DNA of 64,000 bases from Thermoanaerobaculia bacterium (GTDB lineage: Bacteria > Acidobacteriota > Thermoanaerobaculia > UBA5066): NCBI GenBank assembly GCA_963719225.1, contig CAVRAY010000001.1, positions 2,048,001 through 2,112,000 on the forward strand, in the 5' to 3' direction. The notes under the pieces were generated by a model. That model had not been told where the DNA came from. It saw only the letters and a list, made by a program, of their open reading frames with translations, and did no database searches. How positions within the stretch are numbered: position 1 is the stretch's first letter; each line of letters starts with the position of its first letter. The position numbers and the translations under genes are program-made. Shown in pieces: positions 1-64,000 of this stretch.

Positions 1-1337
1 TGGAAGAAGAACTTCATCGGGACGAGGCCGCGCGGCGTCGCCATCCACTTGTTCGACACGACGCGCGAGACCGTGGATTCGTGCATCCCGATGTCCTCGG
101 CGACGTCGCGGAGGACGAGAGGCTTGAGGTAGGCGACGCCGTAGTCGAAGAACTCGTGTTGCTTCTTGACGATCGACTCGGCGACGCGGACGATCGTGCG
201 CTTTCTCTGGTCGAGACTCTTCAGGAGCCATTGCGCGGCGCGCATCTTCTCCCTCAGGTAGCTCTTCCCTTCCCCGTCCAGGGCGCCGTCCCGCGCGAGG
301 AGCATGCGCCGGTAGAGCGCGGACACGCGCAGCCGCGGCAGGCCGTCGTCGTTGAACAGGACGACGTACTCGTCCTCGACCTTCACGACGGCCACGTCTG
401 GCTCCACGTAGATCGTCCGGGACGAGTCGTAGGCGCGTCCCGGCTTCGGATCCAGGCTCCTGATCCAGTCCAGGGCCTGCTGGATCTCCTCGACCGGCAC
501 GTTCATCTGGCGTGCGAGAAGCGCCGCCGGCTTCGAGCCGAGCTCCGCGAAGCGATGCGTGACGAGCTCCACGAGAAGGGGCGTGGCGATGTTGGCGGCC
601 CGCGCCTGGAGGAGGAGGATCTCGGCGAGATCCCTCCCACCGACGCCGCACGGGTCGAAGGACTGCAGGAGCGCGAGGGCCTTCTCGGCGGTCTCCATCG
701 CGCAGGGCACCGCGGCGGACACTTCGTCGAGCGTCGCCCTCAGGCACCCGTCGGGATCCACGTTGCCGATCAGGAACCCGCAGGCCTCCCGCACTCCGGG
801 AGGCGCGTCCGAAACTCCGAGCTGCTCCGTGAGATGCGCCTCCAGGCCTGGTGGGGCGTCGGCACGGTTCTCGAGCGAGAACTCCTCGGCCTGCTCGCTC
901 ATCCGCGGCGCCGTCGCCGTCGAGTCCATGTAGTCGCCGAAGTAGGCCTCGAGGTCGATGTCCCCGAGCGCGTCCTGGAGGGTCTCGGACGGCGCCTCGA
1001 CCACGGGCTCGGGAGCGGGCGGCTCGGCGGTTCCGGCGGTCATGGGCTCGGGGGCGCCTTCGGCATCCTCGGGTCCTGCGTCGCCGCTCTCGGGCGCCGT
1101 GCCCCCCGTCTCGGCGAGCTCGCGCTCACGCGTCTCGGCGGCGCCGGAATCGTCGTCCGGGGTGCCGGGGTTCTCGGGGTCCTGCTCCTCGAGCACCGGG
1201 TTCGAGACGAGTTCCTGGTTCACGACGTCCTGCAGCTCGAGGCGCGTCATCTGCAGCAGCTTGATGGCCTGCTGCAGCGTCGGCGTCATGACGAGCCGCT
1301 GCGAGAGCCTCAGCGAGAGTTTCTGTTCGAGTCCCAA
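1..1337 (-). CDS. rpoN: RNA polymerase sigma-54 factor (3' end runs off the window)
   Basis: Manual translation from TTG at 1337: MGLEQKLSLRLSQRLVMTPTLQQAIKLLQMTRLEL (region I). Near the left edge LVLRDVAEDIGMHESTVSRVVSNK (sigma-54 HTH). Follows lptB as in the conserved operon. Not in the ORF track because it is truncated. Confidence 0.96.
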   Translation of the reverse strand, partial: MGLEQKLSLRLSQRLVMTPTLQQAIKLLQMTRLELQDVVNQELVSNPVLEEQDPENPGTPDDDSGAAETRERELAETGGTAPESGDAGPEDAEGAPEPMTAGTAEPPAPEPVVEAPSETLQDALGDIDLEAYFGDYMDSTATAPRMSEQAEEFSLENRADAPPGLEAHLTEQLGVSDAPPGVREACGFLIGNVDPDGCLRATLDEVSAAVPCAMETAEKALALLQSFDPCGVGGRDLAEILLLQARAANIATPLLVELVTHRFAELGSKPAALLARQMNVPVEEIQQALDWIRSLDPKPGRAYDSSRTIYVEPDVAVVKVEDEYVVLFNDDGLPRLRVSALYRRMLLARDGALDGEGKSYLREKMRAAQWLLKSLDQRKRTIVRVAESIVKKQHEFFDYGVAYLKPLVLRDVAEDIGMHESTVSRVVSNKWMATPRGLVPMKFFF

Positions 1338-1398
1338 TGTTTTTCCGAAGCTCCCGTCAGCCGGGAGTCACCGTGATTCTAGCGCCGCGCCTCGGGGC

Positions 1399-2136
1399 TC
1401 AGTCGAGCCGGAAGCGTTCGCCGAGATAGACGCGTCGCACCTCGGGGTCCGAGGAGAGCTCGGCGGGCGAGCCCGCCCTGAAGATGGCGCCCGTGTTGAT
1501 GATGTAACCACGATCCACGATCGCGAGGGTGTCCCGCACGTTGTGGTCCGTGATGAGCACCCCGATGCCGGCGGCCGCGAGGTCGCGGATCACGCGCTGG
1601 ACGTCGAGGACCGTGATCGGGTCGATCCCTGCGAACGGCTCGTCGAGCAGCATGAAACGGGGAGACAGGGTCAGGGCGCGGGCGATCTCGAGCCGGCGTC
1701 GCTCTCCTCCCGAAAGCGTGTCGGCCACCGCATGGGCGAGGTGCGAGAGATTGAAGCGGTCGAGAAGGCCGCGCGCCGTTTCCTCGCGCGCGGCGCGCTC
1801 TCCGGGCAGAGTCTCGAGGATCGCGAGGAGGTTCTCGAGGGCGGTCATTTTCCGGAAGATGGACGCTTCCTGGGGAAGGTAGCCGAGGCCGCGCCTCGCG
1901 CGCCGGTACATCGGGAGCGTCGTGACGTCCTCCCCGTCGAGGAGCACGGAACCCCCGTCGGGCTCGACGAGGCCGACGACGATCGAGAACGTCGTCGTCT
2001 TCCCCGCCCCGTTCGGACCGAGGAGGCCCACGACCTCTCCCGCCGCGACGAGGATCGAGACGCCGTTGACGACCGTGCGGCCCCGGTAGGCCTTGGAGAG
2101 GTTCCGGGCGTCCAGGACGGCTCCGTTCCCGTTCAT
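1399..2136 (-). CDS. lptB: LPS export ABC transporter ATP-binding protein
   Basis: GPNGAGKTT Walker [55 protein letters not shown] at 2136 overlaps the upstream stop (ATGA). Confidence 0.96.
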
Positions 2137-4148
2137 GAGCGCTCCGGCTTGAGGATCGTTTCGGTCGGCACCGACTGGTCGGTTTCCACGTCCACCTGGG
2201 AGCGCCCCTGCCGGAACGTCAGGATCGCGCCCGTCGAGCGGTTCCCCTTCCCGTCCAGCGCGGTCGCCGGCGCGCCTTCCAGCGTGACGGCCTCGGTCTG
2301 GGGGCGCCACATGGCCTTCGTGCCCTCTCCCCTCCTGTGCTGGGCGCGGTCCTCCACGACGACGGTGCCGCGCGCCTCGGTGTATTCGATGGCGCGGTCG
2401 GCCGCGAGGCGGATGTCCGTGACGTCGGAGCTCATCGTCCAGGTTCCGGACGTCATCGTCGCATGCCCTTCCAGCCGGACGAACCGGTCCTGTTCGCGAT
2501 GGAAGAGGGTGTCACCGGTCGCATTGACCGTCTCCCCGGAGCGTCCGGCCGGCGGCGGCCGCGTTCCCTTGACCGGAGTCGTCTCGCGCCGGAAAAAGGC
2601 CCGGACCTTCTGTTCGGCCCGGAGGGTCCTTGCGGAATCGTCCACCTCGAGGTGGCCGCAACGCAGCACGTTCTCGTTCTGCCACGCGCGGACCGACCCT
2701 CCGAGGACGAGCTTCTGGGAACGCCCGAGGAACTGCAGGGTCTCCGACTCGGAGAAGAACGGGCTCTTCCCGTCTCCGCCGAGGAACCCGGGCCGTCCCG
2801 CGCCGGGAAGGTACGAGGCCTTCACGGAGCCGGCCGCGTCCAGGCGTTCCTCGCGCGCGCTCCAGGAGAGGGTTCGAGCGGTGATGGCGCCCCGCTCGTC
2901 GTGATAACGGGCGGGGACGTCCCGCTCTCCTGAAAACACCGCGGTGTCGTCGCCTCCACGCAGCGTGCCATGCGGCGCCTGCAGGACCGCTCGCGTCCCG
3001 TCCGCCGCTTCCACGCCGCTCTCGAACGTCGCCGTTTCGATCGAGCGCCCGTCCGCCTGGAAGAGGATGCGCGCGAAGCCCGCCGCGAGCGTCCTGAGGC
3101 CGGACCCGGGCGGTCCCCCGGCGCGGCTGCTCTCGGCGGCATCGAGGTGCACGGGCACCGTCAGCTCCCGAAATCGTCCTCTCTCGAATCGCCCCGAGAA
3201 GCGTTGGGCTCGGGCGCGGCGCGCTCCCTCCCCGGCCGAGGGACCGAGATCGAGCCGCGCGGGCACGTCCGCCTGGCCTTCCGCCGCGAGTGTGGCGGGC
3301 TGTCCGGAGGCGTCTACCTTCATCTCGAGGACGTCTCCCTGGGCCGTGAGCGCCGCCGGAGGCTGGGCCCCCGCGGGGAGCACGAGGAGGCGCGCATTCA
3401 CCGTCGCCTTCAGGTTGCTGCCCCCCTCCTCTTCGAGCCGCGAGAGGGATTCGCTACGGAGGACGAAGCGGTCGGTCTTCAGCACGGCGCCGCCCGTTGC
3501 TTCCATCCTTCCTTCGCGCGAGAGGACGACGTGCGGCGCGGCCAGGTCGAAGGCCCGCCCTCCGTCACCCCGCCCTCGCAGGCGAGCCTCTCCTTCGAGG
3601 ACGAGGCGCCCGTCGCGGACGTCGACTCGTCCCGAGTCCGCGTTCGCCACGAGGCCGCCGCGGAGCGCGGCGACCGGCCCCTCCGAGGCCAGAACCCTCA
3701 TCGCGGGCTCGTACCGGAAGGAAGCCGCCTTCACGCTCGTCTCGTCGCCCTCGATCCTCACATCGTCGAAAACCCGGAAGGCGCGCGAACCTTCGACGAG
3801 CTCCGCCCGCGGTGCCCGGACCGAGACGATCTGCGCCCGGGCGCCCTCCCGGGACTCGAAGACGACATCCTTGAGCCGAAAGACCTTCTCTCCCTTCTCC
3901 TCGAACTTCACCGCCTCGGACGCGCGCACGCGGTATCGGCCCTCGGAAGCGCGCGTCTCGTCGTACTGGAAGTCGCGGAAGCGCATCGTGTCGCGTTTCC
4001 CCCCGGCCTCGCGAAGCAGGGTTTCGGCGACGGGGTCGCGGGCGCCTTCCGTCCGGGCGCCGGGCTTGCGATACGAGACGAGGACGACGAGCGTGAACAC
4101 CGCGGCTGCGACCGCGACCGACGCCCGCGCGATCCGCCGGCGCGTCAT
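2133..4148 (-). CDS. Long LptC/LptA (OstA beta-jellyroll)-like LPS transport protein, about 671 aa
   Basis: C-terminal part of ORF 2133..5945 from [24 protein letters not shown] (N-terminal TM). Repeated beta-rich OstA-like segments ([28 protein letters not shown]). Directly upstream of lptB. Confidence 0.78.
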
Positions 4149-5908
4149 CCCGGCGCCGCCGGCATGAGGTCCACGACGGTGAGCGCGGGACGCCCGGTGA
4201 AGGAATCGATCGCGAGGTTTCCCGCCACGTCCACTCGCCCGGCCCGCTCGGCGGGAGGAATGTCGGCGAGCGTCCACCCGACCGCCTCGAGGCGCCTTCC
4301 GTTCGAGGTGAGCGAGACGCGCAGGCCGCGCTCGCCCACCGCTCGGCCGCGGCCGTCCCACTCCATTCCCCGGAAGCGGAGGAGCGGCTTTGGATTCTCC
4401 TGCCCGTGGGGCTCGAGCCGTTGCAGCGCGCGCGCGAGGAAGTCGTCCGCCTCGGGCGCCTCCGCGTCGGTATCGACGAGGAGTTCCTCGGCCCACTCGT
4501 CTTCGTCGCGGGCCTCGGCGAAGGCCGCCCGCAGGTCTTCGCGAAACGCGTCGAAGGACGTCGCCGGCAGAGTCAGGCCGAGCGCGGCGGCATGACCCCC
4601 GAACTCGGACGTGTAGCGCCTCGCCACGGGTGCCAGACGTTCGAAGAGCGGGGTCCTCCCATGCGTGCGCCCGCTGCCCGACACGACGTCTCCTTCCCGG
4701 GCGAGGAGCAGCACGGGGCGAGCCAGCTCCTTCGCGACCCGCGATGCGGCGATGCCGAGGACGCCGCGGTGCCAGCCGTCCACCGCCTCTCCCGCCTCCA
4801 CGACGATGGCGTCGCGCGTCGGGTCGAAGAGGCTCGCGAGGCGCCTCAGAACGGCGTCGACGACGCGCTGCTGCACCTCCCGCCGTTCGTCGTTCGCGGC
4901 TTCGATCTCGTCGGCGAGAACCTCGGCGCGGGCGGCGTCCGAGGTCGTGAGCAGCTCGAAAGCCCGTGCGGCGTGGTCGAGCCGCCCCATGGCGTTCAAG
5001 CGAGGGGCGATGCGAAACGCGACTTCGCGCGTCGAGGGAGCGCGGCCGGCGGGAACGCCCGCTCGTCTCAGGAGGGCGGCGAGCCCGGGAGCGCGCGGAT
5101 CGGCGAGGCCCGAGAGGCCCCACGAGACGAGAACGCGGTTCTCCCCCGTGAGCGGCACCATGTCGGCCACGGTCGAGATCGCCGCGATCTTCGCGAGAGA
5201 GGCGAGCCAGCGGCGGCGGGCGGCGGCGTCCATCCCGACGCGCTCGCCGGAGTGGATGAACAGCGCTTCCGCCAGCTTCCAGGCGAGGCCGGCGCCGCAA
5301 AGCTCCTTGAACGGGTAACGGCAGCCCGGGAGCTTCGGGTCGACGAGGACGGCCCCTTCCGGCAGCGCGGCCGGAGGCAGGTGATGGTCGGTGACGACGA
5401 CGTAGACGCCCCGGCCCGTGGCCTCCGCGACCGTTTCGACGGCGGTAATGCCGCAATCCACCGTCACGATTCCTTCGGGATCGTGCTGCTCGAGCGCCCG
5501 CCGGAGCGTCGGGGCGCGAAGGCCGTAGCCGTCGTGCAGTCGATGCGGGATGAACGGGCGCGCGTCGGCGCCCAGCTTCGTGAGGGCCGTCGTGAGGATC
5601 GCGAGCGCGCCGACGCCGTCGCAGTCGTAGTCGCCGAAGACCACGACACGTCCGCCTCGCCGGGCCGTCTCGGCGAGGCGCTCGACCGCGGCGGGCAGAC
5701 CCGCCATCGCGAACGGGTCGTGAAGCGCGTCCGCCGCGGGCGCGAGGTGCGTCCGCGCGGCCTCGACGTCGTCGAATCCCCGCGCCGCCAGAACGCGCGC
5801 CGCCGCGGCGGGCAGTCCGAGCTCGCGGGAGAGACGATCCGCCGCGTCCGGATGCTGGGGCCGAAGTTGGCGCCGCACGAGACGCGGTGTGCGCGCCGGG
5901 GCGCTCAC
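4145..5908 (-). CDS. recJ: Single-stranded-DNA-specific exonuclease RecJ
   Basis: GDYDCDG, PHRLHDGYGL, TVDCG, TDHH, LCGAG, ADMVPL, PRLNAMGR, GSGR, GGH motifs. GTG start overlaps the accA stop. Confidence 0.95.
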   Translation of the reverse strand: MSAPARTPRLVRRQLRPQHPDAADRLSRELGLPAAAARVLAARGFDDVEAARTHLAPAADALHDPFAMAGLPAAVERLAETARRGGRVVVFGDYDCDGVGALAILTTALTKLGADARPFIPHRLHDGYGLRAPTLRRALEQHDPEGIVTVDCGITAVETVAEATGRGVYVVVTDHHLPPAALPEGAVLVDPKLPGCRYPFKELCGAGLAWKLAEALFIHSGERVGMDAAARRRWLASLAKIAAISTVADMVPLTGENRVLVSWGLSGLADPRAPGLAALLRRAGVPAGRAPSTREVAFRIAPRLNAMGRLDHAARAFELLTTSDAARAEVLADEIEAANDERREVQQRVVDAVLRRLASLFDPTRDAIVVEAGEAVDGWHRGVLGIAASRVAKELARPVLLLAREGDVVSGSGRTHGRTPLFERLAPVARRYTSEFGGHAAALGLTLPATSFDAFREDLRAAFAEARDEDEWAEELLVDTDAEAPEADDFLARALQRLEPHGQENPKPLLRFRGMEWDGRGRAVGERGLRVSLTSNGRRLEAVGWTLADIPPAERAGRVDVAGNLAIDSFTGRPALTVVDLMPAAPG

Positions 5909-6855
5909 GCGCTCTCCCAGGCCCCCATGGCGCGAAACTTCGCATAGCGCGCCTCGAGCAGCGCCTCGACAGGCAGGCGCGCGAGCCGCTCCAGCCTTTC
6001 GTCGATCGCCCGGCCGACGGTGTCGATGGTCGCGACGGGATCCGCGTGGGCGCCGCCGGGAGGCTCCGGCAGCACCTCGTCGATGACGCCGAGCGCCTTG
6101 CAGTCGGCCGCGGTCACGCGCATCGCCTCCGCGGCCTCCTTGGCGCGGGCCTGGTCCTTCCAGAGGATCGCGGCGCACCCCTCGGGCGAGATCACGGAAT
6201 AGACGGAGTGCTCGAGCATGAGGACGACGTCCCCGATGCCGATCCCGAGCGCTCCGCCGGATCCTCCCTCGCCGATGACGGTCGCCACGATCGGCGTGCG
6301 AAGCGACGCCATCTCCAGGAGATTGCGCGCGATGGCCTCCGCGACGCCCCGCTCCTCGCTTTCGAGGCCCGGGAACGCGCCCGGCGTATCGATGAACGAG
6401 AGGACGGGCTTCCCGAACTTCTCGGCGAGCTTCATGATGCGCAGCGCCTTGCGGTAGCCTTCGGGCCTCGGCATTCCGAAGTTGCGCCGGATCTTCTCCC
6501 GCGTGTCGCGGCCCTTCTGGTGCCCGATCACCGCCACCGCGCGGTCTCCGAGAAACCCGAAGCCCGCGACGATGGCGGGATCGTCGGCGAAGGCGCGGTC
6601 GCCGTGCCACTCCACGAAATCGCGGATGAGGATGCGCACGTAGTCGAGCGTGAAGGGCCGGTTCGGGTGCCGCGCGACGAGGGTCTTCTGCCAGGGCGTG
6701 AGGTTCTCGTAGATCTCGCGGGAGACCTTCTGGAGCTTCTCCTCGAGCTTCTCGACCTCGCGATCGCGCGCGGGGCTGTCCGCGAAGGTCTTCAGCTCCT
6801 CGAGCCGCCGCCGCACGCGCTGGATCGGCTCTTCGAACTGGGCCTCGTTCGCCAC
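5905..6855 (-). CDS. accA: Acetyl-CoA carboxylase carboxyltransferase alpha subunit
   Basis: ARHPNRP, FGMPRPEGYRKALR, DTPGAFPG, GEGGSGGAL, SVISPEGCAAILWKD. Start placed at GTG 6855. Confidence 0.97.
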   Translation of the reverse strand: MANEAQFEEPIQRVRRRLEELKTFADSPARDREVEKLEEKLQKVSREIYENLTPWQKTLVARHPNRPFTLDYVRILIRDFVEWHGDRAFADDPAIVAGFGFLGDRAVAVIGHQKGRDTREKIRRNFGMPRPEGYRKALRIMKLAEKFGKPVLSFIDTPGAFPGLESEERGVAEAIARNLLEMASLRTPIVATVIGEGGSGGALGIGIGDVVLMLEHSVYSVISPEGCAAILWKDQARAKEAAEAMRVTAADCKALGVIDEVLPEPPGGAHADPVATIDTVGRAIDERLERLARLPVEALLEARYAKFRAMGAWESA

Positions 6856-6861
6856 GGGGAG

Positions 6862-6870
6862 ACTGTAGCA
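6862..6870 (-). promoter_or_regulatory. Putative extended -10 box (TGcTACAGT), leaderless-type, accA
   Basis: TANNNT hexamer 6 nt before the GTG start; no SD in between. Confidence 0.5.
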
Positions 6871-6920
6871 GAGGGACCCGCGCATCGCTCGACAGAGGCG
6901 GAGCTTCGGGGCAAGCTCTG

Positions 6921-6950
6921 AAGAGAGATTTTCTGAGAATGGAAGAGAGG
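6921..6950 (+). repeat. Dispersed AT/purine-rich motif, single copy (accA / methyltransferase divergent region)
   Basis: AAGAGAGATT-TTC-TGA-GAA-TGGAAGAGAGG. Confidence 0.6.
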
Positions 6951-7877
6951 ACGCCCTCGGGTTCTTCCGCGTTGGTGTGCCCGGCCTGTCACGGCGCACT
7001 TTCGGAGTCCGCTTTGGCGCTCGCGTGTCTGGCCTGCGGCCGCTCGTTTCCCGTCGACGACGGCATCGCGGACTTCGCCGAGGGCCGGTACTTCATCGAC
7101 CATCCGGATCCGACCACGCTCTCCGAGGATGTGCGTCGCGGGATGGCGAATGAGAACGAAGGCCGCCGTATCGACGATTACTACTTGCCGATCCTGCGCG
7201 CGGCAGGCGCGCGCCGCGTCCTCGATTCCGGCTGCGGCAACGGTGAGGCGGTGGACGTCCTCCTGGACGCTGGCTTCGACGCGTGGGGACACGACCTCTC
7301 GGCGTTCCGGAAGTGGCAGTGGGGTGCGCGCCGCAGGCGGGATCGACTCGTCGTCGCCGACGGCCTGAAGTTGCCGTTCGCGGACGGGTTCTTCGACGCC
7401 GTGATCTCCTCGGGCGTCCTCGAGCACATCGGCGTCTCAGAGCGCGGCGGGCCCGGAATCTACGAGGTCTCACCGCTCCCTGACCGCGACGCGAGGCGGT
7501 GGGCCTTTCTTGCGGGACTCGTGCGGGTCCTCGCGCCGCGAGGGACGCTCTACCTCGACTTTCCGAACGGTGCCTTCCCCATCGACTTCTGGCACGGGCC
7601 GACCGCCGGTGGGGCACGGTGGCATTCACCTGTCGAAGGATTCCTTCCGAGGGTGAGAGAGATCCGACGGCTCGCGGAGCGCCTGGAGCCCCCTCTCTTG
7701 GTCTCCGTGCGCTCGCCGCACCGCAGGCTGCGCTTCAACCAGGTGGGCGCACACTGGTATGGTCGCTTCTTCCGCGCTCCGATGGCGGGCTTCTACGCGC
7801 TTACGGCGGTTCGGGGCTTCACGTGGCTCGCCGCGACCCCGCTTAATCCCTACCTGACCCTGTCGCTACGCCGCTGA
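6939..7877 (+). CDS. Class I SAM-dependent methyltransferase with N-terminal Trm112-like Zn ribbon
   Basis: LVCPACH...CLACGRSFPVDDGIADF; VLDSGCGNG motif I; LPFADGFFDAVIS; VLEH; RVLAPRG. Confidence 0.85.
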   Translation: MEERTPSGSSALVCPACHGALSESALALACLACGRSFPVDDGIADFAEGRYFIDHPDPTTLSEDVRRGMANENEGRRIDDYYLPILRAAGARRVLDSGCGNGEAVDVLLDAGFDAWGHDLSAFRKWQWGARRRRDRLVVADGLKLPFADGFFDAVISSGVLEHIGVSERGGPGIYEVSPLPDRDARRWAFLAGLVRVLAPRGTLYLDFPNGAFPIDFWHGPTAGGARWHSPVEGFLPRVREIRRLAERLEPPLLVSVRSPHRRLRFNQVGAHWYGRFFRAPMAGFYALTAVRGFTWLAATPLNPYLTLSLRR

Positions 7878-8742
7878 ATCTCCTCGAGAATCCGGGCGCG
7901 ACGAAGTCTTCGCTCCCCCAGAGAAGAAGTTGAAGAACGAGGCGAGGTGTGCGCGCGGGAGGCACGGCCTTGTGGAAGCACGTTGGGTCCTCGAGGAAGC
8001 CCGTCCCCGCTGGTCCCAGGATGGTTCGAAGGCTTGCACGACCGTAGACGCCCTCGATTTCCGCGTCCTCACGCCAGCGGCTCGCGGAGAACTGGTGACG
8101 CAGAGCCTTGCGGCGGTGGCTACCGAGTACGCAGACATGAGGGCCGGCGTTCTCGTCGACGTCCGTTAAATAGAAGAAGCCACTGAGAGAACGCCATGCA
8201 TAGAGGTCGAAATGGAATCGCCGCCCCGTCTGAATCTCCTCCGAGGCGGAACCCTTTTGGGGAAAGCTCCACCAGACACGGCTACCGAGAAAACGACTCT
8301 CTCGTCCAAGCACCCGGCAGGCGAGAGGGTGCAGGTGCAGGGTGATGGTCTCCACCGGCGCCCAGACCGCCGTTTCCTCGTAGCACGCGACAATGGGACC
8401 TCCCGCGGCCTCGTATGAGGGCGCGAGGGGGTGTAACGCGGCGCGACTCTCGCGCTCCCGCGCGAGGCCGCGAATTGCTGCGAGACTCCCGGCGCTCAAG
8501 CGTAGCCCTTGAGCGAAACCCTGATGGAACAGGTCGCGCAAGATCGCAGTCTCATCGAACGGCTCTAGCGGAACATCTGCTGCGCTCTCGCGACGACGTG
8601 CGTGGGCAAGGAAGGTTCCTTTTGGAAGCCGCGGGCGCGTAAAGCGGGCGAGGGCGTACATCGAAAGCCATTCGGCCCGCCTCAAGGGTCCGGCGCCATT
8701 CTCCCGGATGACCTTCAGACAGGTACTCAGGTAGCTGATCAT
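7843..8742 (-). CDS. Phytanoyl-CoA dioxygenase-like Fe(II)/2-oxoglutarate oxygenase
   Basis: FHFD (HxD), FYLTDVDENAGPH, GSH, GPAGTGFLEDPTCFHK (distal His), RLVLQL. Visibly more A/T than its neighbours. Confidence 0.72.
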   Translation of the reverse strand: MISYLSTCLKVIRENGAGPLRRAEWLSMYALARFTRPRLPKGTFLAHARRRESAADVPLEPFDETAILRDLFHQGFAQGLRLSAGSLAAIRGLARERESRAALHPLAPSYEAAGGPIVACYEETAVWAPVETITLHLHPLACRVLGRESRFLGSRVWWSFPQKGSASEEIQTGRRFHFDLYAWRSLSGFFYLTDVDENAGPHVCVLGSHRRKALRHQFSASRWREDAEIEGVYGRASLRTILGPAGTGFLEDPTCFHKAVPPARTPRLVLQLLLWGSEDFVAPGFSRRFSGVATGSGRD

Positions 8743-8801
8743 GTCCGCGGAGGTAGTGTCTCGCAGCGGGCGGTGCCTACAGCAGGTTCGACACGCCGAC
8801 G

Positions 8802-11204
8802 CTAGAGCAGGTTTTGCGGGTCGATGTCGAGGCGCGGGGGATCCGGAAGCGCGGCGAGGAGGTGGCCGGCCTCCGCGATCGCCTCGCGGCGCTCGGCCTT
8901 GACGAGGAGGTGATAGCGCCAGAGGCCTTTCAACCTTTCGAGCGGCGCGGGCGCGGGGCCGAGAATGCGGATCTCCCGCGCGATCTCCGCCGACGCGAGC
9001 GCCTTGAATGCCGCTCCCGCGGAGGCGTGCGCTTTCGGAAGCTCGAGGTGGGCGAAGAGCGCGAGGAGGAGGTGCGTGTAAGGCGGATACCGGAACGCCT
9101 TGCGGAACCGCAGCTCCGCGTCCGCGAAGGCCGGATGGTCCTGGCTCACGGCGGCGCGGATCGCTTCGTGGTCGGGCCGGGCCGTCTGGACGGCAACGGT
9201 GCCCGGCCGATCGCCGCGGCCGACGCGTCCCGCGGCCTGTGTCACGAGCTGGAACGTCCGTTCCGCGGCGCGGAAGTCGGGAAACGAGAGGAGCGCGTCG
9301 GCGTCCAGCACCGCGAGGGCCGTCGCTTTCGGGAAGTCATGCCCCTTGGCGACCATCTGCGTGCCGAGAAGCGCCTGGGAGCGCCCGGCCTCGAAGTCCA
9401 GGAGGACGCCCGCGGCACCGCCGCGACGGGCCGCCGCGTCCCGGTCGAGGACCGCGTATGGAACTCCCGGGAAGCGCTCCTCGAAACGTTCGGCCAGGCG
9501 CTCCGTCCCGAAGCCGATCGGCATGAGGACTCCCGACCCGCACGAGGGGCACGCGGCGGGCCGCCGGATGTCGTCCCCGCAGTAGTGACACAGGAGCCTC
9601 TCGTGGCGCCGATGATAGGTGCGCGCCACCGAGCAGTTCGCGCAGCGGAAATCCTCGCCGCACGCGCGGCAGAGGAGGCTCGGAGAAAACCCCCGGCGGT
9701 TCAGGAGAAGGATCGCCTGCTCTCCCCTCTCGAAGCATTCCGAGAGGATCTCCGCCGTGCGCGAGGCGAAGAGGATCCGCCCGTGATCGCCCTCGCGCGG
9801 GCTTTCCTTGCGCAGATCGACGACCTCCACCGTCGCACGCGGACGCGCTCCCGGCCTCTCCGGCAGCGCGAGGCGCGGCAGACGGCCTTCCCGCGCGGCG
9901 CGTTCCAGCTCCATCGACGGGGTTGCCGATCCGAACACGAGGGTGGCGCCTTCCTCGTGCGCGCGCACCCGAGCCACGGCGCGCGCGTCGTAGCGCGGGG
10001 ACTCGCCCTGCTTGTAGGCGGAATCGTGCGCCTCGTCGAGAACGATCAGGCCGAGCTCCGGCAGAGGCGCAAAGACCGCCGAGCGCGGCCCCACGACCGC
10101 GTCCACGTCTCCCCGGCGGGCGCGTTCCCATTCCGCCGCGCGCTCGCCGTCGGACAGCCCGCTGTGCAGCAGGGAGACCCGGTCGCCGAAGCGACCCACG
10201 AGCCGTCGTACGAGCGCCGGCGCGAGGGCGATCTCCGGCACGAGCAGCATCCCGCGCCGGCCCGCCTCGCGGGCGGCCTCCAGCGCGGCGAGGTACACCT
10301 CGGTCTTGCCGCTCCCCGTCACGCCGTCGAGAAGAAACTCCCTCGAGACTCCGTCGCGGACGCCAGCGGAAATCGCGTCGATCGCCGCGCGCTGCGCCGC
10401 CGTGGGAACCGGCCTCTTGTCGCCGGAGAACGCGCCGACGTGCCGCGCGAGGTCCGTGCGCCGCTCGATCTCGACGGCCGAAACGAGTCCCGCCTTCGCG
10501 AGGGCCGCGAGAACGGCGGGCGAGCCCCCGGCGGCGCGAAGCTCCTCGGTCGACGCGGGTCGACCGAGCGCGAGGAGGTGCGCGTGCAGGGCGCGCCGTT
10601 TCGCCGAGCGTTGGAGCGCGGGATGGCCGTCCGGAACCGGCCGCGCGACCCAGGCCCGATCCGAGGGAGCAGCTGCGGCGCGCAGGTTTTCGGAACGGAT
10701 CCGCACGAGTCCGTCGGCGACGAGCTGCTTGAGAGCCGAAGCGAGACCCCTTCGCCCGGCCCCCGCCGCGAGCTCCGGAAGGCGGGCCTCGCCCATTTCG
10801 AGAAGCGTGCCGAGGATCTTCCCCTCGACGCCGTCCGCCGGCGCACCGACGGCCCGAGAGGTGGGAACGTAGACCGCTTCGGACGCGGCGAGGAGGCGCG
10901 CGGGAACCGCGGATCGGAGGATCTCTCCCGGCGGCACGAGGTAATACGCGGCGGCGCGCACGAGAACGCTCACGAGGCGCTCCGGGAGAAAAGGCGCGTC
11001 GTCGAGCGCCGCCACGACGTCACGTTCCAGCGTGCCCTCGGGAGCGGGGGGAGGGTCCAGCGCGGCCACGAGACCCGTCGCGAGGGCGCTCCCGAACGGC
11101 GCCGCGACGCGCGCTCCCGGTACGAGGACGCCGACGTCCTCCGGCACCCGGTAGGTCGGCAAGCCCGGGAACCGGTTGGGAAGGAGAAGCGCGACGCGCG
11201 TCAG
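8802..11204 (-). CDS. priA: Primosomal protein N' (replication restart helicase)
   Basis: GVTGSGKTEVY, LVPEIAL, DEAH, SATPS, LNRRGF, four CxxC pairs, GTQMVAKGHDF, GPAPAP. Start uncertain: CTG 11204 proposed, first canonical codon is TTG 11162. Confidence 0.96.
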   Translation of the reverse strand: MTRVALLLPNRFPGLPTYRVPEDVGVLVPGARVAAPFGSALATGLVAALDPPPAPEGTLERDVVAALDDAPFLPERLVSVLVRAAAYYLVPPGEILRSAVPARLLAASEAVYVPTSRAVGAPADGVEGKILGTLLEMGEARLPELAAGAGRRGLASALKQLVADGLVRIRSENLRAAAAPSDRAWVARPVPDGHPALQRSAKRRALHAHLLALGRPASTEELRAAGGSPAVLAALAKAGLVSAVEIERRTDLARHVGAFSGDKRPVPTAAQRAAIDAISAGVRDGVSREFLLDGVTGSGKTEVYLAALEAAREAGRRGMLLVPEIALAPALVRRLVGRFGDRVSLLHSGLSDGERAAEWERARRGDVDAVVGPRSAVFAPLPELGLIVLDEAHDSAYKQGESPRYDARAVARVRAHEEGATLVFGSATPSMELERAAREGRLPRLALPERPGARPRATVEVVDLRKESPREGDHGRILFASRTAEILSECFERGEQAILLLNRRGFSPSLLCRACGEDFRCANCSVARTYHRRHERLLCHYCGDDIRRPAACPSCGSGVLMPIGFGTERLAERFEERFPGVPYAVLDRDAAARRGGAAGVLLDFEAGRSQALLGTQMVAKGHDFPKATALAVLDADALLSFPDFRAAERTFQLVTQAAGRVGRGDRPGTVAVQTARPDHEAIRAAVSQDHPAFADAELRFRKAFRYPPYTHLLLALFAHLELPKAHASAGAAFKALASAEIAREIRILGPAPAPLERLKGLWRYHLLVKAERREAIAEAGHLLAALPDPPRLDIDPQNLL

Positions 11205-11851
11205 ACGCGCGTCCTCGGTTTCTGGTCGGGCGTCTCGTCGGGCGCGTCCTCGTCGACCTGGGTTCGCCGGGACACGTCGTCGGCGTCGACGAAGCGCTTT
11301 TCTCCGGGCTCCCAGCGCCAGCGGCGCGTCGGATCGAGCGCGAGGTCGGGCGTCACGATGAGGAGCGAGCGCTCGATCGAAAGGTCGCCGGCGGCGAGAG
11401 AAACCGCCCGCTCGACCCAGAGAGGCTTCTGAAAAGTCCCCTCCCCGGTCCCGAAGAAAACGGCCACGTGGAACCAGACGCCGGTCGAACCCTTCTCCAC
11501 GAACGCCTGCGCGAAGTCCAGCCGTCCATCGCCGTCCAGGTCGCCGCGGACGAAGAAGGGGTGATAGCTGCCGTAGACATCCTCGAGGTCGCGGTGCTCG
11601 TCGGATTCCACCGCATCGCCGTCTTCGGCGGCGCGCAGAACCAGTCCCGACTTCCGGAAGGCGGCGAGAGCTTCCTCGATGGCGACCTTCTCGCCCTTCG
11701 TCCGGCCCGAGGCGTCGAGCCCGCGCGTGTCCGGCACGGGCGGCGCCGCCCGCGCGGGCCTGGGCACACGCCTCGTGAGCACGACGGCTGCCGCGACGAT
11801 CGCGGCGGCACCCACGAAGACGAAGAGGACCTGGCGGGGGCGAGCGCTCAC
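11201..11851 (-). CDS. Membrane-anchored hypothetical protein with one FG-GAP/Ca-binding-like loop
   Basis: GTG overlapping the udg stop; TM segment VLFVFVGAAAIVAAAVVL; RGDLDGDGRLDFA. Confidence 0.65.
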   Translation of the reverse strand: MSARPRQVLFVFVGAAAIVAAAVVLTRRVPRPARAAPPVPDTRGLDASGRTKGEKVAIEEALAAFRKSGLVLRAAEDGDAVESDEHRDLEDVYGSYHPFFVRGDLDGDGRLDFAQAFVEKGSTGVWFHVAVFFGTGEGTFQKPLWVERAVSLAAGDLSIERSLLIVTPDLALDPTRRWRWEPGEKRFVDADDVSRRTQVDEDAPDETPDQKPRTRV

Positions 11852-12708
11852 TTCTCTTTTCCTTTGCGGGTCGGGGGCTCGATTCCGAGCCTCGCGAGGA
11901 CGGCGAGGAGATCCTCCCACGCCTCTTTCTTCTGGGCAGGCTGCCGGAGGAGGAACGACGGATGGAAGGTCGGCATCACCGGGATCCCCCGGTAGCTCCC
12001 CCACTTCCCGCGCAACCGCATGATCCCCTCATCCGTCTCGAGGAGAAACTGCGCGGCGAACTTTCCGAGCGCGACGATCACCTCGGGCTTCACGAGGTCG
12101 ATCTGCTTCTCGAGATACCCTCGGCAGGACGCGATCTCGTCGGGCTCCGGATTACGGTTGTCGGGCGGCCGGCACTTCAGCACGTTCGCGATGTAGACGG
12201 ACGAGCGCGGCAGCCCCATGCCGTCCTCGATCATCTTCGTCAGGAGCTGTCCGGCGCGGCCCACGAACGGTACGCCCTGGGCGTCCTCGTCGGCGCCGGG
12301 CGCCTCCCCGATGAACATGATCCGGGCGTCGGGGGAACCGTCGGCGAAGACAGTCTGCTTGCGGGTCTTGCAGAGGCGGCACGTGACGCAGGAAGAGACG
12401 ACCCTTGCTAAAGACTGCAGCTCCAAGGCCGGCGCGCTTCGAGCGGCCGGCGAGTCGACGGGATCCAGGGAATTTTCTTCGAAGGTGAATAGGGGCGGCG
12501 GTTCAGGCTGGGCCGCCCCTGCGGATCCTGCCGCGGCGTTGCCGCCCGCCCTATTCCCTTTCAAAGAAATCTCTCTCTTCTCGTGCTCTTCGGACGCAGC
12601 AGGACCCAAAGATGGCGTCAGGTACAGCTCCGCCACTCCCAGGTCTCTGTAATACGCCAGGGTTTCCCTGAGCGCGTCGAAGCCGGGGCCGGGCCGCGCG
12701 GGGGTCAC
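11848..12708 (-). CDS. udg: Uracil-DNA glycosylase family 4 (Fe-S)
   Basis: CxxC(RL)[37 protein letters not shown]; low-complexity N-terminal linker. Confidence 0.93.
12469..12582. repeat. Dispersed motif, head-to-head pair inside udg
   Basis: + GGAATT-TTC-TTC-GAA-GGTGAATAGG (centre 12479); - GAGAT-TTC-TTT-GAA-AGGGAATAGG (centre 12564). Confidence 0.72.
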
Positions 12709-12715
12709 CCGGAGA

Positions 12716-12946
12716 TCACTCGGTCGGGAGCAGGTCGACGGCCGGGGTCTCTTCCACGACCGGTTCAGGCGAGGCGAGCTGCCAGCGTACGAGGTCTGCG
12801 TTCACTTCCTCGAGCGCGATGCGCGTGACCTTCGCGTGCTTGCTCTCGATCTTCGGGCGCGCGCCCTGGACGAGCTGCTCGGCGCGCCGGGCAGCGATGT
12901 GAACGAGGCGGAACTTCGACTCGACGTTCGGCGGAAGCTGCGACAT
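12716..12946 (-). CDS. rpoZ: RNA polymerase omega subunit
   Basis: MSQLPPNVESKFRLVHIAARRAEQL...KVTRIALEE; downstream of gmk. Confidence 0.92.
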   Translation of the reverse strand: MSQLPPNVESKFRLVHIAARRAEQLVQGARPKIESKHAKVTRIALEEVNADLVRWQLASPEPVVEETPAVDLLPTE

Positions 12947-12969
12947 GAAGAGAATGTCCTCCGTGAGAT

Positions 12970-13593
12970 TCAGGGCGCGAAGCTCCTGAGGATCGATTCG
13001 AGGCGCTCGCGCCGGCGGCTTTTTCCCGCCCGCCGCGCCACGAGGATCGAGCGAAGCTCGTCCACCGCGGCCTCCAGATCCTCGTTGATTATCGCATAGT
13101 CGAACTCGCCCCACTCCTCCATCTCCTTGCGGGCCGCCGCGAGGCGCCGCTGGACGACTTCCGGAGCGTCGGAGGCCCGTGCTCGGAGGCGCGCCTCCAG
13201 GACCTCGCGAGACGGCGGGAAGACGATCACCTTCACCGCGTCCGGCACGTGAGAGCGCACCTGGCGCGCTCCCTGGACGTCGATGTCGAGGAGGACATCG
13301 AGGCCCTTTTCGAGGCGCGGCTCGACTTCCGCCCGCGAGGTGCCGTAGAGATTCCCGTGGACGACCGCCCACTCGAGGAACCCGGCGCGTTCCTCGATCG
13401 CCCGAAAAGCGGCCTGGTCGACGAAGTAATACTCGACCCCGTTGCGCTCGCCCGCACGGGGCGGTCGGGTCGTATGCGAGACGGAAAAGTGCAAGGTCCC
13501 GCCGATGCGCGGATCTTCGAGCACGCGGCGGATGAGCGTCGTCTTGCCCGCTCCCGAGGGCGAGGAGACGATGAAGAGGTCGCCGCGGCTCAT
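12970..13593 (-). CDS. gmk: Guanylate kinase
   Basis: SPSGAGKTT, SVSHTTRPPRAGERNGVEYYFV, YGTS, DIDVQGA. Confidence 0.97.
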   Translation of the reverse strand: MSRGDLFIVSSPSGAGKTTLIRRVLEDPRIGGTLHFSVSHTTRPPRAGERNGVEYYFVDQAAFRAIEERAGFLEWAVVHGNLYGTSRAEVEPRLEKGLDVLLDIDVQGARQVRSHVPDAVKVIVFPPSREVLEARLRARASDAPEVVQRRLAAARKEMEEWGEFDYAIINEDLEAAVDELRSILVARRAGKSRRRERLESILRSFAP

Positions 13594-13603
13594 CGCGTTC
13601 CTC

Positions 13604-14485
13604 TCATTCGACGTTCTGCACCTGTTCCTTGAAGGTCTCGAGATCCGACTTCAGGTCGAGGACGAGCTTCGTGGCGCCGACCTCGCGCACCTTCGCCCCG
13701 GACGTGTTCACCTCGCGGTGGAGCTCCTGCGCCAGGTGGTCGAGGCGACGCCCCACGGGTCCCGGCGACGCGAGCAGGCGCCGCACCTCCGCGACGTGTG
13801 TCTTTAGACGATCGATCTCCTCGGTGATGTCGGCGCGGTCGGCGAGCTGCGCCACCTCCTGCGCCAGGCGGGCTTCATCGAGCGGCACCCCGGCGGCGAG
13901 CTTCGCGACGCGCTCGGCGAGGTTCCTTTGAATACGTTCCGAGATGCCGACTCGTTCCGCGTCGAGTCGGGTCACTCCGGCCTCGATCCTCTTGAGGATT
14001 TCTTCGAAGGTAAGAGAAAGAGCCGCGCCTTCGCGAGCGCGGGTCGAGTCGAAGTCGGCGAGTGCCTTTTCGACCAGAGAAACGAGGATTTCTTCGAAGG
14101 TGTCCTCGCCCGGCGCGGCCTCTTCCTGCCGGACGACGCCCGGCAGACTGAGGAGGTCGCGCGCCGAGAGCTCACCGGGCAAGCCTCGATTCGAAGAATC
14201 TTCTCTCCACGCCTTCGCGTATTGCTCCGCCGCCGCCATGTCGAGTCGGGCCGCCGGCCCCGCCCCGCCTGCGGGACGCGTCGTTCGTATCAGGATGTCG
14301 ATGTGGCCCCTTTGCGCGACCTTCGCGACCGCCTTGCGGATCGCGGACTCAGCCGAGGCGTATTCGTCGCGCAGCTTCACCGAGACGTCCAGGAAACGGT
14401 GGTTCACGCCGCGGGCCACGACGTTCGCTTCCGTGCCGTCCGGCAGAGTCCCGGCCGCCCGGCCGAATCCGGTCATGGACTTCAT
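13604..14485 (-). CDS. yicC: YicC/YloC family endoribonuclease
   Basis: MKSMTGFG, VNHRFLD, DITEEIDRL, GRRLD, QELHREVNT, EQVQNVE; yicC-gmk-rpoZ synteny. Confidence 0.95.
   Translation of the reverse strand: MKSMTGFGRAAGTLPDGTEANVVARGVNHRFLDVSVKLRDEYASAESAIRKAVAKVAQRGHIDILIRTTRPAGGAGPAARLDMAAAEQYAKAWREDSSNRGLPGELSARDLLSLPGVVRQEEAAPGEDTFEEILVSLVEKALADFDSTRAREGAALSLTFEEILKRIEAGVTRLDAERVGISERIQRNLAERVAKLAAGVPLDEARLAQEVAQLADRADITEEIDRLKTHVAEVRRLLASPGPVGRRLDHLAQELHREVNTSGAKVREVGATKLVLDLKSDLETFKEQVQNVE
13994..14208. repeat. Dispersed motif, three copies inside yicC
   Basis: GAGGATTTCTTCGAAGGT twice (centres 14004, 14094) plus minus-strand GAGAAGA-TTC-TTC-GAA (14194). Confidence 0.72.
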
Positions 14486-16383
14486 CCCTTGCTCCCCGCC
14501 ACCGCGGCTTCGCGCGCCGGCTCGAAGACCTGCAGGTCGTGGAGGCGACGATACAACCCTCCGGCCGCGAGGAGGTCGGCGTGGCGGCCGCGCTCCACGA
14601 TCCGGCCCTCGTCGAGTACGACGAGCTGGTCGGCCCGGCGCACCGTCGAGAGCCGGTGCGCGATGACGAGGACCGTGCGGCCGGCCATGAGGCGTTCGAG
14701 AGCCTCCTGGACCGCGCGCTCGCTCTCGGCGTCGAGCGCCGACGTGGCTTCATCGAGGACGAGGATCGGCGGATCCTTGAGAAGCGCCCGTGCGATCGCG
14801 AGCCGCTGGCGCTGGCCGCCGGACAGGCGCGTTCCCCCCTCTCCGATCCGCGAATCGAGACCGCCGGGAAGGGCGTCCACGAACGCGAGAGCGTTCGCGG
14901 CGGCGAGAGCGTCACGGACCTCCGCGTCGGGCGCGTCCGGACGGCCGTAGGCGACGTTGCGCCGCACGGTCTCGTCGAAGAGGACGACGTCCTGCGTCAC
15001 GAGGCCGATGTGGGCGCGGAGTGAAGCGAGCGTCACGTCGCGAAGATCGATCCCGTCGAGGGTGACGCGGCCGGCCGTCGGGTCCATGAAGCGCGGGAGA
15101 AGCGCGGCGAGCGTCGACTTCCCGGCGCCGGAGGGTCCGACGAGCGCGGTGACCGAACCGCGGTGGAGCGCGAGATCCACCCCGTCGAGGACTTTCTCGC
15201 CGCCGCCGTAGGCGAAGGAAACGCCCTCGAAGAGGATCTCACGCGAAAAACCCGTAACCGGCGTTGCGTGCGGGCGGTCGACGACGTCGTTCGGGGCGTC
15301 GAGCACCTCGAAGAGCCGGCGGGCGGACGCGAGAGCCTGCTGGAGCGCGAGATTCGTGCGCGTGGCGCGCTTGAAAGGCTGGTACATCATCGCGAGCCCG
15401 ACGCCGTACGAGATGAACGTGCCGAGCGTCATCTTGCCCGCCGCGATCCGCGCGCTCGCATAGCCGAGGAGGAGGAGGAACGCGAGGACGGAAGCGGTTT
15501 CGACGAGGGGCGACGAGAACGCCATGACGCGCGCCCCCTTGCGCGCGAGGCGGAACGTGCGCTCGTTCACCTCGGAGAAGCGCTCGCTCTCCCACGTCTC
15601 GGCTCCGTACGCCTGGACGACGCGCGCCCCCCGGATCGTCTCGGACAGGACGCCCGTGAGATCGCCCATCCGCTCGCGCGCCGATCGCGAGAGGAAACGG
15701 AGCCGCTTCGCGATGAGGACGACCGGTACGATGATCGCGGGCGTGATGAGGAGCGCCACGAGCGTGAGCTGGGGCGAGAGCGAAACCACCACGAAGAGAA
15801 GGACGGCGAGCGTCGCGAGCGACTGCACGAGATCCGCGAGGTCGGTCCCGAAGAGGTTCTGGACCCGGTCGACGTCGCCCGTCACGCGCGCGATGAGGTC
15901 GCCCGAGGGGTGGCGCGCGAAGAAGGCTCCCGACTGGCCGAGGACTCCTTCGTAGAGCGTCTTTCTCAGATCCCGCACGAACGCGAGGCCGACGGCGTTG
16001 AACCGGTATTCGGCGACGAAGGCGCAGAGATTCTTCAGGACGAACGCGGCGAGGAGGAGAAGCGGCAGGACGAACGCGCGTGTCTGTTCGGTGACGCCCA
16101 GCGCTCTTTCGAGCGAGGCGAGACCCGAGTCGAGAGCCTTCGCGACCGCCGTCCGTCTCACGACGGACTTCTCGCCGACCACGGTCCCGAGACCAGGCGC
16201 GGAGCCGGAATGGGCCAGGACGGCGCTCCGCGCTTCGGGCGTGAGGACCTGATCGAAGAGCGGACCGAAAAGATACGTCACGAGGCCCGTGAAGACGGCG
16301 ACCCCGAGCATGGCGAGAACCGCGGCGAGGGCCGCCGACCGGTGCGGCCGGAAGAGGTGGAGGAGGCGCCGGAAATCGCTCAC
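14482..16383 (-). CDS. msbA: MsbA-like lipid A ABC exporter (TMD plus NBD)
   Basis: Multi-TM domain then GPSGAGKS, LSGGQRQR, LDEATSALD, IAHRLST; downstream of lpxB; GTG start at 16383. Confidence 0.85.
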   Translation of the reverse strand: MSDFRRLLHLFRPHRSAALAAVLAMLGVAVFTGLVTYLFGPLFDQVLTPEARSAVLAHSGSAPGLGTVVGEKSVVRRTAVAKALDSGLASLERALGVTEQTRAFVLPLLLLAAFVLKNLCAFVAEYRFNAVGLAFVRDLRKTLYEGVLGQSGAFFARHPSGDLIARVTGDVDRVQNLFGTDLADLVQSLATLAVLLFVVVSLSPQLTLVALLITPAIIVPVVLIAKRLRFLSRSARERMGDLTGVLSETIRGARVVQAYGAETWESERFSEVNERTFRLARKGARVMAFSSPLVETASVLAFLLLLGYASARIAAGKMTLGTFISYGVGLAMMYQPFKRATRTNLALQQALASARRLFEVLDAPNDVVDRPHATPVTGFSREILFEGVSFAYGGGEKVLDGVDLALHRGSVTALVGPSGAGKSTLAALLPRFMDPTAGRVTLDGIDLRDVTLASLRAHIGLVTQDVVLFDETVRRNVAYGRPDAPDAEVRDALAAANALAFVDALPGGLDSRIGEGGTRLSGGQRQRLAIARALLKDPPILVLDEATSALDAESERAVQEALERLMAGRTVLVIAHRLSTVRRADQLVVLDEGRIVERGRHADLLAAGGLYRRLHDLQVFEPAREAAVAGSKG

Positions 16384-17537
16384 GCGCGGCTCTCCGGGAC
16401 GGCCGCCGCGAGAGCCGCCAGAAGAGCGTCCGCCGTGCGGCCCGGCGCGCCGGGCGGACCGAGGTCGGCCGCGCCGCGGGCGAGCTTCGCACGCGTCGCC
16501 GCCGCGAGCGCGGGGTCCTGGAGGAACCGGGCGGCCTCCCGCGCGACGTTCTCTGGCGTCGCGTTGCCCTGGAGGAGCTCCGGGACCGTGCGCGCGCCGG
16601 TGCCGTCGTCCGAGACGATGTTCGCCATTGCGACGTGGGCGACCTTCACGAGCCGCTTGCCGATCCAGAAGCTCACGGGATGGATCTTGTAGACGACGAC
16701 CATCGGGACCCGGGCGAGGAGTCCCTCGATCGTCGCGGTTCCCGACGCGACGAGGAGGACGTCCGAGGAGGCGAGGAGTGCCAGGTGCTCGCCGCACACG
16801 ACGCGCCACGCCGCCAGCGACTCTCCAACGAATTCCTCGAAGAGCGCCCGCGGGATCGAGTCGGCCTGGACGAGAACGACCTCGAGGTCCGGCCATTTCT
16901 TTCTAAGAATCTCGACGGCGTCACGAAGCACCGGGAGGACGGATTCGACTTCGCCCTTCCGCGAGCCCGGCATGAGGACCAGCCGATGGACCCCGGGCGG
17001 GGGCGGCGCGGCGGGGCGCGCGAGCTCGCGCGCCGCCGCCTCCACGAGGGGATGCCCGACCCACGTGACGCGCGCGCCGAGGCCGCGCGCGTCGTACCAC
17101 CTCTTCTCGAACCCGAAGAGCACGAGGACGGCGCGACCGATCCGCGCGATCGTCTTCGCGCGCCGACTCCGCCACGCCCAGACCTGGGGCGAGACGTAGA
17201 AGACGACGGGAATCCCGGCGCGAAAGAGCCTCTTCGCGAGCGGGAGGTTGAAGTCGGGCGAGTCGATGAGGACGGCGGCGTCCGCCTTCTGCCTCACGGC
17301 CTCGGCGGCGAGCGAGGCGATGAGCCTCCGGGCGAAACGCAGCTTGGCGATCGCCTCGACGAGTCCCACGACCGCGAGGTCCTTCTGGTGCGCGAGAAGG
17401 CGCATGCCGGCGAGCCGGCAGCCTTCGCCGCCGATGCCGAACGTCTCGAGCACTGCGACACGCGCGCCGAGGGCCGAAAGCAGCGCGCTCGCATGCTGGT
17501 CGCCCGAGACCTCTCCCGCCACGACGAGGAGTCTCAA
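16380..17537 (-). CDS. lpxB: Lipid-A-disaccharide synthase
   Basis: AGEVSGD, IDSPDFN, YVSPQVWAWR, VGHPL, PGSR, ASGTAT, PELLQ. Confidence 0.96.
   Translation of the reverse strand: MRLLVVAGEVSGDQHASALLSALGARVAVLETFGIGGEGCRLAGMRLLAHQKDLAVVGLVEAIAKLRFARRLIASLAAEAVRQKADAAVLIDSPDFNLPLAKRLFRAGIPVVFYVSPQVWAWRSRRAKTIARIGRAVLVLFGFEKRWYDARGLGARVTWVGHPLVEAAARELARPAAPPPPGVHRLVLMPGSRKGEVESVLPVLRDAVEILRKKWPDLEVVLVQADSIPRALFEEFVGESLAAWRVVCGEHLALLASSDVLLVASGTATIEGLLARVPMVVVYKIHPVSFWIGKRLVKVAHVAMANIVSDDGTGARTVPELLQGNATPENVAREAARFLQDPALAAATRAKLARGAADLGPPGAPGRTADALLAALAAAVPESRA
16830..16913. repeat. Dispersed motif, head-to-head pair inside lpxB
   Basis: + GAA-TTC-CTC-GAA-GAG (16837); - GAGA-TTC-TTA-GAA-AGAAA (16905). 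Confidence 0.5.
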
Positions 17538-17713
17538 CGCAGGACCGCCTCGAAGACGAAGCCGAGCGCCACGGCGCTTCCCACGAGCCCGAGGAGGGCC
17601 TTCAGGAAGAAGCGGCGCCCTTCACCGGGATCGTCCTTCCAGAGGAGCGCGAAGAACGCGGCCAGGAAGGCCGAGAGGAGAACGAGGAGCGGGAAGTGAT
17701 CGGTGAGGATCAT
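17534..17713 (-). CDS. Small two-TM membrane protein, 59 aa
   Basis: MILTDHFPLLVLLSAFLAAFFALLWKD...; 4-nt overlaps at both ends indicate translational coupling. Confidence 0.65.
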   Translation of the reverse strand: MILTDHFPLLVLLSAFLAAFFALLWKDDPGEGRRFFLKALLGLVGSAVALGFVFEAVLR

Positions 17714-17979
17714 GCCCGCCCTCCGGACGCGCGGAGAAAAGCGTCGAGGACGAGGAGGATCTGCATGATCGCCGCCACGAGGAGATACGTCCGCCCGTAT
17801 TCGCACGTCGCGGAGGAAAGGTTCCAGGGCTCGAGCGAGAACCCGATCACGGCGGTCGCGAGGACGAGCGCCAGGAACGCAACTCCGCGGAGGCGACGGC
17901 CGAGCAGGTAATGACCGGAACCTGGAACGACGGCGGATGCGAGCACGAGGAGGGCGAGCTCTCCGCCCGGCCGTTTCAC
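17710..17979 (-). CDS. Small membrane protein (PGxGHxxLG motif, DUF6677-like)
   Basis: VVPGSGHYLLGRRLRG...EYGRTYLLVAAIMQILLVLDA; coupled GTGA/ATGA overlaps. Confidence 0.65.
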   Translation of the reverse strand: MKRPGGELALLVLASAVVPGSGHYLLGRRLRGVAFLALVLATAVIGFSLEPWNLSSATCEYGRTYLLVAAIMQILLVLDAFLRASGGRA

Positions 17980-18464
17980 GAGCGGCGGGCGAACGCGCCG
18001 GCGAGCTTCTCCCGCGTGAAGGGGAGCTCCTCGGGAATCGTCCGCGTGCCGCCGACGACCGTGATGAAGTTCGTGTCCCCCTCCCAGCGCGGCACGACGT
18101 GCAGATGAGCGTGATCGACGACTCCCGCGCCCGCGCTGCGACCGATGTTGAGGCCGTGATTGAACCCGTGCGGCCGGTAGGCCTCGGTCAGGACCTCTTC
18201 CGCGGTCGCGGCGAGATCGATGAGCTCGCGGCGCTCCGTATCGGACATCGCGGACAGAGAGCCGCGATGCGCGTAGGGCGCGAGCATGAGATGCCCGTTC
18301 GTGTAGGGATACCGGTTCAGCGCGGCGAACACCGACGCTCCCCTGTGGACGACGAGGCCGTCCTCGTCGCGTCGGCCCGCCAGAACGCAGAAGAGACATC
18401 CCGTGACGATGTCGCCCTCGCCGGCGAGGTACGCCGCGCGCCACGGCGTGTACAGGCTCTCCAT
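17976..18464 (-). CDS. HIT-family hydrolase (Ap4A phosphorylase-like)
   Basis: LYTPWR, CLFC, NRYPYTNGH, HAHLHVVPRW. Confidence 0.92.
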   Translation of the reverse strand: MESLYTPWRAAYLAGEGDIVTGCLFCVLAGRRDEDGLVVHRGASVFAALNRYPYTNGHLMLAPYAHRGSLSAMSDTERRELIDLAATAEEVLTEAYRPHGFNHGLNIGRSAGAGVVDHAHLHVVPRWEGDTNFITVVGGTRTIPEELPFTREKLAGAFARRS

Positions 18465-18823
18465 CAGCCCGGGCCGGCTCCCGGAACCCGGTCGTCCGCG
18501 GCGGCGGGCGGGGCGGGAGTCGTCTGGTTGATGAGCTCCTTGAGCTTCTTGCCCGGCTTGAAGTACGGGACGCGCTTCGGCGGGACCATCACCTTCACGC
18601 CGCTGCGCTTCGGATTGCGCGCGATCCGCGCGCCCCTCTGCCGGAGCCGGAAGCTGCCGAAACCCCTGAGCTCGATCTTCTGGCCCGACCTGAGCGAGGC
18701 GATGATGCCGTCGAAGACCGAGTCCACGATGACCTCAGCCTGTTTCTTGGTGACGTCCGTGGCGTGAGCGACCTGCTCGACCAGGTCCGCCTTCGTCGTC
18801 GTACCTTCCGCGCGGCCTACCAC
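18464..18823 (-). CDS. ihfB: Integration host factor beta / HU-family DNA-binding protein
   Basis: TKADLVEQVA...KIELRGFGSF...ARNPK...VPYFKPGK; rpsA-sppA-ihfB synteny. Start uncertain (GTG 18823 or ACG 18799). Confidence 0.85.
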   Translation of the reverse strand: MVGRAEGTTTKADLVEQVAHATDVTKKQAEVIVDSVFDGIIASLRSGQKIELRGFGSFRLRQRGARIARNPKRSGVKVMVPPKRVPYFKPGKKLKELINQTTPAPPAAADDRVPGAGPG

Positions 18824-19722
18824 AGAAAGAAGACGTTCCATCCGCCCCCCACCGGTGCGCCAGAAAGAAGGCGCCCCGTCCACGTCGATTCCGAAGGTCC
18901 CGTCAAGAGGTCGATCAGTCCCGGCCGCCTCGGCCGCGGGTGCCAGATCTCGGCGGGCAGCGACAGGTGCGCGAGCCGCGCGGCGCGATCGACCGCATCG
19001 CGGAAGTCGCCGATCTCGTCCACGAGCCCGAGGGCGAGCGCCTCCTCGCCCGTGACGACGCGCCCGTCCGACATGCGCTCGAGCGCGTCCGGCTTGAGCC
19101 GGCCCTTGCGACCCTCGGCCACGGCCGCCTGGAACTGCGCCCGGAGCTTCAGGATGAGTTCCTCGAAATACCTGCGCTCCTCGTCCGTGATCGGGCGGGT
19201 CGGGTTTCCCGCGTCCTTGAGAGCGCCGCTTTTCAGGGTGACCGTCCGGACCTTCGCCCAGTCGAGGAGGTCCCCGTAGTTCATCCACTGCATGATGACG
19301 CCGATCGATCCGGTGATCGTCCCGGGGTTCGCGACGATGTGGTCCGCGGCCACGGCCGCGTAGTACCCGCCCGAGGCGGCGACGGATTCCATCGAGACGA
19401 CGACGGGCTTGCCCGTCTCCCTCCGGAAGCGCCGGAGCTCGCTGAAGAGCTCCTGAGACGCGGCGACGCCTCCACCCGGCGAGTTGATGCGCACGACGAC
19501 GGCCTTGATGTTCGAGGCGTCGTGGAATCGCTTCAGCATCTCGCGGAAGCGGTCGGCCGAGAGGATGACCCCTTCGAGGTCGACGACGCCCACGCGGCCG
19601 CCGAGCGCGAGGGAGGGCGCGCCCGCGCGAGGCGCGAACACGAGCGCCGCCGCGCAGACGAGCAGCACGAGAAACGCGAAGGCGACGGCCGCGATGATCC
19701 ATGCGACAGTCGAACGTTTCAC
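18817..19722 (-). CDS. sppA: Signal peptide peptidase SppA (S49)
   Basis: RINSPGG, AASGGYY, TGSIGV, KSGALKD, GLVDEIG. Confidence 0.94.
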   Translation of the reverse strand: MKRSTVAWIIAAVAFAFLVLLVCAAALVFAPRAGAPSLALGGRVGVVDLEGVILSADRFREMLKRFHDASNIKAVVVRINSPGGGVAASQELFSELRRFRRETGKPVVVSMESVAASGGYYAAVAADHIVANPGTITGSIGVIMQWMNYGDLLDWAKVRTVTLKSGALKDAGNPTRPITDEERRYFEELILKLRAQFQAAVAEGRKGRLKPDALERMSDGRVVTGEEALALGLVDEIGDFRDAVDRAARLAHLSLPAEIWHPRPRRPGLIDLLTGPSESTWTGRLLSGAPVGGGWNVFFLW

Positions 19723-19761
19723 GCGTTCTCCTCCCGGATGCCTTTCACCGCCGTTCTCCAG

Positions 19762-21531
19762 CTACTCGTGCGGGTCCGTTCCGGCGGGAACGGCTTTCTC
19801 GTCCGTTTCGACGGATTCTTTCAGCGACTCGCCGGCATTCTCCCGGGAAGACTCTTTCACCGGCTCCGAGGGCTGCTCCGCCGAAGCCTCCGCTCCCGCC
19901 GATTCACGCGCCGGCTGTTCCACGTCGCGGGACGAAAGCCCGATGCGCTGTTCGTGCGGCTCGATCCGGAGGATTCGCACGCGCACGGGATCGCCCTCGG
20001 CATAGTGTGACGCCGGCTTCTCTCCGCGTCCGAGCGGAGTCTCGGAAACGTGCATGAGGCCCTCGAGGCCCTCGGGCAGGCGCACGAACACGCCGAACTC
20101 GGCCACCTTCGCGACCGTGCCGTCCACAACGTCGCCGGGCTGGTGCTTGCCGGCGAACTCCTCCCATTCGTTCGGCCGAAATTCCTTGATCGAGAGGCTG
20201 ATGCGCCGGTTCTCCACGTCGATCGCCGTGAGCACGGCCTGTACCTCGTCCCCCTTCTTCAGGACCTCGGACGGGTGCTTCACGCGACGCCCCCAGGACA
20301 TGTCGGAGACGTGGATGAGGCCGTCGATGCCCTCCTCGATCTCCACGAACGCGCCGAAGTCGGTCAGGTTGCGCACCGTGCCGTGGATGCGGTCTCCGAT
20401 GTGATACTTCTCGGCGAGCTGCTCCCACGGATTCGGCTCGGTCGCGCGAAGCGAGAGCGAGAGACGCCGCGTCTCGGGGTTCACGTCCGCGATGACGGCC
20501 TCGATCGTGTCTCCCACGTTCAGGAGCTTCGAGGGATTCTTGACCCGCTTCGTCCAGGACATCTCGCTCACGTGGATGAGCCCCTCGACGCCCTCTTCGA
20601 GCTCCACGAAGGCGCCGTAGTCCGTGAGGGAGACGACTTTCCCGCGCACGCGCGCTCCGACCGGGTAATGAGCGGGCAGGTCGTGCCACGGGTCGGGCTT
20701 CAGCTGCTTCATGCCGAGCGAGATGCGGCCCGTCGCTTCCTCGAACCGGAGGACCTTCACTTCCACTTCCTGCCCCACGTGCACGGCGTCCGACGGATGC
20801 GCGAGGCGGCCCCACGTCATGTCCGTCACGTGGAGGAGGCCGTCGATGCCTCCGAGATCCACGAAGGCGCCGTAATCGGTCAGGTTCTTCACGACGCCTT
20901 TCAGGATCCGGCCATCCGCGAGGGCCGCGGCGGCCTCTTTCTTCTTGGCCTCGGCCGCCTCGTCGAGAATCGCCTTGCGCGACAGCACGATGTTCCCGCG
21001 CTTCTTGTCCAGCGAGACGACGCGGAACTCCAGCTCGCGGCCCTTCAGGACGTCGAGGTTCTTGAGAGGGCGCGAGTCGGCGATCGAGCCCGGAAGGAAC
21101 GCCCGGACGCCGATGTCGACGGACAGCCCGCCCTTCACGCGTTCCAGGACGCGCCCTTTGATGGGCGTGTTTGCCGTGAACGCCTGTTCAACCAGATCCC
21201 ACGCTTTCCCGCGGCGCGCCTTCTCCCAGGAGAGCACGACGTAGCCGTTCGGACCCTCGGTCCGTTCCAGCACCGCTTCGATCTCCTGCCCCGGGTGCGG
21301 AAGGCGATCGGCCGGGACATGATGGAACTCGGAGCGGGGAATCATCCCTTCCGACTTGTAGCCGATGTCGACGAGGATCTCGTCGTTCGTCACCTGAAGC
21401 ACGCGGCCCCGGATGAGCTCTCCCTCCTTCAGAGAGCGCTCGCTCTCGGCGAGAAGGCGTGCGAACTCTCCGTTGTCCGCGCCTTCTTCGGCCTTCTGGC
21501 CGCCGTCGTTCTTCGGGTCCACAGGCGACAT
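19762..21531 (-). CDS. rpsA: 30S ribosomal protein S1
   Basis: DIGYKSEG and repeated S1 domains (YGAFVDLGG, GLIHVSEMSW). Confidence 0.98.
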   Translation of the reverse strand: MSPVDPKNDGGQKAEEGADNGEFARLLAESERSLKEGELIRGRVLQVTNDEILVDIGYKSEGMIPRSEFHHVPADRLPHPGQEIEAVLERTEGPNGYVVLSWEKARRGKAWDLVEQAFTANTPIKGRVLERVKGGLSVDIGVRAFLPGSIADSRPLKNLDVLKGRELEFRVVSLDKKRGNIVLSRKAILDEAAEAKKKEAAAALADGRILKGVVKNLTDYGAFVDLGGIDGLLHVTDMTWGRLAHPSDAVHVGQEVEVKVLRFEEATGRISLGMKQLKPDPWHDLPAHYPVGARVRGKVVSLTDYGAFVELEEGVEGLIHVSEMSWTKRVKNPSKLLNVGDTIEAVIADVNPETRRLSLSLRATEPNPWEQLAEKYHIGDRIHGTVRNLTDFGAFVEIEEGIDGLIHVSDMSWGRRVKHPSEVLKKGDEVQAVLTAIDVENRRISLSIKEFRPNEWEEFAGKHQPGDVVDGTVAKVAEFGVFVRLPEGLEGLMHVSETPLGRGEKPASHYAEGDPVRVRILRIEPHEQRIGLSSRDVEQPARESAGAEASAEQPSEPVKESSRENAGESLKESVETDEKAVPAGTDPHE

Positions 21532-21637
21532 GTACTCGTGCTCCTTCGCGGGCTTGAAATGGGGCCACCTAAACTGCCGTGAGGCAAATGCTTAAGCGGC
21601 CGGAACCGATGATGTTAGACGGGCGGGGGGAGACCGG

Positions 21638-22324
21638 TCAACCGGGCGGCGGAACTCTCCCGCCGACGGCCGAAAGCACCCGATCGACGACCTCCTCGAC
21701 CGGGAGCGCCGACGTGTCGATGCGCGTGTAGGTCCCGTCGTCGTGGAGCGGCGAATCGGCCCGCGTGGAATCCGCGTGATCGCGCGCTTCCATGTCCGCG
21801 AGCACCTGGTCGAACGTCTGGGGAGACCCCTTGGCTGACAGCTCCTCGAAACGCCGCCGCGCCCGGACCTCGGGCGAGGCCGTCAGAAAGAACTTGTGCG
21901 GGGTCTCGGGAACGACCTTCGTCCCGATGTCACGCCCCTCCAGGACGCCGCCGCTCTCGAGCGCGAGGCTGCGCTGCATTCCCGCGAGACGGCGCCTCAC
22001 TCCCGGCACGGCGGAGACGGCCGAGGCGTACGCGGAGACTTCCGGCGTCCGGATCTCCTGCGACACGTCCTCCCCGCTCAGCCACGTGCGCGCGTCCGCG
22101 GCGCTCCCGGTCACGCGCACGTCCACGTGGGACGCCACCGAGACGACGGCGTCAGGGTCCTGGAGCGGCAGTGCGATCCCCTTTCGCTTCACGGCGAGAC
22201 CGACGGCGCGGTACATCGCTCCCGTGTCGAGGTAGGGCACGCCGAGCCGCGCGGCCACCGCTTTTCCCACGGTCGACTTCCCCACTCCGGAGGGCCCGTC
22301 GATCGCGACGACGATTCCCTTCAC
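21638..22324 (-). CDS. cmk: Cytidylate kinase
   Basis: AIDGPSGVGKST, DTGAMYRA, EGRDIGT; upstream of rpsA. Confidence 0.97.
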   Translation of the reverse strand: MKGIVVAIDGPSGVGKSTVGKAVAARLGVPYLDTGAMYRAVGLAVKRKGIALPLQDPDAVVSVASHVDVRVTGSAADARTWLSGEDVSQEIRTPEVSAYASAVSAVPGVRRRLAGMQRSLALESGGVLEGRDIGTKVVPETPHKFFLTASPEVRARRRFEELSAKGSPQTFDQVLADMEARDHADSTRADSPLHDDGTYTRIDTSALPVEEVVDRVLSAVGGRVPPPG

Positions 22325-23109
22325 GCCCGCGCCCGGGCGCGCGCGGGCGCTCGCGGCGACGCGGGCCGAATCGCCTGCAGCGCGGCGACCTCTCCCCGCG
22401 AGAGGTCGCGAAACGCTCCCGGAGGAAGCTTCGCGTCGCGGATCGGGCCGATCGCGACGCGGCGCAACTTCGTGACGGGGTGGCCGACGAGGTCGAACAT
22501 CCGCCGGATCTGACGCGAGCGCCCCTCGCCGAGCGTCACCTTCAACCAGGAATTTCCGCCCGCGCCGTTCCTCTCCGGCGTCGTCTTGACGAGCTCGATC
22601 TCGGCGGGCGACGTGCGCACCCCGTCGTCGGGCAACGTGACGCCCCTGCGCAGCTTCTCGAGCTGGGCGGGAGTCGGAACGCCCGAAACCTTCACCTCGT
22701 ATTCTTTGCGGCAGCCTCCGGAAGGATGCGTGAGCTTGTGGACGAGCGCACCGTCGTCCGTGAGGAGGAGCAGCCCCTCGGACTCCACGTCGAGCCGCCC
22801 CACGGCCACCACGCGTTCCCCGACGCGTCCCTTCAGCAGCTCGAAGACGGTCGGGATCCCGCCGGGATCGTCCCGCGTGACGATGAGCCCTTTCGGCTTG
22901 TTCATGAGGACGTACCGGCGCGCGACGGCGACGCGCACGAGCTTTCCGTCCACCTTCACGTGGTCCTTTGCGGGGTCGGCCTTGACGCCGAGCTCTTTGA
23001 CCTTGTGTCCGTTCACGGTCACACGGCCCTCGAGGATGATCTGCTCGGCCGCGCGCCGCGACGCGATGCCGGCGGCGGACAGGATCTTCTGCAGGCGCTC
23101 GGCGCTCAT
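22321..23109 (-). CDS. rluB: rRNA pseudouridine synthase (RluB/RsuA family)
   Basis: ERLQKILS S4 domain, NKPKG, GRLD, EGRSRQIRRM; scpA-scpB-rluB-cmk synteny. Confidence 0.9.
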   Translation of the reverse strand: MSAERLQKILSAAGIASRRAAEQIILEGRVTVNGHKVKELGVKADPAKDHVKVDGKLVRVAVARRYVLMNKPKGLIVTRDDPGGIPTVFELLKGRVGERVVAVGRLDVESEGLLLLTDDGALVHKLTHPSGGCRKEYEVKVSGVPTPAQLEKLRRGVTLPDDGVRTSPAEIELVKTTPERNGAGGNSWLKVTLGEGRSRQIRRMFDLVGHPVTKLRRVAIGPIRDAKLPPGAFRDLSRGEVAALQAIRPASPRAPARARARA

Positions 23110-23134
23110 GGTGTAGCTCCGAGGAGCACAGGTG

Positions 23135-23295
23135 AAAGAGAGAAAGAAAGAAAGATTTGCTTAGAAGGCAATAGGGCCTGGCCCCGCTCCGTCCGCGCCG
23201 CGCCGCTTCTGCTCATCGTTCCGTCCTATTAACCATTCGAAGAATCTTCCTCTTCCTCTTCTTCTTTTCCCCTCTTCTCTTCAGCAGAAGTCTCC
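23135..23295. repeat. Dispersed motif pair with long purine tracts at the scpB/rluB junction
   Basis: + GAAAGAAAGATT-TGC-TTA-GAA-GGCAATAGG (23162); - GAGGAAGA-TTC-TTC-GAA-TGG (23240). Confidence 0.72.
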
Positions 23296-23852
23296 TGTGG
23301 AAAAAGCTCCGTCTGGGCCGTGTTCGTCTCGACCCCGTAGAGCGCGTCGAGGTCCTCCGGGCGCGGGAGGTCTTTCAGGTCCGTGAGGCCGAAGTGGACC
23401 AGGAACTCCCGCGTCGTCTTGTAGAGGAACGGCGTTCCGACGACTTCCTTGCGGCCCGCGGTCGTAATGAGCTTCTTGTCGAGAAGAGTGCGCAGCGAGG
23501 AGGCCGAGTTCACGCCGCGCAGCTCCGCGATCTCGGGCGCGGTGACCGGCTGCCGGTACGCGACGATCGAAAGCACCTCGAGACTCGCCATCGAGAGCTT
23601 GTTCTTCCCCTCGAGCCCGAGCAGGTTGCGGACGGGCAGGTCGAACTCGTTGCGCGAGACGAGGCGCGCGCCTCCCGCGACGCGGTCGATGCGCACGCCC
23701 CGCCCGCCGGCCTCGCACGCCTTCTCGAGCGCCTCGAGCGCGGCTTCGACCTCTTCTTTCGAGATCTCGGCGGCTTCGGCGAGGCGCTCGACGGTCGCGG
23801 GCTTGCCGGAGGCGAAGAGCAGCGCCTCGAGAAGCGCGACGTGCGTCGTCAC
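23229..23852 (-). CDS. scpB: SMC-Scp complex subunit ScpB
   Basis: LEALLFAS, LEVLSIVAYRQPVT, RGVNS, LYKTTREFLVHFGL. Confidence 0.96.
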   Translation of the reverse strand: MTTHVALLEALLFASGKPATVERLAEAAEISKEEVEAALEALEKACEAGGRGVRIDRVAGGARLVSRNEFDLPVRNLLGLEGKNKLSMASLEVLSIVAYRQPVTAPEIAELRGVNSASSLRTLLDKKLITTAGRKEVVGTPFLYKTTREFLVHFGLTDLKDLPRPEDLDALYGVETNTAQTELFPQETSAEEKRGKEEEEEEDSSNG

Positions 23853-24655
23853 CGGTACGCCTCCTCGTATCCGTCGAGCGAGGCCTCGGCGCCCGTGGGG
23901 TCGAGGTAGATCTCGCTGAATTCCCCTTCCTGCCGCGCCTTGACGACACGGAGCCGGAGGAGCTCGAGGACGGCGAGAAAGATCGCGATGGCCTCGGCCC
24001 GCCCCGACAGAGAGCGGAAGACGTCCGACAGCGGCACCGGGCCGTCCCCGGCCTTCACGCGCGCGAGCATTTGCTCCATTTTCTCCTTGATGGAGAACTT
24101 CTGGTGCTCGATCTCCATCGACGGCGGGTGCTGCGCCCGGTAGCGGTCGAGCGCGCCCTTGAAGAACGTCAGGAGGTCGAAGAGCGAGACTTCCGAGAGG
24201 TCGGTTTCCTCGGCCTCTCCTTCCGGCGTCTCCACCTTCGCCGGCGCGCGGCTCCAGAGCCCGAGGCGCAAGGCCTCCATCTCGTGCAGCGTCTCGGCGA
24301 CCCCCTTGTACTTGCGGTACTCGAGCAGGCGACGCACGAGCTCGTCGCGGGGATCCTCCTCCGGCGCGCTCGCCGCGGGGCGCGGCAGGACCATCTGCGA
24401 CTTGATGTGCACGAGCATCGCCTCGACATAGAGGAACTCGGCCGCGACCTCGAGGTCGAGCTCCTGCATGAGGACGAGGTACTCGTGATACTGCCGGCAG
24501 ATGTCGACGAGCGGCAGGTTGCGAATGTCGAGCTCGTTCTTCCGGATCAGATGCAGCAGCAGATCGAGGGGCCCTTCGAACTGAGGCAGCTTCACCGGAT
24601 ACGGCCCCATGAGGTCCGCACCGGCGGGGATTGGGATGCGGATGCCTTCGGTCAT
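23849..24655 (-). CDS. scpA: Segregation/condensation protein ScpA (kleisin)
   Basis: FEGPLDLLLHLI, AAEFL, EDPRDELVRRLLEY, FLAVLEL. Confidence 0.96.
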   Translation of the reverse strand: MTEGIRIPIPAGADLMGPYPVKLPQFEGPLDLLLHLIRKNELDIRNLPLVDICRQYHEYLVLMQELDLEVAAEFLYVEAMLVHIKSQMVLPRPAASAPEEDPRDELVRRLLEYRKYKGVAETLHEMEALRLGLWSRAPAKVETPEGEAEETDLSEVSLFDLLTFFKGALDRYRAQHPPSMEIEHQKFSIKEKMEQMLARVKAGDGPVPLSDVFRSLSGRAEAIAIFLAVLELLRLRVVKARQEGEFSEIYLDPTGAEASLDGYEEAYR

Positions 24656-25647
24656 AGGAGCTTCATGGCATCGGAGACTCTTTCCATCGTCTCCGAAGCA
24701 ATATCTCTCGCCCTCGCGCTCCCTGTCTCCAGAACGTCCTTCACGAAATCTTTCTTCGCCGTGATCTCCGCACGCTTCTGCCGGATGGGCTCGAGCGCCG
24801 CGTTCATGTTGCGGATCAGGTGCTTCTTGCAGTCCACGCAGCCGCGCGCCGCCGTGCGGCACTCGAAGTCCACCTGCTTCTGCTCCTCGGGCGGGGAGTA
24901 GAGGACGTGAAACGGGTAGAGGTTGCAGACGTCCGGGTTCCCCGGGTCGGCGCGGCGCGCGCGCCCGGGATCCGTGACCATGCTCATGACCTTTCTCTCG
25001 ACCTCGGCCGCGGAGTCCGACAGCGCGATCGCGTTGTTGTAGGTCTTCGACATCTTCCGGCCGTCGAGGCCGGGCACCTTCGGGGTCGCCGTGAAGAGCG
25101 CCTGCGGCTCGGGGAAAACATCCCCGTAGAACCCGTTGAATCGCCGCACGATCTCGCGGCAGATCTCGAGGTGGCTCTCCTGGTCCTTGCCGACCGGAAC
25201 GTAATGCGCGCGGAAGAGCGCGATGTCGGCCGTCATCAGGACCGGATAGCCGAGGAACCCGAACGTCCCGAGGTCGCGCTCGCGAAGCTGCTCGATCTGC
25301 TCCTTGTAGGTCGGCACGCGCTCGAGCCACCCGAGGGGCGTGATCATTCCGAAGACGAGCGCCAGCTCCGCCGTCTGCGGGACGCGCGATTGCACGAAGA
25401 TGACGGACTTCTGCGGGTCGAGTCCGACTGCGAGCCAGTCCGTCACGGCCTCCAACGTCGCCTCGCGGATCGTGGAGGTGTCGGCGTAATCCGTCGTGAG
25501 GGCGTGGAGATCCGCGATGAAGTACCGGCAGTCGTAGTCGGCCTGCAAGTCCACCCAGTTCTTCACGGCCCCCCAGTAGTTTCCGAGGTGGACACGGCCG
25601 GTGGGCCGAAGACCGGAAAGAACGATTTTCTTCGAAGGGATGGACAT
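24652..25647 (-). CDS. trpS: Tryptophan--tRNA ligase
   Basis: SGLRPTGRVHLGNY, YPVLMTADI, VPVGKDQ, KMSKT. Confidence 0.97.
   Translation of the reverse strand: MSIPSKKIVLSGLRPTGRVHLGNYWGAVKNWVDLQADYDCRYFIADLHALTTDYADTSTIREATLEAVTDWLAVGLDPQKSVIFVQSRVPQTAELALVFGMITPLGWLERVPTYKEQIEQLRERDLGTFGFLGYPVLMTADIALFRAHYVPVGKDQESHLEICREIVRRFNGFYGDVFPEPQALFTATPKVPGLDGRKMSKTYNNAIALSDSAAEVERKVMSMVTDPGRARRADPGNPDVCNLYPFHVLYSPPEEQKQVDFECRTAARGCVDCKKHLIRNMNAALEPIRQKRAEITAKKDFVKDVLETGSARARDIASETMERVSDAMKLL
25624..25640 (+). repeat. Dispersed motif, single copy at the trpS 5' end
   Basis: GATT-TTC-TTC-GAA-GGGA (centre 25632). Confidence 0.5.
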
Positions 25648-26312
25648 CAGGATCTCAGCCAGCCGATGACCAGGTTCTGAACGGGCCGCATGAGGAACCC
25701 GAGGACTCCCGTGAACATGAGCACGACGAGGATGATGAAGCCGAAACGTCGCAGCCAAATGATGGCGGGTATCGCAGAAGGAGGCGCGAGGCTCTCCACG
25801 ACCCCGAACCCGTCGAGCGGCGGGATCGGCAGAAGGTTGAAGATCGCCAGAGACGCGTTGACCAGCACCGAGGCTCCCGCGATGACGAACAACGGATGCA
25901 AGATCTCCCGATTCCCTTCCAAAAGGAATAACCGCTTCAGGATGGCGAAAGCGAGACCGAAGACGACGGCCAGAAACACGTTGGACAGCGGTCCTGCCGC
26001 CGACACGAGCAGGTTGGCGCGCCGCGGATTCGGAACGCCGCGGAGGGAAACGGGCACCGGCCGCGCCCACCCGAACACCGGCAGACCCGAGAACGCGAGC
26101 AGCGCCGGAAAGAGCAGGCTGCCGATCGGATCGAGATGCTTGATGGGATTCATCGTGATGCGCCCGAGGTCGCGCGCCGTGTTGTCGCCGCACTTCATCG
26201 CCACGTAGCCGTGCGCCGACTCGTGAAACGAGACGGCGAACAGCAGCACGACGATCTGGATGATGATTTCGAGTGTTTTCTGGGGGTCCACGGCGCCTTC
26301 GGGCGCGGTCAC
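25647..26312 (-). CDS. Site-2 protease (M50) family
   Basis: HESAH, AAGPLSN, FNLLPIPPLDG. Confidence 0.94.
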   Translation of the reverse strand: MTAPEGAVDPQKTLEIIIQIVVLLFAVSFHESAHGYVAMKCGDNTARDLGRITMNPIKHLDPIGSLLFPALLAFSGLPVFGWARPVPVSLRGVPNPRRANLLVSAAGPLSNVFLAVVFGLAFAILKRLFLLEGNREILHPLFVIAGASVLVNASLAIFNLLPIPPLDGFGVVESLAPPSAIPAIIWLRRFGFIILVVLMFTGVLGFLMRPVQNLVIGWLRS

Positions 26313-26350
26313 ACCGCGCGGCGCCGGATGTTAACCCGGAACGCCGGGCC

Positions 26351-28531
26351 TCAGTCCCCCGCCGGCAGGCTCGCCGCGCGAAGAAAGAGCGGCTCGCGGA
26401 ACGCGGCGTCGCCTCCGGCCGCGATGATCTTTTCCGCCTCGTCGCGGGCTTCCTTCATCCACCTCACGTCGCGGACGAGATCGCCGACGCGGAAGAGAGG
26501 GACGCCGCTCTGGCGCGTTCCGAGCGCGTCGCCGGGGCCCCGGCGACGGAGGTCCTCCTCGGCCACGACGAAGCCGTCGTCCGTCTTCTCGAGGATCCCG
26601 AGCCGTTCGCGCGACTCCATCGAGACCTTCGGCCCGAAGAGGAGGACGCAGCGCGAGACACGCCGGCCACGCCCGACGCGCCCCCGCAGCTGGTGGAGCT
26701 GCGCGAGGCCGAAGCGCTCCGCGTTCTCGACGAGCATGTAGGAGGCGTTCGGGACGTCGACGCCGACCTCGATCACGGTCGTCGCCGCGAGGATGTCGAG
26801 TCGCCCGCCTGCGAACTCTCCCATCGTGCGCTCTCGCTCCTCTGGGGGCAGGCGGCCGTGAACGACGCCCACGCGGCGGCCGGGGAGCGCTCTCCGGATC
26901 TCGTTCGCGTGCTTCTCGACCGCGCGCGCCTCGATCTTGTCCGACTCCTCGATGAGCGGAACGACGACGTAAGCCTGGCCTCCCGCGCGGATCTCGCCCT
27001 CGATCTCTCGGAACGCGGCCGCGCGCTCCACCTCCGGAAGGACGCGCGTCGTGATCGCCGTTCGGCCCGGAGGCTTCTCGTCGAGCGTCGAGACGTCGAG
27101 GTCGCCGTAGAGCGTCAGCGCGAGGGAGCGCGGAATCGGCGTCGCGGACATGACGAGGAGATGGGAACGCGCGCCGGGCTCGGCTTTCGCCGCGATCGTC
27201 GTCCGCTGCGCGACGCCGAAGCGATGCTGTTCGTCGATCACGATGAGTCCGAGCCGCCGGAACTCGACGGGGTCCTCGAGGAGCGCGTGCGTTCCGACGA
27301 GGAGGTCGATGCGGCCGCCCGCGAGCGCGTCGAGGAGCTGCGCGCGCGTCTTCCCTTTCACCCGGCCGGTCAGGAGCTCGGCGCGGAATCGCGTCTTGCC
27401 GAAGATCCGGAAGATCGACGAAAAGTGCTGCTCCGCGAGGATCTCGGTCGGCGCCATGAGCGCCGTCTGGAAGCCGCACTCGGCGGCGAGGATCGCCGAG
27501 AGCACGGCGACGATCGTCTTCCCGCTTCCGACGTCTCCCTGGAGCAGCCTTCGCATCGGGCGGCCCGCCCGGAAGTCCGCGCCGATCTCCCGGATCACGC
27601 GCTTCTGCGCCCCCGTCAGGGTGAACGGAAGCGCGTCCTTGAGTCGCGCGCGGATCGTCTCGTCGGCCGACAGGACGGGAGCCGGCACGGCCGCGCGCTC
27701 CCGGCGGCGGCGCTGCAATCCGACCTGAAACTCCAGGAACTCCTCGTACACGAGGCGGTGGAGATATGGCGAACGCCGCTCTGTCCACTCCTCCGCGTCC
27801 GCTCGGCCCCCGGCGCTGCCCGGGAAATGGGCTTCTCTCAGCGAGTCGGCGAGAGAAGGGATTTTTTGCTCCCTCCCGCCAATGCCATCGAGTCGCTCGG
27901 GGAGATGGTCTGCAAAATTTCTTAGAAGGCGGAAGACGAGAGTTCGCCGCGCCCGCGGCGTCAGTCCCGGCAACTTGCGATAAATGGGCACCACCCGGCC
28001 GACCGATAGCGGGTCCACTGCGCGCCTCGTTCTTTCACCCTTGCCTGCACCCTTTCCCGTACCGTTCCCCTTTCCCTCTTCCCCTTCTAAGAATTCTTCT
28101 ATTTGTTCTTCTACTAATTCTTCTATCTGAGGGTTCTCCATGACGAGACCGCGCCGATAACGAGCGGACTGTGTCGCGACGCCGTAAACCCAGAACGTCT
28201 TCTTCGGCGTCATCCATCTCTGGAGGTATGGCTGGTTGAAGAAGACGAGGCGGAGGGGGCCCGAGCCGTCGTCGAGGATCGCCTCGAAGATCGTGAAGCC
28301 GCGGCGCCGCGTGCGGATCAGGCGCGCGGAAAGGACCGTGCCCTTGACCGTCGTCGCGGGGCCCTCCGGCACGAGATCCGCGATCGGCGCGATGCGCGTC
28401 CGGTCCTCGTAGCGGAAAGGCAGATGGAGGAGGAGGTCGAGAGCCGATTCGACCCCCGCCTCGGCCAGCTCGCGGGCCCGCGCCGCGCCGATGCCGGGGA
28501 GGTTCGCGAGGAGCGGCAGCGGGACGGGAAT
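26351..28531 (-). CDS. recG: ATP-dependent DNA helicase RecG
   Basis: QGDVGSGKT, DEQHRFG, SATPIPR, QLRGRVGR, RGPG...QSG. The conserved N-terminus LPGIG...DLLLHLPFRYED lies in frame upstream of the tracked GTG (28372), so the start is near 28519-28531. Confidence 0.96.
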   Translation of the reverse strand: MPVPLPLLANLPGIGAARARELAEAGVESALDLLLHLPFRYEDRTRIAPIADLVPEGPATTVKGTVLSARLIRTRRRGFTIFEAILDDGSGPLRLVFFNQPYLQRWMTPKKTFWVYGVATQSARYRRGLVMENPQIEELVEEQIEEFLEGEEGKGNGTGKGAGKGERTRRAVDPLSVGRVVPIYRKLPGLTPRARRTLVFRLLRNFADHLPERLDGIGGREQKIPSLADSLREAHFPGSAGGRADAEEWTERRSPYLHRLVYEEFLEFQVGLQRRRRERAAVPAPVLSADETIRARLKDALPFTLTGAQKRVIREIGADFRAGRPMRRLLQGDVGSGKTIVAVLSAILAAECGFQTALMAPTEILAEQHFSSIFRIFGKTRFRAELLTGRVKGKTRAQLLDALAGGRIDLLVGTHALLEDPVEFRRLGLIVIDEQHRFGVAQRTTIAAKAEPGARSHLLVMSATPIPRSLALTLYGDLDVSTLDEKPPGRTAITTRVLPEVERAAAFREIEGEIRAGGQAYVVVPLIEESDKIEARAVEKHANEIRRALPGRRVGVVHGRLPPEERERTMGEFAGGRLDILAATTVIEVGVDVPNASYMLVENAERFGLAQLHQLRGRVGRGRRVSRCVLLFGPKVSMESRERLGILEKTDDGFVVAEEDLRRRGPGDALGTRQSGVPLFRVGDLVRDVRWMKEARDEAEKIIAAGGDAAFREPLFLRAASLPAGD
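27914..28128. repeat. Dispersed motif pair inside recG
   Basis: + AAAAT-TTC-TTA-GAA-GGCGGAAG (27923); - AGAAGAA-TTC-TTA-GAA-GGGGAAGAGG (28089). Confidence 0.72.
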
Positions 28532-28536
28532 GTCTC

Positions 28537-29319
28537 CTACGCCTTGCTGACCCGAAACGTGAGGTCGACGAGACCGAAACGAGTCCGGTCTCCGTCCTTG
28601 ATCGTGACGGGCTGCCCCGTGACGATGCGCGCCCCGTTCACGAACGTGCCGTTCATGGTGCCGATCTCCTCGACGACGCGGAACTCTCCGCCTTCGCGGA
28701 CGATCTTCGAGTGGCGCCGGGACACGGAGCGCTGCGTGTCGAGGTTCGCGAGGTCCACGTCGGGCTTGATCCCCGTGACCGGATCGACGCGGCCCACGGT
28801 CGTTTCCCCGTCGCGGTTCAGGAAGAACTCCTCGCCGCCCGCGGAGACGAGGCGGAAGATGTCGTGGCGCTCGGACACCTTCGAGAAGATGTCGGACGAG
28901 CTCTCGTCGAGCGCGGGGGCAGCGCCCGTCGACTGCTCGAGGAGCTTCGTCGTCTCGCGCAGCCTCCGGGAAAGCTTGCGCAGCATGCGCACGGCGATCT
29001 CCGCGTTGTGGCGGAGCATCTCGTCGAACGTCGACTGGTTTATCCGCACGAGCTCGCAGTCGCTCTTGGCGCGCGCCGAGGCCGTCCGGGGGACGTCCTC
29101 GAGGATCGACATCTCACCGAAAAAATCGCCTTTCTCGAGCGTCGCGAGCAGCTGCTCCTCGCCGCGCCGGCTGCGTTTGTAGATCTCGACCGTGCCGGAC
29201 TGGATTACGAACATTTCCGTTCCGACTTCGCCCTCCCCGAAGATGGGCTGGCCGGCGGAAAAGCGAGCGAGGTAGTCGGTGAAGCCACCCGGCGCGCCGG
29301 ACTTGACGACGACCTTCAA
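28537..29319 (-). CDS. Cyclic-nucleotide-binding plus FHA domain protein
   Basis: IFGEGE...MFVIQSG.V...GDFFGEMSIL..PRTASA (cNMP domain); VGR..., VSRRH, GTMNGTFVNG (FHA domain). Confidence 0.88.
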   Translation of the reverse strand: MKVVVKSGAPGGFTDYLARFSAGQPIFGEGEVGTEMFVIQSGTVEIYKRSRRGEEQLLATLEKGDFFGEMSILEDVPRTASARAKSDCELVRINQSTFDEMLRHNAEIAVRMLRKLSRRLRETTKLLEQSTGAAPALDESSSDIFSKVSERHDIFRLVSAGGEEFFLNRDGETTVGRVDPVTGIKPDVDLANLDTQRSVSRRHSKIVREGGEFRVVEEIGTMNGTFVNGARIVTGQPVTIKDGDRTRFGLVDLTFRVSKA

Positions 29320-29408
29320 GGTCCGCGCAGTTTAGCCGATGCCGGACGTCTTCGATGTGCGCCGCAGCCGGGGGACCGGGGGCGCGCGAAGCCAAGCCCC
29401 CGGAGAGT

Positions 29409-29810
29409 GACTCGGGCCGGACGATAAGCCGGATTCTGTAACTGGTCGGTTCGCACCTTCCAGCCGGCGGTCATTCCTCCAGGCCCGCTCTCTCGAGCGG
29501 GCTCGAGCGACCGACCCGGCGACGTCGGCGTGAGCCGCGGGGGCGGGCACCCCTTCCGTCACCCTATTTGGTCTTGCTCCGCGTGGGGTTTCGCCTGCCG
29601 GTCCCGTTGCCGGAACCGCGGTGCGCTCTTACCGCACCTTTTCACCCTTACCTGCGCCTTGCGGCGCGTCGGCGGTATGTTTTCTGTGCCACTTTCCTTC
29701 GAGTTGCCCCGACCGGAATTTCTCCGGCACGCTGCCCGCGGGAGTCCGGACTTTCCTCCCCTCCTTCCGCCGAGGCGTCGGGAGCGGCGACCGCCTGTCC
29801 GGCCCGAGTC
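29409..29810 (-). ncRNA. rnpB: RNase P RNA
   Basis: Minus strand has GAGGAAAGTCCGG near the 5' end and ACAGAATCCGGCTTAT near the 3' end (P4). Terminal P1 helix: 29409-29422 pairs with 29797-29810. TAAACT -10 box 6 nt upstream. Confidence 0.97.
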
Positions 29811-29816
29811 GCGCCG

Positions 29817-29822
29817 AGTTTA
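29817..29822 (-). promoter_or_regulatory. Putative -10 box (TAAACT) of rnpB
   Basis: 6 nt before the first base of the P1 helix. Confidence 0.55.
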
Positions 29823-29823
29823 C

Positions 29824-32800
29824 CTAATTCGTCACGACCATCGGAACGTAAGAGCCGTCCGACGTGCGCGAGCCCGCCGTGGGACCGTCGTTCACGACGC
29901 CGTAGGCGACGAAGTCCGAGCTGCCCGCGTCCGGCCGGATGCGGACGTAGCCGTGCGCGATGCCGGCGCCCGAGAGGATTCCGTTGATCTGCGTCCAGTC
30001 TCCTCCCGTCAGCACACGCGTGAGCGTCTGAACGGGCGTCGCCGAGCCCGTGTCCGCGTCGAAGACGTCTAGGACGTAGGTCACGGTCGCGCTGCCCGCG
30101 GGACGCGCGTCGGCGATCGCGAGGTTGCTGCGCACGTCCGCGTCCTGCCGGAGCCCGTAGACCCAGGCCTCTCCTCGCGCGCGCCCGTCCCCCGGCACCG
30201 CCGGATAGGACAGTCCGTACGACCCGCCCACGCTCGTGTCGGGATTCGGGTTCGAGGTGCGCGCCTGGGCCACCGCGCCGGCAACGAGGAGCGTGCCGCC
30301 CTGGTCCCCCGTCGTGGGGATCGCGAGACCGACGCCACGCAGGTAGGAGAGCGCGTTCTCCTGCACGAGCTGCTGGCGGGCGGCCAGCGTCGTCGTGCGC
30401 GTCCCGCTCCCCTGCCCCGAGAACGCCGACGACGCCGTGTACGTGAGGGTGACGGTAACGGCGGTGGAGAGAGGGTTCGTGAGCGTGAGATCCGTCGTGA
30501 AGTGCGGCGGGCCGGGAACGTCCAGGATGATCGGGACGATGCCCTCGGTCGCGTTCGAGACGAGGAAACTGCCGTCCGACGTGCCGCCTCCCGCGCTACC
30601 GCCGTCGTTGACGACGCCGTACGCGATGAACCGGTCGGCTCCCGACGTCCGTCGGACCCGCGCGTAGCCGTTCGTCACGCCGGCGGGCGAGTTCTTGAGG
30701 ACATTGTTGTACTGGAAGAACTCCCCCGGCTGGAGCGTATGCGTCAAGGGCGCACCCGCCGGCGCTCCGCTGTCGCCGTCGAAGAGCTGGATCTCGAGCG
30801 AAACGGGGCCGGACGTCGTGCCGGAAGCCGTGCCCGGCGCGTGGACGACCGCGAGGTTCGAGCGGAACGACGCGTTCTCGCGCAGCGCGTAGATCCACGC
30901 GTCTCCGGTCGAGGTCGCGCTTCCCGCCGGAACGCCCGGCCCGAACGTGCCGAACGCGCCGCCGACGGACGCCGACAGATTCGGAGTCGAAGTTCGCGAG
31001 CCTGCAAAGACGGCGGCCGCGTCGCCGACTCCGACGAACGTCGCGAGAAGCGTTCCGACCTTGCCGGAGCCGTCCGAGGGGAGGGCCCATCCATTCGCCG
31101 CGAGGAACGCGATGACGTCCGGAATGTAGAGCTGCCGTCCCGCGAGCAGCGTGCGCGCGACGGCCGGGCCGCCGGCTCCCGGAGTGCCCGGCGCGGGAAC
31201 GTAGACGAGAACGAGCGTCGCTTCGCCCCCGCTTCGGTTCACGGCCACGAAATCCGACGTGTAGTGCGACGAGGCCGCGCCGTGAATGTCGAGGACGACC
31301 GGCGTCTGTACGCCAACACATGCGGACGGCGTGGCGGGGCCTCCCACCGTGAGGGAAAGCGCCATGCTCCGGACGACGGATCCCGACGTCGCCGTGAGGA
31401 CGAGGGGATATGTCCCGGCGACCGTCGCTCCCATGGAGGTCAGGGTAAGCGTCGCGGGCTGTGTGCGCGAAAGGACGCCGACCGAGACGTTCGCGGGATT
31501 TCCAGGCCGGAACTCCGCCGTCACGCCCGTGGGCAGACCGGCGAGAGAGACCGTGGCCACCGCGTCCCCGACCGCGGCGCCGACTTGGGAGAGTGTCAGG
31601 TTGACGATGACCGCGCCGACCCGCACGAACGACGGTGCCGAGTCGCACGCCGGAAGCGCCGGAGTCGCGGGGCTCGCCCCGAGCGTGAAGTCCGTCGAGG
31701 GAGGCGCCGGTGCCGGCAGGGCGGAAGCCAGCGCCGCGGCGTCGATCGAGCCGAGACCGGTCGCGGCGTCGTACCCGGGACCGGCCGCGTAACCCGCGAC
31801 CCCGGAGGCGGAATTGTTGCCCGTGGTGATGTCGTGCAGGACGGGCGTGCCGGCCGTGAGCGCGGCCGGCGCCGATCCGGCAGCCCCGCCGTATTGCGCG
31901 CGGCCGAGAGCGTAGAAGACCGGGTTCAGATTGCCGAGGCGTGTGCCCGCCTTCTGAGAAAGGAGAGCCGTGATTCCGGCCAGGGCCGGCGCCGAGAACG
32001 ACGTTCCGCCGTAGTTGTCCAGGAGGCCCGTCGTGCCGGTGGAGTGACCCCGCACGGTCAGATAGGGCGTGAGCCTCGAGGCCGCGAGGGAGATGTCCGG
32101 TACGTAGCGGGCGCCGTCGGCGGGCAGACCGGCGACGTTCTGCCAGGGCGGGCGCTCGAAGAGAATGCTCTTCCCGCCGCCGCCCGCCGCGCCGTTCTCG
32201 TTCCAGGTCGTCTCCGGGACATAGCCCTTGACGGACTTCTTCGTCGTCGGGTCATTCGTCGCGTCCCAGTACGTCGTGGAGAAGTCGTCGCCGTCGTTGA
32301 ACTGCGTACCCCCGACGCACGTGGCGTAGGGCGACGAGCAGAGGCCGTTCACGCTCGCCACGTTGGTCGCGACCACGCATCCGGCGACGCCGCTATCGCC
32401 CGACGCCACCATCACCGAGATCCCCTGTGCGGCGGCCTGCGCCCAGACGTTCGTGAAAAACGCCGTGTCGGCATCGGAGAAATCCTTCTCGCAGGAGCCA
32501 TACGAATAGGAAAGGACGTCCACGAGGTTGTTGCCGACGGCATAGACCGCCGAGAGGTCGGTGCCGTAGGTCGTCCGCGTCGTCTCCGAGGTGATGAGGA
32601 GGATCCGCGCGGCCGGGGCGACGGCGCCGGCCCACTGGATGTCGATGTTGCCTTCCAGCTCGTCGTCGATGGGCGAGGTCACGATGCCGGGATCGGGACC
32701 GTTCAGAACGACGAGGGGGTCGTTTGCCGGCAGGCCGAAGTACTGCCGGAAAAACGTCGTGTCGGAAACGTTGACGTTCGACTCGGCGAGGATGCCGATG

Positions 32801-33489
32801 GTCCGGCCGCTGCCGTTCAGGCCGGCGGCCGCGAGGGCATCGACGTTGTAGATCGCGGTGAAATCGGCGGGCGCGAGGTAATGGCTGCCTCCCGAGGTGT
32901 ACGCGGGCACGCGGCGCGCGAGCGAACGGCGGCGCGGGAACGAGTGAAGCGAGAGGACTCCCGCGACCCGGCGGGCGAGATCGGCCGGGAGGCGGGGCGG
33001 TTTCACGTTGGCGATCCGGACCTTTCCGTCGGCGAAGACTTCGTGAAGCTCGGTGTCGAACGCCCTTTCCACGTCGGCCGCGCGGCCCGAGAACACGAGC
33101 GCGGCGCGCCCGGCCGGTGCGTTCTCCACCTCGAGTCCGTGGCTCTCGAGCCAGTCCACGAGCGCGGCGACGTCCCCGTCGGAGGCGCCGAAACGCCGTT
33201 CGAACTCCGCGGGCGAGAGCCAGCGGTGGAAGTCCGGCGATGCGGGGTCGTGCTGCCCGGCGAGGAGGCGCGCGAGGCCCGCCGCGTCGCGCTGCGGGAG
33301 GACGAGAATCACCCGATCGAGCCGGACCGATCCCTCCAGCCGCGCGATGTCGCGTGCGCCCGTGACTTCCCGAGGCACCGAGCCCACGTTCGACAGAACG
33401 TCGTCGGGGCGCTCCGCGAACGCGGTGGTTGCCGACGCGAGGAGCAGAGCGGAAACAATGGTCATCGGGCGCGGAAAGAGCGAAATCAT
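29824..33489 (-). CDS. Secreted S53 (sedolisin/kumamolisin-like) protease with pro-domain and long C-terminal extension
   Basis: Signal peptide; pro-domain (DPASPDFHRWLSPAEFERRFG); ELEGNID (ExxxD), SGDSG, GGTSFSAP, DITTGNN, GYDAATGLGS; duplicated C-terminal module. Start could also be 33516. Confidence 0.9.
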   Translation of the reverse strand: MISLFPRPMTIVSALLLASATTAFAERPDDVLSNVGSVPREVTGARDIARLEGSVRLDRVILVLPQRDAAGLARLLAGQHDPASPDFHRWLSPAEFERRFGASDGDVAALVDWLESHGLEVENAPAGRAALVFSGRAADVERAFDTELHEVFADGKVRIANVKPPRLPADLARRVAGVLSLHSFPRRRSLARRVPAYTSGGSHYLAPADFTAIYNVDALAAAGLNGSGRTIGILAESNVNVSDTTFFRQYFGLPANDPLVVLNGPDPGIVTSPIDDELEGNIDIQWAGAVAPAARILLITSETTRTTYGTDLSAVYAVGNNLVDVLSYSYGSCEKDFSDADTAFFTNVWAQAAAQGISVMVASGDSGVAGCVVATNVASVNGLCSSPYATCVGGTQFNDGDDFSTTYWDATNDPTTKKSVKGYVPETTWNENGAAGGGGKSILFERPPWQNVAGLPADGARYVPDISLAASRLTPYLTVRGHSTGTTGLLDNYGGTSFSAPALAGITALLSQKAGTRLGNLNPVFYALGRAQYGGAAGSAPAALTAGTPVLHDITTGNNSASGVAGYAAGPGYDAATGLGSIDAAALASALPAPAPPSTDFTLGASPATPALPACDSAPSFVRVGAVIVNLTLSQVGAAVGDAVATVSLAGLPTGVTAEFRPGNPANVSVGVLSRTQPATLTLTSMGATVAGTYPLVLTATSGSVVRSMALSLTVGGPATPSACVGVQTPVVLDIHGAASSHYTSDFVAVNRSGGEATLVLVYVPAPGTPGAGGPAVARTLLAGRQLYIPDVIAFLAANGWALPSDGSGKVGTLLATFVGVGDAAAVFAGSRTSTPNLSASVGGAFGTFGPGVPAGSATSTGDAWIYALRENASFRSNLAVVHAPGTASGTTSGPVSLEIQLFDGDSGAPAGAPLTHTLQPGEFFQYNNVLKNSPAGVTNGYARVRRTSGADRFIAYGVVNDGGSAGGGTSDGSFLVSNATEGIVPIILDVPGPPHFTTDLTLTNPLSTAVTVTLTYTASSAFSGQGSGTRTTTLAARQQLVQENALSYLRGVGLAIPTTGDQGGTLLVAGAVAQARTSNPNPDTSVGGSYGLSYPAVPGDGRARGEAWVYGLRQDADVRSNLAIADARPAGSATVTYVLDVFDADTGSATPVQTLTRVLTGGDWTQINGILSGAGIAHGYVRIRPDAGSSDFVAYGVVNDGPTAGSRTSDGSYVPMVVTN

Positions 33490-33538
33490 GGAAGGTCCCT
33501 CGCCTCGGAAGTGCACGGGAGGTGCCAGCCCTGACCGG

Positions 33539-34153
33539 TCAGGCGGACGGCGGCGCCTCGCGGCCAGGCCGCCGCCTCCCGAACAGGTCGAGGAAGCGCG
33601 CCATCCGCGGGATCGTGAGGATGAAGATGAGGCCGATCGCCATCACGACCACGAGAGCGACCAGCGGCAGGAAGATGGATACGAGGCTCTGAAGGAACGC
33701 GACGATGTCCTCCGCGAGGGACAGTGCGACGTTCGCGACGCCCGCGGTGAGAGCCGTCGACGTGAGACGCGTGGCGCTCTTCACGAGATGAGAGACGAGG
33801 GCGACGGTTCCACCCGACCCGGCCGCGATGACGTCCAGGAGGGTCGATCCCTCGGTCTGGACCGCGGCGAGAGCGACGACCGCGCCCACGATAGGCCGGA
33901 CGAAGGAGTGGAGGAGATGCCAGAAATGATCGAGGCCCGGGATCTTGTCGGCAAAGAACTCCATGAGAAAGAGGACTGCCGCCACCCCGAGAGCCGGAGT
34001 CGAGGCGAGGAGACGAGCGATCGCGCCGGGATAATCCTCGGGAAAGAAGCGCGCCATCGCCCCGTAGACGAGCAGCACCGCGTAGGAATTGAGTCCCGCC
34101 GCCGCCGACAGCCCGAGTCCGGTGCCGAAGAGCTGGGGCAACCCGCCCGTCAT
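33539..34153 (-). CDS. DUF4126-like membrane protein
   Basis: GLSAAAGLNSY, EFFADKIPGLDHFW, RP..GA, SLAED. Confidence 0.85.
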   Translation of the reverse strand: MTGGLPQLFGTGLGLSAAAGLNSYAVLLVYGAMARFFPEDYPGAIARLLASTPALGVAAVLFLMEFFADKIPGLDHFWHLLHSFVRPIVGAVVALAAVQTEGSTLLDVIAAGSGGTVALVSHLVKSATRLTSTALTAGVANVALSLAEDIVAFLQSLVSIFLPLVALVVVMAIGLIFILTIPRMARFLDLFGRRRPGREAPPSA

Positions 34154-35664
34154 CGCCCCGCCTTGGCAGAGATATCCGAAAGCGCCGATTGCGCCCGGCG
34201 GTTCGCCGGGTCGAGCCGCATGACCTCTTTCAGGGCCCTCACGCGCTCCGGCTCATTCCTTTCGTGCAGGCAGGCCTCGGCCAGCTCCCACCAGAGCTCG
34301 ACGTTCTCGGGGATGTACTTGACGGCCCGCCGCATGGTCTCCGTGGCGTGCCGGACCCACTTCGGGTTCTTGCGCTGAATCCTCGCGAGGAGCACCCAGT
34401 ATTCCTTCTGGCTGGGGTCGAACTCGACCGCCTGGCGTGTCATCTCGTACGCCGGATAGAAATCCTCCTCCTCGTACAAGGTCTTCGCACGGGAGTAGTT
34501 CTTCCGGGCGATCTCCTTCTGGACCTCCATCGTCGGCGCCGTGCCCGGCAGAGAGATGGTGTCCGCGCTCACCTCGAGCGTCCTGTCGTACGCGAGACGC
34601 GTCTCGGGAGTCCGGAACGCGCGTTCGGCGATCCGGATGCGTGAGAAGAGCGCCTCGAGGGCGTCGCGGGCGTCCCCGAGATGCGACTTCAAATGATGGT
34701 CGGGATGGAAGAGGCGCGCGCGTTCGTGGAGAGCCTTTGCGAGGTTCTCGATCGGTTCCTCGGGCTCGACGCCAAGGAGGTCGTAGTGTGTCGCCCAATC
34801 CAGGCGCCGATACGTGTTCCAGACGACTTCGCGCTGGACCTCGTATTGCTCCGCGATCCGCGCGGCGGGCTGCGCCCCCGCGATCTCGACGTTCAGGAAC
34901 AGAAGGCCTTCGGCGACGCCGGTCTTTTCGATGGGCCTCCCCTGGGCCACCAGCTGGATGAGCCCGGTGGCCGCGAGCCGCGCGACGATGCGCTGGTCGC
35001 GGTGGATCTGCTCCACGGTCGTGGCCCCGTCCACCTTTCCGAGCACCTCCGCTTCCTCGGCCGATACGAGAACCCCCTGATAGCGGAGAAGGAGATCGGG
35101 AGCGAAGGCCGGCCGCGCCCCCGGATCCAGGGGGGAGTTGAGCTGCGACGAAGGAGCGGGCAGGCGGCGCAGTGCCTCGAGGAGCATTCCGCCCGTCGGA
35201 CGATCCATCTTCGCGGGGACGCTGGGCGCGGCATCCAGAGGCGTGACCGTGAAGACTCCTTTCGTCCAGCGGAGTGTGTCGAAGAAGAGGCGCTCTGAGA
35301 GGGCGCGGACGGCGGCCTCCGCGACGTATGAGGGAACGGCTCCCGACTCGGTGAGCGCCCGGGCGAGGCCCTGACCGGGCTCGTTGAGCGCCTTCTCGAA
35401 CGCCGACATGAGGAGGTTCTCGTCCGCGAGACCGAACGTGCGGAGAAGCTCTCCGACGAGCTGGGCCTCGCGATTCGAGCTCGCGAAGAGGATCTGGCCC
35501 CGATCGAACGAGAAGGTGCGCTCCTCGCCGCTCCTGGCGACGAGCAGCTTCGCCGTCGCCCGTTCACGGTAGACGCTTCGAATGACCTCCGCGAACGGGA
35601 TTCGCTCGAGCGACCCACCCGTCAGCACCTTGGGCCGGATGCGGCTGTCGCTGGCGGGGTTCAT
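34150..35664 (-). CDS. DUF4388-like plus J-domain plus TPR protein
   Basis: GSLERIPFAEVI...F..GQILFASSN (DUF4388-like); HYDLLGV...FHPD (J-domain HPD); C-terminal TPR-like helices. ATG 35664 with GGAGG SD. Confidence 0.8.
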   Translation of the reverse strand: MNPASDSRIRPKVLTGGSLERIPFAEVIRSVYRERATAKLLVARSGEERTFSFDRGQILFASSNREAQLVGELLRTFGLADENLLMSAFEKALNEPGQGLARALTESGAVPSYVAEAAVRALSERLFFDTLRWTKGVFTVTPLDAAPSVPAKMDRPTGGMLLEALRRLPAPSSQLNSPLDPGARPAFAPDLLLRYQGVLVSAEEAEVLGKVDGATTVEQIHRDQRIVARLAATGLIQLVAQGRPIEKTGVAEGLLFLNVEIAGAQPAARIAEQYEVQREVVWNTYRRLDWATHYDLLGVEPEEPIENLAKALHERARLFHPDHHLKSHLGDARDALEALFSRIRIAERAFRTPETRLAYDRTLEVSADTISLPGTAPTMEVQKEIARKNYSRAKTLYEEEDFYPAYEMTRQAVEFDPSQKEYWVLLARIQRKNPKWVRHATETMRRAVKYIPENVELWWELAEACLHERNEPERVRALKEVMRLDPANRRAQSALSDISAKAGR

Positions 35665-37502
35665 TCCTCCGAAAGTGTAGCAGCGCCAACCGATCTTTCG
35701 GCTTCGCGAGTCTCCCGGAATCTCGTGATTCGCGCGGCGACCGCCTTCCCGGCGACCGCCGCGAGCGCTTCGTCCGTGGCCGCGAGGACCGCCTCGGCGC
35801 CGCCGAAAGCGGCGAGAAGCGTCCTCACGCGCGCGGGTCCCAGGCCGCCGATCGCGAGGAGCGGGCTCTCGAGGGCATGCTTGCCGCGCGCCCGCCTGTG
35901 CGTCTTCAGGCCGAACCGATGCGCCTCGTCGCGCGCCCGCTGGAGAAGCTTCAGGCCGGCGTTCGTCCGCGGCAGCACGATCGGCGCGGAGCGGCCCGGC
36001 ACGAACACCTGCTCCTCGCGCTTGGCGAGCGAGGCGGCGGCCATGTCGATTCCGATCCGGTCGAGCGCCCCGAGGGCCGCCGAAAGCTGGCCCTTGCCGC
36101 CGTCGATCACGAGAAGGTCCGGCAGCGGCCTCCCCTCGTCTTTCGCATGCGCGTAACGGCGCGAAACAGCCTCGGCGATGGACGCGAAGTCGTCGACCCC
36201 GGGCCGCTCGATGCGGAAGAGGCGGTACTCGCTTTTCGCGGGCTCGCCGTCCACGAAGACCGCGCACGACGCGTAGGTCTCGCTCCCCGAGAGGTGCGAA
36301 ATGTCGAAGCACTCGATCCGGGACGGCCGGCGGTCCAGGTCGAGGGCCCTCGCGAGGGCGAGCGTCGCCTTCTCGCCGCGCTCCCGCACGCGCCGGAAGC
36401 GCCTGAGGTGGTTCTGCCGCGCGTTGTCGCGGGCGATCTGGACCCGCTCGAAGGCCGCGCCCCGTCGCGGCGTCTTGATGACGACTTTCGAGCCCCGCCG
36501 CTCGGACAACCAGGTCTCGATCGGCTCGAGGGCGTCCTCGGGAAGATCAATCGGCAGGAGAACCTCGCGCGGCAGGAAAGAGCCGTCCGCGATCGTGTCG
36601 TAGTACTGCGAGAGGAGTGAAACCCAGAACTCCTCGGGAGGCACGTCGCCGATCCCCTCCCAGTAGTACTCGCGCGAATCGAGGACCACGCCTCCGCGCA
36701 CGAGGAGAACGGAAATCGCCAGATTCCCTCCGTCGAAGAAATCTCCGAAGACGTCCACGTCCTCGCCCGAGAGCGACTGGACGCGCTGTTTCTCCGCGAG
36801 CTCCTCGACCGTGCGCAGGCAATCACGGTATGCCGCCGCCATCTCGAAGCTCTCCGATTCGGCCGCCGCGCGCATCTTCACCTCGAGGCGCGGCCTCAGC
36901 TCTTCGTTCCGCCCGGAGAGGAACAGAAGCACATCCTTCACGGCGTCCGCATACGCGCTCGTCGTCGTGAGCCCGGCCACACATGGCCCGAGGCAGGCGT
37001 GCATGTCGTAATAGAGGCACGGGCGCGGCAGCGTGCCGTCGATCTCGATTCGGCACGTGCGGATCTGGAACATCCTCTGGACCATCTTCATCGCCCCGCG
37101 GCACGTGCGCGCCGGGAGAAAAGGCCCGAAATAGCTGTGGCCGTCCCTCAGCACCCGCCGCGTCACGAACGCGCGCGGCCAGTCCTCCCCCGTCGTGACC
37201 TTGATGTAGGGGTACGTCTTGTCGTCGCGAAGGAGGATGTTGTAGCGCGGCTTGTGCTTCTTGATGAACGCGTTCTCGAGGGCGAGCGCCTCACTCTCGG
37301 TCTTGGCGACGACCGTGTCGATCGAGACGAACTCGGCGAGCATCGCCTCGGTGCGGACGTGCCTCGGACCCGTGCTGAAGTACGACGCGAGCCGCTTGCG
37401 GATCGACCGCGCCTTCCCAACGTAGAGGATCTTCCCCTTCGCGTCCTTGTAGAGGTAGATCCCGGGCTGGTCGGGGTAGAGGGAAAGGTCGGGAACACCC
37501 AC
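35661..37502 (-). CDS. uvrC: Excinuclease ABC subunit C
   Basis: GIYLY...YVGKA (GIY-YIG), PRYNILLRDDKTYPY, RIECFDISH, IDGGKGQ, RDEAHRF. Confidence 0.97.
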   Translation of the reverse strand: MGVPDLSLYPDQPGIYLYKDAKGKILYVGKARSIRKRLASYFSTGPRHVRTEAMLAEFVSIDTVVAKTESEALALENAFIKKHKPRYNILLRDDKTYPYIKVTTGEDWPRAFVTRRVLRDGHSYFGPFLPARTCRGAMKMVQRMFQIRTCRIEIDGTLPRPCLYYDMHACLGPCVAGLTTTSAYADAVKDVLLFLSGRNEELRPRLEVKMRAAAESESFEMAAAYRDCLRTVEELAEKQRVQSLSGEDVDVFGDFFDGGNLAISVLLVRGGVVLDSREYYWEGIGDVPPEEFWVSLLSQYYDTIADGSFLPREVLLPIDLPEDALEPIETWLSERRGSKVVIKTPRRGAAFERVQIARDNARQNHLRRFRRVRERGEKATLALARALDLDRRPSRIECFDISHLSGSETYASCAVFVDGEPAKSEYRLFRIERPGVDDFASIAEAVSRRYAHAKDEGRPLPDLLVIDGGKGQLSAALGALDRIGIDMAAASLAKREEQVFVPGRSAPIVLPRTNAGLKLLQRARDEAHRFGLKTHRRARGKHALESPLLAIGGLGPARVRTLLAAFGGAEAVLAATDEALAAVAGKAVAARITRFRETREAERSVGAATLSEE

Positions 37503-37508
37503 GGGGAA

Positions 37509-37514
37509 AGTCTA
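37509..37514 (-). promoter_or_regulatory. Putative -10 box (TAGACT), leaderless-type, uvrC
   Basis: 6 nt (TTCCCC) before the GTG start. Confidence 0.5.
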
Positions 37515-37551
37515 ACGTCCGGCGGGCGCGGATTCTTCCGGGCGACGGCCT

Positions 37552-38193
37552 TCAGCCTCGTTCCTGGGGTCCCTCGCCGGCGTGCTGGGCCAGCTCCCAG
37601 AGGCGGCGGTACTCGGCGCGGACGCTCAGGTCGAGCCTCTTGTCGAAATCGACCGGAAGCCGCAGCTCCTCGATGAGGCGCTGAACGTCTCCCAGATCGA
37701 CGTGGAGGCGGTGCGGCGCCGAGAGGCCGGAAGCGATCTTCATCTCGATGAGCTTTTCGAGAGCAACGACGGCGTAGCCGCCACGGTCCACGGCGACCTT
37801 CGCTGGATCCGGAAAGACGACAGGTTTCGGTTTGCCGTCGCCAGGGAATTCGCCCGTCGTGAGCACCTCGATCTTGACGCCCGTCTCCGGGTCCCGAAAC
37901 GACTTGCGTGCCCCCGAGAAAGCGAGAACATAGCCGCGACCGACGAGGCGCTGATGGAACCGCTCCAGACCTTCGCGGTTCATCAGAACGTCGACATCCA
38001 CGGTTTCCCGCCGGTAGCCGTATAGATTCAAGGCCATGCCGCCGACGATGGCGTATGGAATCGACTCTTCCGCAAGGCGATCCACGAGCGAGCGGAGCGT
38101 GGTGTGAACCGCGCCTTTGCCGGCGAAGAAGTTCTCCGACTCTCGCAGGATCTCGTCCGCCGATCTCGCGTCCGGATATCGGATCTCGCTCAC
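37552..38193 (-). CDS. Stand-alone nucleotidyltransferase-fold protein
   Basis: YAIVGGMAL..YG.RRETVDVDVL (GG...DxD), LIEMK, D..D. Confidence 0.7.
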   Translation of the reverse strand: MSEIRYPDARSADEILRESENFFAGKGAVHTTLRSLVDRLAEESIPYAIVGGMALNLYGYRRETVDVDVLMNREGLERFHQRLVGRGYVLAFSGARKSFRDPETGVKIEVLTTGEFPGDGKPKPVVFPDPAKVAVDRGGYAVVALEKLIEMKIASGLSAPHRLHVDLGDVQRLIEELRLPVDFDKRLDLSVRAEYRRLWELAQHAGEGPQERG

Positions 38194-38199
38194 ACGACG

Positions 38200-38205
38200 A
38201 TTCTA
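38200..38205 (-). promoter_or_regulatory. Putative -10 box (TAGAAT), leaderless-type, nucleotidyltransferase gene
   Basis: 6 nt before the GTG start. Confidence 0.5.
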
Positions 38206-38219
38206 CGTTTCAGCAGCGC

Positions 38220-39869
38220 TCAGAACACCTTCCCGAGCCGCGAGGCGAGCGCCGAGACCTTCACGTAACCGAAGAACCGGCCGCTGCCCAGGAGCCCGAG
38301 GGCGTCGGGGACCTTCGTGAGCGGATCGTTCGAGTAGAGAGTGCCGAATGCGCTCCTCGTGAACGCGTGGAACGCGGCGTCGTACGGGTACCACCACGGC
38401 ATCGCCGGCGTGCCCCCGAAGTCCACGCTCACGTGCTTGATGTTCACGAGCTCGTGGAGGCCGAAGCCCGCGTGGCTCCGGCCGAGGCCGGACTTCTTCA
38501 CGCCGCCCCACGTCGCGGTGGGCTCGCCGAAGGAGAACAGGTGGTCGTTGATCGTGACCGTGCCCGCCTGCAGCTCCTCCGCGAGCTTCCGCGCGGTCCG
38601 CCGCGAGCGCGTCCACCCCGAGGCGGTCAGCCCGAACGAGGAGTCGTTCGCGAGCCGGATGGCCTCGTCGAGCGAGTCCACCGACATGACGGGAAGGAGC
38701 GGCCCGAACGTCTCGTCGCACATGGCGTGCATCGCGTGGTCGACGCCCGTGAGGACGGTCGGAGGGAACCACCATCCTTTCGCGCTCGGGCGCTCGCCTC
38801 CCACGAGGACTTTCGCGCCCTTCGACACGGCGTCCTGGAGATGTTCCTCCACGAGGTCCCGCTGGCTCGACGTCGTGAGTGGACCCATGTCGGTCGTCTT
38901 CGAGAGCGGATTGCCGAGGCGAAGCGCCTTCGTCCGCGCGACGATCTTCGAAAGCAGCTCGTCGGCGACCTCCTTCACGACGTAGACGCGCTCGACGGAG
39001 CCGCAGGTCTGGCCGGCGTTCACGAACGCCCCCCAGACGAGGCCCGCGGCTGTCCGGTCGAGGTCCGCGTCGGCCGCCACGACCGCCGCGTCCTTGCCGC
39101 CGAGCTCGAGCACGACGCCCGTGAGGTTCTTCGCCGCGCGCTGCATGACCTCGACGCCCGTCTGGACGGACCCCGTGAAGAGCACTTTCGCGATGCCTGT
39201 GTGCTCGATGAGGACGTTCGTGTCCGCGCCGCCGGCCGTCACGACGTTCACGACACCGGGCGGCAGGCCCGCGCGCCGGCAGAGGTCTCCGACGGCGAGA
39301 CCCGTGAGCGCCGTGGCCGACGCGGGCTTCAGGACGACCGTATTACCCGCCGCGAGGCACGCCGCGATCTCGACGAACGGGATTCCGAACGGGAAGTTCC
39401 AGGGCGTCACGACCGCGATGACGCCGAGAGGCTCGAAGCGGAAGCGGCCCTGCTTGTGCGCGAAGAGGATCTGCGCGTAGTCGATGGGCTGCTCGGCGAG
39501 GAGCGCGCCCGCGTGGCGCGAAAGGTACCGGAGCGTGTCGGCTGCGGGCACGATGTCCACCGCACGCGCCTCGCCCACGGGCTTGCCCTGCTCGGTCGCG
39601 ACGAGGCGGGCCACGTCGTCGTGCGCGCGGCGCACTTCCTCGAGGAGGCGTGCGAGGTACCTCTGCCGGTCGGCCACCGGGGTCTTCGACCACGAGAGGA
39701 AAGCCTTCCGGGCCGAGCCGACGGCCATGTCGATCTCGCGCGGCCCGGCCCGGACCACCTCCGCGAACGGCTCCTCCGTGGCGGGGTTCACGGCCGCGAA
39801 AACGGCGCCCGTCTTAACGTCCTGGCCGTCGATGATCGGCGCGTTCGTGAAGGGGAACGAAGACTTCAA
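38220..39869 (-). CDS. Aldehyde dehydrogenase family protein
   Basis: TPWNFP, LKPAS, FTGS, ELGGKD, GQTC, ETFGP, GGVKKSG. TTG start at 39869 overlaps the upstream TGA. Confidence 0.93.
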   Translation of the reverse strand: MKSSFPFTNAPIIDGQDVKTGAVFAAVNPATEEPFAEVVRAGPREIDMAVGSARKAFLSWSKTPVADRQRYLARLLEEVRRAHDDVARLVATEQGKPVGEARAVDIVPAADTLRYLSRHAGALLAEQPIDYAQILFAHKQGRFRFEPLGVIAVVTPWNFPFGIPFVEIAACLAAGNTVVLKPASATALTGLAVGDLCRRAGLPPGVVNVVTAGGADTNVLIEHTGIAKVLFTGSVQTGVEVMQRAAKNLTGVVLELGGKDAAVVAADADLDRTAAGLVWGAFVNAGQTCGSVERVYVVKEVADELLSKIVARTKALRLGNPLSKTTDMGPLTTSSQRDLVEEHLQDAVSKGAKVLVGGERPSAKGWWFPPTVLTGVDHAMHAMCDETFGPLLPVMSVDSLDEAIRLANDSSFGLTASGWTRSRRTARKLAEELQAGTVTINDHLFSFGEPTATWGGVKKSGLGRSHAGFGLHELVNIKHVSVDFGGTPAMPWWYPYDAAFHAFTRSAFGTLYSNDPLTKVPDALGLLGSGRFFGYVKVSALASRLGKVF

Positions 39870-40975
39870 ATCATCGCTCCGCGCTTGATCGTGTCTTTCT
39901 TCGTCCGCCAGAAGGCGACGAGCTTCTGGACGTAGTCCACGAACGGGGGGCAAACGACGCCGAAGCGCGCGAGGTCCGCCGTGGCCTGCGTCGAGTCGTA
40001 GCTCACGGGATGGTCGAAGTAGTCGATCGACTGAACGGGCATCCCGAACCGCTTCTGGATCACGGCCGGCGTGAAGAGGAGCTTCGCGACGAGGTGCGGG
40101 ACGGGCACGTAGACGAACGACTTCCCGAGCGCCTTCGCGAACATCTCCTCGATCTCGAACGCGGTCGACGGATGCGGGTCCGTGAGGTGATACGTCTTTC
40201 CGACCGCGCCTTCCCACGTCGAGAGGCGCGCGATCGCCTCGAGGACGAAGTCCACCGGCACGAGGTTTACCGGGGCGTCTCCCGTCCCAACCTTGATGAA
40301 GGCGCCGGGCGACGGCAGGACTCCCATCGCGTTCAGCGAGTAGTAGGGGCCATCGAACTTCGCCGTCTCCCCCGTCTTCGAGCTGCCCACGACGATGCCC
40401 GGCCGGTAAATCGCCGCCGGCACACCGCTTTCCTTGACGGCCACCTCGGCGAGGAACTTCGTCTCTTCATAGAAGTTCTTGAAGTTCTGCCCGACGTCGA
40501 GGTCCGTCTCCCGGTACGTCCCGACGGCGGTGCCCGAGACGTACGCCGTCGAGACGTAGTCGAGGCGCCGGAGGGAAGGCGCGTTCCCGAGGAACTCGAG
40601 GACGTTCTTCGTGCCCTCGACGTTGATGCGCATGCCCACGTCGCGTTGGACCGCGAGGTCGTAGACGGCCGCGAGGTGGCAGCAGCCCGCGAGGCTCTTC
40701 TGGAGCTCCTTCGCCTTCGACGCGGCGAGGCCGAGGCCGGGCGCCGTGATGTCGCCGACGACGAGGCGGATGCGGCCTTTCGTGCCGGGATGCTCCTGGG
40801 CGAGCGCGGCGACGGACCCGTCGGCCGTCGCGAGAAACTTCTCCTGGACGAGCGCGTGAAAGGTCGTGTCGGGCGCGAGCTCGAGGAGGCGCGGGATGAG
40901 ACGCGCGCCGATGAACCCGGGAAAGCCCGTGAAGAGGACGTGCCGGCCTCCGGAAGAGGAGCGGGATCTGGCCAT
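39866..40975 (-). CDS. Extended SDR / thioester-reductase (NAD_binding_4)-like oxidoreductase
   Basis: TGFPGFIG, GDIT..GLGL, HLAA, NVEGT, YVSTAYV, YEETK, RPGIVVG, VPVDFV. Confidence 0.88.
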   Translation of the reverse strand: MARSRSSSGGRHVLFTGFPGFIGARLIPRLLELAPDTTFHALVQEKFLATADGSVAALAQEHPGTKGRIRLVVGDITAPGLGLAASKAKELQKSLAGCCHLAAVYDLAVQRDVGMRINVEGTKNVLEFLGNAPSLRRLDYVSTAYVSGTAVGTYRETDLDVGQNFKNFYEETKFLAEVAVKESGVPAAIYRPGIVVGSSKTGETAKFDGPYYSLNAMGVLPSPGAFIKVGTGDAPVNLVPVDFVLEAIARLSTWEGAVGKTYHLTDPHPSTAFEIEEMFAKALGKSFVYVPVPHLVAKLLFTPAVIQKRFGMPVQSIDYFDHPVSYDSTQATADLARFGVVCPPFVDYVQKLVAFWRTKKDTIKRGAMI

Positions 40976-40997
40976 AAGAGTGAAAGTGTAGCCCCTG

Positions 40998-41789
40998 CTA
41001 AAGCTCCGTGCCAAAGGCCGGATCCTCCAGCAGCCGGCGATTGAAGTCCGCGATCCGCCCGAGCATTTCGGTCGGGCGCGCGCACGGCCCGCCGTCGAGC
41101 GTGACGATCGGCGTCGCCATCGTCAACGAGCCGAGGAGAATCGAACCCGCACGGAGGTTTTCCGCGTTCAGCGGCGCCGAGGCGGCGTGGCCGCCGAAAA
41201 AGGCCGCCGCGGTGACGCTGGGGAGGACCCCTTTCGGCGCGAGGACCGGCGTGCCGCCGTTCCAGGCGGCAAGTCCCGTCGTCGTGCCCTCGAGGTAGTT
41301 CCCATCCGGTGAGCGGAACAACCCCTCGTCACCGCCGGCTTTCTTCGCGAGACGCCCCCCCTGGATCGCCGCGAAGTAGCTCGTGGATTTCACGCCGGGC
41401 GTGTCCCGTTGAAGCTCGAAGGGCAGAGAAATGCAGTGCGAGCCGCTCCTGCGGACGAGACGGCTCTCGGGAATCGGCAGGATGTGTGCCTCGAGGCGGT
41501 ACGACGCCGGCTCGTCCACGTCCTCGCCCTCGGCGAACCACGTGAGCCGCAGCGCGCGCTGTTCCGCCGGCTTGGAGGGCGACGCGTCGAGGACGGATTT
41601 CGCGGCGGCGTTGAGCCTTTCGCGCGAAGGTTTCGGGAGGTCGTGCTCCGAGAGGATGCGGTGCATCCGGTCGAGGTGCGGCTCCCACAGGACGGCGCGC
41701 CGCCCGGCGAGGAGAGCCGTTTCGAAGAAACCGAAGCCGCGCTGTACGGCGGGCGAGAGAAACGGGACCGGCGCGTATTCAGGGCTCAC
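40998..41789 (-). CDS. pabC: Class IV aminotransferase / aminodeoxychorismate lyase-like
   Basis: GFGFFET, HLDRM, KSTSY (PLP Lys), EGTT, LPSVT; downstream of the pabB-like gene. Confidence 0.72.
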   Translation of the reverse strand: MSPEYAPVPFLSPAVQRGFGFFETALLAGRRAVLWEPHLDRMHRILSEHDLPKPSRERLNAAAKSVLDASPSKPAEQRALRLTWFAEGEDVDEPASYRLEAHILPIPESRLVRRSGSHCISLPFELQRDTPGVKSTSYFAAIQGGRLAKKAGGDEGLFRSPDGNYLEGTTTGLAAWNGGTPVLAPKGVLPSVTAAAFFGGHAASAPLNAENLRAGSILLGSLTMATPIVTLDGGPCARPTEMLGRIADFNRRLLEDPAFGTEL

Positions 41790-42987
41790 GTCGCACCTCC
41801 GGCTCGCCGAGCGCCGCCATCGCCGCCTCGAATTCCCGCGACTTCGCCTCCGTCTCGCGCCACTCGGCCTCCGCGTTCGAGTCCCACACGATTCCGCCTC
41901 CCGCGTGGTAGTCCACTGTATCCCGGCCGAGGATCGCCGTCCGGATCGCGACGTTGAAAACCGCCCGGCCGTCGCCGCGCACGAATCCCGTGGCTCCGCA
42001 ATACGCGCCGCGCGGCACCGTCTCAAGGTCGCGGATGAACCGCAGCGCCGCGCGCTTCGGCGCCCCCGTGATCGAGCCTCCGGGCAGCGTCGCGCGGAGG
42101 ACGTCGGAAAGCCGCACCTCCGGCCGCAAGCGCGCCTCCACCGTGGATTCCAGGTGATGCAGGTGGCGGAAGGACGTCAGCGTCCTCAGCGCGGTCGTCT
42201 CGACCTGCCCCGGCTCGGCCACCTTGCCGAGATCGTTCCTCAGGAGGTCCACGATCATCACGTTTTCGGCGGCGTCCTTAGGGGAAGTCAGAAGTTCACG
42301 GCGCCGGGCGGCGTCCTCGGCCTCCGTCGCGCCGCGGCCGATCGTGCCCTTGATCGGCTTCGTGACCGCGCGCCGCGCCGCGAGATCCACGTCGAGGAAC
42401 AGCTCCGGCGAGTTCGAGACGACGGCCCAGTCGTCCTCGGCGAGCGTCATGGCGAAGGGCACGGGGTTGTCGCGGTAGAGGGCATGTGCGAGGGCAACGG
42501 GCTCGACGCGTCCCGCGAAGCGCGTGCGGCGCGAGAGATTGACTTGATAGACGTCGCCGCGGGCGATCCCGGCGCGGATGGCCTCGACACCTCTCCTCCA
42601 TGAGTCCGAGGAGAGCACGCGCTCCGCGCGTGCCGGTTCTTTGAAGGTGAATAAAGAAGATTCGGATGGGGATGGCGGCGCGGAACGTTGGACGCCGGAG
42701 CGGCGGCCATCGAAAACGGAGAATTCTGCGAAGGGAAGAAATTCATGCTGCCTGACGAGCCCCGTCGAGCCTTCGAGGAAAACGCCCGCTTCGTAGGAAA
42801 TGAACCCCGCGGCGATGAGGTTCGGATCGCCTGACTCTGCGATTTCGTCCAGCGACGCGAGCACGTCGGGCAGCTGCCGAGGAGTTTCGGCGCGCAGGAT
42901 TCTTTCTTCACCTTCTAAGAAAATCCCGGGTCCTCTTCCCTCTCCCAGTCCCCACCCCTCCCCGTTGAAGAGAACGTTCATGGTCAT
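41779..42987 (-). CDS. pabB: Aminodeoxychorismate synthase / anthranilate synthase component I family
   Basis: GFISYEAG, GDVYQVNLS, SPELF, KPIKGT, AENVMIVDLLRNDL, PGGSITGAPK, FNVAIRT, GGGIV. Confidence 0.8.
   Translation of the reverse strand: MTMNVLFNGEGWGLGEGRGPGIFLEGEERILRAETPRQLPDVLASLDEIAESGDPNLIAAGFISYEAGVFLEGSTGLVRQHEFLPFAEFSVFDGRRSGVQRSAPPSPSESSLFTFKEPARAERVLSSDSWRRGVEAIRAGIARGDVYQVNLSRRTRFAGRVEPVALAHALYRDNPVPFAMTLAEDDWAVVSNSPELFLDVDLAARRAVTKPIKGTIGRGATEAEDAARRRELLTSPKDAAENVMIVDLLRNDLGKVAEPGQVETTALRTLTSFRHLHHLESTVEARLRPEVRLSDVLRATLPGGSITGAPKRAALRFIRDLETVPRGAYCGATGFVRGDGRAVFNVAIRTAILGRDTVDYHAGGGIVWDSNAEAEWRETEAKSREFEAAMAALGEPEVRREP
42636..42927. repeat. Dispersed motif, three copies in the pabB 5' region
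   Basis: + TTC-TTT-GAA-GGTGAATAAAG (42641); + GAA-TTC-TGC-GAA-GGGAAG (42728); - GGGATT-TTC-TTA-GAA-GGTGAAGAAAG (42917). Confidence 0.7.
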
Positions 42988-42997
42988 CGTCTAGTCT

Positions 42998-43426
42998 ATG
43001 GGGACCGTGAGCTCTTCCCATCCCGCAGTCGAGACCTCCCTCCAGGTGCGCTATGCCGAGACGGACGCGCAGCGCGTCGTCTATCACGCCAACTACATCA
43101 TCTGGTTCGAGGTCGCGCGCACGACTTACTGCGAGCACGCCGGCTACCCCTATCCGCGCATGGAGGCGGAGGGCTCGTTCATCACCGTCACCGAGGCGCA
43201 CGTGCGCTATCGCCGGGCCGTGCGGTACGGAGACACCGTGAAGGTCCGCGCCCGGATGACGGAGCTGAAGAGCCGGGGTTGCACCTTCCACTACGAGATC
43301 GTCCTCCCCGACGGCGCGCTCGCGGCCGAAGGAGAGACGCAGCATCTCTTCCTCGACGCGTCCGGCCGCCCGCGCACCGTGCCCGAGCCGATCTCGAAGG
43401 CCTTCCGGGAGTTCGCGCGGCTCTGA
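42998..43426 (+). CDS. Acyl-CoA thioesterase (YbgC/4HBT hot-dog fold)
   Basis: VRYAETDAQRVVYHANYIIWFEVAR. Start may be GTG 43007. Confidence 0.9.
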   Translation: MGTVSSSHPAVETSLQVRYAETDAQRVVYHANYIIWFEVARTTYCEHAGYPYPRMEAEGSFITVTEAHVRYRRAVRYGDTVKVRARMTELKSRGCTFHYEIVLPDGALAAEGETQHLFLDASGRPRTVPEPISKAFREFARL

Positions 43427-43441
43427 AGCGCGGGGACTGGC

Positions 43442-43930
43442 CTACCCGCCGTTCGGCATCTTCCTCTTCAGCGCGCGGTGGACGATGGCCGGGACGAGAC
43501 CCGAGACGTTGCCGCCGAGCTGGTGGACCTGCTTCACGAGGCGGCTCGACGTGTAGGACAGCTCCTCTTTCGGCGTCAGGAAGAGCGTCTCGACCTGGGG
43601 CCCGAGCCGGCGGTTCATGAGCGCCATCTGGAACTCGTGCTCGAAGTCCGACACGGCTCTGAGGCCGCGCACGACGATGCGCGCGTTCTCCTTGCGCATG
43701 AAGTCCACGAGGAGGCCCTTGAACGACTTCACGACGACCTTCGGCTCGCGCCTGAAGATCGCACGCATCATCTGGAGGCGCTCCTCCACGGTGAAGAGCG
43801 GCTCCTTCTCGGTGTCGATGAGGACGGCGACGAGCACCCTGTCGAAGATGCTGCAGCCCCGTCTGATGAGGTCGACGTGGCCGTTCGTCATCGGATCGAA
43901 CGTGCCCGGATAGACGGCGGTGCGCTTCAC
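43442..43930 (-). CDS. coaD: Phosphopantetheine adenylyltransferase
   Basis: AVYPGTFDPMTNGH, VRGLRAVSDFEHE, SSRLVK. Confidence 0.97.
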   Translation of the reverse strand: MKRTAVYPGTFDPMTNGHVDLIRRGCSIFDRVLVAVLIDTEKEPLFTVEERLQMMRAIFRREPKVVVKSFKGLLVDFMRKENARIVVRGLRAVSDFEHEFQMALMNRRLGPQVETLFLTPKEELSYTSSRLVKQVHQLGGNVSGLVPAIVHRALKRKMPNGG

Positions 43931-44802
43931 GCGAGCCGGGATTGTACGTCCCCTCGCCGGCCCAGGAACGCGTCGCCAAGCCGTCGAGCCGTCCAGACGA
44001 GGAGGAAGAGAGCGAGCGCGGGCGGCAGGACGCACCACCAGGCGTCCGGAAGGAGATTGCGCGCTTCCGCCAGCGCGCGCCCCCAGGACGCAGTCGGCGG
44101 CGGAGCGCCGAGCCCGAGGAACGACAGTCCCGCCTCCGTGAGAACGGCCGAGCCGAGCACGTACGGCAGCGTCGCGAGCGCCGGAGGAAGCGCATGCGGG
44201 AGGACGTGCACGAGGAGCAGGCGGGCGTTCGACGCGCCCGTCGCCCGCGCCGCGTCGACGAACGCCTCGTTTCGCAGGCGCTGCGTGCCCGCGCGCACGA
44301 GGCGCGCTGCGTCGGTCCACCCGGTCAGGGCGATGAGCAGCGCCGCGACGAGAAAAGACGGGTTCAGGAAAGCCGCGCCCGCGATCACGAGGACGAGAGC
44401 CGGGAGCGCCTGCACGATCTGAAGGAAGAGCAGCACGACGCGGTCCGTTCGACCGCCGGCCCAGCCCGCGAGCGTTCCGAGCGCGGCCCCGAGCCCGAGC
44501 GCGAGCGCGGAAGCGAGGAGTCCCGCCGCGACGGAAAGCCGCGTGCCGTGAAGGACCCGGGAAAGGACGTCGCGGCCGAGCTCGTCGGTTCCCAGGAGGT
44601 GCTGTCTCCCGGGCGCCGCGAGCCGCCGGTCAAGGTCCACCGCATCGGGATCGTACGGGACGGGGGCGCTCACGATCGTCTCGCCGCCGCGTCCGGAGAT
44701 CCACGGTTTTTCGCGGGCGACGACAGGTGCCAGGAGCGCCAGCACGGGAAACAGCGCGAAGGCAAGCCCCGCGCGCCGGAAAGCCCTCCCCGCGGCCGTC
44801 AC
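43927..44802 (-). CDS. Peptide/nickel ABC transporter permease (OppC/DppC-like)
   Basis: HLLGTDELGRDVLSR, FVDAARATGA, HVLP, EAGLSFLGLG..PP.ASWG. Confidence 0.9.
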   Translation of the reverse strand: MTAAGRAFRRAGLAFALFPVLALLAPVVAREKPWISGRGGETIVSAPVPYDPDAVDLDRRLAAPGRQHLLGTDELGRDVLSRVLHGTRLSVAAGLLASALALGLGAALGTLAGWAGGRTDRVVLLFLQIVQALPALVLVIAGAAFLNPSFLVAALLIALTGWTDAARLVRAGTQRLRNEAFVDAARATGASNARLLLVHVLPHALPPALATLPYVLGSAVLTEAGLSFLGLGAPPPTASWGRALAEARNLLPDAWWCVLPPALALFLLVWTARRLGDAFLGRRGDVQSRLA

Positions 44803-45770
44803 GCCGTTACTCCCGGCAGCGCGACGTTTCCCTCGCGGGCGATCCGCGGGTCGAGCGCCGCCGCGACGAGATCGGCTGCGAAGGAGGCGGCCACGACCAC
44901 CATCGCCGAGCACCACGTGAGCGCCAGAACCGTCGGGAGGTCGCGCGCGAAGACGGCTTCGGCCAGGAGTCCTCCCGCCCCCGGCAGCGAGAAGACCCTC
45001 TCCACGAGGATCGAGCCGGAGACGACGGAGGGCACGAGAACGGCACCCATCGCGGCGAAGGCCGCGGACGAGCGCCTGAGGGCGCGCCGGACCTCCTCGG
45101 ACGGGCTCTCTCCGCGCGCGCGTCCCGCGAGGGCGGCGGGGTCCGCAAGCGCAGCCGCCATGCAGACCCTGACGAAGCGCGCGACGAGCGCGAGCGATGC
45201 CAGCGAAAGGGTCGCGACCGGAAGCAGGAATCCGCGCGCTCCGGACTCCGCGTCGGCGAAGAGAGGCGTGATGCGGAGCCATCCCGAGAACACGAGCAGC
45301 AGAACGAGTCCGAGGACGAACGTCGGAGTCGAGAAGAAGGCGTCGCAGACGAAGCCGGAAATCCTGTCCAGCCGCCCGCCCGGACGCCGCGCCGCGGCGA
45401 TGCCGAGCGGAACGCCGATCAGGCACGCGAGGAGGAGGGCGGACCCATTCAGCGCCAACGTCGCCGGGAGAGCGCGCGCGATCCGATGCGTCACCGGCTG
45501 GCCGTCGACGAGCGAACGCCCGAAATCGAGACGCGCGGCCCGCCAGACCCAGGTCACGAAGCGCTCGACGAGCGGGCGGTCGAGGCCGTAGAGATGCCGG
45601 AACGCCGCCAGGGCGTCGGGCGAGACCGACGTCGCGCGGTTTCCGGCCGCGCGCGCGGCGAGGGCCGCCGCGTCGCCGGGTGCCGCCGCGACGAGCCCGA
45701 AGACGAGCGCGAGAACTCCGAGCAGGGTCAGGACCGCCGAGACGGACCGGTGGAGCGCAAAACGGATCAC
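44799..45770 (-). CDS. Peptide/nickel ABC transporter permease (OppB/DppB-like)
   Basis: PGD, YGLDRPL, LDFGRS, LPAT, GSILVERVFSLPG.G, DPRI. Confidence 0.9.
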   Translation of the reverse strand: MIRFALHRSVSAVLTLLGVLALVFGLVAAAPGDAAALAARAAGNRATSVSPDALAAFRHLYGLDRPLVERFVTWVWRAARLDFGRSLVDGQPVTHRIARALPATLALNGSALLLACLIGVPLGIAAARRPGGRLDRISGFVCDAFFSTPTFVLGLVLLLVFSGWLRITPLFADAESGARGFLLPVATLSLASLALVARFVRVCMAAALADPAALAGRARGESPSEEVRRALRRSSAAFAAMGAVLVPSVVSGSILVERVFSLPGAGGLLAEAVFARDLPTVLALTWCSAMVVVAASFAADLVAAALDPRIAREGNVALPGVTA

Positions 45771-45803
45771 TCGGGAGATGTTACTTGGCGGCGCCGGGGC
45801 GCC

Positions 45804-47396
45804 CTACGAGATCGGCCTCGTGGTCGTGCTCGTCCGCCAGGCGGCCGCTCCCGGCCAATACAGGAAAAGGCCGATCGGCGAGGTCTTCACGTTCGTCAGG
45901 CGCGACGAGATCCCCCACTTGATGAGCGGCACGTTCAGGAACGTGACCGGCTCGTCCTCGTGGATCAGAACCTGAACGCGCGCGAGGAGCGCGCGCGCCT
46001 CTTCCCTGTCGAACGTCGTCTTGAGGCGGTCGAGGACCGCGTCCACCTCGGGGTTCCGGTAAAACGCCGAGTTCATGCCGGTGGGCGGCTTCTGGGTGGA
46101 GTGCCAGCTGACGGCGAGGTCGGGGTTCGGATCCAGGTTCAGGGCCGCCGCCCAGGCATCGCACTCTCCGGCGTCCATCTTCGCCCCGAAGGCCGCCCAC
46201 TCCAGAGGCTGGATCGCCATCTCGATGCCGGCGTTCCGGTAGGACTGCTGCGCCAGCTCCACGATCTGGCGCTGGATGTCGCTCCCCATCCCGAGCGAGA
46301 GCGTGAAGCTGAGTCGCACGTTTCCCTTGCGCCGCGTGCCGTCCGGACCCTTGCGAAATCCGGCCTCGTCCAGGAGAGCCTCGGCCGCTTTCGGGTCGTA
46401 GGGCCACGGTGCCAGCGAGGCGTTCCAGGCCCAGTGCGCGGGCGGCAGGGGCCCGTTCGCGACCTTCGCAAGTCCCCCGAAGAGGTTGCGATCGATGCTC
46501 TCGCGGTCCACGAGCATCGTGAGGGCACGCCTCACGCGGCGGTCGGCGAAGACCGGCAGCCGGTTGTTCCAACCGAGATAGGAATACGACAGCTCGTCGA
46601 ACGTCACGACGCGGGGCGCGCCGGCCGTCCCGGCGTTCGCGTCCAGCTCCTTCTTCTGCGCGAACGTGACTTTCATCTCGTCGAGGGCGGCGCCCCTCAG
46701 CGCCGCGAAGGCCGAGGCATTCTCGGGCACGACGCGGAAGATCACCTGCTCCGGATCGGGCTTCTCCCCGAAGTACTGCGTGTTGCGCACGAGAGTCAGC
46801 GTCCTGCCCGCCTCCCAGGACCCGAGGCGGTAAGGGCCGTTCGCGAGCGGGTTCCGGTTGCGTGCGTGCGTCGCGACGTCCCCGCCCGCCCACGCGGCGG
46901 CGGAGAGGAGCGGAAGGTTGAAGGCGTCGCGGCGCCCGGAAGAGGCTGCGTTGAAGACGACCCGCGCGGTTCGGGGATCCACGGCCTCGGCTTTCACGAA
47001 ACCGTCGAAGAGCGTCCGGCGGGCGAGCGCGGGCGTTTTCGGGTCGAGGAGCGCCGTGAGCGTGAAGACGACGTCCCCGGAGGTGACCGGCGTGCCGTCC
47101 TCCCAGAGGGCGTCCTTTCGGAGGCGGATCGTGTACACGAGATGGTCGGGCGACGCGGAAACCTCCTCCGCGAGGCCCGGCACGAGGTTCAGCTTCTCGT
47201 CGTAGTCGAGCAGGTTCCGCTCGAGGAGCGCGAGAACGACCTGCTCGGGATCCGTCGTGGTGAGGATCGGGTTGAGCGTCTTCGGCTCCCCGTCGAGGCG
47301 GCGCCGGACGACGCTCTCCTGGCTCTTCCCGCGCACGCCGCAGCCGGAGAGGACCACGAGAGCCGCGAGGACGGCCGCCCTCCTCAGAACGGCCAC
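45804..47396 (-). CDS. Family-5 ABC substrate-binding lipoprotein (OppA/DppA-like)
   Basis: Lipobox LSGC; PKTLNP, WEDGTPVTSGDV.FT, GPYR, DRRVRRAL, YDPKAAEALLDEAG. Confidence 0.9.
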   Translation of the reverse strand: MAVLRRAAVLAALVVLSGCGVRGKSQESVVRRRLDGEPKTLNPILTTTDPEQVVLALLERNLLDYDEKLNLVPGLAEEVSASPDHLVYTIRLRKDALWEDGTPVTSGDVVFTLTALLDPKTPALARRTLFDGFVKAEAVDPRTARVVFNAASSGRRDAFNLPLLSAAAWAGGDVATHARNRNPLANGPYRLGSWEAGRTLTLVRNTQYFGEKPDPEQVIFRVVPENASAFAALRGAALDEMKVTFAQKKELDANAGTAGAPRVVTFDELSYSYLGWNNRLPVFADRRVRRALTMLVDRESIDRNLFGGLAKVANGPLPPAHWAWNASLAPWPYDPKAAEALLDEAGFRKGPDGTRRKGNVRLSFTLSLGMGSDIQRQIVELAQQSYRNAGIEMAIQPLEWAAFGAKMDAGECDAWAAALNLDPNPDLAVSWHSTQKPPTGMNSAFYRNPEVDAVLDRLKTTFDREEARALLARVQVLIHEDEPVTFLNVPLIKWGISSRLTNVKTSPIGLFLYWPGAAAWRTSTTTRPIS

Positions 47397-49612
47397 TCCA
47401 CCGAAACCGCCGCGACGTTGCCGGCGACGTCCAGGACGCGCATCGAGAGCACCGCGGGCCCGGACGGCTTCGGGACACGGAAGGAGAAACGTTCCACGGG
47501 AGAGTCGGCCGCGCCGTCCTCGGCCGGAAGGAGGCGCCAGCGGTCCGCGTTCACGGCGCCTTCGGCCTTCGTGACGGGCGAAAGCGCGTCGGTGGCGAGA
47601 ACCGTCACGACGATCGAATCCCCTGCGAGCCTTCGCGACTCGACCTTCAGGACGGGAGGGGTGTTGTCGATGACGACGACTCCGCTCTCCTCCCGGGCCG
47701 TCAGCGCCTCGTTCTCGGGTTGCGACAGCCGATCCGAGGCGCCCACGCGAAAGCGGTAGCGGCCGTCCGGGAGCGCCGTGGTGTCGAACGACAGGAACGA
47801 GTCCTCGAGCTCCTTGCGCACGAGGAACCACGCGGAACCGCCCTCCCGGCGCGCCTCCACCTCGTAACGCACCGCGTCGCCGTTCGGGTCCGTGCCTTTC
47901 CACGTGAGCGTCCTGTAGCCCTTCCGGAAAAGCCGCCTTCCGGGGCCCTCGGCCGTGACCTCGTGCGGAGCCTCGAGTCCGGCGTAGATGCCGTTCTCGT
48001 CGGGATTCGCCACGGAGAGGATCGCGGATCCGGCGGTGCCGCGCGAAAAGACCGCGCCCGGCTCGAGGACGGCGAGGTTCTCCAGGACCGGCCGCGCGTT
48101 CCGTTCCGTGTACGAAAGCTCCGCGCGCTCGACGACCGGCGATTCCCCCTTCCCGGACGCGGTCAGCTCGGCCTTCCATTGGAAAAAGCGCGCGACGGGA
48201 GGCTTCGCGGCACCGTCCGGGCCGACCGGCACCCAGGCCGACCAGGTGGCATCGGGCTTTTCCGAATTCCCCGTCCGCACGAAGAGCGCGAGACCGGCTC
48301 CCGCGGGCACGCCCGCCTCTGCGCGGAGCCGCCCGAACGTGGACAGGCGAAGCCCGTCCTTGACGGCGGACGTGAACGTGCCGGACGCCGGACGGCCCGC
48401 AGGCGAGGGTCTGAGGATTCCCGGAGATCCCATGGTCACGACGGCGAAGCCCGACGCTGACGCGGGGATCGCCAGCGTCAGCTTCTCGCCCGTCGAAGCC
48501 ACGAGCCGCACCCGGCGATCTTTCCATTCGTACACGCGCCCGCGCGGGCCGGTCGCGACGAGCAGCGCGCCGCCTGAGTCGAGGCGCAGCGCGAAAACGG
48601 ACTCCTCCGGAAAGAGCCAGCCGGGCTCGACGAAGCCGTCCGGCTGAATCACGACGATTTCCGAGCTGCTCGTGGAGCGCGGCTCGACATGAGGTCGCGC
48701 CAGGGACGTCGAAGCGGCCACCGACACCGAGCCGCGGGGACTTTCCTCCGCGCGTCCCGGCGGCGGCGTCGGCGTGGGCGAAGGCCGAGGCCCCGGCTCG
48801 ACCGGGGCCGGCCGGCCCGCCGAAGCGTCGAGCTGCGAGGCCGCTGCATAGATGACGCCGCGAGCGTCGACGGCAATGGCGGAAACCTCGGCGCGGGAGA
48901 AGTCGTGCAGCGTTCGCGGGCTGCCATGAACGGGCAACGCGACGAGAAGACCGCGGTCGGATGTTCCCGCGTACACGGTGCCGTCCGGGCCCACGGCGAG
49001 CGTCCTCACGTGGACATCCTCGATCTCGTGGAAGAGCTCGAACGGCCCCGAGGGCGCCTTGCGATAGACGCGGCCTTTGTTTCCGGTCCCCGCGTAGAGC
49101 GTTCCGTCCTTCGCGAACGCGAGCGCCCAGATCGCGGCCTCCTTCGGCTCGGCGATGACGATTCCGGCTTCGGAGGGATCCGTCGCCTTCGGATCGACCC
49201 GGTAGATCTTCCCGTTCGGAGACGACGCGCACACGACGAATCCGTCCGGCGCCACCGCGACCGCCGTGATGTTCGGCTCCGGCGCCAGGAAGAGAAGTGT
49301 CACCTTCGCGTCCGTGGAAACGAAAAGGCGGCCGAGGCCCCCGCCCGTGGCGACGAACACGCGGCCGGAGGGGTCCGCTGCTGCGCCGAAGACGGCCGCG
49401 TCGTTCGCGTCGTCGGGCCAGGCGCGCGCGGCGAGCCCCGCGCCGAGCGTGAGCTTCCCGTCGGCGGAGACGGCAACCCCCTTCGTCTCTCCGGCGAGAA
49501 AGTCGCGCGCGCCGGACGTGACGGCGATGCGGGGCGTTCCGGCGGCCAGCGGGCGCGCCGTGAGGAACACCGCGGCGAAGGCGAAGGAAAGAGCACGCGG
49601 GGAAAATCGCAT
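47384..49612 (-). CDS. Secreted beta-propeller repeat protein with C-terminal Fn3/Ig-like domains
   Basis: Signal peptide; repeats such as WALAFAKDGTLYAGTG..GRVY and LAVGPDGTVYAGT; LTWKGTDPNGD, LPDGRYRFRV.ASD, DNTPP. Confidence 0.8.
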   Translation of the reverse strand: MRFSPRALSFAFAAVFLTARPLAAGTPRIAVTSGARDFLAGETKGVAVSADGKLTLGAGLAARAWPDDANDAAVFGAAADPSGRVFVATGGGLGRLFVSTDAKVTLLFLAPEPNITAVAVAPDGFVVCASSPNGKIYRVDPKATDPSEAGIVIAEPKEAAIWALAFAKDGTLYAGTGNKGRVYRKAPSGPFELFHEIEDVHVRTLAVGPDGTVYAGTSDRGLLVALPVHGSPRTLHDFSRAEVSAIAVDARGVIYAAASQLDASAGRPAPVEPGPRPSPTPTPPPGRAEESPRGSVSVAASTSLARPHVEPRSTSSSEIVVIQPDGFVEPGWLFPEESVFALRLDSGGALLVATGPRGRVYEWKDRRVRLVASTGEKLTLAIPASASGFAVVTMGSPGILRPSPAGRPASGTFTSAVKDGLRLSTFGRLRAEAGVPAGAGLALFVRTGNSEKPDATWSAWVPVGPDGAAKPPVARFFQWKAELTASGKGESPVVERAELSYTERNARPVLENLAVLEPGAVFSRGTAGSAILSVANPDENGIYAGLEAPHEVTAEGPGRRLFRKGYRTLTWKGTDPNGDAVRYEVEARREGGSAWFLVRKELEDSFLSFDTTALPDGRYRFRVGASDRLSQPENEALTAREESGVVVIDNTPPVLKVESRRLAGDSIVVTVLATDALSPVTKAEGAVNADRWRLLPAEDGAADSPVERFSFRVPKPSGPAVLSMRVLDVAGNVAAVSVEWPF

Positions 49613-51481
49613 TTACGAGCGGGGCCTTTCTACCTCGACCTCGAGGCGCACGGAACCGGACATCGGCCGGTCGAGGGTGACGAACTCCTCGGCGAGGATG
49701 CGGATCGGAACCGACGTACGCGCGCTCGCGTCTCCCCCTTCGGACAGAACGAGTGCGAACGTGGGTGGCAGCGCGCTGAAGGTACCGTCTCCCGTCGTCG
49801 TCCCTCGCGTCGGAACGACGAAGAGGGCGCCCAGCCGGTCCGCCGGCACGAGGCGCGCGAGCGCCGCGCGCATTCCGGCGAGCGAGCGCGGCTCCGCGGG
49901 TTGCGCGGCGAGGCGCGCGGCCGAGGCGGCATTGCCGTCTCCCACGATGACGATGGCGCGGCCCTCGGGCGTTTCCCTGGGAACCGTCAGCGACAGGACG
50001 CGCGTCTCCTCGCGCCCGCGGCGGTCGGCGAGCCTCACGGTGGCGCGCAGCGCTTGTCCCGGCGCGACCTTGCGGGCCGAAAGAGCGGCTCCGACGATGC
50101 GGAGGCGCTTTTCGCCGGGGGCGCTCGCGATCGAGATGTCCACGCCGGAGAGCTGGGGATCCTCGAACTCGTTCTGGGCGACGAGTCCCATGAGGACGTT
50201 CGCCGTCAGGAGCGCGAGCTCCTTCGCGCGCGGGCCGGTCATCTGGTCCGCATAGACGAACGGCCCCGCTGCCGTGCCGACCGAGACGCGAACGTTCAGA
50301 GTCCGGTCGGACGGGGTCGGGTCGAGCGTCGTGAAGGCGGCGTCCGTCGAGATCGAGACGAGGGCGGGGAGAAGCGCCGCTTCTCTCGCAATCCCCCAGG
50401 AGAGGGTGCGCGCGGGCCTTCCTTCCGACTCGAGCCGGAAATGCACCGGCAGGAGGGAAGGCGCCCGGTCCGAGCGACCCGCGATACCGCTGTCGCGGTC
50501 GTGCGTCAGGCGGTAGGCCGGCGCCAGGGCATACGCCATCTTGAAGGAGAGCATCGCGCTCGGAAAGACGGCCACGACTTCGGCCGGAGCGACCGGGAGC
50601 TCGATCGTTCCCGCACCCAGGAACGGATGGCCGAAGGCTAGAAAGTGTCCCAGGCCGTCCACGCGCGTCACGGTGCCGGTGGCGCCGAGCTGCAGGTCCC
50701 CGTCGACGAGGAGAGCCGTGACCGCGGAGCCGGGCGCGATGGGCGCCGCCGGACGCGCCCGCTCGGCTTCCTGAAGAGCCGTCCCGGGGAGCGCCGGAAT
50801 CTCGCCCGAGACGAGCGAAGCGGGAAGGCCGAGTCGCCCGAGGTCTCTTCCCCACCGCGCGAGCGTCTCGGCCGGAAATCCCGTCGCGACCGGCGCGAGC
50901 AGCGAGGCCTGCGCGCGCGCCGGCAGGGCGGGACGCGCGTCCACGATCTTCTGAAAAGCCGCGAGACGCTCCTCCTCGGGCTGGGCCAGCGCCTGGACGA
51001 AAGCGGAAAACCCCGTGCCCCCGGAGGTCGACCGAACGCGATGTCCCGTTCCCGCCGGCGCGTCCCCCGTGTCGATCGCCAGCATCGACTCGATCGGCGT
51101 GACCGCCCCGATGGGTTCCTTGGAGAATCCCCACGTGGCCGCCACGGCTCCCGCGAGACGCCCGTCGAGATAGACGGGGCTTCCGCTCATTCCCGCGAGG
51201 ATGCCGGTCTTTTCGAGGCCGAGCCCGGAGACGCGCACGATGATCTGCGAGCGACCGAGCGAGTTCGGGACGACACCGAGCACCTCGACGTCGAACCTCT
51301 CCACGGCGGACCCGCGGAGAACGGTCAGCCCGTAACCCTTCATCCCGGCCTTGACGGCGGTGAGCGGCAGGACGTCCGCGGGGAGCGACGCCGCCGGAGA
51401 TGCCGTCGCGAAGCTCATCGAAAGAGCCGCGACGAGGGCCGCCGAAAGCTTCCAACGCTTTGACCGGCTTGAAGATTCCAT
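49613..51481 (-). CDS. SpoIVB-like (S55) serine peptidase domain protein, exported
   Basis: GMKGYGLTV, GILAGMSGSPVY.DG.L.GAV, TPIESM, GTVT, AFGHPF. Start uncertain. Confidence 0.85.
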   Translation of the reverse strand: MESSSRSKRWKLSAALVAALSMSFATASPAASLPADVLPLTAVKAGMKGYGLTVLRGSAVERFDVEVLGVVPNSLGRSQIIVRVSGLGLEKTGILAGMSGSPVYLDGRLAGAVAATWGFSKEPIGAVTPIESMLAIDTGDAPAGTGHRVRSTSGGTGFSAFVQALAQPEEERLAAFQKIVDARPALPARAQASLLAPVATGFPAETLARWGRDLGRLGLPASLVSGEIPALPGTALQEAERARPAAPIAPGSAVTALLVDGDLQLGATGTVTRVDGLGHFLAFGHPFLGAGTIELPVAPAEVVAVFPSAMLSFKMAYALAPAYRLTHDRDSGIAGRSDRAPSLLPVHFRLESEGRPARTLSWGIAREAALLPALVSISTDAAFTTLDPTPSDRTLNVRVSVGTAAGPFVYADQMTGPRAKELALLTANVLMGLVAQNEFEDPQLSGVDISIASAPGEKRLRIVGAALSARKVAPGQALRATVRLADRRGREETRVLSLTVPRETPEGRAIVIVGDGNAASAARLAAQPAEPRSLAGMRAALARLVPADRLGALFVVPTRGTTTGDGTFSALPPTFALVLSEGGDASARTSVPIRILAEEFVTLDRPMSGSVRLEVEVERPRS

Positions 51482-51551
51482 GCTACCTTGACGAGACGGC
51501 CCGAGGCGGGTCCGTCGCGGAACCCATCCCGAGAGGGAGTCACCTGAACGC

Positions 51552-52247
51552 ATGACGGAAACCGGCGGCTCGAACATTGCCCAGCTCTTCCTCTCGGCGG
51601 GACCGACGGCAAAGGCCGTCCTGATCGTCCTGGCTTTTTTCTCCCTCGTTTCGTGGGCGATCATCATCGGCCGGCTGTGGAGTTTCTCACGCGCCGCCTC
51701 CGACTCGCGCGCGTTCCTGAACCACTTCCGCAAGAGCCGCAAATTCGCCGACGTCCTCGGCATCTGCGACAAGGTCGAGTCGAGCCCGCTCGTCGGCATC
51801 TTCCGCGCGGGCTACGCGGAGCTGGACCAGCAGGTGAAGGACGGCCGCGAAGTCGCGCCGGCCGACACGGGTCGCCTCTTCGTGAAGAGCCTGGACTCCA
51901 TCGAGCGCGCGCTGGAGCGCGCGGCCGGAGTCGAGACGAAACGCCTCGGGCGCGGAATGTCGTTTCTCGCGACCACGGCGTCCGCCACGCCGTTCATCGG
52001 CCTCTTCGGAACCGTCATGGGCATCATGATCGCGTTCCAGCAGATCGCGCAGAAGGGCTCGACGTCGATCGTCGTCGTGGCGCCGGGCATCGCGGAAGCC
52101 CTCATCAACACGGCGGCCGGCCTCGTCGCCGCCGTGCCCGCGCTCATCGCCTACAACAACTTCGGCGGAAAGATGCGCGCGGCGCGGGCCGAGATGCGCG
52201 ATTTCGAGCTCGAGTTCATGAACCTGGCCGAGCGCCACTTCACCTGA
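51552..52247 (+). CDS. tolQ: TolQ (MotA/TolQ/ExbB family)
   Basis: PFIGLFGTVMGI, VAPGIAEALINTAAGL; first gene of the tol-pal cluster. Confidence 0.92.
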   Translation: MTETGGSNIAQLFLSAGPTAKAVLIVLAFFSLVSWAIIIGRLWSFSRAASDSRAFLNHFRKSRKFADVLGICDKVESSPLVGIFRAGYAELDQQVKDGREVAPADTGRLFVKSLDSIERALERAAGVETKRLGRGMSFLATTASATPFIGLFGTVMGIMIAFQQIAQKGSTSIVVVAPGIAEALINTAAGLVAAVPALIAYNNFGGKMRAARAEMRDFELEFMNLAERHFT

Positions 52248-52260
52248 GATCGGACTTCAC

Positions 52261-52683
52261 GTGGCCTTCAAGCTCGACGACGAAGCGAACGCCTTCTCGG
52301 ACATCAACGTCACGCCTCTCGTGGACGTCATGCTGGTGCTCCTCGTCATCTTCATGGTCACGGCTCCGCTCCTTCATCAGGGCGTCGAGGTCCAGCTTCC
52401 GAAGTCCGTCGCGCAGAACCTGCCGAAGACTCCCGAGGACCCGCTGATCCTCTCGATCACGAAGAACGGAAACTACTACCTGAACGAGACGCCCATCCCG
52501 AAGTCGCAGCTCAAAGATCGCCTGAAGCTCATCCTTTCGAGGCGCCGCGACAAGGCGGTCTACCTGAAGGCCGACCGCAACCTCGCGTACGGCGTCGTCG
52601 TCGAAACCATGGACACGTTGAACCGCCTCGGCGTCGAGAGCCTGGGGATGGTGACCGAGCTCCGGAACGAGAGCCCTCGATGA
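52261..52683 (+). CDS. tolR: TolR (ExbD/TolR family)
   Basis: INVTPLVDVMLVLLVIFMVTAP; KAD...YG.V. Confidence 0.92.
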   Translation: MAFKLDDEANAFSDINVTPLVDVMLVLLVIFMVTAPLLHQGVEVQLPKSVAQNLPKTPEDPLILSITKNGNYYLNETPIPKSQLKDRLKLILSRRRDKAVYLKADRNLAYGVVVETMDTLNRLGVESLGMVTELRNESPR

Positions 52684-53480
52684 CCGCGATGAGCGCGGTG
52701 ACCGCGCGGGCGGAGGCGCTTCCGGCGCCGACCGTATCCGACATCCTTTCGCGGCGCGCGCGTACCGGCATCGCCCCGCGATTCCTCACGGCTGCCGTGT
52801 CGATCCTCGCCCATGCGGGATTCCTCGCGCTCGTTCTCCTCGTGGGCAAACCGCGCAAGTCTCCGGTCTTCGTCCCGATGTCCCTTCCCGTTCGCGTCGT
52901 GAGCCCAGCCTCCCTCGGCCGGCCCCAGGCGGCGCCGGCGCCCGTTCCCGTCCCGGCGCCCGCCGAGCCGGCGCCCGCGCCCAAGGCGAAGCCCGTGATC
53001 GAGAAGCCGACGGAAAAGGTCCTTCCGTCCGCGAAGGCGATGCCCGAGCCGAAGAGGCCCGCGAAGCCCGAGAAACCGAAGCCCGCCCCGGCCGCCGCCA
53101 AGCCTTCCGGAGGACCCGCCCTCGAGCTTCCGAGCGCCGCGGGCGCCCCGACCGGCAGCACCTCGGGCGCGGGAGTCTCCTTCGGAGCGTCCGTCACCTC
53201 GTTCGACGCCGATTTCCCGTTCGCCTACTACGTGGAGCAGCTGCTCTCGCTGATCGGCGCGAACTGGTTCAAGCCCGAGTCGGCCGAGAATACGAGCTGC
53301 GTCATCTCGTTCCGCGTCATGCGTTCCGGGCAGGTCACGGACGTCAAGGTCGACACCTCGTCGGGCGTGAGCTATTACGACCGGGCCGCGGCTCGCGCCG
53401 TATACGCCGCGAATCCGCTCCCGCCGCTCCCGCCGGATTACCGGAACGAGTCGCTCGGCGTCCATCTAAAGTTCCAGTGA
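52680..53480 (+). CDS. tolA: TolA/TonB-like energy transducer
   Basis: TM with SxxxH, Pro/Lys-rich linker, C-terminal SSG..YD.AA.RAV..NPLPPLP. Confidence 0.8.
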   Translation: MTAMSAVTARAEALPAPTVSDILSRRARTGIAPRFLTAAVSILAHAGFLALVLLVGKPRKSPVFVPMSLPVRVVSPASLGRPQAAPAPVPVPAPAEPAPAPKAKPVIEKPTEKVLPSAKAMPEPKRPAKPEKPKPAPAAAKPSGGPALELPSAAGAPTGSTSGAGVSFGASVTSFDADFPFAYYVEQLLSLIGANWFKPESAENTSCVISFRVMRSGQVTDVKVDTSSGVSYYDRAAARAVYAANPLPPLPPDYRNESLGVHLKFQ

Positions 53481-53549
53481 GGGAAATTCTTTGAGAGAAA
53501 TAGAAGAGAGAAAAGAGAAGATTTCCTTGAAAGGGGAAGAAAGAGGGGG
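53481..53549 (+). repeat. Dispersed motif, two copies at the tolA/tolB junction
   Basis: GAAA-TTC-TTT-GAG-AGAAATAG (53491); GAGAAGAT-TTC-CTT-GAA-AGGGGAAG (53527). Confidence 0.7.
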
Positions 53550-54933
53550 CCGGAAAGAGCGGCCGTGGAGGATCCGGCGCGCGGCTCTGCTCCTCTTCGC
53601 AGCGGTGCTCCTCTCCGGCCCTTCCCTTCTCGGCCAGGCGCCGAAGCCCGTCCCGACGATGTCCGGTGTCACGCAGCCCTCGAACATCGATCTCACGCTC
53701 ACCGGCACCGCCGGGGCGCGGCGGCCGCTGGCGATTCCGATGACGATCGCGCCAATTTCGCCGGACCTGCAGACGCGGGCCGTGGATCCCTTCTACACGA
53801 CGCTCACGGACGATCTCGCGGGTTCCGGCGTCTTCGTCGTGGCCGATCCGGCTCTCTACCCGAAGGGAATGCGCCCGCCGCAGAACCGCGAGGAGGGCGA
53901 CGCGTGGAAAGCGACGTCGGCTCAATTCCTCCTCGACACGCATCTCGCGTCGGACGGCGCGAACGTGACCGTCGAGGCCACGCTCCTGGATCTCGGCACG
54001 CTCAAGTCCATCCTCGGCAAGAAGTACTCCGGCGAGATGCGCGCGGCGCGGCGCATCGCCCATACCCTCGCGAGCGACCTCGTCCGGCAGTTCACCGGAA
54101 GGCCGGGCCCTTTCCTGACGAAGATCGCCTTCTCGTCCGACCGGGAACGCGTCGCCGGAAGGCAGGTCGTGAAGGAGATCTTCACGATGGACTTCGACGG
54201 CGACAACCAGCGCCGCATCACCTACTCGAACACGCTCTCGCTCGCGCCCGACTGGTCTCCGGACGGTACGAAGCTCGTGTACCAGTCGTACGAAAGGGAC
54301 ACGCCGGGCCTTTGGCTCATCGGAAAGGACGGAGGCGACAAGCGCCAGATCCCCGTCCCGACGCAGCTCAACTCCTCTCCATCCTATTCCCCGGACGGCA
54401 GGACGATCGCGTTCTGCGGCAGCGTCAAGGGGAACACCGAAATCTTCACCGTCCACACGGACGGATCCAACCTGAAACGGCTCACGGAGAACGCGGCGAT
54501 CGATTCGACTCCCCGGTGGTCCCCGAACGGGCGGGAGCTGGCGTTCACGTCGAACCGCCAGGGCTCACCCCAGGTTTTCATGATGGACCTGGAGGGAGCC
54601 AACGTGCGGCGCGTGTCGCTCGCCGGCAACTGGAACGACGAGGCGGCGTTCTCGCCGGACGGAGGAAGGCTCGCCTTCGCGTGCCGGAACGAGGGTGATT
54701 TCCAGATCTGCGTCATGGACCTCGCAACCGGGCGGACCGTTCAGATTTCGAGCGGATCCGGCGCCCACGAGGGCCCCACGTGGTCGCCCGACGGGTCGAA
54801 AATCGCCTGGGAGGTCCAGCGCGGCAATTCGACGCAAATCGCCGTCGGAAACGCCGACGGGAGCGGCACGGCGCGCATCGTGACGTCGTCCGGCAACAAT
54901 TTTTCCCCCTCGTGGATCAAGACGCTAGAATGA
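53491..54933 (+). CDS. tolB: Tol-Pal beta-propeller protein TolB
   Basis: TolB N-domain (RRIAHTLASDLV..FTG) plus PD40 repeats (PDWSPDG, PRWSPNG, PTWSPDG). Start at TTG 53491 or 53527. Confidence 0.93.
   Translation: MREIEERKEKISLKGEERGGRKERPWRIRRAALLLFAAVLLSGPSLLGQAPKPVPTMSGVTQPSNIDLTLTGTAGARRPLAIPMTIAPISPDLQTRAVDPFYTTLTDDLAGSGVFVVADPALYPKGMRPPQNREEGDAWKATSAQFLLDTHLASDGANVTVEATLLDLGTLKSILGKKYSGEMRAARRIAHTLASDLVRQFTGRPGPFLTKIAFSSDRERVAGRQVVKEIFTMDFDGDNQRRITYSNTLSLAPDWSPDGTKLVYQSYERDTPGLWLIGKDGGDKRQIPVPTQLNSSPSYSPDGRTIAFCGSVKGNTEIFTVHTDGSNLKRLTENAAIDSTPRWSPNGRELAFTSNRQGSPQVFMMDLEGANVRRVSLAGNWNDEAAFSPDGGRLAFACRNEGDFQICVMDLATGRTVQISSGSGAHEGPTWSPDGSKIAWEVQRGNSTQIAVGNADGSGTARIVTSSGNNFSPSWIKTLE
54926..54931 (+). 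promoter_or_regulatory. Putative internal -10 box (TAGAAT) for pal-cpoB
   Basis: Near-consensus hexamer at the tolB 3' end, followed by a leader with GGAGG SD. Confidence 0.4.
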
Positions 54934-54997
54934 TCGGCGCCGACGGGCGGTCGCCGGACGGCGCCCTCATTCCCCCCGTCAACGGAGGCTCGATTCC

Positions 54998-55549
54998 ATG
55001 AAGCAGTCCCTCAAGGTCGGTTCGCTCACGGTCGTCGTTCTCGCGTTCATCGTCGCCTGCACTCCGAAACCGAAGCCGACGACGGCTCCGGAGCCAACGC
55101 CCGCGCCCGTTTCGACGCCCACCGTCGTGACGATCGAACCGTCGCCAACCCCGCAGCCGACGCCGCGGATGGACGCGGACGACATCACGAGGAAATCTCT
55201 CCAGGAGATTTCCAGCTACCTGAAGCCGGCCTTCTTCGATTACGACAAGGCCGACATTCGCTCCGACGCTCGCGACGTCCTCGCGGCGAACGCGACGTGG
55301 CTGAAGAAGTACCCGAGCATGCAGTTCACGATCGAGGGCCATTGCGACGAGCGCGGCACCTCGCAGTACAACCTCGCTCTCGGAGACCGCCGCGCGAATG
55401 CGGCGAAGGACTATCTCGCCTCCCTCGGCGTCGACGCGGGTCGGATCAAGACCGTGTCGTACGGCAAGGAGCGCCCCTTCGCCACCGGACACGACGAGGA
55501 CTCGTGGCAGAAGAACCGCCGCGCGCACTTCGTCGTCACCGCGAAGTGA
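54998..55549 (+). CDS. pal: Peptidoglycan-associated lipoprotein
   Basis: Lipobox IVAC; FFDYDK, EGHCDERGT..YN.ALG.RRA, SYGKERP, NRRA. Confidence 0.97.
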   Translation: MKQSLKVGSLTVVVLAFIVACTPKPKPTTAPEPTPAPVSTPTVVTIEPSPTPQPTPRMDADDITRKSLQEISSYLKPAFFDYDKADIRSDARDVLAANATWLKKYPSMQFTIEGHCDERGTSQYNLALGDRRANAAKDYLASLGVDAGRIKTVSYGKERPFATGHDEDSWQKNRRAHFVVTAK

Positions 55550-56406
55550 CCCGGCAGCGCGCCACTCGAGCCGTCCGCCTTGTTCTGGCCGCGGGATTCC
55601 TCGCGGCGGCGGGAGGCTGCGTCAGCGGAACCGACATCGACGGTCTCCACAAGCACCTTTCGACGGTCGAGAAGGAAGTCGACGCCGTCTCGAAACAGTC
55701 GTCCTCCAAGGAAGAGGTCGCGAAGCTCAACGAGACGCTCGCCAAGCAGGCGCAGACGCTCCTGCGTTCGAACGCCGATCTGGGCACGAAGTTCGACGAC
55801 CTGACGCGCGAGATGCAGTCGCTCGCCGGGAAGCTCGAGGATGCGAACCGCCGCCTGACGCAGCTCTCCCAGCAAATCGCCGAGTCGCAGGGACGCGGTT
55901 CGGCCGGAGCGGTGATCCTGCCGCCGCCCTCCTCGGCCCCGCCAGGACCCGCCGGCGTCGCGCCCGGGCCCGGCGGGGGCGGCCTCGCCGCGGCTCCCGC
56001 GGGACCGCGCGGCGCAGGCATCACGCCGGCGGATCTCTTCGCGCAGGCCACGGCCGACTACCAGCGCGGCCGATACGACCTCGCACGGCAGGGCTTCGAA
56101 GATTACGCCGAGAAGTTCCCGCGGACGGACCTCTCCGACGACGCCCTCTACTGGGCCGGGGAATGCTGGTCCGCGCAGAAGAAGCCGCGCGAGGCGATCG
56201 TCTCGTTCGACAAGCTCTTTCGCACGTATCCGCAGAGCGACAAGGCTCCGGCGGCGCATCTGAAGAAGGGCATCGGCCATCTCGAGCTCGGGGAGAAGGC
56301 CCAGGCGATGGTCGAGCTGAACTTCGTCGTCAACCAGTATCCGGGCTCCGACGAGGCCAAGAGCGCGCGGCAGCGCCTCAAATCCCTCGGCGGCGACTCC
56401 CGCTGA
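55546..56406 (+). CDS. cpoB: Cell division coordinator CpoB/YbgF (TPR)
   Basis: GTG overlapping the pal stop; coiled coil then TPRs (ALYWAGE, YPQSDKAPAA.LK.G). Confidence 0.9.
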   Translation: MTRQRATRAVRLVLAAGFLAAAGGCVSGTDIDGLHKHLSTVEKEVDAVSKQSSSKEEVAKLNETLAKQAQTLLRSNADLGTKFDDLTREMQSLAGKLEDANRRLTQLSQQIAESQGRGSAGAVILPPPSSAPPGPAGVAPGPGGGGLAAAPAGPRGAGITPADLFAQATADYQRGRYDLARQGFEDYAEKFPRTDLSDDALYWAGECWSAQKKPREAIVSFDKLFRTYPQSDKAPAAHLKKGIGHLELGEKAQAMVELNFVVNQYPGSDEAKSARQRLKSLGGDSR

Positions 56407-56439
56407 ACGATTCACAGAGAAAGGCACCCTCGAACCCAC

Positions 56440-56718
56440 ATGGCGAACACCAAGCAAGCCAAGAAGCGCGCCGCGCAGAGCGACCGACGCCGCGCCCGCA
56501 ATCGCTCCGTCGTCACCCAGGTCCGCAACGTCGTGAAGAACCTCCGGAGGACGGCGGAAGCCGAGGCCGCCAAGGTCGGCGGCATGCTTTCGAACGCCGT
56601 CTCCGAGCTCGACGTCGCCGTGCGGAAGGGCGTCCTCCACAGAAAGACCGCTTCCCGCCTGAAGTCGCGGATCTCGAAGACCGCGAACAAGGCGAAGAAA
56701 GCCGCCGCCGCGAAATAG
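56440..56718 (+). CDS. rpsT: 30S ribosomal protein S20
   Basis: MANTKQAKKR...KGVLHRKTASRLKSR. Confidence 0.97.
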   Translation: MANTKQAKKRAAQSDRRRARNRSVVTQVRNVVKNLRRTAEAEAAKVGGMLSNAVSELDVAVRKGVLHRKTASRLKSRISKTANKAKKAAAAK

Positions 56719-56754
56719 GAGAAGAAGAAAGAAGATTCTTTGAAAGGGAGAGAG
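56718..56754 (+). repeat. Dispersed motif, single copy after rpsT
   Basis: GAAGAAAGAAGA-TTC-TTT-GAA-AGGGAGAGAG (56740). Confidence 0.72.
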
Positions 56755-57294
56755 CTGCCGTCAATTCTGATGTGCGCGGTGGCGCTTTTCTCCGCACCCC
56801 TCTCTGCGGAAGTGACGAGCGTCGGCGCGAGCGGCTTCGCCGTGAGGCACGAGGTCCCTATCAACGCCGCGCCCGGCATCGTCTACGACGCGCTCACCGT
56901 CAAGGTCGGGAGCTGGTGGAACCCCGTCCACACGTACTCGAAGGATTCGAAGAACCTGTCGATCGCGGCCGTTCCCGGCGGCTGTTTCTGCGAGAGGTTT
57001 CCGGACAGCGGCGGCGTCCAGCACATGACCGTCGTCTACGCCAGCCCGGGCAAGGCGCTGCGGATGGCGGGCGCGCTCGGTCCCCTGCAAGCTTCCGGCC
57101 TATCCGGGAGCATGACGTGGGAGCTCGCGAAGGCTGGAACCGGCGCCAAGCTCGTCGTCACGTACGTCGTCGGGGGCTACATGGCGGGCGGATTCGAGAA
57201 GATCGCGCCGGGGGTGGACGCCATGGTCGGGGACCAGGCCATGAGGCTCAGGACGTTTCTGGAGACCGGCAGCCCCGCCCCTCCCGTGAAGTGA
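56740..57294 (+). CDS. Exported SRPBCC/Bet v1-like (AHSA1-like) protein
   Basis: Signal-like N-terminus; VYDAL...WW...HTYS...GGCFCE...GALGPL. Confidence 0.7.
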   Translation: MKGRELPSILMCAVALFSAPLSAEVTSVGASGFAVRHEVPINAAPGIVYDALTVKVGSWWNPVHTYSKDSKNLSIAAVPGGCFCERFPDSGGVQHMTVVYASPGKALRMAGALGPLQASGLSGSMTWELAKAGTGAKLVVTYVVGGYMAGGFEKIAPGVDAMVGDQAMRLRTFLETGSPAPPVK

Positions 57295-57313
57295 GACTCA
57301 GGAGAGTCAGTTT

Positions 57314-57931
57314 CTAGAAGCCTTCGAGGATCGTCGTGACGAGGTTCTGCGCGAACGGGCGGGCCATCGCCTCGATCGCCTCGCGCTCGCGGTCGTAATA
57401 CGAGCTCGCGCTCGAGGGCACGGTGTAAGGCTGCCGGAAGAGGTATGCCGGCTCGGAGAAGATCGGCTTGTCGGTGGCCTTTTCGGTCAGGACGAGCTTT
57501 CCCGAGACCGTCACCTGGTATTCGACCGCGATCCCGTTCGCGTCGAAGCGGACGGGCGCAACCGAGCAGGACGTCAGCCGCCCCGACAGCTCGGAGTCCG
57601 CCGCGGCCCTGTCGGACACGGGCTTGAGACGGCCGCGCGCGGACAGCTCCCGAATGACGGCGTCCGTGAGGCGCTGCTCGAGCCCCACGACCGTCGTGTC
57701 GTTGATGAACGTCGGCACATAAACCGTCTTGACGCCGACCGGCAGCGCGCTCGTCCCGGTGCCCACGAGCGAGTACCCACAGCCGGAAACGGAGAATAGG
57801 AAAATGATCAAGAAAGAGAAGAGAAAGACTTCTTTGAAAGGGGAAGTACCCGGAGCGCGGCACCGGCCGCGCGGTGCGACGGACGTCCGCCCGCGACCAC
57901 TCGAAGAATCTTCTCTTCCTTCTTCCGTCAC
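57314..57931 (-). CDS. lptE: LPS assembly lipoprotein LptE-like
   Basis: Lipobox VSGC followed by GYSL; VYVPTFIN.T; directly after leuS (GTGA overlap) as in conserved leuS-lptE. Confidence 0.8.
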
Positions 57932-58057
57932 TTGACGACCAGATTCAGCAGTCGGTCCTGCACCCAGATGGTCTTCACTATTTGCTTGCCGTCCAGCCAA
58001 CGAGAGAGCGTCGCCTCATCCTGAGCCGCGGCTACCGCTTCCTTCTCAGAAGATCCT
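57792..58057. repeat. Dispersed motif, three copies across lptE 5' / leuS 3'
   Basis: + GAGAAAGAC-TTC-TTT-GAA-AGGGGAAG (57834); - GAGAAGA-TTC-TTC-GAG-TGG (57904); - GGATC-TTC-TGA-GAA-GGAAG (58047). Confidence 0.7.
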
Positions 58058-60540
58058 CTTCGAAGCTTGATCTCGGCACGTACCTTTCCCGACACCTGTA
58101 TTGCAATCGACGCGACCTCCTCTTTCGCGAGCGCGGGATCGAAGCTCGGCCAGCCCGACTCGAGGAGGCTCTTCCTGCCGCCCAGCCTCTCGTTCAACTC
58201 TTCGGAGAGATGCGGCGCGACGGGATGGAGGAGCGTCACGAGCGTGCGCAGCGTCGTTGCGGTCTCGCCCGCGTCCGCGCCCGCGTCGTTCAGAAGGACC
58301 GTCGCGCCGTTGAGGAATTCCATGAGGTGCGCAACGGCCGTGTGGAACGAGAACGCCCGGAAGTCCTCCGTGACCTTCTTGATCGTCATGTGCCGCGCGC
58401 GCGCCGCCGGGGTGTCGGCCTTCGCCGGCTGCGCCTGTGGATCGGCGCCCGTCTCGAGGAACCGCTCGACGGCGCTCCGAACGCGCCAGAGAAAGCGCTC
58501 CGGCCCGCTGATGCCCTCGTCGTTCCATTCGGCGTCCTTCTCCGGGGGGCCGAGGAAGAGGACGAACGCGCGCACGGCGTCAGCGCCCTTCTCGGCGATG
58601 AGCGCGTCGAGCGACACGGCGTTGCCGCGCGACTTCGACATCTTCTCGACGCGACCCGTCGGGGACAGACGCGTGATCATGCCCTGGTTGAAGAGGGCCG
58701 TGAACGGCTCCTCGAACGTCACGAGGCCGAGATCCTTCAGGATGCGCGTGAAGAAGCGCGCGTAGAGGAGATGCAGGATCGCGTGCTCGATGCCGCCGAT
58801 GTACTGGTCGACGGGGGCCCACTCCTTCACGAGAGAGGGGTCGAAAGGCGCCGCGGCGTTCTGCGGATCGATGTACCTCAGGAAATACCAGGACGAGTCC
58901 ACGAAGGTGTCCATCGTGTCGGTCTCGCGGCGGGCAGGCCCGCCGCACCGAGGACACTTCGTCTGCACGAAGGAAGCGACCTTCTCGAGCGGATTTCCGC
59001 CCTTGCCCGTGAACGGCGCGTCGGGCGGCAGGACGATTGGAAGGTCCTTCTCCGGTACGGGCACCCACCCGTCCTTCTCACAGTGGATCATGGGAATCGG
59101 CGTACCCCAGTAGCGCTGGCGCGAGATGAGCCAGTCGCGGAGGCGGTAGCGCACGCGGGGCCCGCCGATCCCTCTCTTCGCGGCTTCGGCGGCAATGAGT
59201 TCGCGGGCAGAAGAGGAAGATTTTGCTGAGAAGGGACCAGAGGCAATGAGGTTTCCTTCGCCCGTGTAGGCGACCGAAGGGACGTCGGCACCGCCGGAAT
59301 GAGATTTGTTCGAGTGGTCCCTCGCAGGCGCGACGCCGGAGCCCGAGGCGCCGCCCGACGCACGTGTTTCGCCCTTCCCCTTTTCCCCTCTAAGCAAATC
59401 TTCTTCTTTCTTCTTCTCTTCTTCGATCACGCGAACGATCGGGATCCCGTACTTCCTCGCGAACTCGAAGTCGCGCGTGTCGTGCGCGGGCACCGCCATG
59501 AGCGCGCCCGTGCCGTAGTCGGCGATGACGAAGTTCGCGAGCCACACGGGCACTTCCACTCCCGTGAAGGGGTTGATCGCCGTGCGGCCGGTGTCGCGGC
59601 CGTCCTTCTCGGCGCCCTCGGCCTCGCGCACGATGCGCTCCTGGCTGCGGACGGACGCGACCCAGGCTTCGAGCTCGGCCCGCTTCGGGCTGCCTTCGAG
59701 AAGCCGCGGGACGAGCGCGTGCTCGGGCGCGAGGATGAGCGCCGTCGCGCCGAAGACCGTGTCGGGGCGCGTCGTGAAAACGCGCACGGATTCGTTCAGC
59801 GAAGGGATCGCGAAATCCAGGTCGGCGCCCGTGGACCTTCCGATCCAGTTGCGCTGCATCGTCACGACTTTTTCGGGCCACTTGCCGAGCGTGTCGAGGC
59901 CGTCCAGCAGGCGATCCGCGTAGTCGGTGATCTTCAGGAACCACTGCTCGAGCTCTCGCTGCACGACCGCAGTGCCGCAGCGGTCACAGACGCCCCCCTC
60001 GGCCTGCTCGTTCGCGAGCACGGTCAGGCACGACGGGCACCAGTTCACGGCGGCCTTCTTGCGGACCGCAAGGCCCTTTTCCCAGAGCTTCAGGAAGAAC
60101 CACTGGTTCCAGCGGTAATAGTCGGGCTCGCAGGTCGTGACTTCTTTCGTCCAGTCGTAGAGGACGCCCCACGACCGGAACTGCTCCTTCATGGCCGCGA
60201 TGTTCGCGAGCGTCGACGTGCGCGGGTGGATGCCCTTCTGGATCGCATAGTTCTCCGCCGGCAGGCCGAACGCGTCCCAGCCCATCGGGCAGAACACCGT
60301 CACGCCCGTCTGTCGCAGGAAGCGATGGAGCGCGTCCGTGAGGAAATACGTGCGCGCGTGCCCGACGTGGAGGCGATCTCCCGATGGATAGGGAAGCATG
60401 ACGAGGAGATACGTTCCATCGCCCGCCGGCTGCGACGTGTCGACGAACGCCGCCCGTTCCGCCTCCCAGCGGTCGCGCCATTTCGCCTCGATCCTGAGGA
60501 TTTCTTCGCCTTTTGCCGTGGCGGTCGCGGTGCGGTCCAT
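57928..60540 (-). CDS. leuS: Leucine--tRNA ligase
   Basis: [46 protein letters not shown]. Confidence 0.98.
59209..59424. repeat. Dispersed motif, three copies inside leuS
   Basis: + GAAGATTT-TGC-TGA-GAA-GG (59228); + GAGAT-TTG-TTC-GAG-TGG (59310); - GAAGAAGATT-TGC-TTA-GAG-GGGAAAAGG (59392). Confidence 0.7.
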
Positions 60541-60575
60541 CGAGTCGGCGAGTGTAAACGACGAAAGGCAGGACG

Positions 60576-61481
60576 TCAGCGGCGCGCCGGCGCGGGGGCC
60601 GCGAGCGCACGCGGGTCGAGCGGCGCCCCTTCTACGGCTTCGACGATGCTCGCTCCACGCGGCCGGTAGAGCGTCAACCCGCCCGCGGCAGTCTCGAGAA
60701 CGGGCCGTTTCAGCGCCTCCGAGCGGTCGGCCACGCCGACGTGAAAACCGGCGGGCGGCTGCGTCTCGAGCGCGAGATGCTTCGCCGTGACGGTGTTCGC
60801 GAGCCCGCTCGGGTCCGAAGGCACCCAGCCCAGACCGGGCACGAACACCTCGATCCAGCGGTGGCGCACGCCTCCGAGGTCCGCGTTGAAGACCGAGCGC
60901 GACTCGGGAGTGAGCTCTCGAGCGCGCTCGGCGGTGAGGATTCCCGTCACCTGCCGGGCGGGAATGCCCGACCGGAGGAGGAGCTCGGCCGCCAGGAGCG
61001 AGCGCCCCACGCACGAGCCCCGACGCGCGCGCAGCGTGAGAAAGGCCGTCTCCGCCGCGCCGTCCGGCAGCGCATAGCGAATCCGGCGGGCCGTGAAAGC
61101 GACGACCCGCTCCACCGCCTCGAGAGTCGTCTTCGCGCCCGCGAGGAGCCTGTTGGAGAGGACGTCGAGGTCCGGAGCGTCCGCGAGCGGCCCGGCAAGG
61201 ACCGCACGCGCTTCGGCCGAGAGGCTCGCGGGAGGCGGCGGGAATGGTGCGTCCGCCGTGAACGGCTCGGCGGACACCTCGACGCGGGCTTCCAGGGCTT
61301 TGCCGTCGGCGGACGACAGCACGACGCGATATCCCGCCTCCTCCACGGCCCGCGCATAGCGCCAGGGCGCGGGACCTTCGAGCCGGTAACGTGCCCATTC
61401 CCCTGCGGCGGGCGCGTCCTGGCCCGCGGCCGGAATGGGAACCGCAAAGGCGAGCGCGAGGAGGAGGGCGCGCGACGTCAT
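60576..61481 (-). CDS. Exported transglutaminase-like protein
   Basis: Signal peptide; RGSC...[11 protein letters not shown]; [18 protein letters not shown] (Cys-His-Asp triad). Confidence 0.82.
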
Positions 61482-61918
61482 CCGCCCCCTCCCCCGATCC
61501 GGGCACGCGGGCCGAACGTGGCCCGGCGTATACCGTCGAGGACGCCGTTCACGAAAGGCCCCGAGGACGGCGTGGAAAACTTCTTCGCGATCTCCACGGC
61601 CTCGTCGATCACGACGGGGTCTGGGGTGTCCTCCTCGTAGAGGAGCTCGTAGAGCGCGAGCCGCAGGAGATTGCGGTCCACGGCAGCCATCCGCCCGAGG
61701 CGCCAGTGCTCCGAGCGCTCGGAGAGCTTCGCATCGAGCTCGTCGCGCCGCGACAACGTGCCCGTGACGAGGCGCTGGGCGTACTCCTGGACCTCTGGTC
61801 TCGCGATCACGTACTCCTCGGTGCGCTCGAACATCTCTTCGGGCGGCGTCCCGGCGAGATCGTTCTGATAGAGAAGCTGAAGCGCCAGCTCTCGGGACTT
61901 TCGCCGGCGGCCGCTCAC
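61478..61918 (-). CDS. nusB: Transcription antitermination factor NusB
   Basis: [36 protein letters not shown]. Confidence 0.96.
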
Positions 61919-61938
61919 GCGCGTCCTCCGCCCGGCTT

Positions 61939-62436
61939 TCAGCGCGCGGGGCGCGAAGTGCGAGCCGACGTCTTCTTGAGGCGAGCCCGGAGGTCGGCGG
62001 CCTCGACGGCGGCCATCGCGGCCTCGAAGCCCTTGTTCCCGCCCTTGGCGCCCGATCGTTCGAGCGCCTGTTCGAGCGTGTCGCACGTCAGGACGCCGAA
62101 CGCGACGGGAAGGTCGAGCTCCAGGGAAACCTGGAAGACGCCCTTCGCCGTCTCCCCCGCAACGTATTCGAAATGCGGTGTGCCGCCCCGGAGGACCGCG
62201 CCAAGAGCCACGAGCGCGTCGAACCGGCCGGAACGGGCGAGATCGCGGAGGGCGAGCGGAAGCTCCCACGCACCGGGCGCACGCACGAGAACGACGTCTT
62301 CGTCGGCGGCCCCGGTCCTCCGAAACGCGTCGAGGGCACCCTCGACCAGGCGCGAGACGACGAGGTCGTTCGTACGTGCCGCCACGACGCCGAAGCGCCG
62401 GCCCGCGGAGGAAAGATGCCCCTCGATCACGTTCAT
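61939..62436 (-). CDS. ribH: 6,7-dimethyl-8-ribityllumazine synthase
   Basis: PGAWELP, LGAVLRGGTPHFEYV, FGVLT, GNKG; ribH-nusB synteny. Confidence 0.96.
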   Translation of the reverse strand: MNVIEGHLSSAGRRFGVVAARTNDLVVSRLVEGALDAFRRTGAADEDVVLVRAPGAWELPLALRDLARSGRFDALVALGAVLRGGTPHFEYVAGETAKGVFQVSLELDLPVAFGVLTCDTLEQALERSGAKGGNKGFEAAMAAVEAADLRARLKKTSARTSRPAR

Positions 62437-62458
62437 CGGACCCAAGAGTGTATCAGCC

Positions 62459-63469
62459 TCAGCGCGCGGCGAGCTCGCTCACGCGCGCATGAGGTCCTTC
62501 GAAACCGAAATTCTCGCCGTAACGGGCGATGAAGTCGGCGATCCCATACCTGGGCGGCTGCGGGCCGAGGGCTTCGAGCGTGTAGACGGCGGCCACGCTT
62601 CCCACGCGGCCCGCGACCTCCCAGGGCAGACCGAGGTGGCGCGCCGCGAGAAGGCCGCCGCGAAACGCGTCTCCGACGCCCGTCGGATCCACCGCCGTGC
62701 CGCGGAGGCGGGCGGGCGGAATGCGGAACGTCGTGACGCCGTCGGGAGCCTCCGCCTGGCCGCCCCTCAGCGCGATCGTGGAGCCCTCGGCACCACGCGT
62801 CACGACGAGAACGGGCGCGTGCGAGAGCACCTCGGCTTCCGAGAGGCCGGTCTTCATCTCGATCACGCCGAACTCGTACTCGTTCGCGATGAGCATCGCG
62901 GCGCCTTGCAGCCCTGCGAGAAGGTCGTCGCCCGAAAGCCGCGCGACTTGCTGGCTGGGGTCGTATACGAATGCGATGCGGAGCTCCCGGCACTCCGTCG
63001 CGTACTTCGCCATCGCGACGGGATCGTTCGGCGAGATGATCGCGACGCTCACGCTGCTCGGCGAGAGTTCCCGGAAGGACAGCGTCGAGGCGCGTGCCAT
63101 GGCCCCGGTGTAGAAAGTCGCGATCTGGTTCTGTGCCTGATCGGTGGAGACGAAGAACGAGGCGGTGAAGAGATCGTCGCAAATGTGCAGGGCCGAAGTG
63201 TCGACTCCCTGCTCGGCGAGCCAGCGGCTGTAATCGAGCGCGTCGATACCTGCCGTCGCCATGACGAGCGGCCGGAGGCCGAGGAGCGCGAGCGTGTAGG
63301 CGATGTTCGGAGCTACGCCCCCCCGCACCTTGCGCATGGAATCCACGAGGAACGAGACCGAGAGTCGGTCCATGCGGTCGGGCACGACGACGTCGAGGAA
63401 CTTCCCCGGGAACGTCATGAGGTAGTCGTAGGCGACGGAGCCGGTGACGACGATGCGGCGAGCGGTCAT
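62459..63469 (-). CDS. PfkB-family sugar/nucleoside kinase (adenosine kinase-like)
   Basis: GSVAYD, GGVAPNIAY, DPSQQ, NEYE, DPTGVGDAFRGG; downstream of mtnP. Confidence 0.88.
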   Translation of the reverse strand: MTARRIVVTGSVAYDYLMTFPGKFLDVVVPDRMDRLSVSFLVDSMRKVRGGVAPNIAYTLALLGLRPLVMATAGIDALDYSRWLAEQGVDTSALHICDDLFTASFFVSTDQAQNQIATFYTGAMARASTLSFRELSPSSVSVAIISPNDPVAMAKYATECRELRIAFVYDPSQQVARLSGDDLLAGLQGAAMLIANEYEFGVIEMKTGLSEAEVLSHAPVLVVTRGAEGSTIALRGGQAEAPDGVTTFRIPPARLRGTAVDPTGVGDAFRGGLLAARHLGLPWEVAGRVGSVAAVYTLEALGPQPPRYGIADFIARYGENFGFEGPHARVSELAAR

Positions 63470-64000
63470 CTCTTTTCCTTGTTCAAAAGCAGCGCGAGCC
63501 GCTTCGAGGTGGCGGGAGCGATCCGGCCTCTCGGAGTGAGAACGGCGAAGTCGAGGGCGTTCGCGCAGTCGCTCGCGCGGCCGGGATCGAGGCGGCCGAC
63601 GGCGTTCGCGAGGACGCGATCCGCCGTGCCCGCGTTTTTCTTCAGGACGTCGAGGACGGCCTCGACCGAAACCGCCGCTCTTTCCTCGTGCCAGCAGTCG
63701 TAGTCCGTGACGAGCGCGATCGACGCGTAGCCGATGCCCGCCTCGCGGCACAGCTTAGCTTCGGTCGCGTTCGTCATGCCGATCACGTCTGCGCCCCAGG
63801 AGCGGTAGAGAAGCGACTCGGCCTTCGTCGAGAACTGGGGGCCCTCGATGCACACGTACGTCCCGCCCCGATGGCAAACGACGCCTTCGGCCCGGGCGGC
63901 CGCTTCGAGAGCGTCGACGAGCACGGCAGAAACCGGGTGCGCGAACGACACATGCCCCACGCAGCCGTCCCCGAAGAACGTCGAGATCCGGCGTTTGGTC
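63466..64000 (-). CDS. mtnP: S-methyl-5'-thioadenosine phosphorylase (5' end beyond the window)
   Basis: GTYVCIEGPQFSTKAES, IGMT, EAKLCREA, VTDYDCW. Confidence 0.93.
   Translation of the reverse strand, partial: TKRRISTFFGDGCVGHVSFAHPVSAVLVDALEAAARAEGVVCHRGGTYVCIEGPQFSTKAESLLYRSWGADVIGMTNATEAKLCREAGIGYASIALVTDYDCWHEERAAVSVEAVLDVLKKNAGTADRVLANAVGRLDPGRASDCANALDFAVLTPRGRIAPATSKRLALLLNKEKR

Follow-up and report, generated by a model that had tools for sequence, protein, structure and literature searches.

A dispersed polar motif in facing pairs, denser toward dif in two genera of Acidobacteriota: candidate sites of a chromosome-organising protein

Results

Copies of one polar motif in the window

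The stretch of DNA analysed here (the window) comprises 64,000 nucleotides of a Thermoanaerobaculia bacterium (GenBank assembly GCA_963719225.1, contig CAVRAY010000001.1, positions 2,048,001 to 2,112,000), in which copies of one motif lie in or beside genes such as yicC, lpxB, scpB, trpS, recG, pabB, tolB, rpsT and leuS (Table 1). A sequence-only reading of the window had listed 25 copies in 12 clusters; all 25 centres were re-read at the same positions and strands, the 12 clusters hold as listed, and the assignments to the uracil-DNA glycosylase gene (udg) and to pabB are right. A genome-wide refinement of the matrix gave scores of at least 14 bits for 22 of the 25 copies, leaving 14194R (12.2 bits), 59310F (1.6 bits) and 16837F (−4.5 bits). 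The last is indistinguishable from chance, while 59310F represents a decayed copy, its orthologous site scoring 16-21 in four relatives. Its neighbour 59228F was written into leuS by substitution, and 59392R sits in an in-frame insert of the leuS editing-domain loop that is absent from motif-free genera.

Table 1. Motif copies in the window (F, motif on the plus strand; R, on the minus strand; numbers in the first column are core centres)
Feature	Positions	Strand
F copy of 31 bits across a methyltransferase start codon, upstream of divergent accA	6923..6949	+
Facing pair 12479F/12564R (85 bp), N-terminal linker of uracil-DNA glycosylase	12467..12576	.
14004F, 14094F and 14194R (weak), within yicC	13992..14206	.
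R copy 16905 within lpxB; listed partner 16837F at chance level	16891..16917	-
Facing pair 23162F/23240R (78 bp), running from the gap behind scpB into its final codons	23150..23252	.
F copy 25632, first codons of trpS	25620..25646	+
Facing pair 27923F/28089R (166 bp), within recG	27911..28101	.
42641F, 42728F and 42917R, N-terminal part of pabB	42629..42929	.
F copies 53491 and 53527 in tandem, where a TonB/TolA-like gene meets tolB	53479..53541	+
F copy 56740, just 3' of rpsT	56728..56754	+
57834F, 57904R and 58047R, from the leuS-lptE gap into the leuS end	57822..58059	.
59228F, decayed 59310F and 59392R, in leuS	59216..59404	.

The motif of about 30 bp consists of a purine tract followed by (A/T)TTTCTTMGAA(G/A/T)G(G/T)RAAR. 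Its core, first read as TTC-N3-GAA, is better given as TTCT-T-MGAA, in which C(−2), G(+2) and A(+3) are almost invariant, and this near-invariance speaks against a purely structural DNA element, one of three options that had been proposed. A matrix scan of the whole genome gave 937 copies. Using 14 bits as the site cut-off, 403 sites were observed in the first 2 Mb of contig 1 compared with 22 and 10 in two trinucleotide block shuffles, and at 20 bits or more the counts were 329 compared with 1 and 1; because the matrix was trained on the same genome, the observed counts are favoured. In predicted coding sequence, 417 sites reach at least 22 bits, as against 24-25 in two within-gene synonymous permutations and 11-16 in three amino-acid-preserving dicodon resamplings, so that the motif is enriched over the dicodon-preserving null that the sequence-only reading had named beforehand as its refuting check. 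Independent confirmation comes from a fixed pattern in other genomes and from metagenome loci. Predicted coding sequence holds 622 of the 937 sites, and 555 are mid-gene. Between genes, the density per 100 kb is 52 for convergent, 78 for tandem and 53 for divergent neighbours; neither gene ends nor the gaps of convergent or divergent gene pairs are enriched, and a role as intrinsic terminator or promoter finds no support. The motif is described in no paper found in our literature search.

The copies face each other at a preferred distance

The unit is a facing pair and not, as first described, a single copy. A facing partner at up to 300 bp accompanies 654 of the 937 copies, mostly in genes, with a spacing mode of 73-81 bp (about 77). 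At 30-300 bp there are 297 facing pairs, compared with 10 back-to-back neighbours closer than 260 bp, and the same polarity was seen in 400 kb each of genomes G441 (68 facing, 4 back-to-back) and G419 (14 and 0). In GC-rich metagenome loci with full flanks the partner lay inside in 67 of 94 cases and outside in 0, and among 191 lone sites weak partners were found inside 49 times and outside 3 times. The spacers of the 297 pairs are non-homologous except where the genes are paralogous, and the similarity of partners does not exceed the random level (12.9 compared with 12.8 for shuffled partners in 255 pairs). Both results count for independent reading of the two sites, which may act together. 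Slight covariation between partners at −3 and +1 (p 0.012 and 0.002 among 13 tests) is left unexplained by independent binding.

This covariation bears on the idea that a pair represents a long-range stem in RNA or single-stranded DNA, as a substrate for processing, termination or recombination. The two sites are indeed reverse complementary and could form a stem on either strand, the duplex energy is slightly lower for true than for shuffled pairs (−27.0 versus −26.5 kcal/mol, z about 2), and in leuS orthologues of related genomes the −3 variant is often the same in both partners. However, identity over 28 bp is not in excess in any distance class, near-perfect pairs are not in excess either, back-to-back copies would pair equally well yet are rare, and no Rfam family matches any site within the window. 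We consider such a stem highly improbable.

Besides the main peak at 77 bp, the pair spacing shows a second peak near 136 bp. A 28.5-bp ladder (77, 105, 134, 162 and 191 bp) is suggestive only: outside the discovery set it gave p 0.037 on 28 metagenome pairs, which come mostly from homologous loci, p 0.33 on 5 new metagenome pairs and p 0.35 on 31 weak partners. Helical phasing of the spacing was absent at 8-14 bp; without a 10.5-bp period, a rigid loop is less favoured than sliding or polymerisation between the sites. The clusters themselves are clumped and not evenly spaced (CV 1.46). Many accessory-looking genes, as read by eye, lie in long site-free stretches.

The motif rewrites proteins and is confined to two genera

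A scan of relatives, which the sequence-only reading had proposed, showed that all 37 genomes examined from two genera carry the motif, which stays at background level in 138 others of the same order. Among 71 sites in core genes, of which 58 could be aligned, protein identity at the sites was 0.30 compared with 0.60 overall; 42 of the 58 are colinear substitutions, and some copies, as in leuS, entered as whole in-frame inserts with variable purine tails. Orthologous positions in G441 retain 44 of 57 sites and those in G419 retain 25 of 48, and the low protein identity combined with this retention counts for selection at the DNA level. Fourfold-degenerate positions of the core are more conserved in comparison with G441 (43 of 58, versus 0.58) but not with G419 (16 of 36, versus 0.51). 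With positive controls detected, no dialect was found: neither 788 kb of G462 nor the 80 kb around dif in each of five genomes from two sister families contained a dispersed motif that was paired or AT-rich.

The inserts, and tandem copies that are somewhat more alike than random (16.6 versus 14.7 of 27 in 18 pairs), could be taken as remains of a mobile element (a MITE, a REPIN or a protein-coding palindromic element) or as functionless mutational deposits. This is the least probable of the alternatives and already largely refuted: the spacers are host sequence, often in conserved coding frames, most aligned sites arose by substitution, and the sites persist across two genera. No Y1 transposase (RAYT, PF01797) was detected in this genome, though it is present in two motif-free genomes, a reverse transcriptase is limited to 3 of 19 genus members, and the tyrosine recombinases number just two in several motif-rich genomes. 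As for IS ends as the source of the motif, two weak matches at the end of an IS-like element were of low score. On the question of invertons or recombinase sites, no sequencing run covers more than 22% of the stretch; no strand-changing joint was seen among 15 of the 78 joints in contigs of four runs, a comparison that rare inversions would escape.

A polar site might also act like Chi, but in both directions, marking the chromosome as self: a nuclease or defence complex translocating along it would halt there, while unmarked foreign DNA would be destroyed. The occurrence of polar sites in both orientations, the accessory-looking genes of the site-free stretches and the fewer tyrosine recombinases of motif-bearing genomes (means of 4.3 in 29 genomes and 3.8 in 8, compared with 9.9 in 26) would agree with such a mark. 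But stopping a translocase in two directions does not require both sites within 250 bp, and the recombinase contrast amounts to one evolutionary event and follows genome size. Moreover, the 28 viral matches of the motif (24-55% GC) include no typical pair and no protein match to this genome. A self mark is thus very unlikely.

Site density rises toward dif

Plotting density and orientation against the replication geometry, again as proposed, showed that the sites per 100 kb fall about threefold from dif to oriC (28.9, 22.9, 14.6 and 9.4), alike on both arms. The gradient holds between genes (101 to 33 per 100 kb) as well as in coding sequence (20 to 6.8). Genes shared with a motif-free genus carry 41 sites in 174 kb near dif compared with 21 in 251 kb beyond 1.2 Mb, while the two gene sets are equally conserved in protein (63.8% and 64.5%). 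G441 repeats the gradient, with 64 of 100 listed matches falling within 1.5 Mb around dif. Two pairs flank dif, and sites occur at oriC as well (pair C2:330787/330930). Orientation does not depend on the replichore: both orientations are equal on both arms, lone sites being 44/54 and 48/42, and an ordinary KOPS skew is present separately from the motif.

These data weigh on the idea that the motif serves natural transformation, as a signal for DNA uptake or self-recognition which molecular drive has spread in the manner of DUS and USS. About one site per 5 kb, lineage restriction and placement in permissive parts of core proteins are as for DUS in the available text of PMC2397512, and besides ComEC this genome has a ComEA-like gene (its protein read by eye) with three sites in or beside it. 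However, a terminus gradient is not predicted by an uptake signal, and near dif core genes are only slightly richer in sites than other genes, 23.6 versus 19.0 per 100 kb, where the latter include core genes lying beyond the 820 kb of the comparison. Two motif-free genomes have ComEC just as well. A single DUS suffices, inverted DUS pairs being terminators within 21 nt as far as the accessible part of that paper goes (PMC2397512); here the sites of a pair are 60-250 bp apart and mostly in genes. An uptake signal, which had been one of the three options, therefore explains neither the gradient nor the pairing and is unlikely.

Search for the reader protein

Each candidate reader examined was either undetected or also present in motif-free relatives. 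A second parAB operon adjoins dif, and there is a likeness to parS in the half-site TTTC...GAA. Both parS and NBS, however, are even palindromes, and the motif here is odd-spaced and polar. The second ParB was rejected as reader since motif-free genera have it too, its recognition helix being almost unchanged there. Two ParB genes are present in most genomes whether the genus bears the motif or not, and the helix differs by clade only at position 179 (A versus T), a position that varies among ParB homologues in the portion of PMC7383237 at hand. A 15-bp box near dif, considered as a site of the second ParB, is more likely a LexA box. An HU subtype that seemed specific in 5 genomes is present in 95 of 105 genomes of a motif-free family, and a basic protein of 164 aa with an AT-hook-like stretch, which has no Pfam match above cut-off, is found in 22 of 26 members of such a family. 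This protein is the one tested of 110 basic proteins listed by a composition screen. MatP (PF06303) was detected in 0 of 5 genomes with a positive E. coli control. Histone searches were likewise negative (PF00808 in 0 of 5 genomes, PF09123 in 0 of 31), though divergent histones could escape them, and a histone-positioning signal was discarded on this ground. The reverse transcriptase does not track the motif, and no extra tyrosine recombinase qualifies, there being no constant third one and none that tracks the motif. A synteny search for gained genes, covering about 15% of one motif-free genome, gave no candidate among the matches listed. Since no reader protein was found, the function of the motif stays a matter of inference.

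That no gained gene appeared in the syntenic blocks or candidates examined agrees with the possibility that the motif marks preferred sites of a conserved enzyme (gyrase, topoisomerase IV, SMC-ScpAB or FtsK) that acquired a different specificity in the ancestor shared by both genera, in which case there is no new gene to find. These enzymes are needed most near the terminus, and the second spacing peak, near 136 bp, is close to the length of DNA that gyrase wraps. Against this, the main peak is at 77 bp, the site preferences of such enzymes are loose, unlike the nearly invariant core, and there is no enrichment between convergent genes, where positive supercoils build up. We regard a conserved enzyme as quite unlikely.

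Discussion

The motif does not conform to DUS/USS, matS, KOPS, Noc/SlmA or REP. The description of it as a candidate undescribed chromosome-wide cis-element is borne out, since the known motifs named for comparison fail their defining tests here. MatP/matS comes close in having dispersed sequence-specific sites around the terminus and dif with proposed bridging by a protein oligomer. In the sections available of PMC6907758, matS is a 13-bp motif whose 23 copies lie only in the Ter macrodomain, spaced by about 35 kb. By contrast, the present genome has about 900 directional 30-bp sites in close facing pairs, a threefold gradient that still leaves 9.4 per 100 kb near oriC, and no detected MatP gene in the 5 genomes searched. 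DUS of Neisseriaceae and USS of Pasteurellaceae share the density, the lineage specificity and the permissive sites in core proteins; they differ in that DUS works singly, and in that no dialect is seen here in sister lineages. REP, BIME and REPIN elements resemble the motif as hundreds of inverted doublets with short spacers, but BIMEs lie mostly between genes, while here about two-thirds of the sites are in coding sequence, the spacers are unrelated and the Y1 transposase is undetected. BIMEs are candidate supercoil barriers in the text seen of PMC6907758. KOPS, Chi and Ter/Tus are polar chromosome signals linked to replication geometry too, but they are strand-biased by replichore, which the lone sites here are not. 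Noc sites avoid the terminus.

Of the three options in the sequence-only reading, whose interpretation as a whole is partly supported, sites for a nucleoid- or chromosome-organising protein fit best, because density is symmetric with distance from dif and the copies face each other at a preferred distance. That the copies are paired sites for a putative lineage-specific chromosome-organising protein is, in our judgement, about evenly poised between right and wrong. The reader would be a protein acting on double-stranded DNA, recognising the directional sites of about 30 bp in facing pairs that are concentrated in the terminus half of the chromosome, and might clamp or coat the 60-250 bp between two sites; the 28.5-bp ladder, if real, would then correspond to the footprint of a repeating unit. 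By analogy with enterobacterial MatP/matS, its job may be in late chromosome events such as SMC unloading, decatenation or terminus tethering. Speaking against an organising protein are the unsuccessful search for a reader, a gradient that is only threefold, sites at oriC, unlike matS, the clumping of the clusters, the weak ladder, the fourfold-degenerate core positions that are not more conserved in the G419 comparison, and the slight covariation between partners.

A bolder version, possible but doubtful, is a bacterial chromatin-positioning code. Facing sequence-specific boundary sites would delimit, at about 450 fixed places, DNA on which a protein polymerises or which it wraps, advancing about 28.5 bp at a step. 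The code would be strong enough to rewrite essential proteins and graded toward the terminus; it would have arisen a single time, in the ancestor of both genera, and its reader would belong to no known family.

Nearly all known terminus organisers with site specificity belong to enterobacteria and vibrios (MatP); the means by which other bacteria mark the region are left open in what could be consulted of PMC7188993. This Acidobacteriota lineage gained a signal at the DNA level that takes precedence over the encoded protein in leuS, ileS, recG and genes for ribosomal proteins. Because the boundary within one order is sharp (37 genomes with the motif, 138 without), comparing gene content should allow the reader to be found, and direct binding tests can build on the pair geometry. 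The odd Glu/Lys-rich and poly-Ser inserts in these proteomes are explained as DNA-driven and not as protein features.

Enrichment of a polar purine-rich motif

All 25 core centres that a sequence-only reading had listed in the window, as copies of a candidate undescribed chromosome-wide element, were found at their places. By matrix score 22 of these copies reached at least 14 bits, one was weak, one was a decayed real copy and one lay at chance level. The weight matrix was seeded with 23 of the 25 and refined on the source genome (4.75 Mb in two contigs, C1 and C2), and it converged on a purine tract followed by (A/T)TTTCTTMGAA(G/A/T)G(G/T)RAAR, in which C(-2), G(+2) and A(+3) each stand at 99%. 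The genome held 937 sites of at least 14 bits, 403 of them in its first 2 Mb, where two block shuffles yielded 22 and 10. The codon-preserving null proposed by that reading upheld the enrichment: in predicted coding sequence, with approximate gene calls from a hexamer model built for this analysis, 417 sites scored at least 22 bits versus 11-25 in five amino-acid-preserving nulls. Window genes were named by Pfam, and RNase P RNA (RF00010) was the sole Rfam match within the window. GC-rich palindromes of the form CGAG-N3-CTCG, possibly codon-driven, were about threefold over-represented in the source genome and a motif-free relative (G462, L101-L140).

Facing pairs as the unit of the signal

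The unit of the signal is a facing pair, with a plus-strand site followed by a minus-strand site. Neighbouring sites in the source genome took this order 297 times at 30-300 bp and the reverse order 10 times at under 260 bp, and 654 of the 937 sites had a facing partner. Facing outnumbered back-to-back arrangements by 68 to 4 in a motif-bearing relative (G441) and by 14 to 0 in a member of the second motif-bearing genus (G419). Metagenome loci chosen by a single site, 11 low-GC loci being left out, had a partner inside in 67 of 94 cases and outside in none; weak partners fell 49 inside versus 3 outside. The long purine tails point outward around a spacer of GC-rich host sequence that formed no families, paralogous kinase genes excepted. 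In a tandem array of Ser/Thr kinase genes, a poly-Ser insert after SFEEIP is the motif's pyrimidine tail.

Pair distances peaked mainly at 73-81 bp, dropped off sharply below about 67 bp, tailed out to roughly 250 bp and showed no 10.5-bp phasing. Because the sites face each other so strictly and keep a minimum distance, we reasoned that both would act together when bound; the lack of helical phasing speaks against a rigid loop between them and for sliding or repeated units filling the gap. True partners were no more alike than shuffled partners, with residual covariation at positions -3 and +1, the former carried by 6 pairs. The core hardly varies and partners vary freely, which suggests that a protein would recognise the sites as double-stranded DNA; a stem of RNA or single-stranded DNA is highly improbable. 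PMC11894785 treats classes of protein that bend, wrap or coat DNA.

Once homologous pairs had been removed, which left 462 of 564, the 95-235 bp range of distances showed a 28.5-bp period (global p 0.0035); extrapolated, its phase meets 77 bp, the main mode, which had been excluded from the fit. The source genome alone gave p 0.079, and 9.5 bp was the top-ranked period in the other genomes alone. Retests with period and phase fixed in advance gave p 0.037 in the metagenome (28 pairs, the majority from loci homologous to ones already used), 0.33 for five new metagenome pairs and 0.35 for weak partners. This ladder is a lead, not an established result.

Sites within genes and among relatives

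Across 58 aligned core-gene sites, identity to G462 was 0.30 at the sites versus 0.60 overall; 42 were colinear substitutions and 16 lay in gaps, with 13 more beyond the alignments. In leuS, one site was made by substitution (at least 12 bits in 18 of 19 first-genus sequences) and its partner lies within an in-frame insert of variable length, present in 15 of 19 first-genus and 2 of 5 second-genus sequences; leuS of seven motif-free genomes has neither. Orthologous places retained sites in 44 of 57 cases in G441 and 25 of 48 in G419, and core synonymous positions were more conserved against G441 only of these two. That the copies are a mobile or neutral relic is the most improbable explanation considered.

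Fixed-pattern matches numbered 50-244 per genome in all 29 genomes of the source genus, 11-49 in all 8 of a second genus and 0-5 in the remaining 138 of the order, and a stricter pattern gave 0-2 in each of 297 genomes drawn across the phylum; these negative tallies take in unpublished G024, G049, G358 and G385, on which alone no claim is made. A strict paired pattern, the only one used to probe other phyla, matched one record, titled uncultured Acidobacteriota, among 185,579 species genomes from which the source and near genomes may be absent. No dialect of the motif was seen in sister lineages, and a search of literature listings, mainly of open-access journals, found no description of it. 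A two-way mark of self is very unlikely to account for the pairs. Genomes with the motif are smaller than motif-free family members and have fewer tyrosine recombinases, on average 4.3 and 3.8 as against 9.9. Around dif of a relative (G405, L249-L252), short tandem heptamer arrays (GTTTCAA/GGTTTCA, AATTCAC-type) occupy intergenic gaps in both orientations.

Density gradient about dif

Coordinates of features in the source genome
Feature	Location	Strand	Remark
dnaA and parS	C2 about 327-334 kb
dif	C1:2037570-2037595		10 kb left of window
Second parAB	C1:2037865-2039524 (L053)		about 9 kb left of window; extra to usual oriC operon
ArsR-methyltransferase-like and ahcY-like genes	C1:2031481-2033789 (L053)		after metK
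Boxes upstream of lexA	C1:1590309
Ser/Thr kinase array	C1:2293000-2320000
Basic 164-aa protein	C1:3836045-3836539	minus
Duplicated part of C2	C2:about 500000-800000		probably contaminating
RNase P RNA	window 29409-29806	minus

The duplicated part of C2 matches C2:0-250 kb plus C1:0-100 kb, with 75-85% protein identity, and probably comes from a related organism whose DNA was joined into the contig. Leaving it out and assuming contigs joined end to end, oriC and dif lie about 2.2 Mb apart both ways. Plotted against origin and terminus, as the sequence-only reading had suggested, density fell with distance from dif (28.9, 22.9, 14.6 and 9.4 sites of at least 18 bits per 100 kb), while orientation was without strand bias along the replichores. 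The drop was from 101 to 33 per 100 kb in intergenic and from 20 to 6.8 in coding sequence. Genes shared with G462 showed the same fall at equal conservation, indicating that neither gene content nor protein tolerance causes the gradient. G441 had 109 matches; of the 100 listed, 64 fell in the 1.5 Mb about dif, while the first 1.0 Mb held 24 and the 2.5-3.33 Mb stretch 11. Convergent or divergent gene gaps were not preferred, and sites occur within the ribosomal protein operon and on either side of an rRNA operon.

By analogy with MatP (PMC6907758), the symmetric gradient points to a task that may be tied to late chromosome events. We consider paired sites for a lineage-specific chromosome-organising protein the best reading, with about an even chance of being right. 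The motif most resembles matS in placement and DUS/USS (PMC2397512) in the manner of its insertion into genes, yet it lacks defining features of both, as of REP/BIME, parS/NBS and KOPS/Chi; an uptake signal is unlikely. There is a real chance that this dispersed site-specific signal, far removed from known ones, is a new kind.

Search for a reader protein

In each of the 19 family genomes fetched, motif-bearing and motif-free alike, a second parAB operon directly adjoins dif; its ParB was rejected as the reader because the motif-free genomes have it too. This ParB keeps the CTPase motifs and has a changed recognition helix, in which the clades are told apart by a single position, the equivalent of ParB 179, which varies among homologues (PMC7383237). 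That a conserved enzyme with changed specificity reads the motif is quite unlikely. HU subtypes (in a tally taking in unpublished G301, G358, G410 and G024, with no claim on these alone), histones, MatP, RAYT, reverse transcriptase, extra tyrosine recombinases and an uncharacterised basic 164-aa protein did not track the motif. The latter, which contains a pair of small repeated domains and an AT-hook-like stretch, was present in 55 of the 62 family genomes, is nearly absent elsewhere and is a candidate nucleoid protein in its own right.

The ArsR-methyltransferase-like regulator and ahcY-like gene, named by reading the sequence, follow metK in the motif-bearing genera and are absent from matching loci of motif-free genera. 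In 13 of 19 genomes (L053, L055-L072) a 15-bp palindrome, CC(G/T)(A/T)A-N5-T..GG, precedes the XerD arm of dif by a fixed 32 bp, and it is likely a LexA box because three similar boxes precede lexA.
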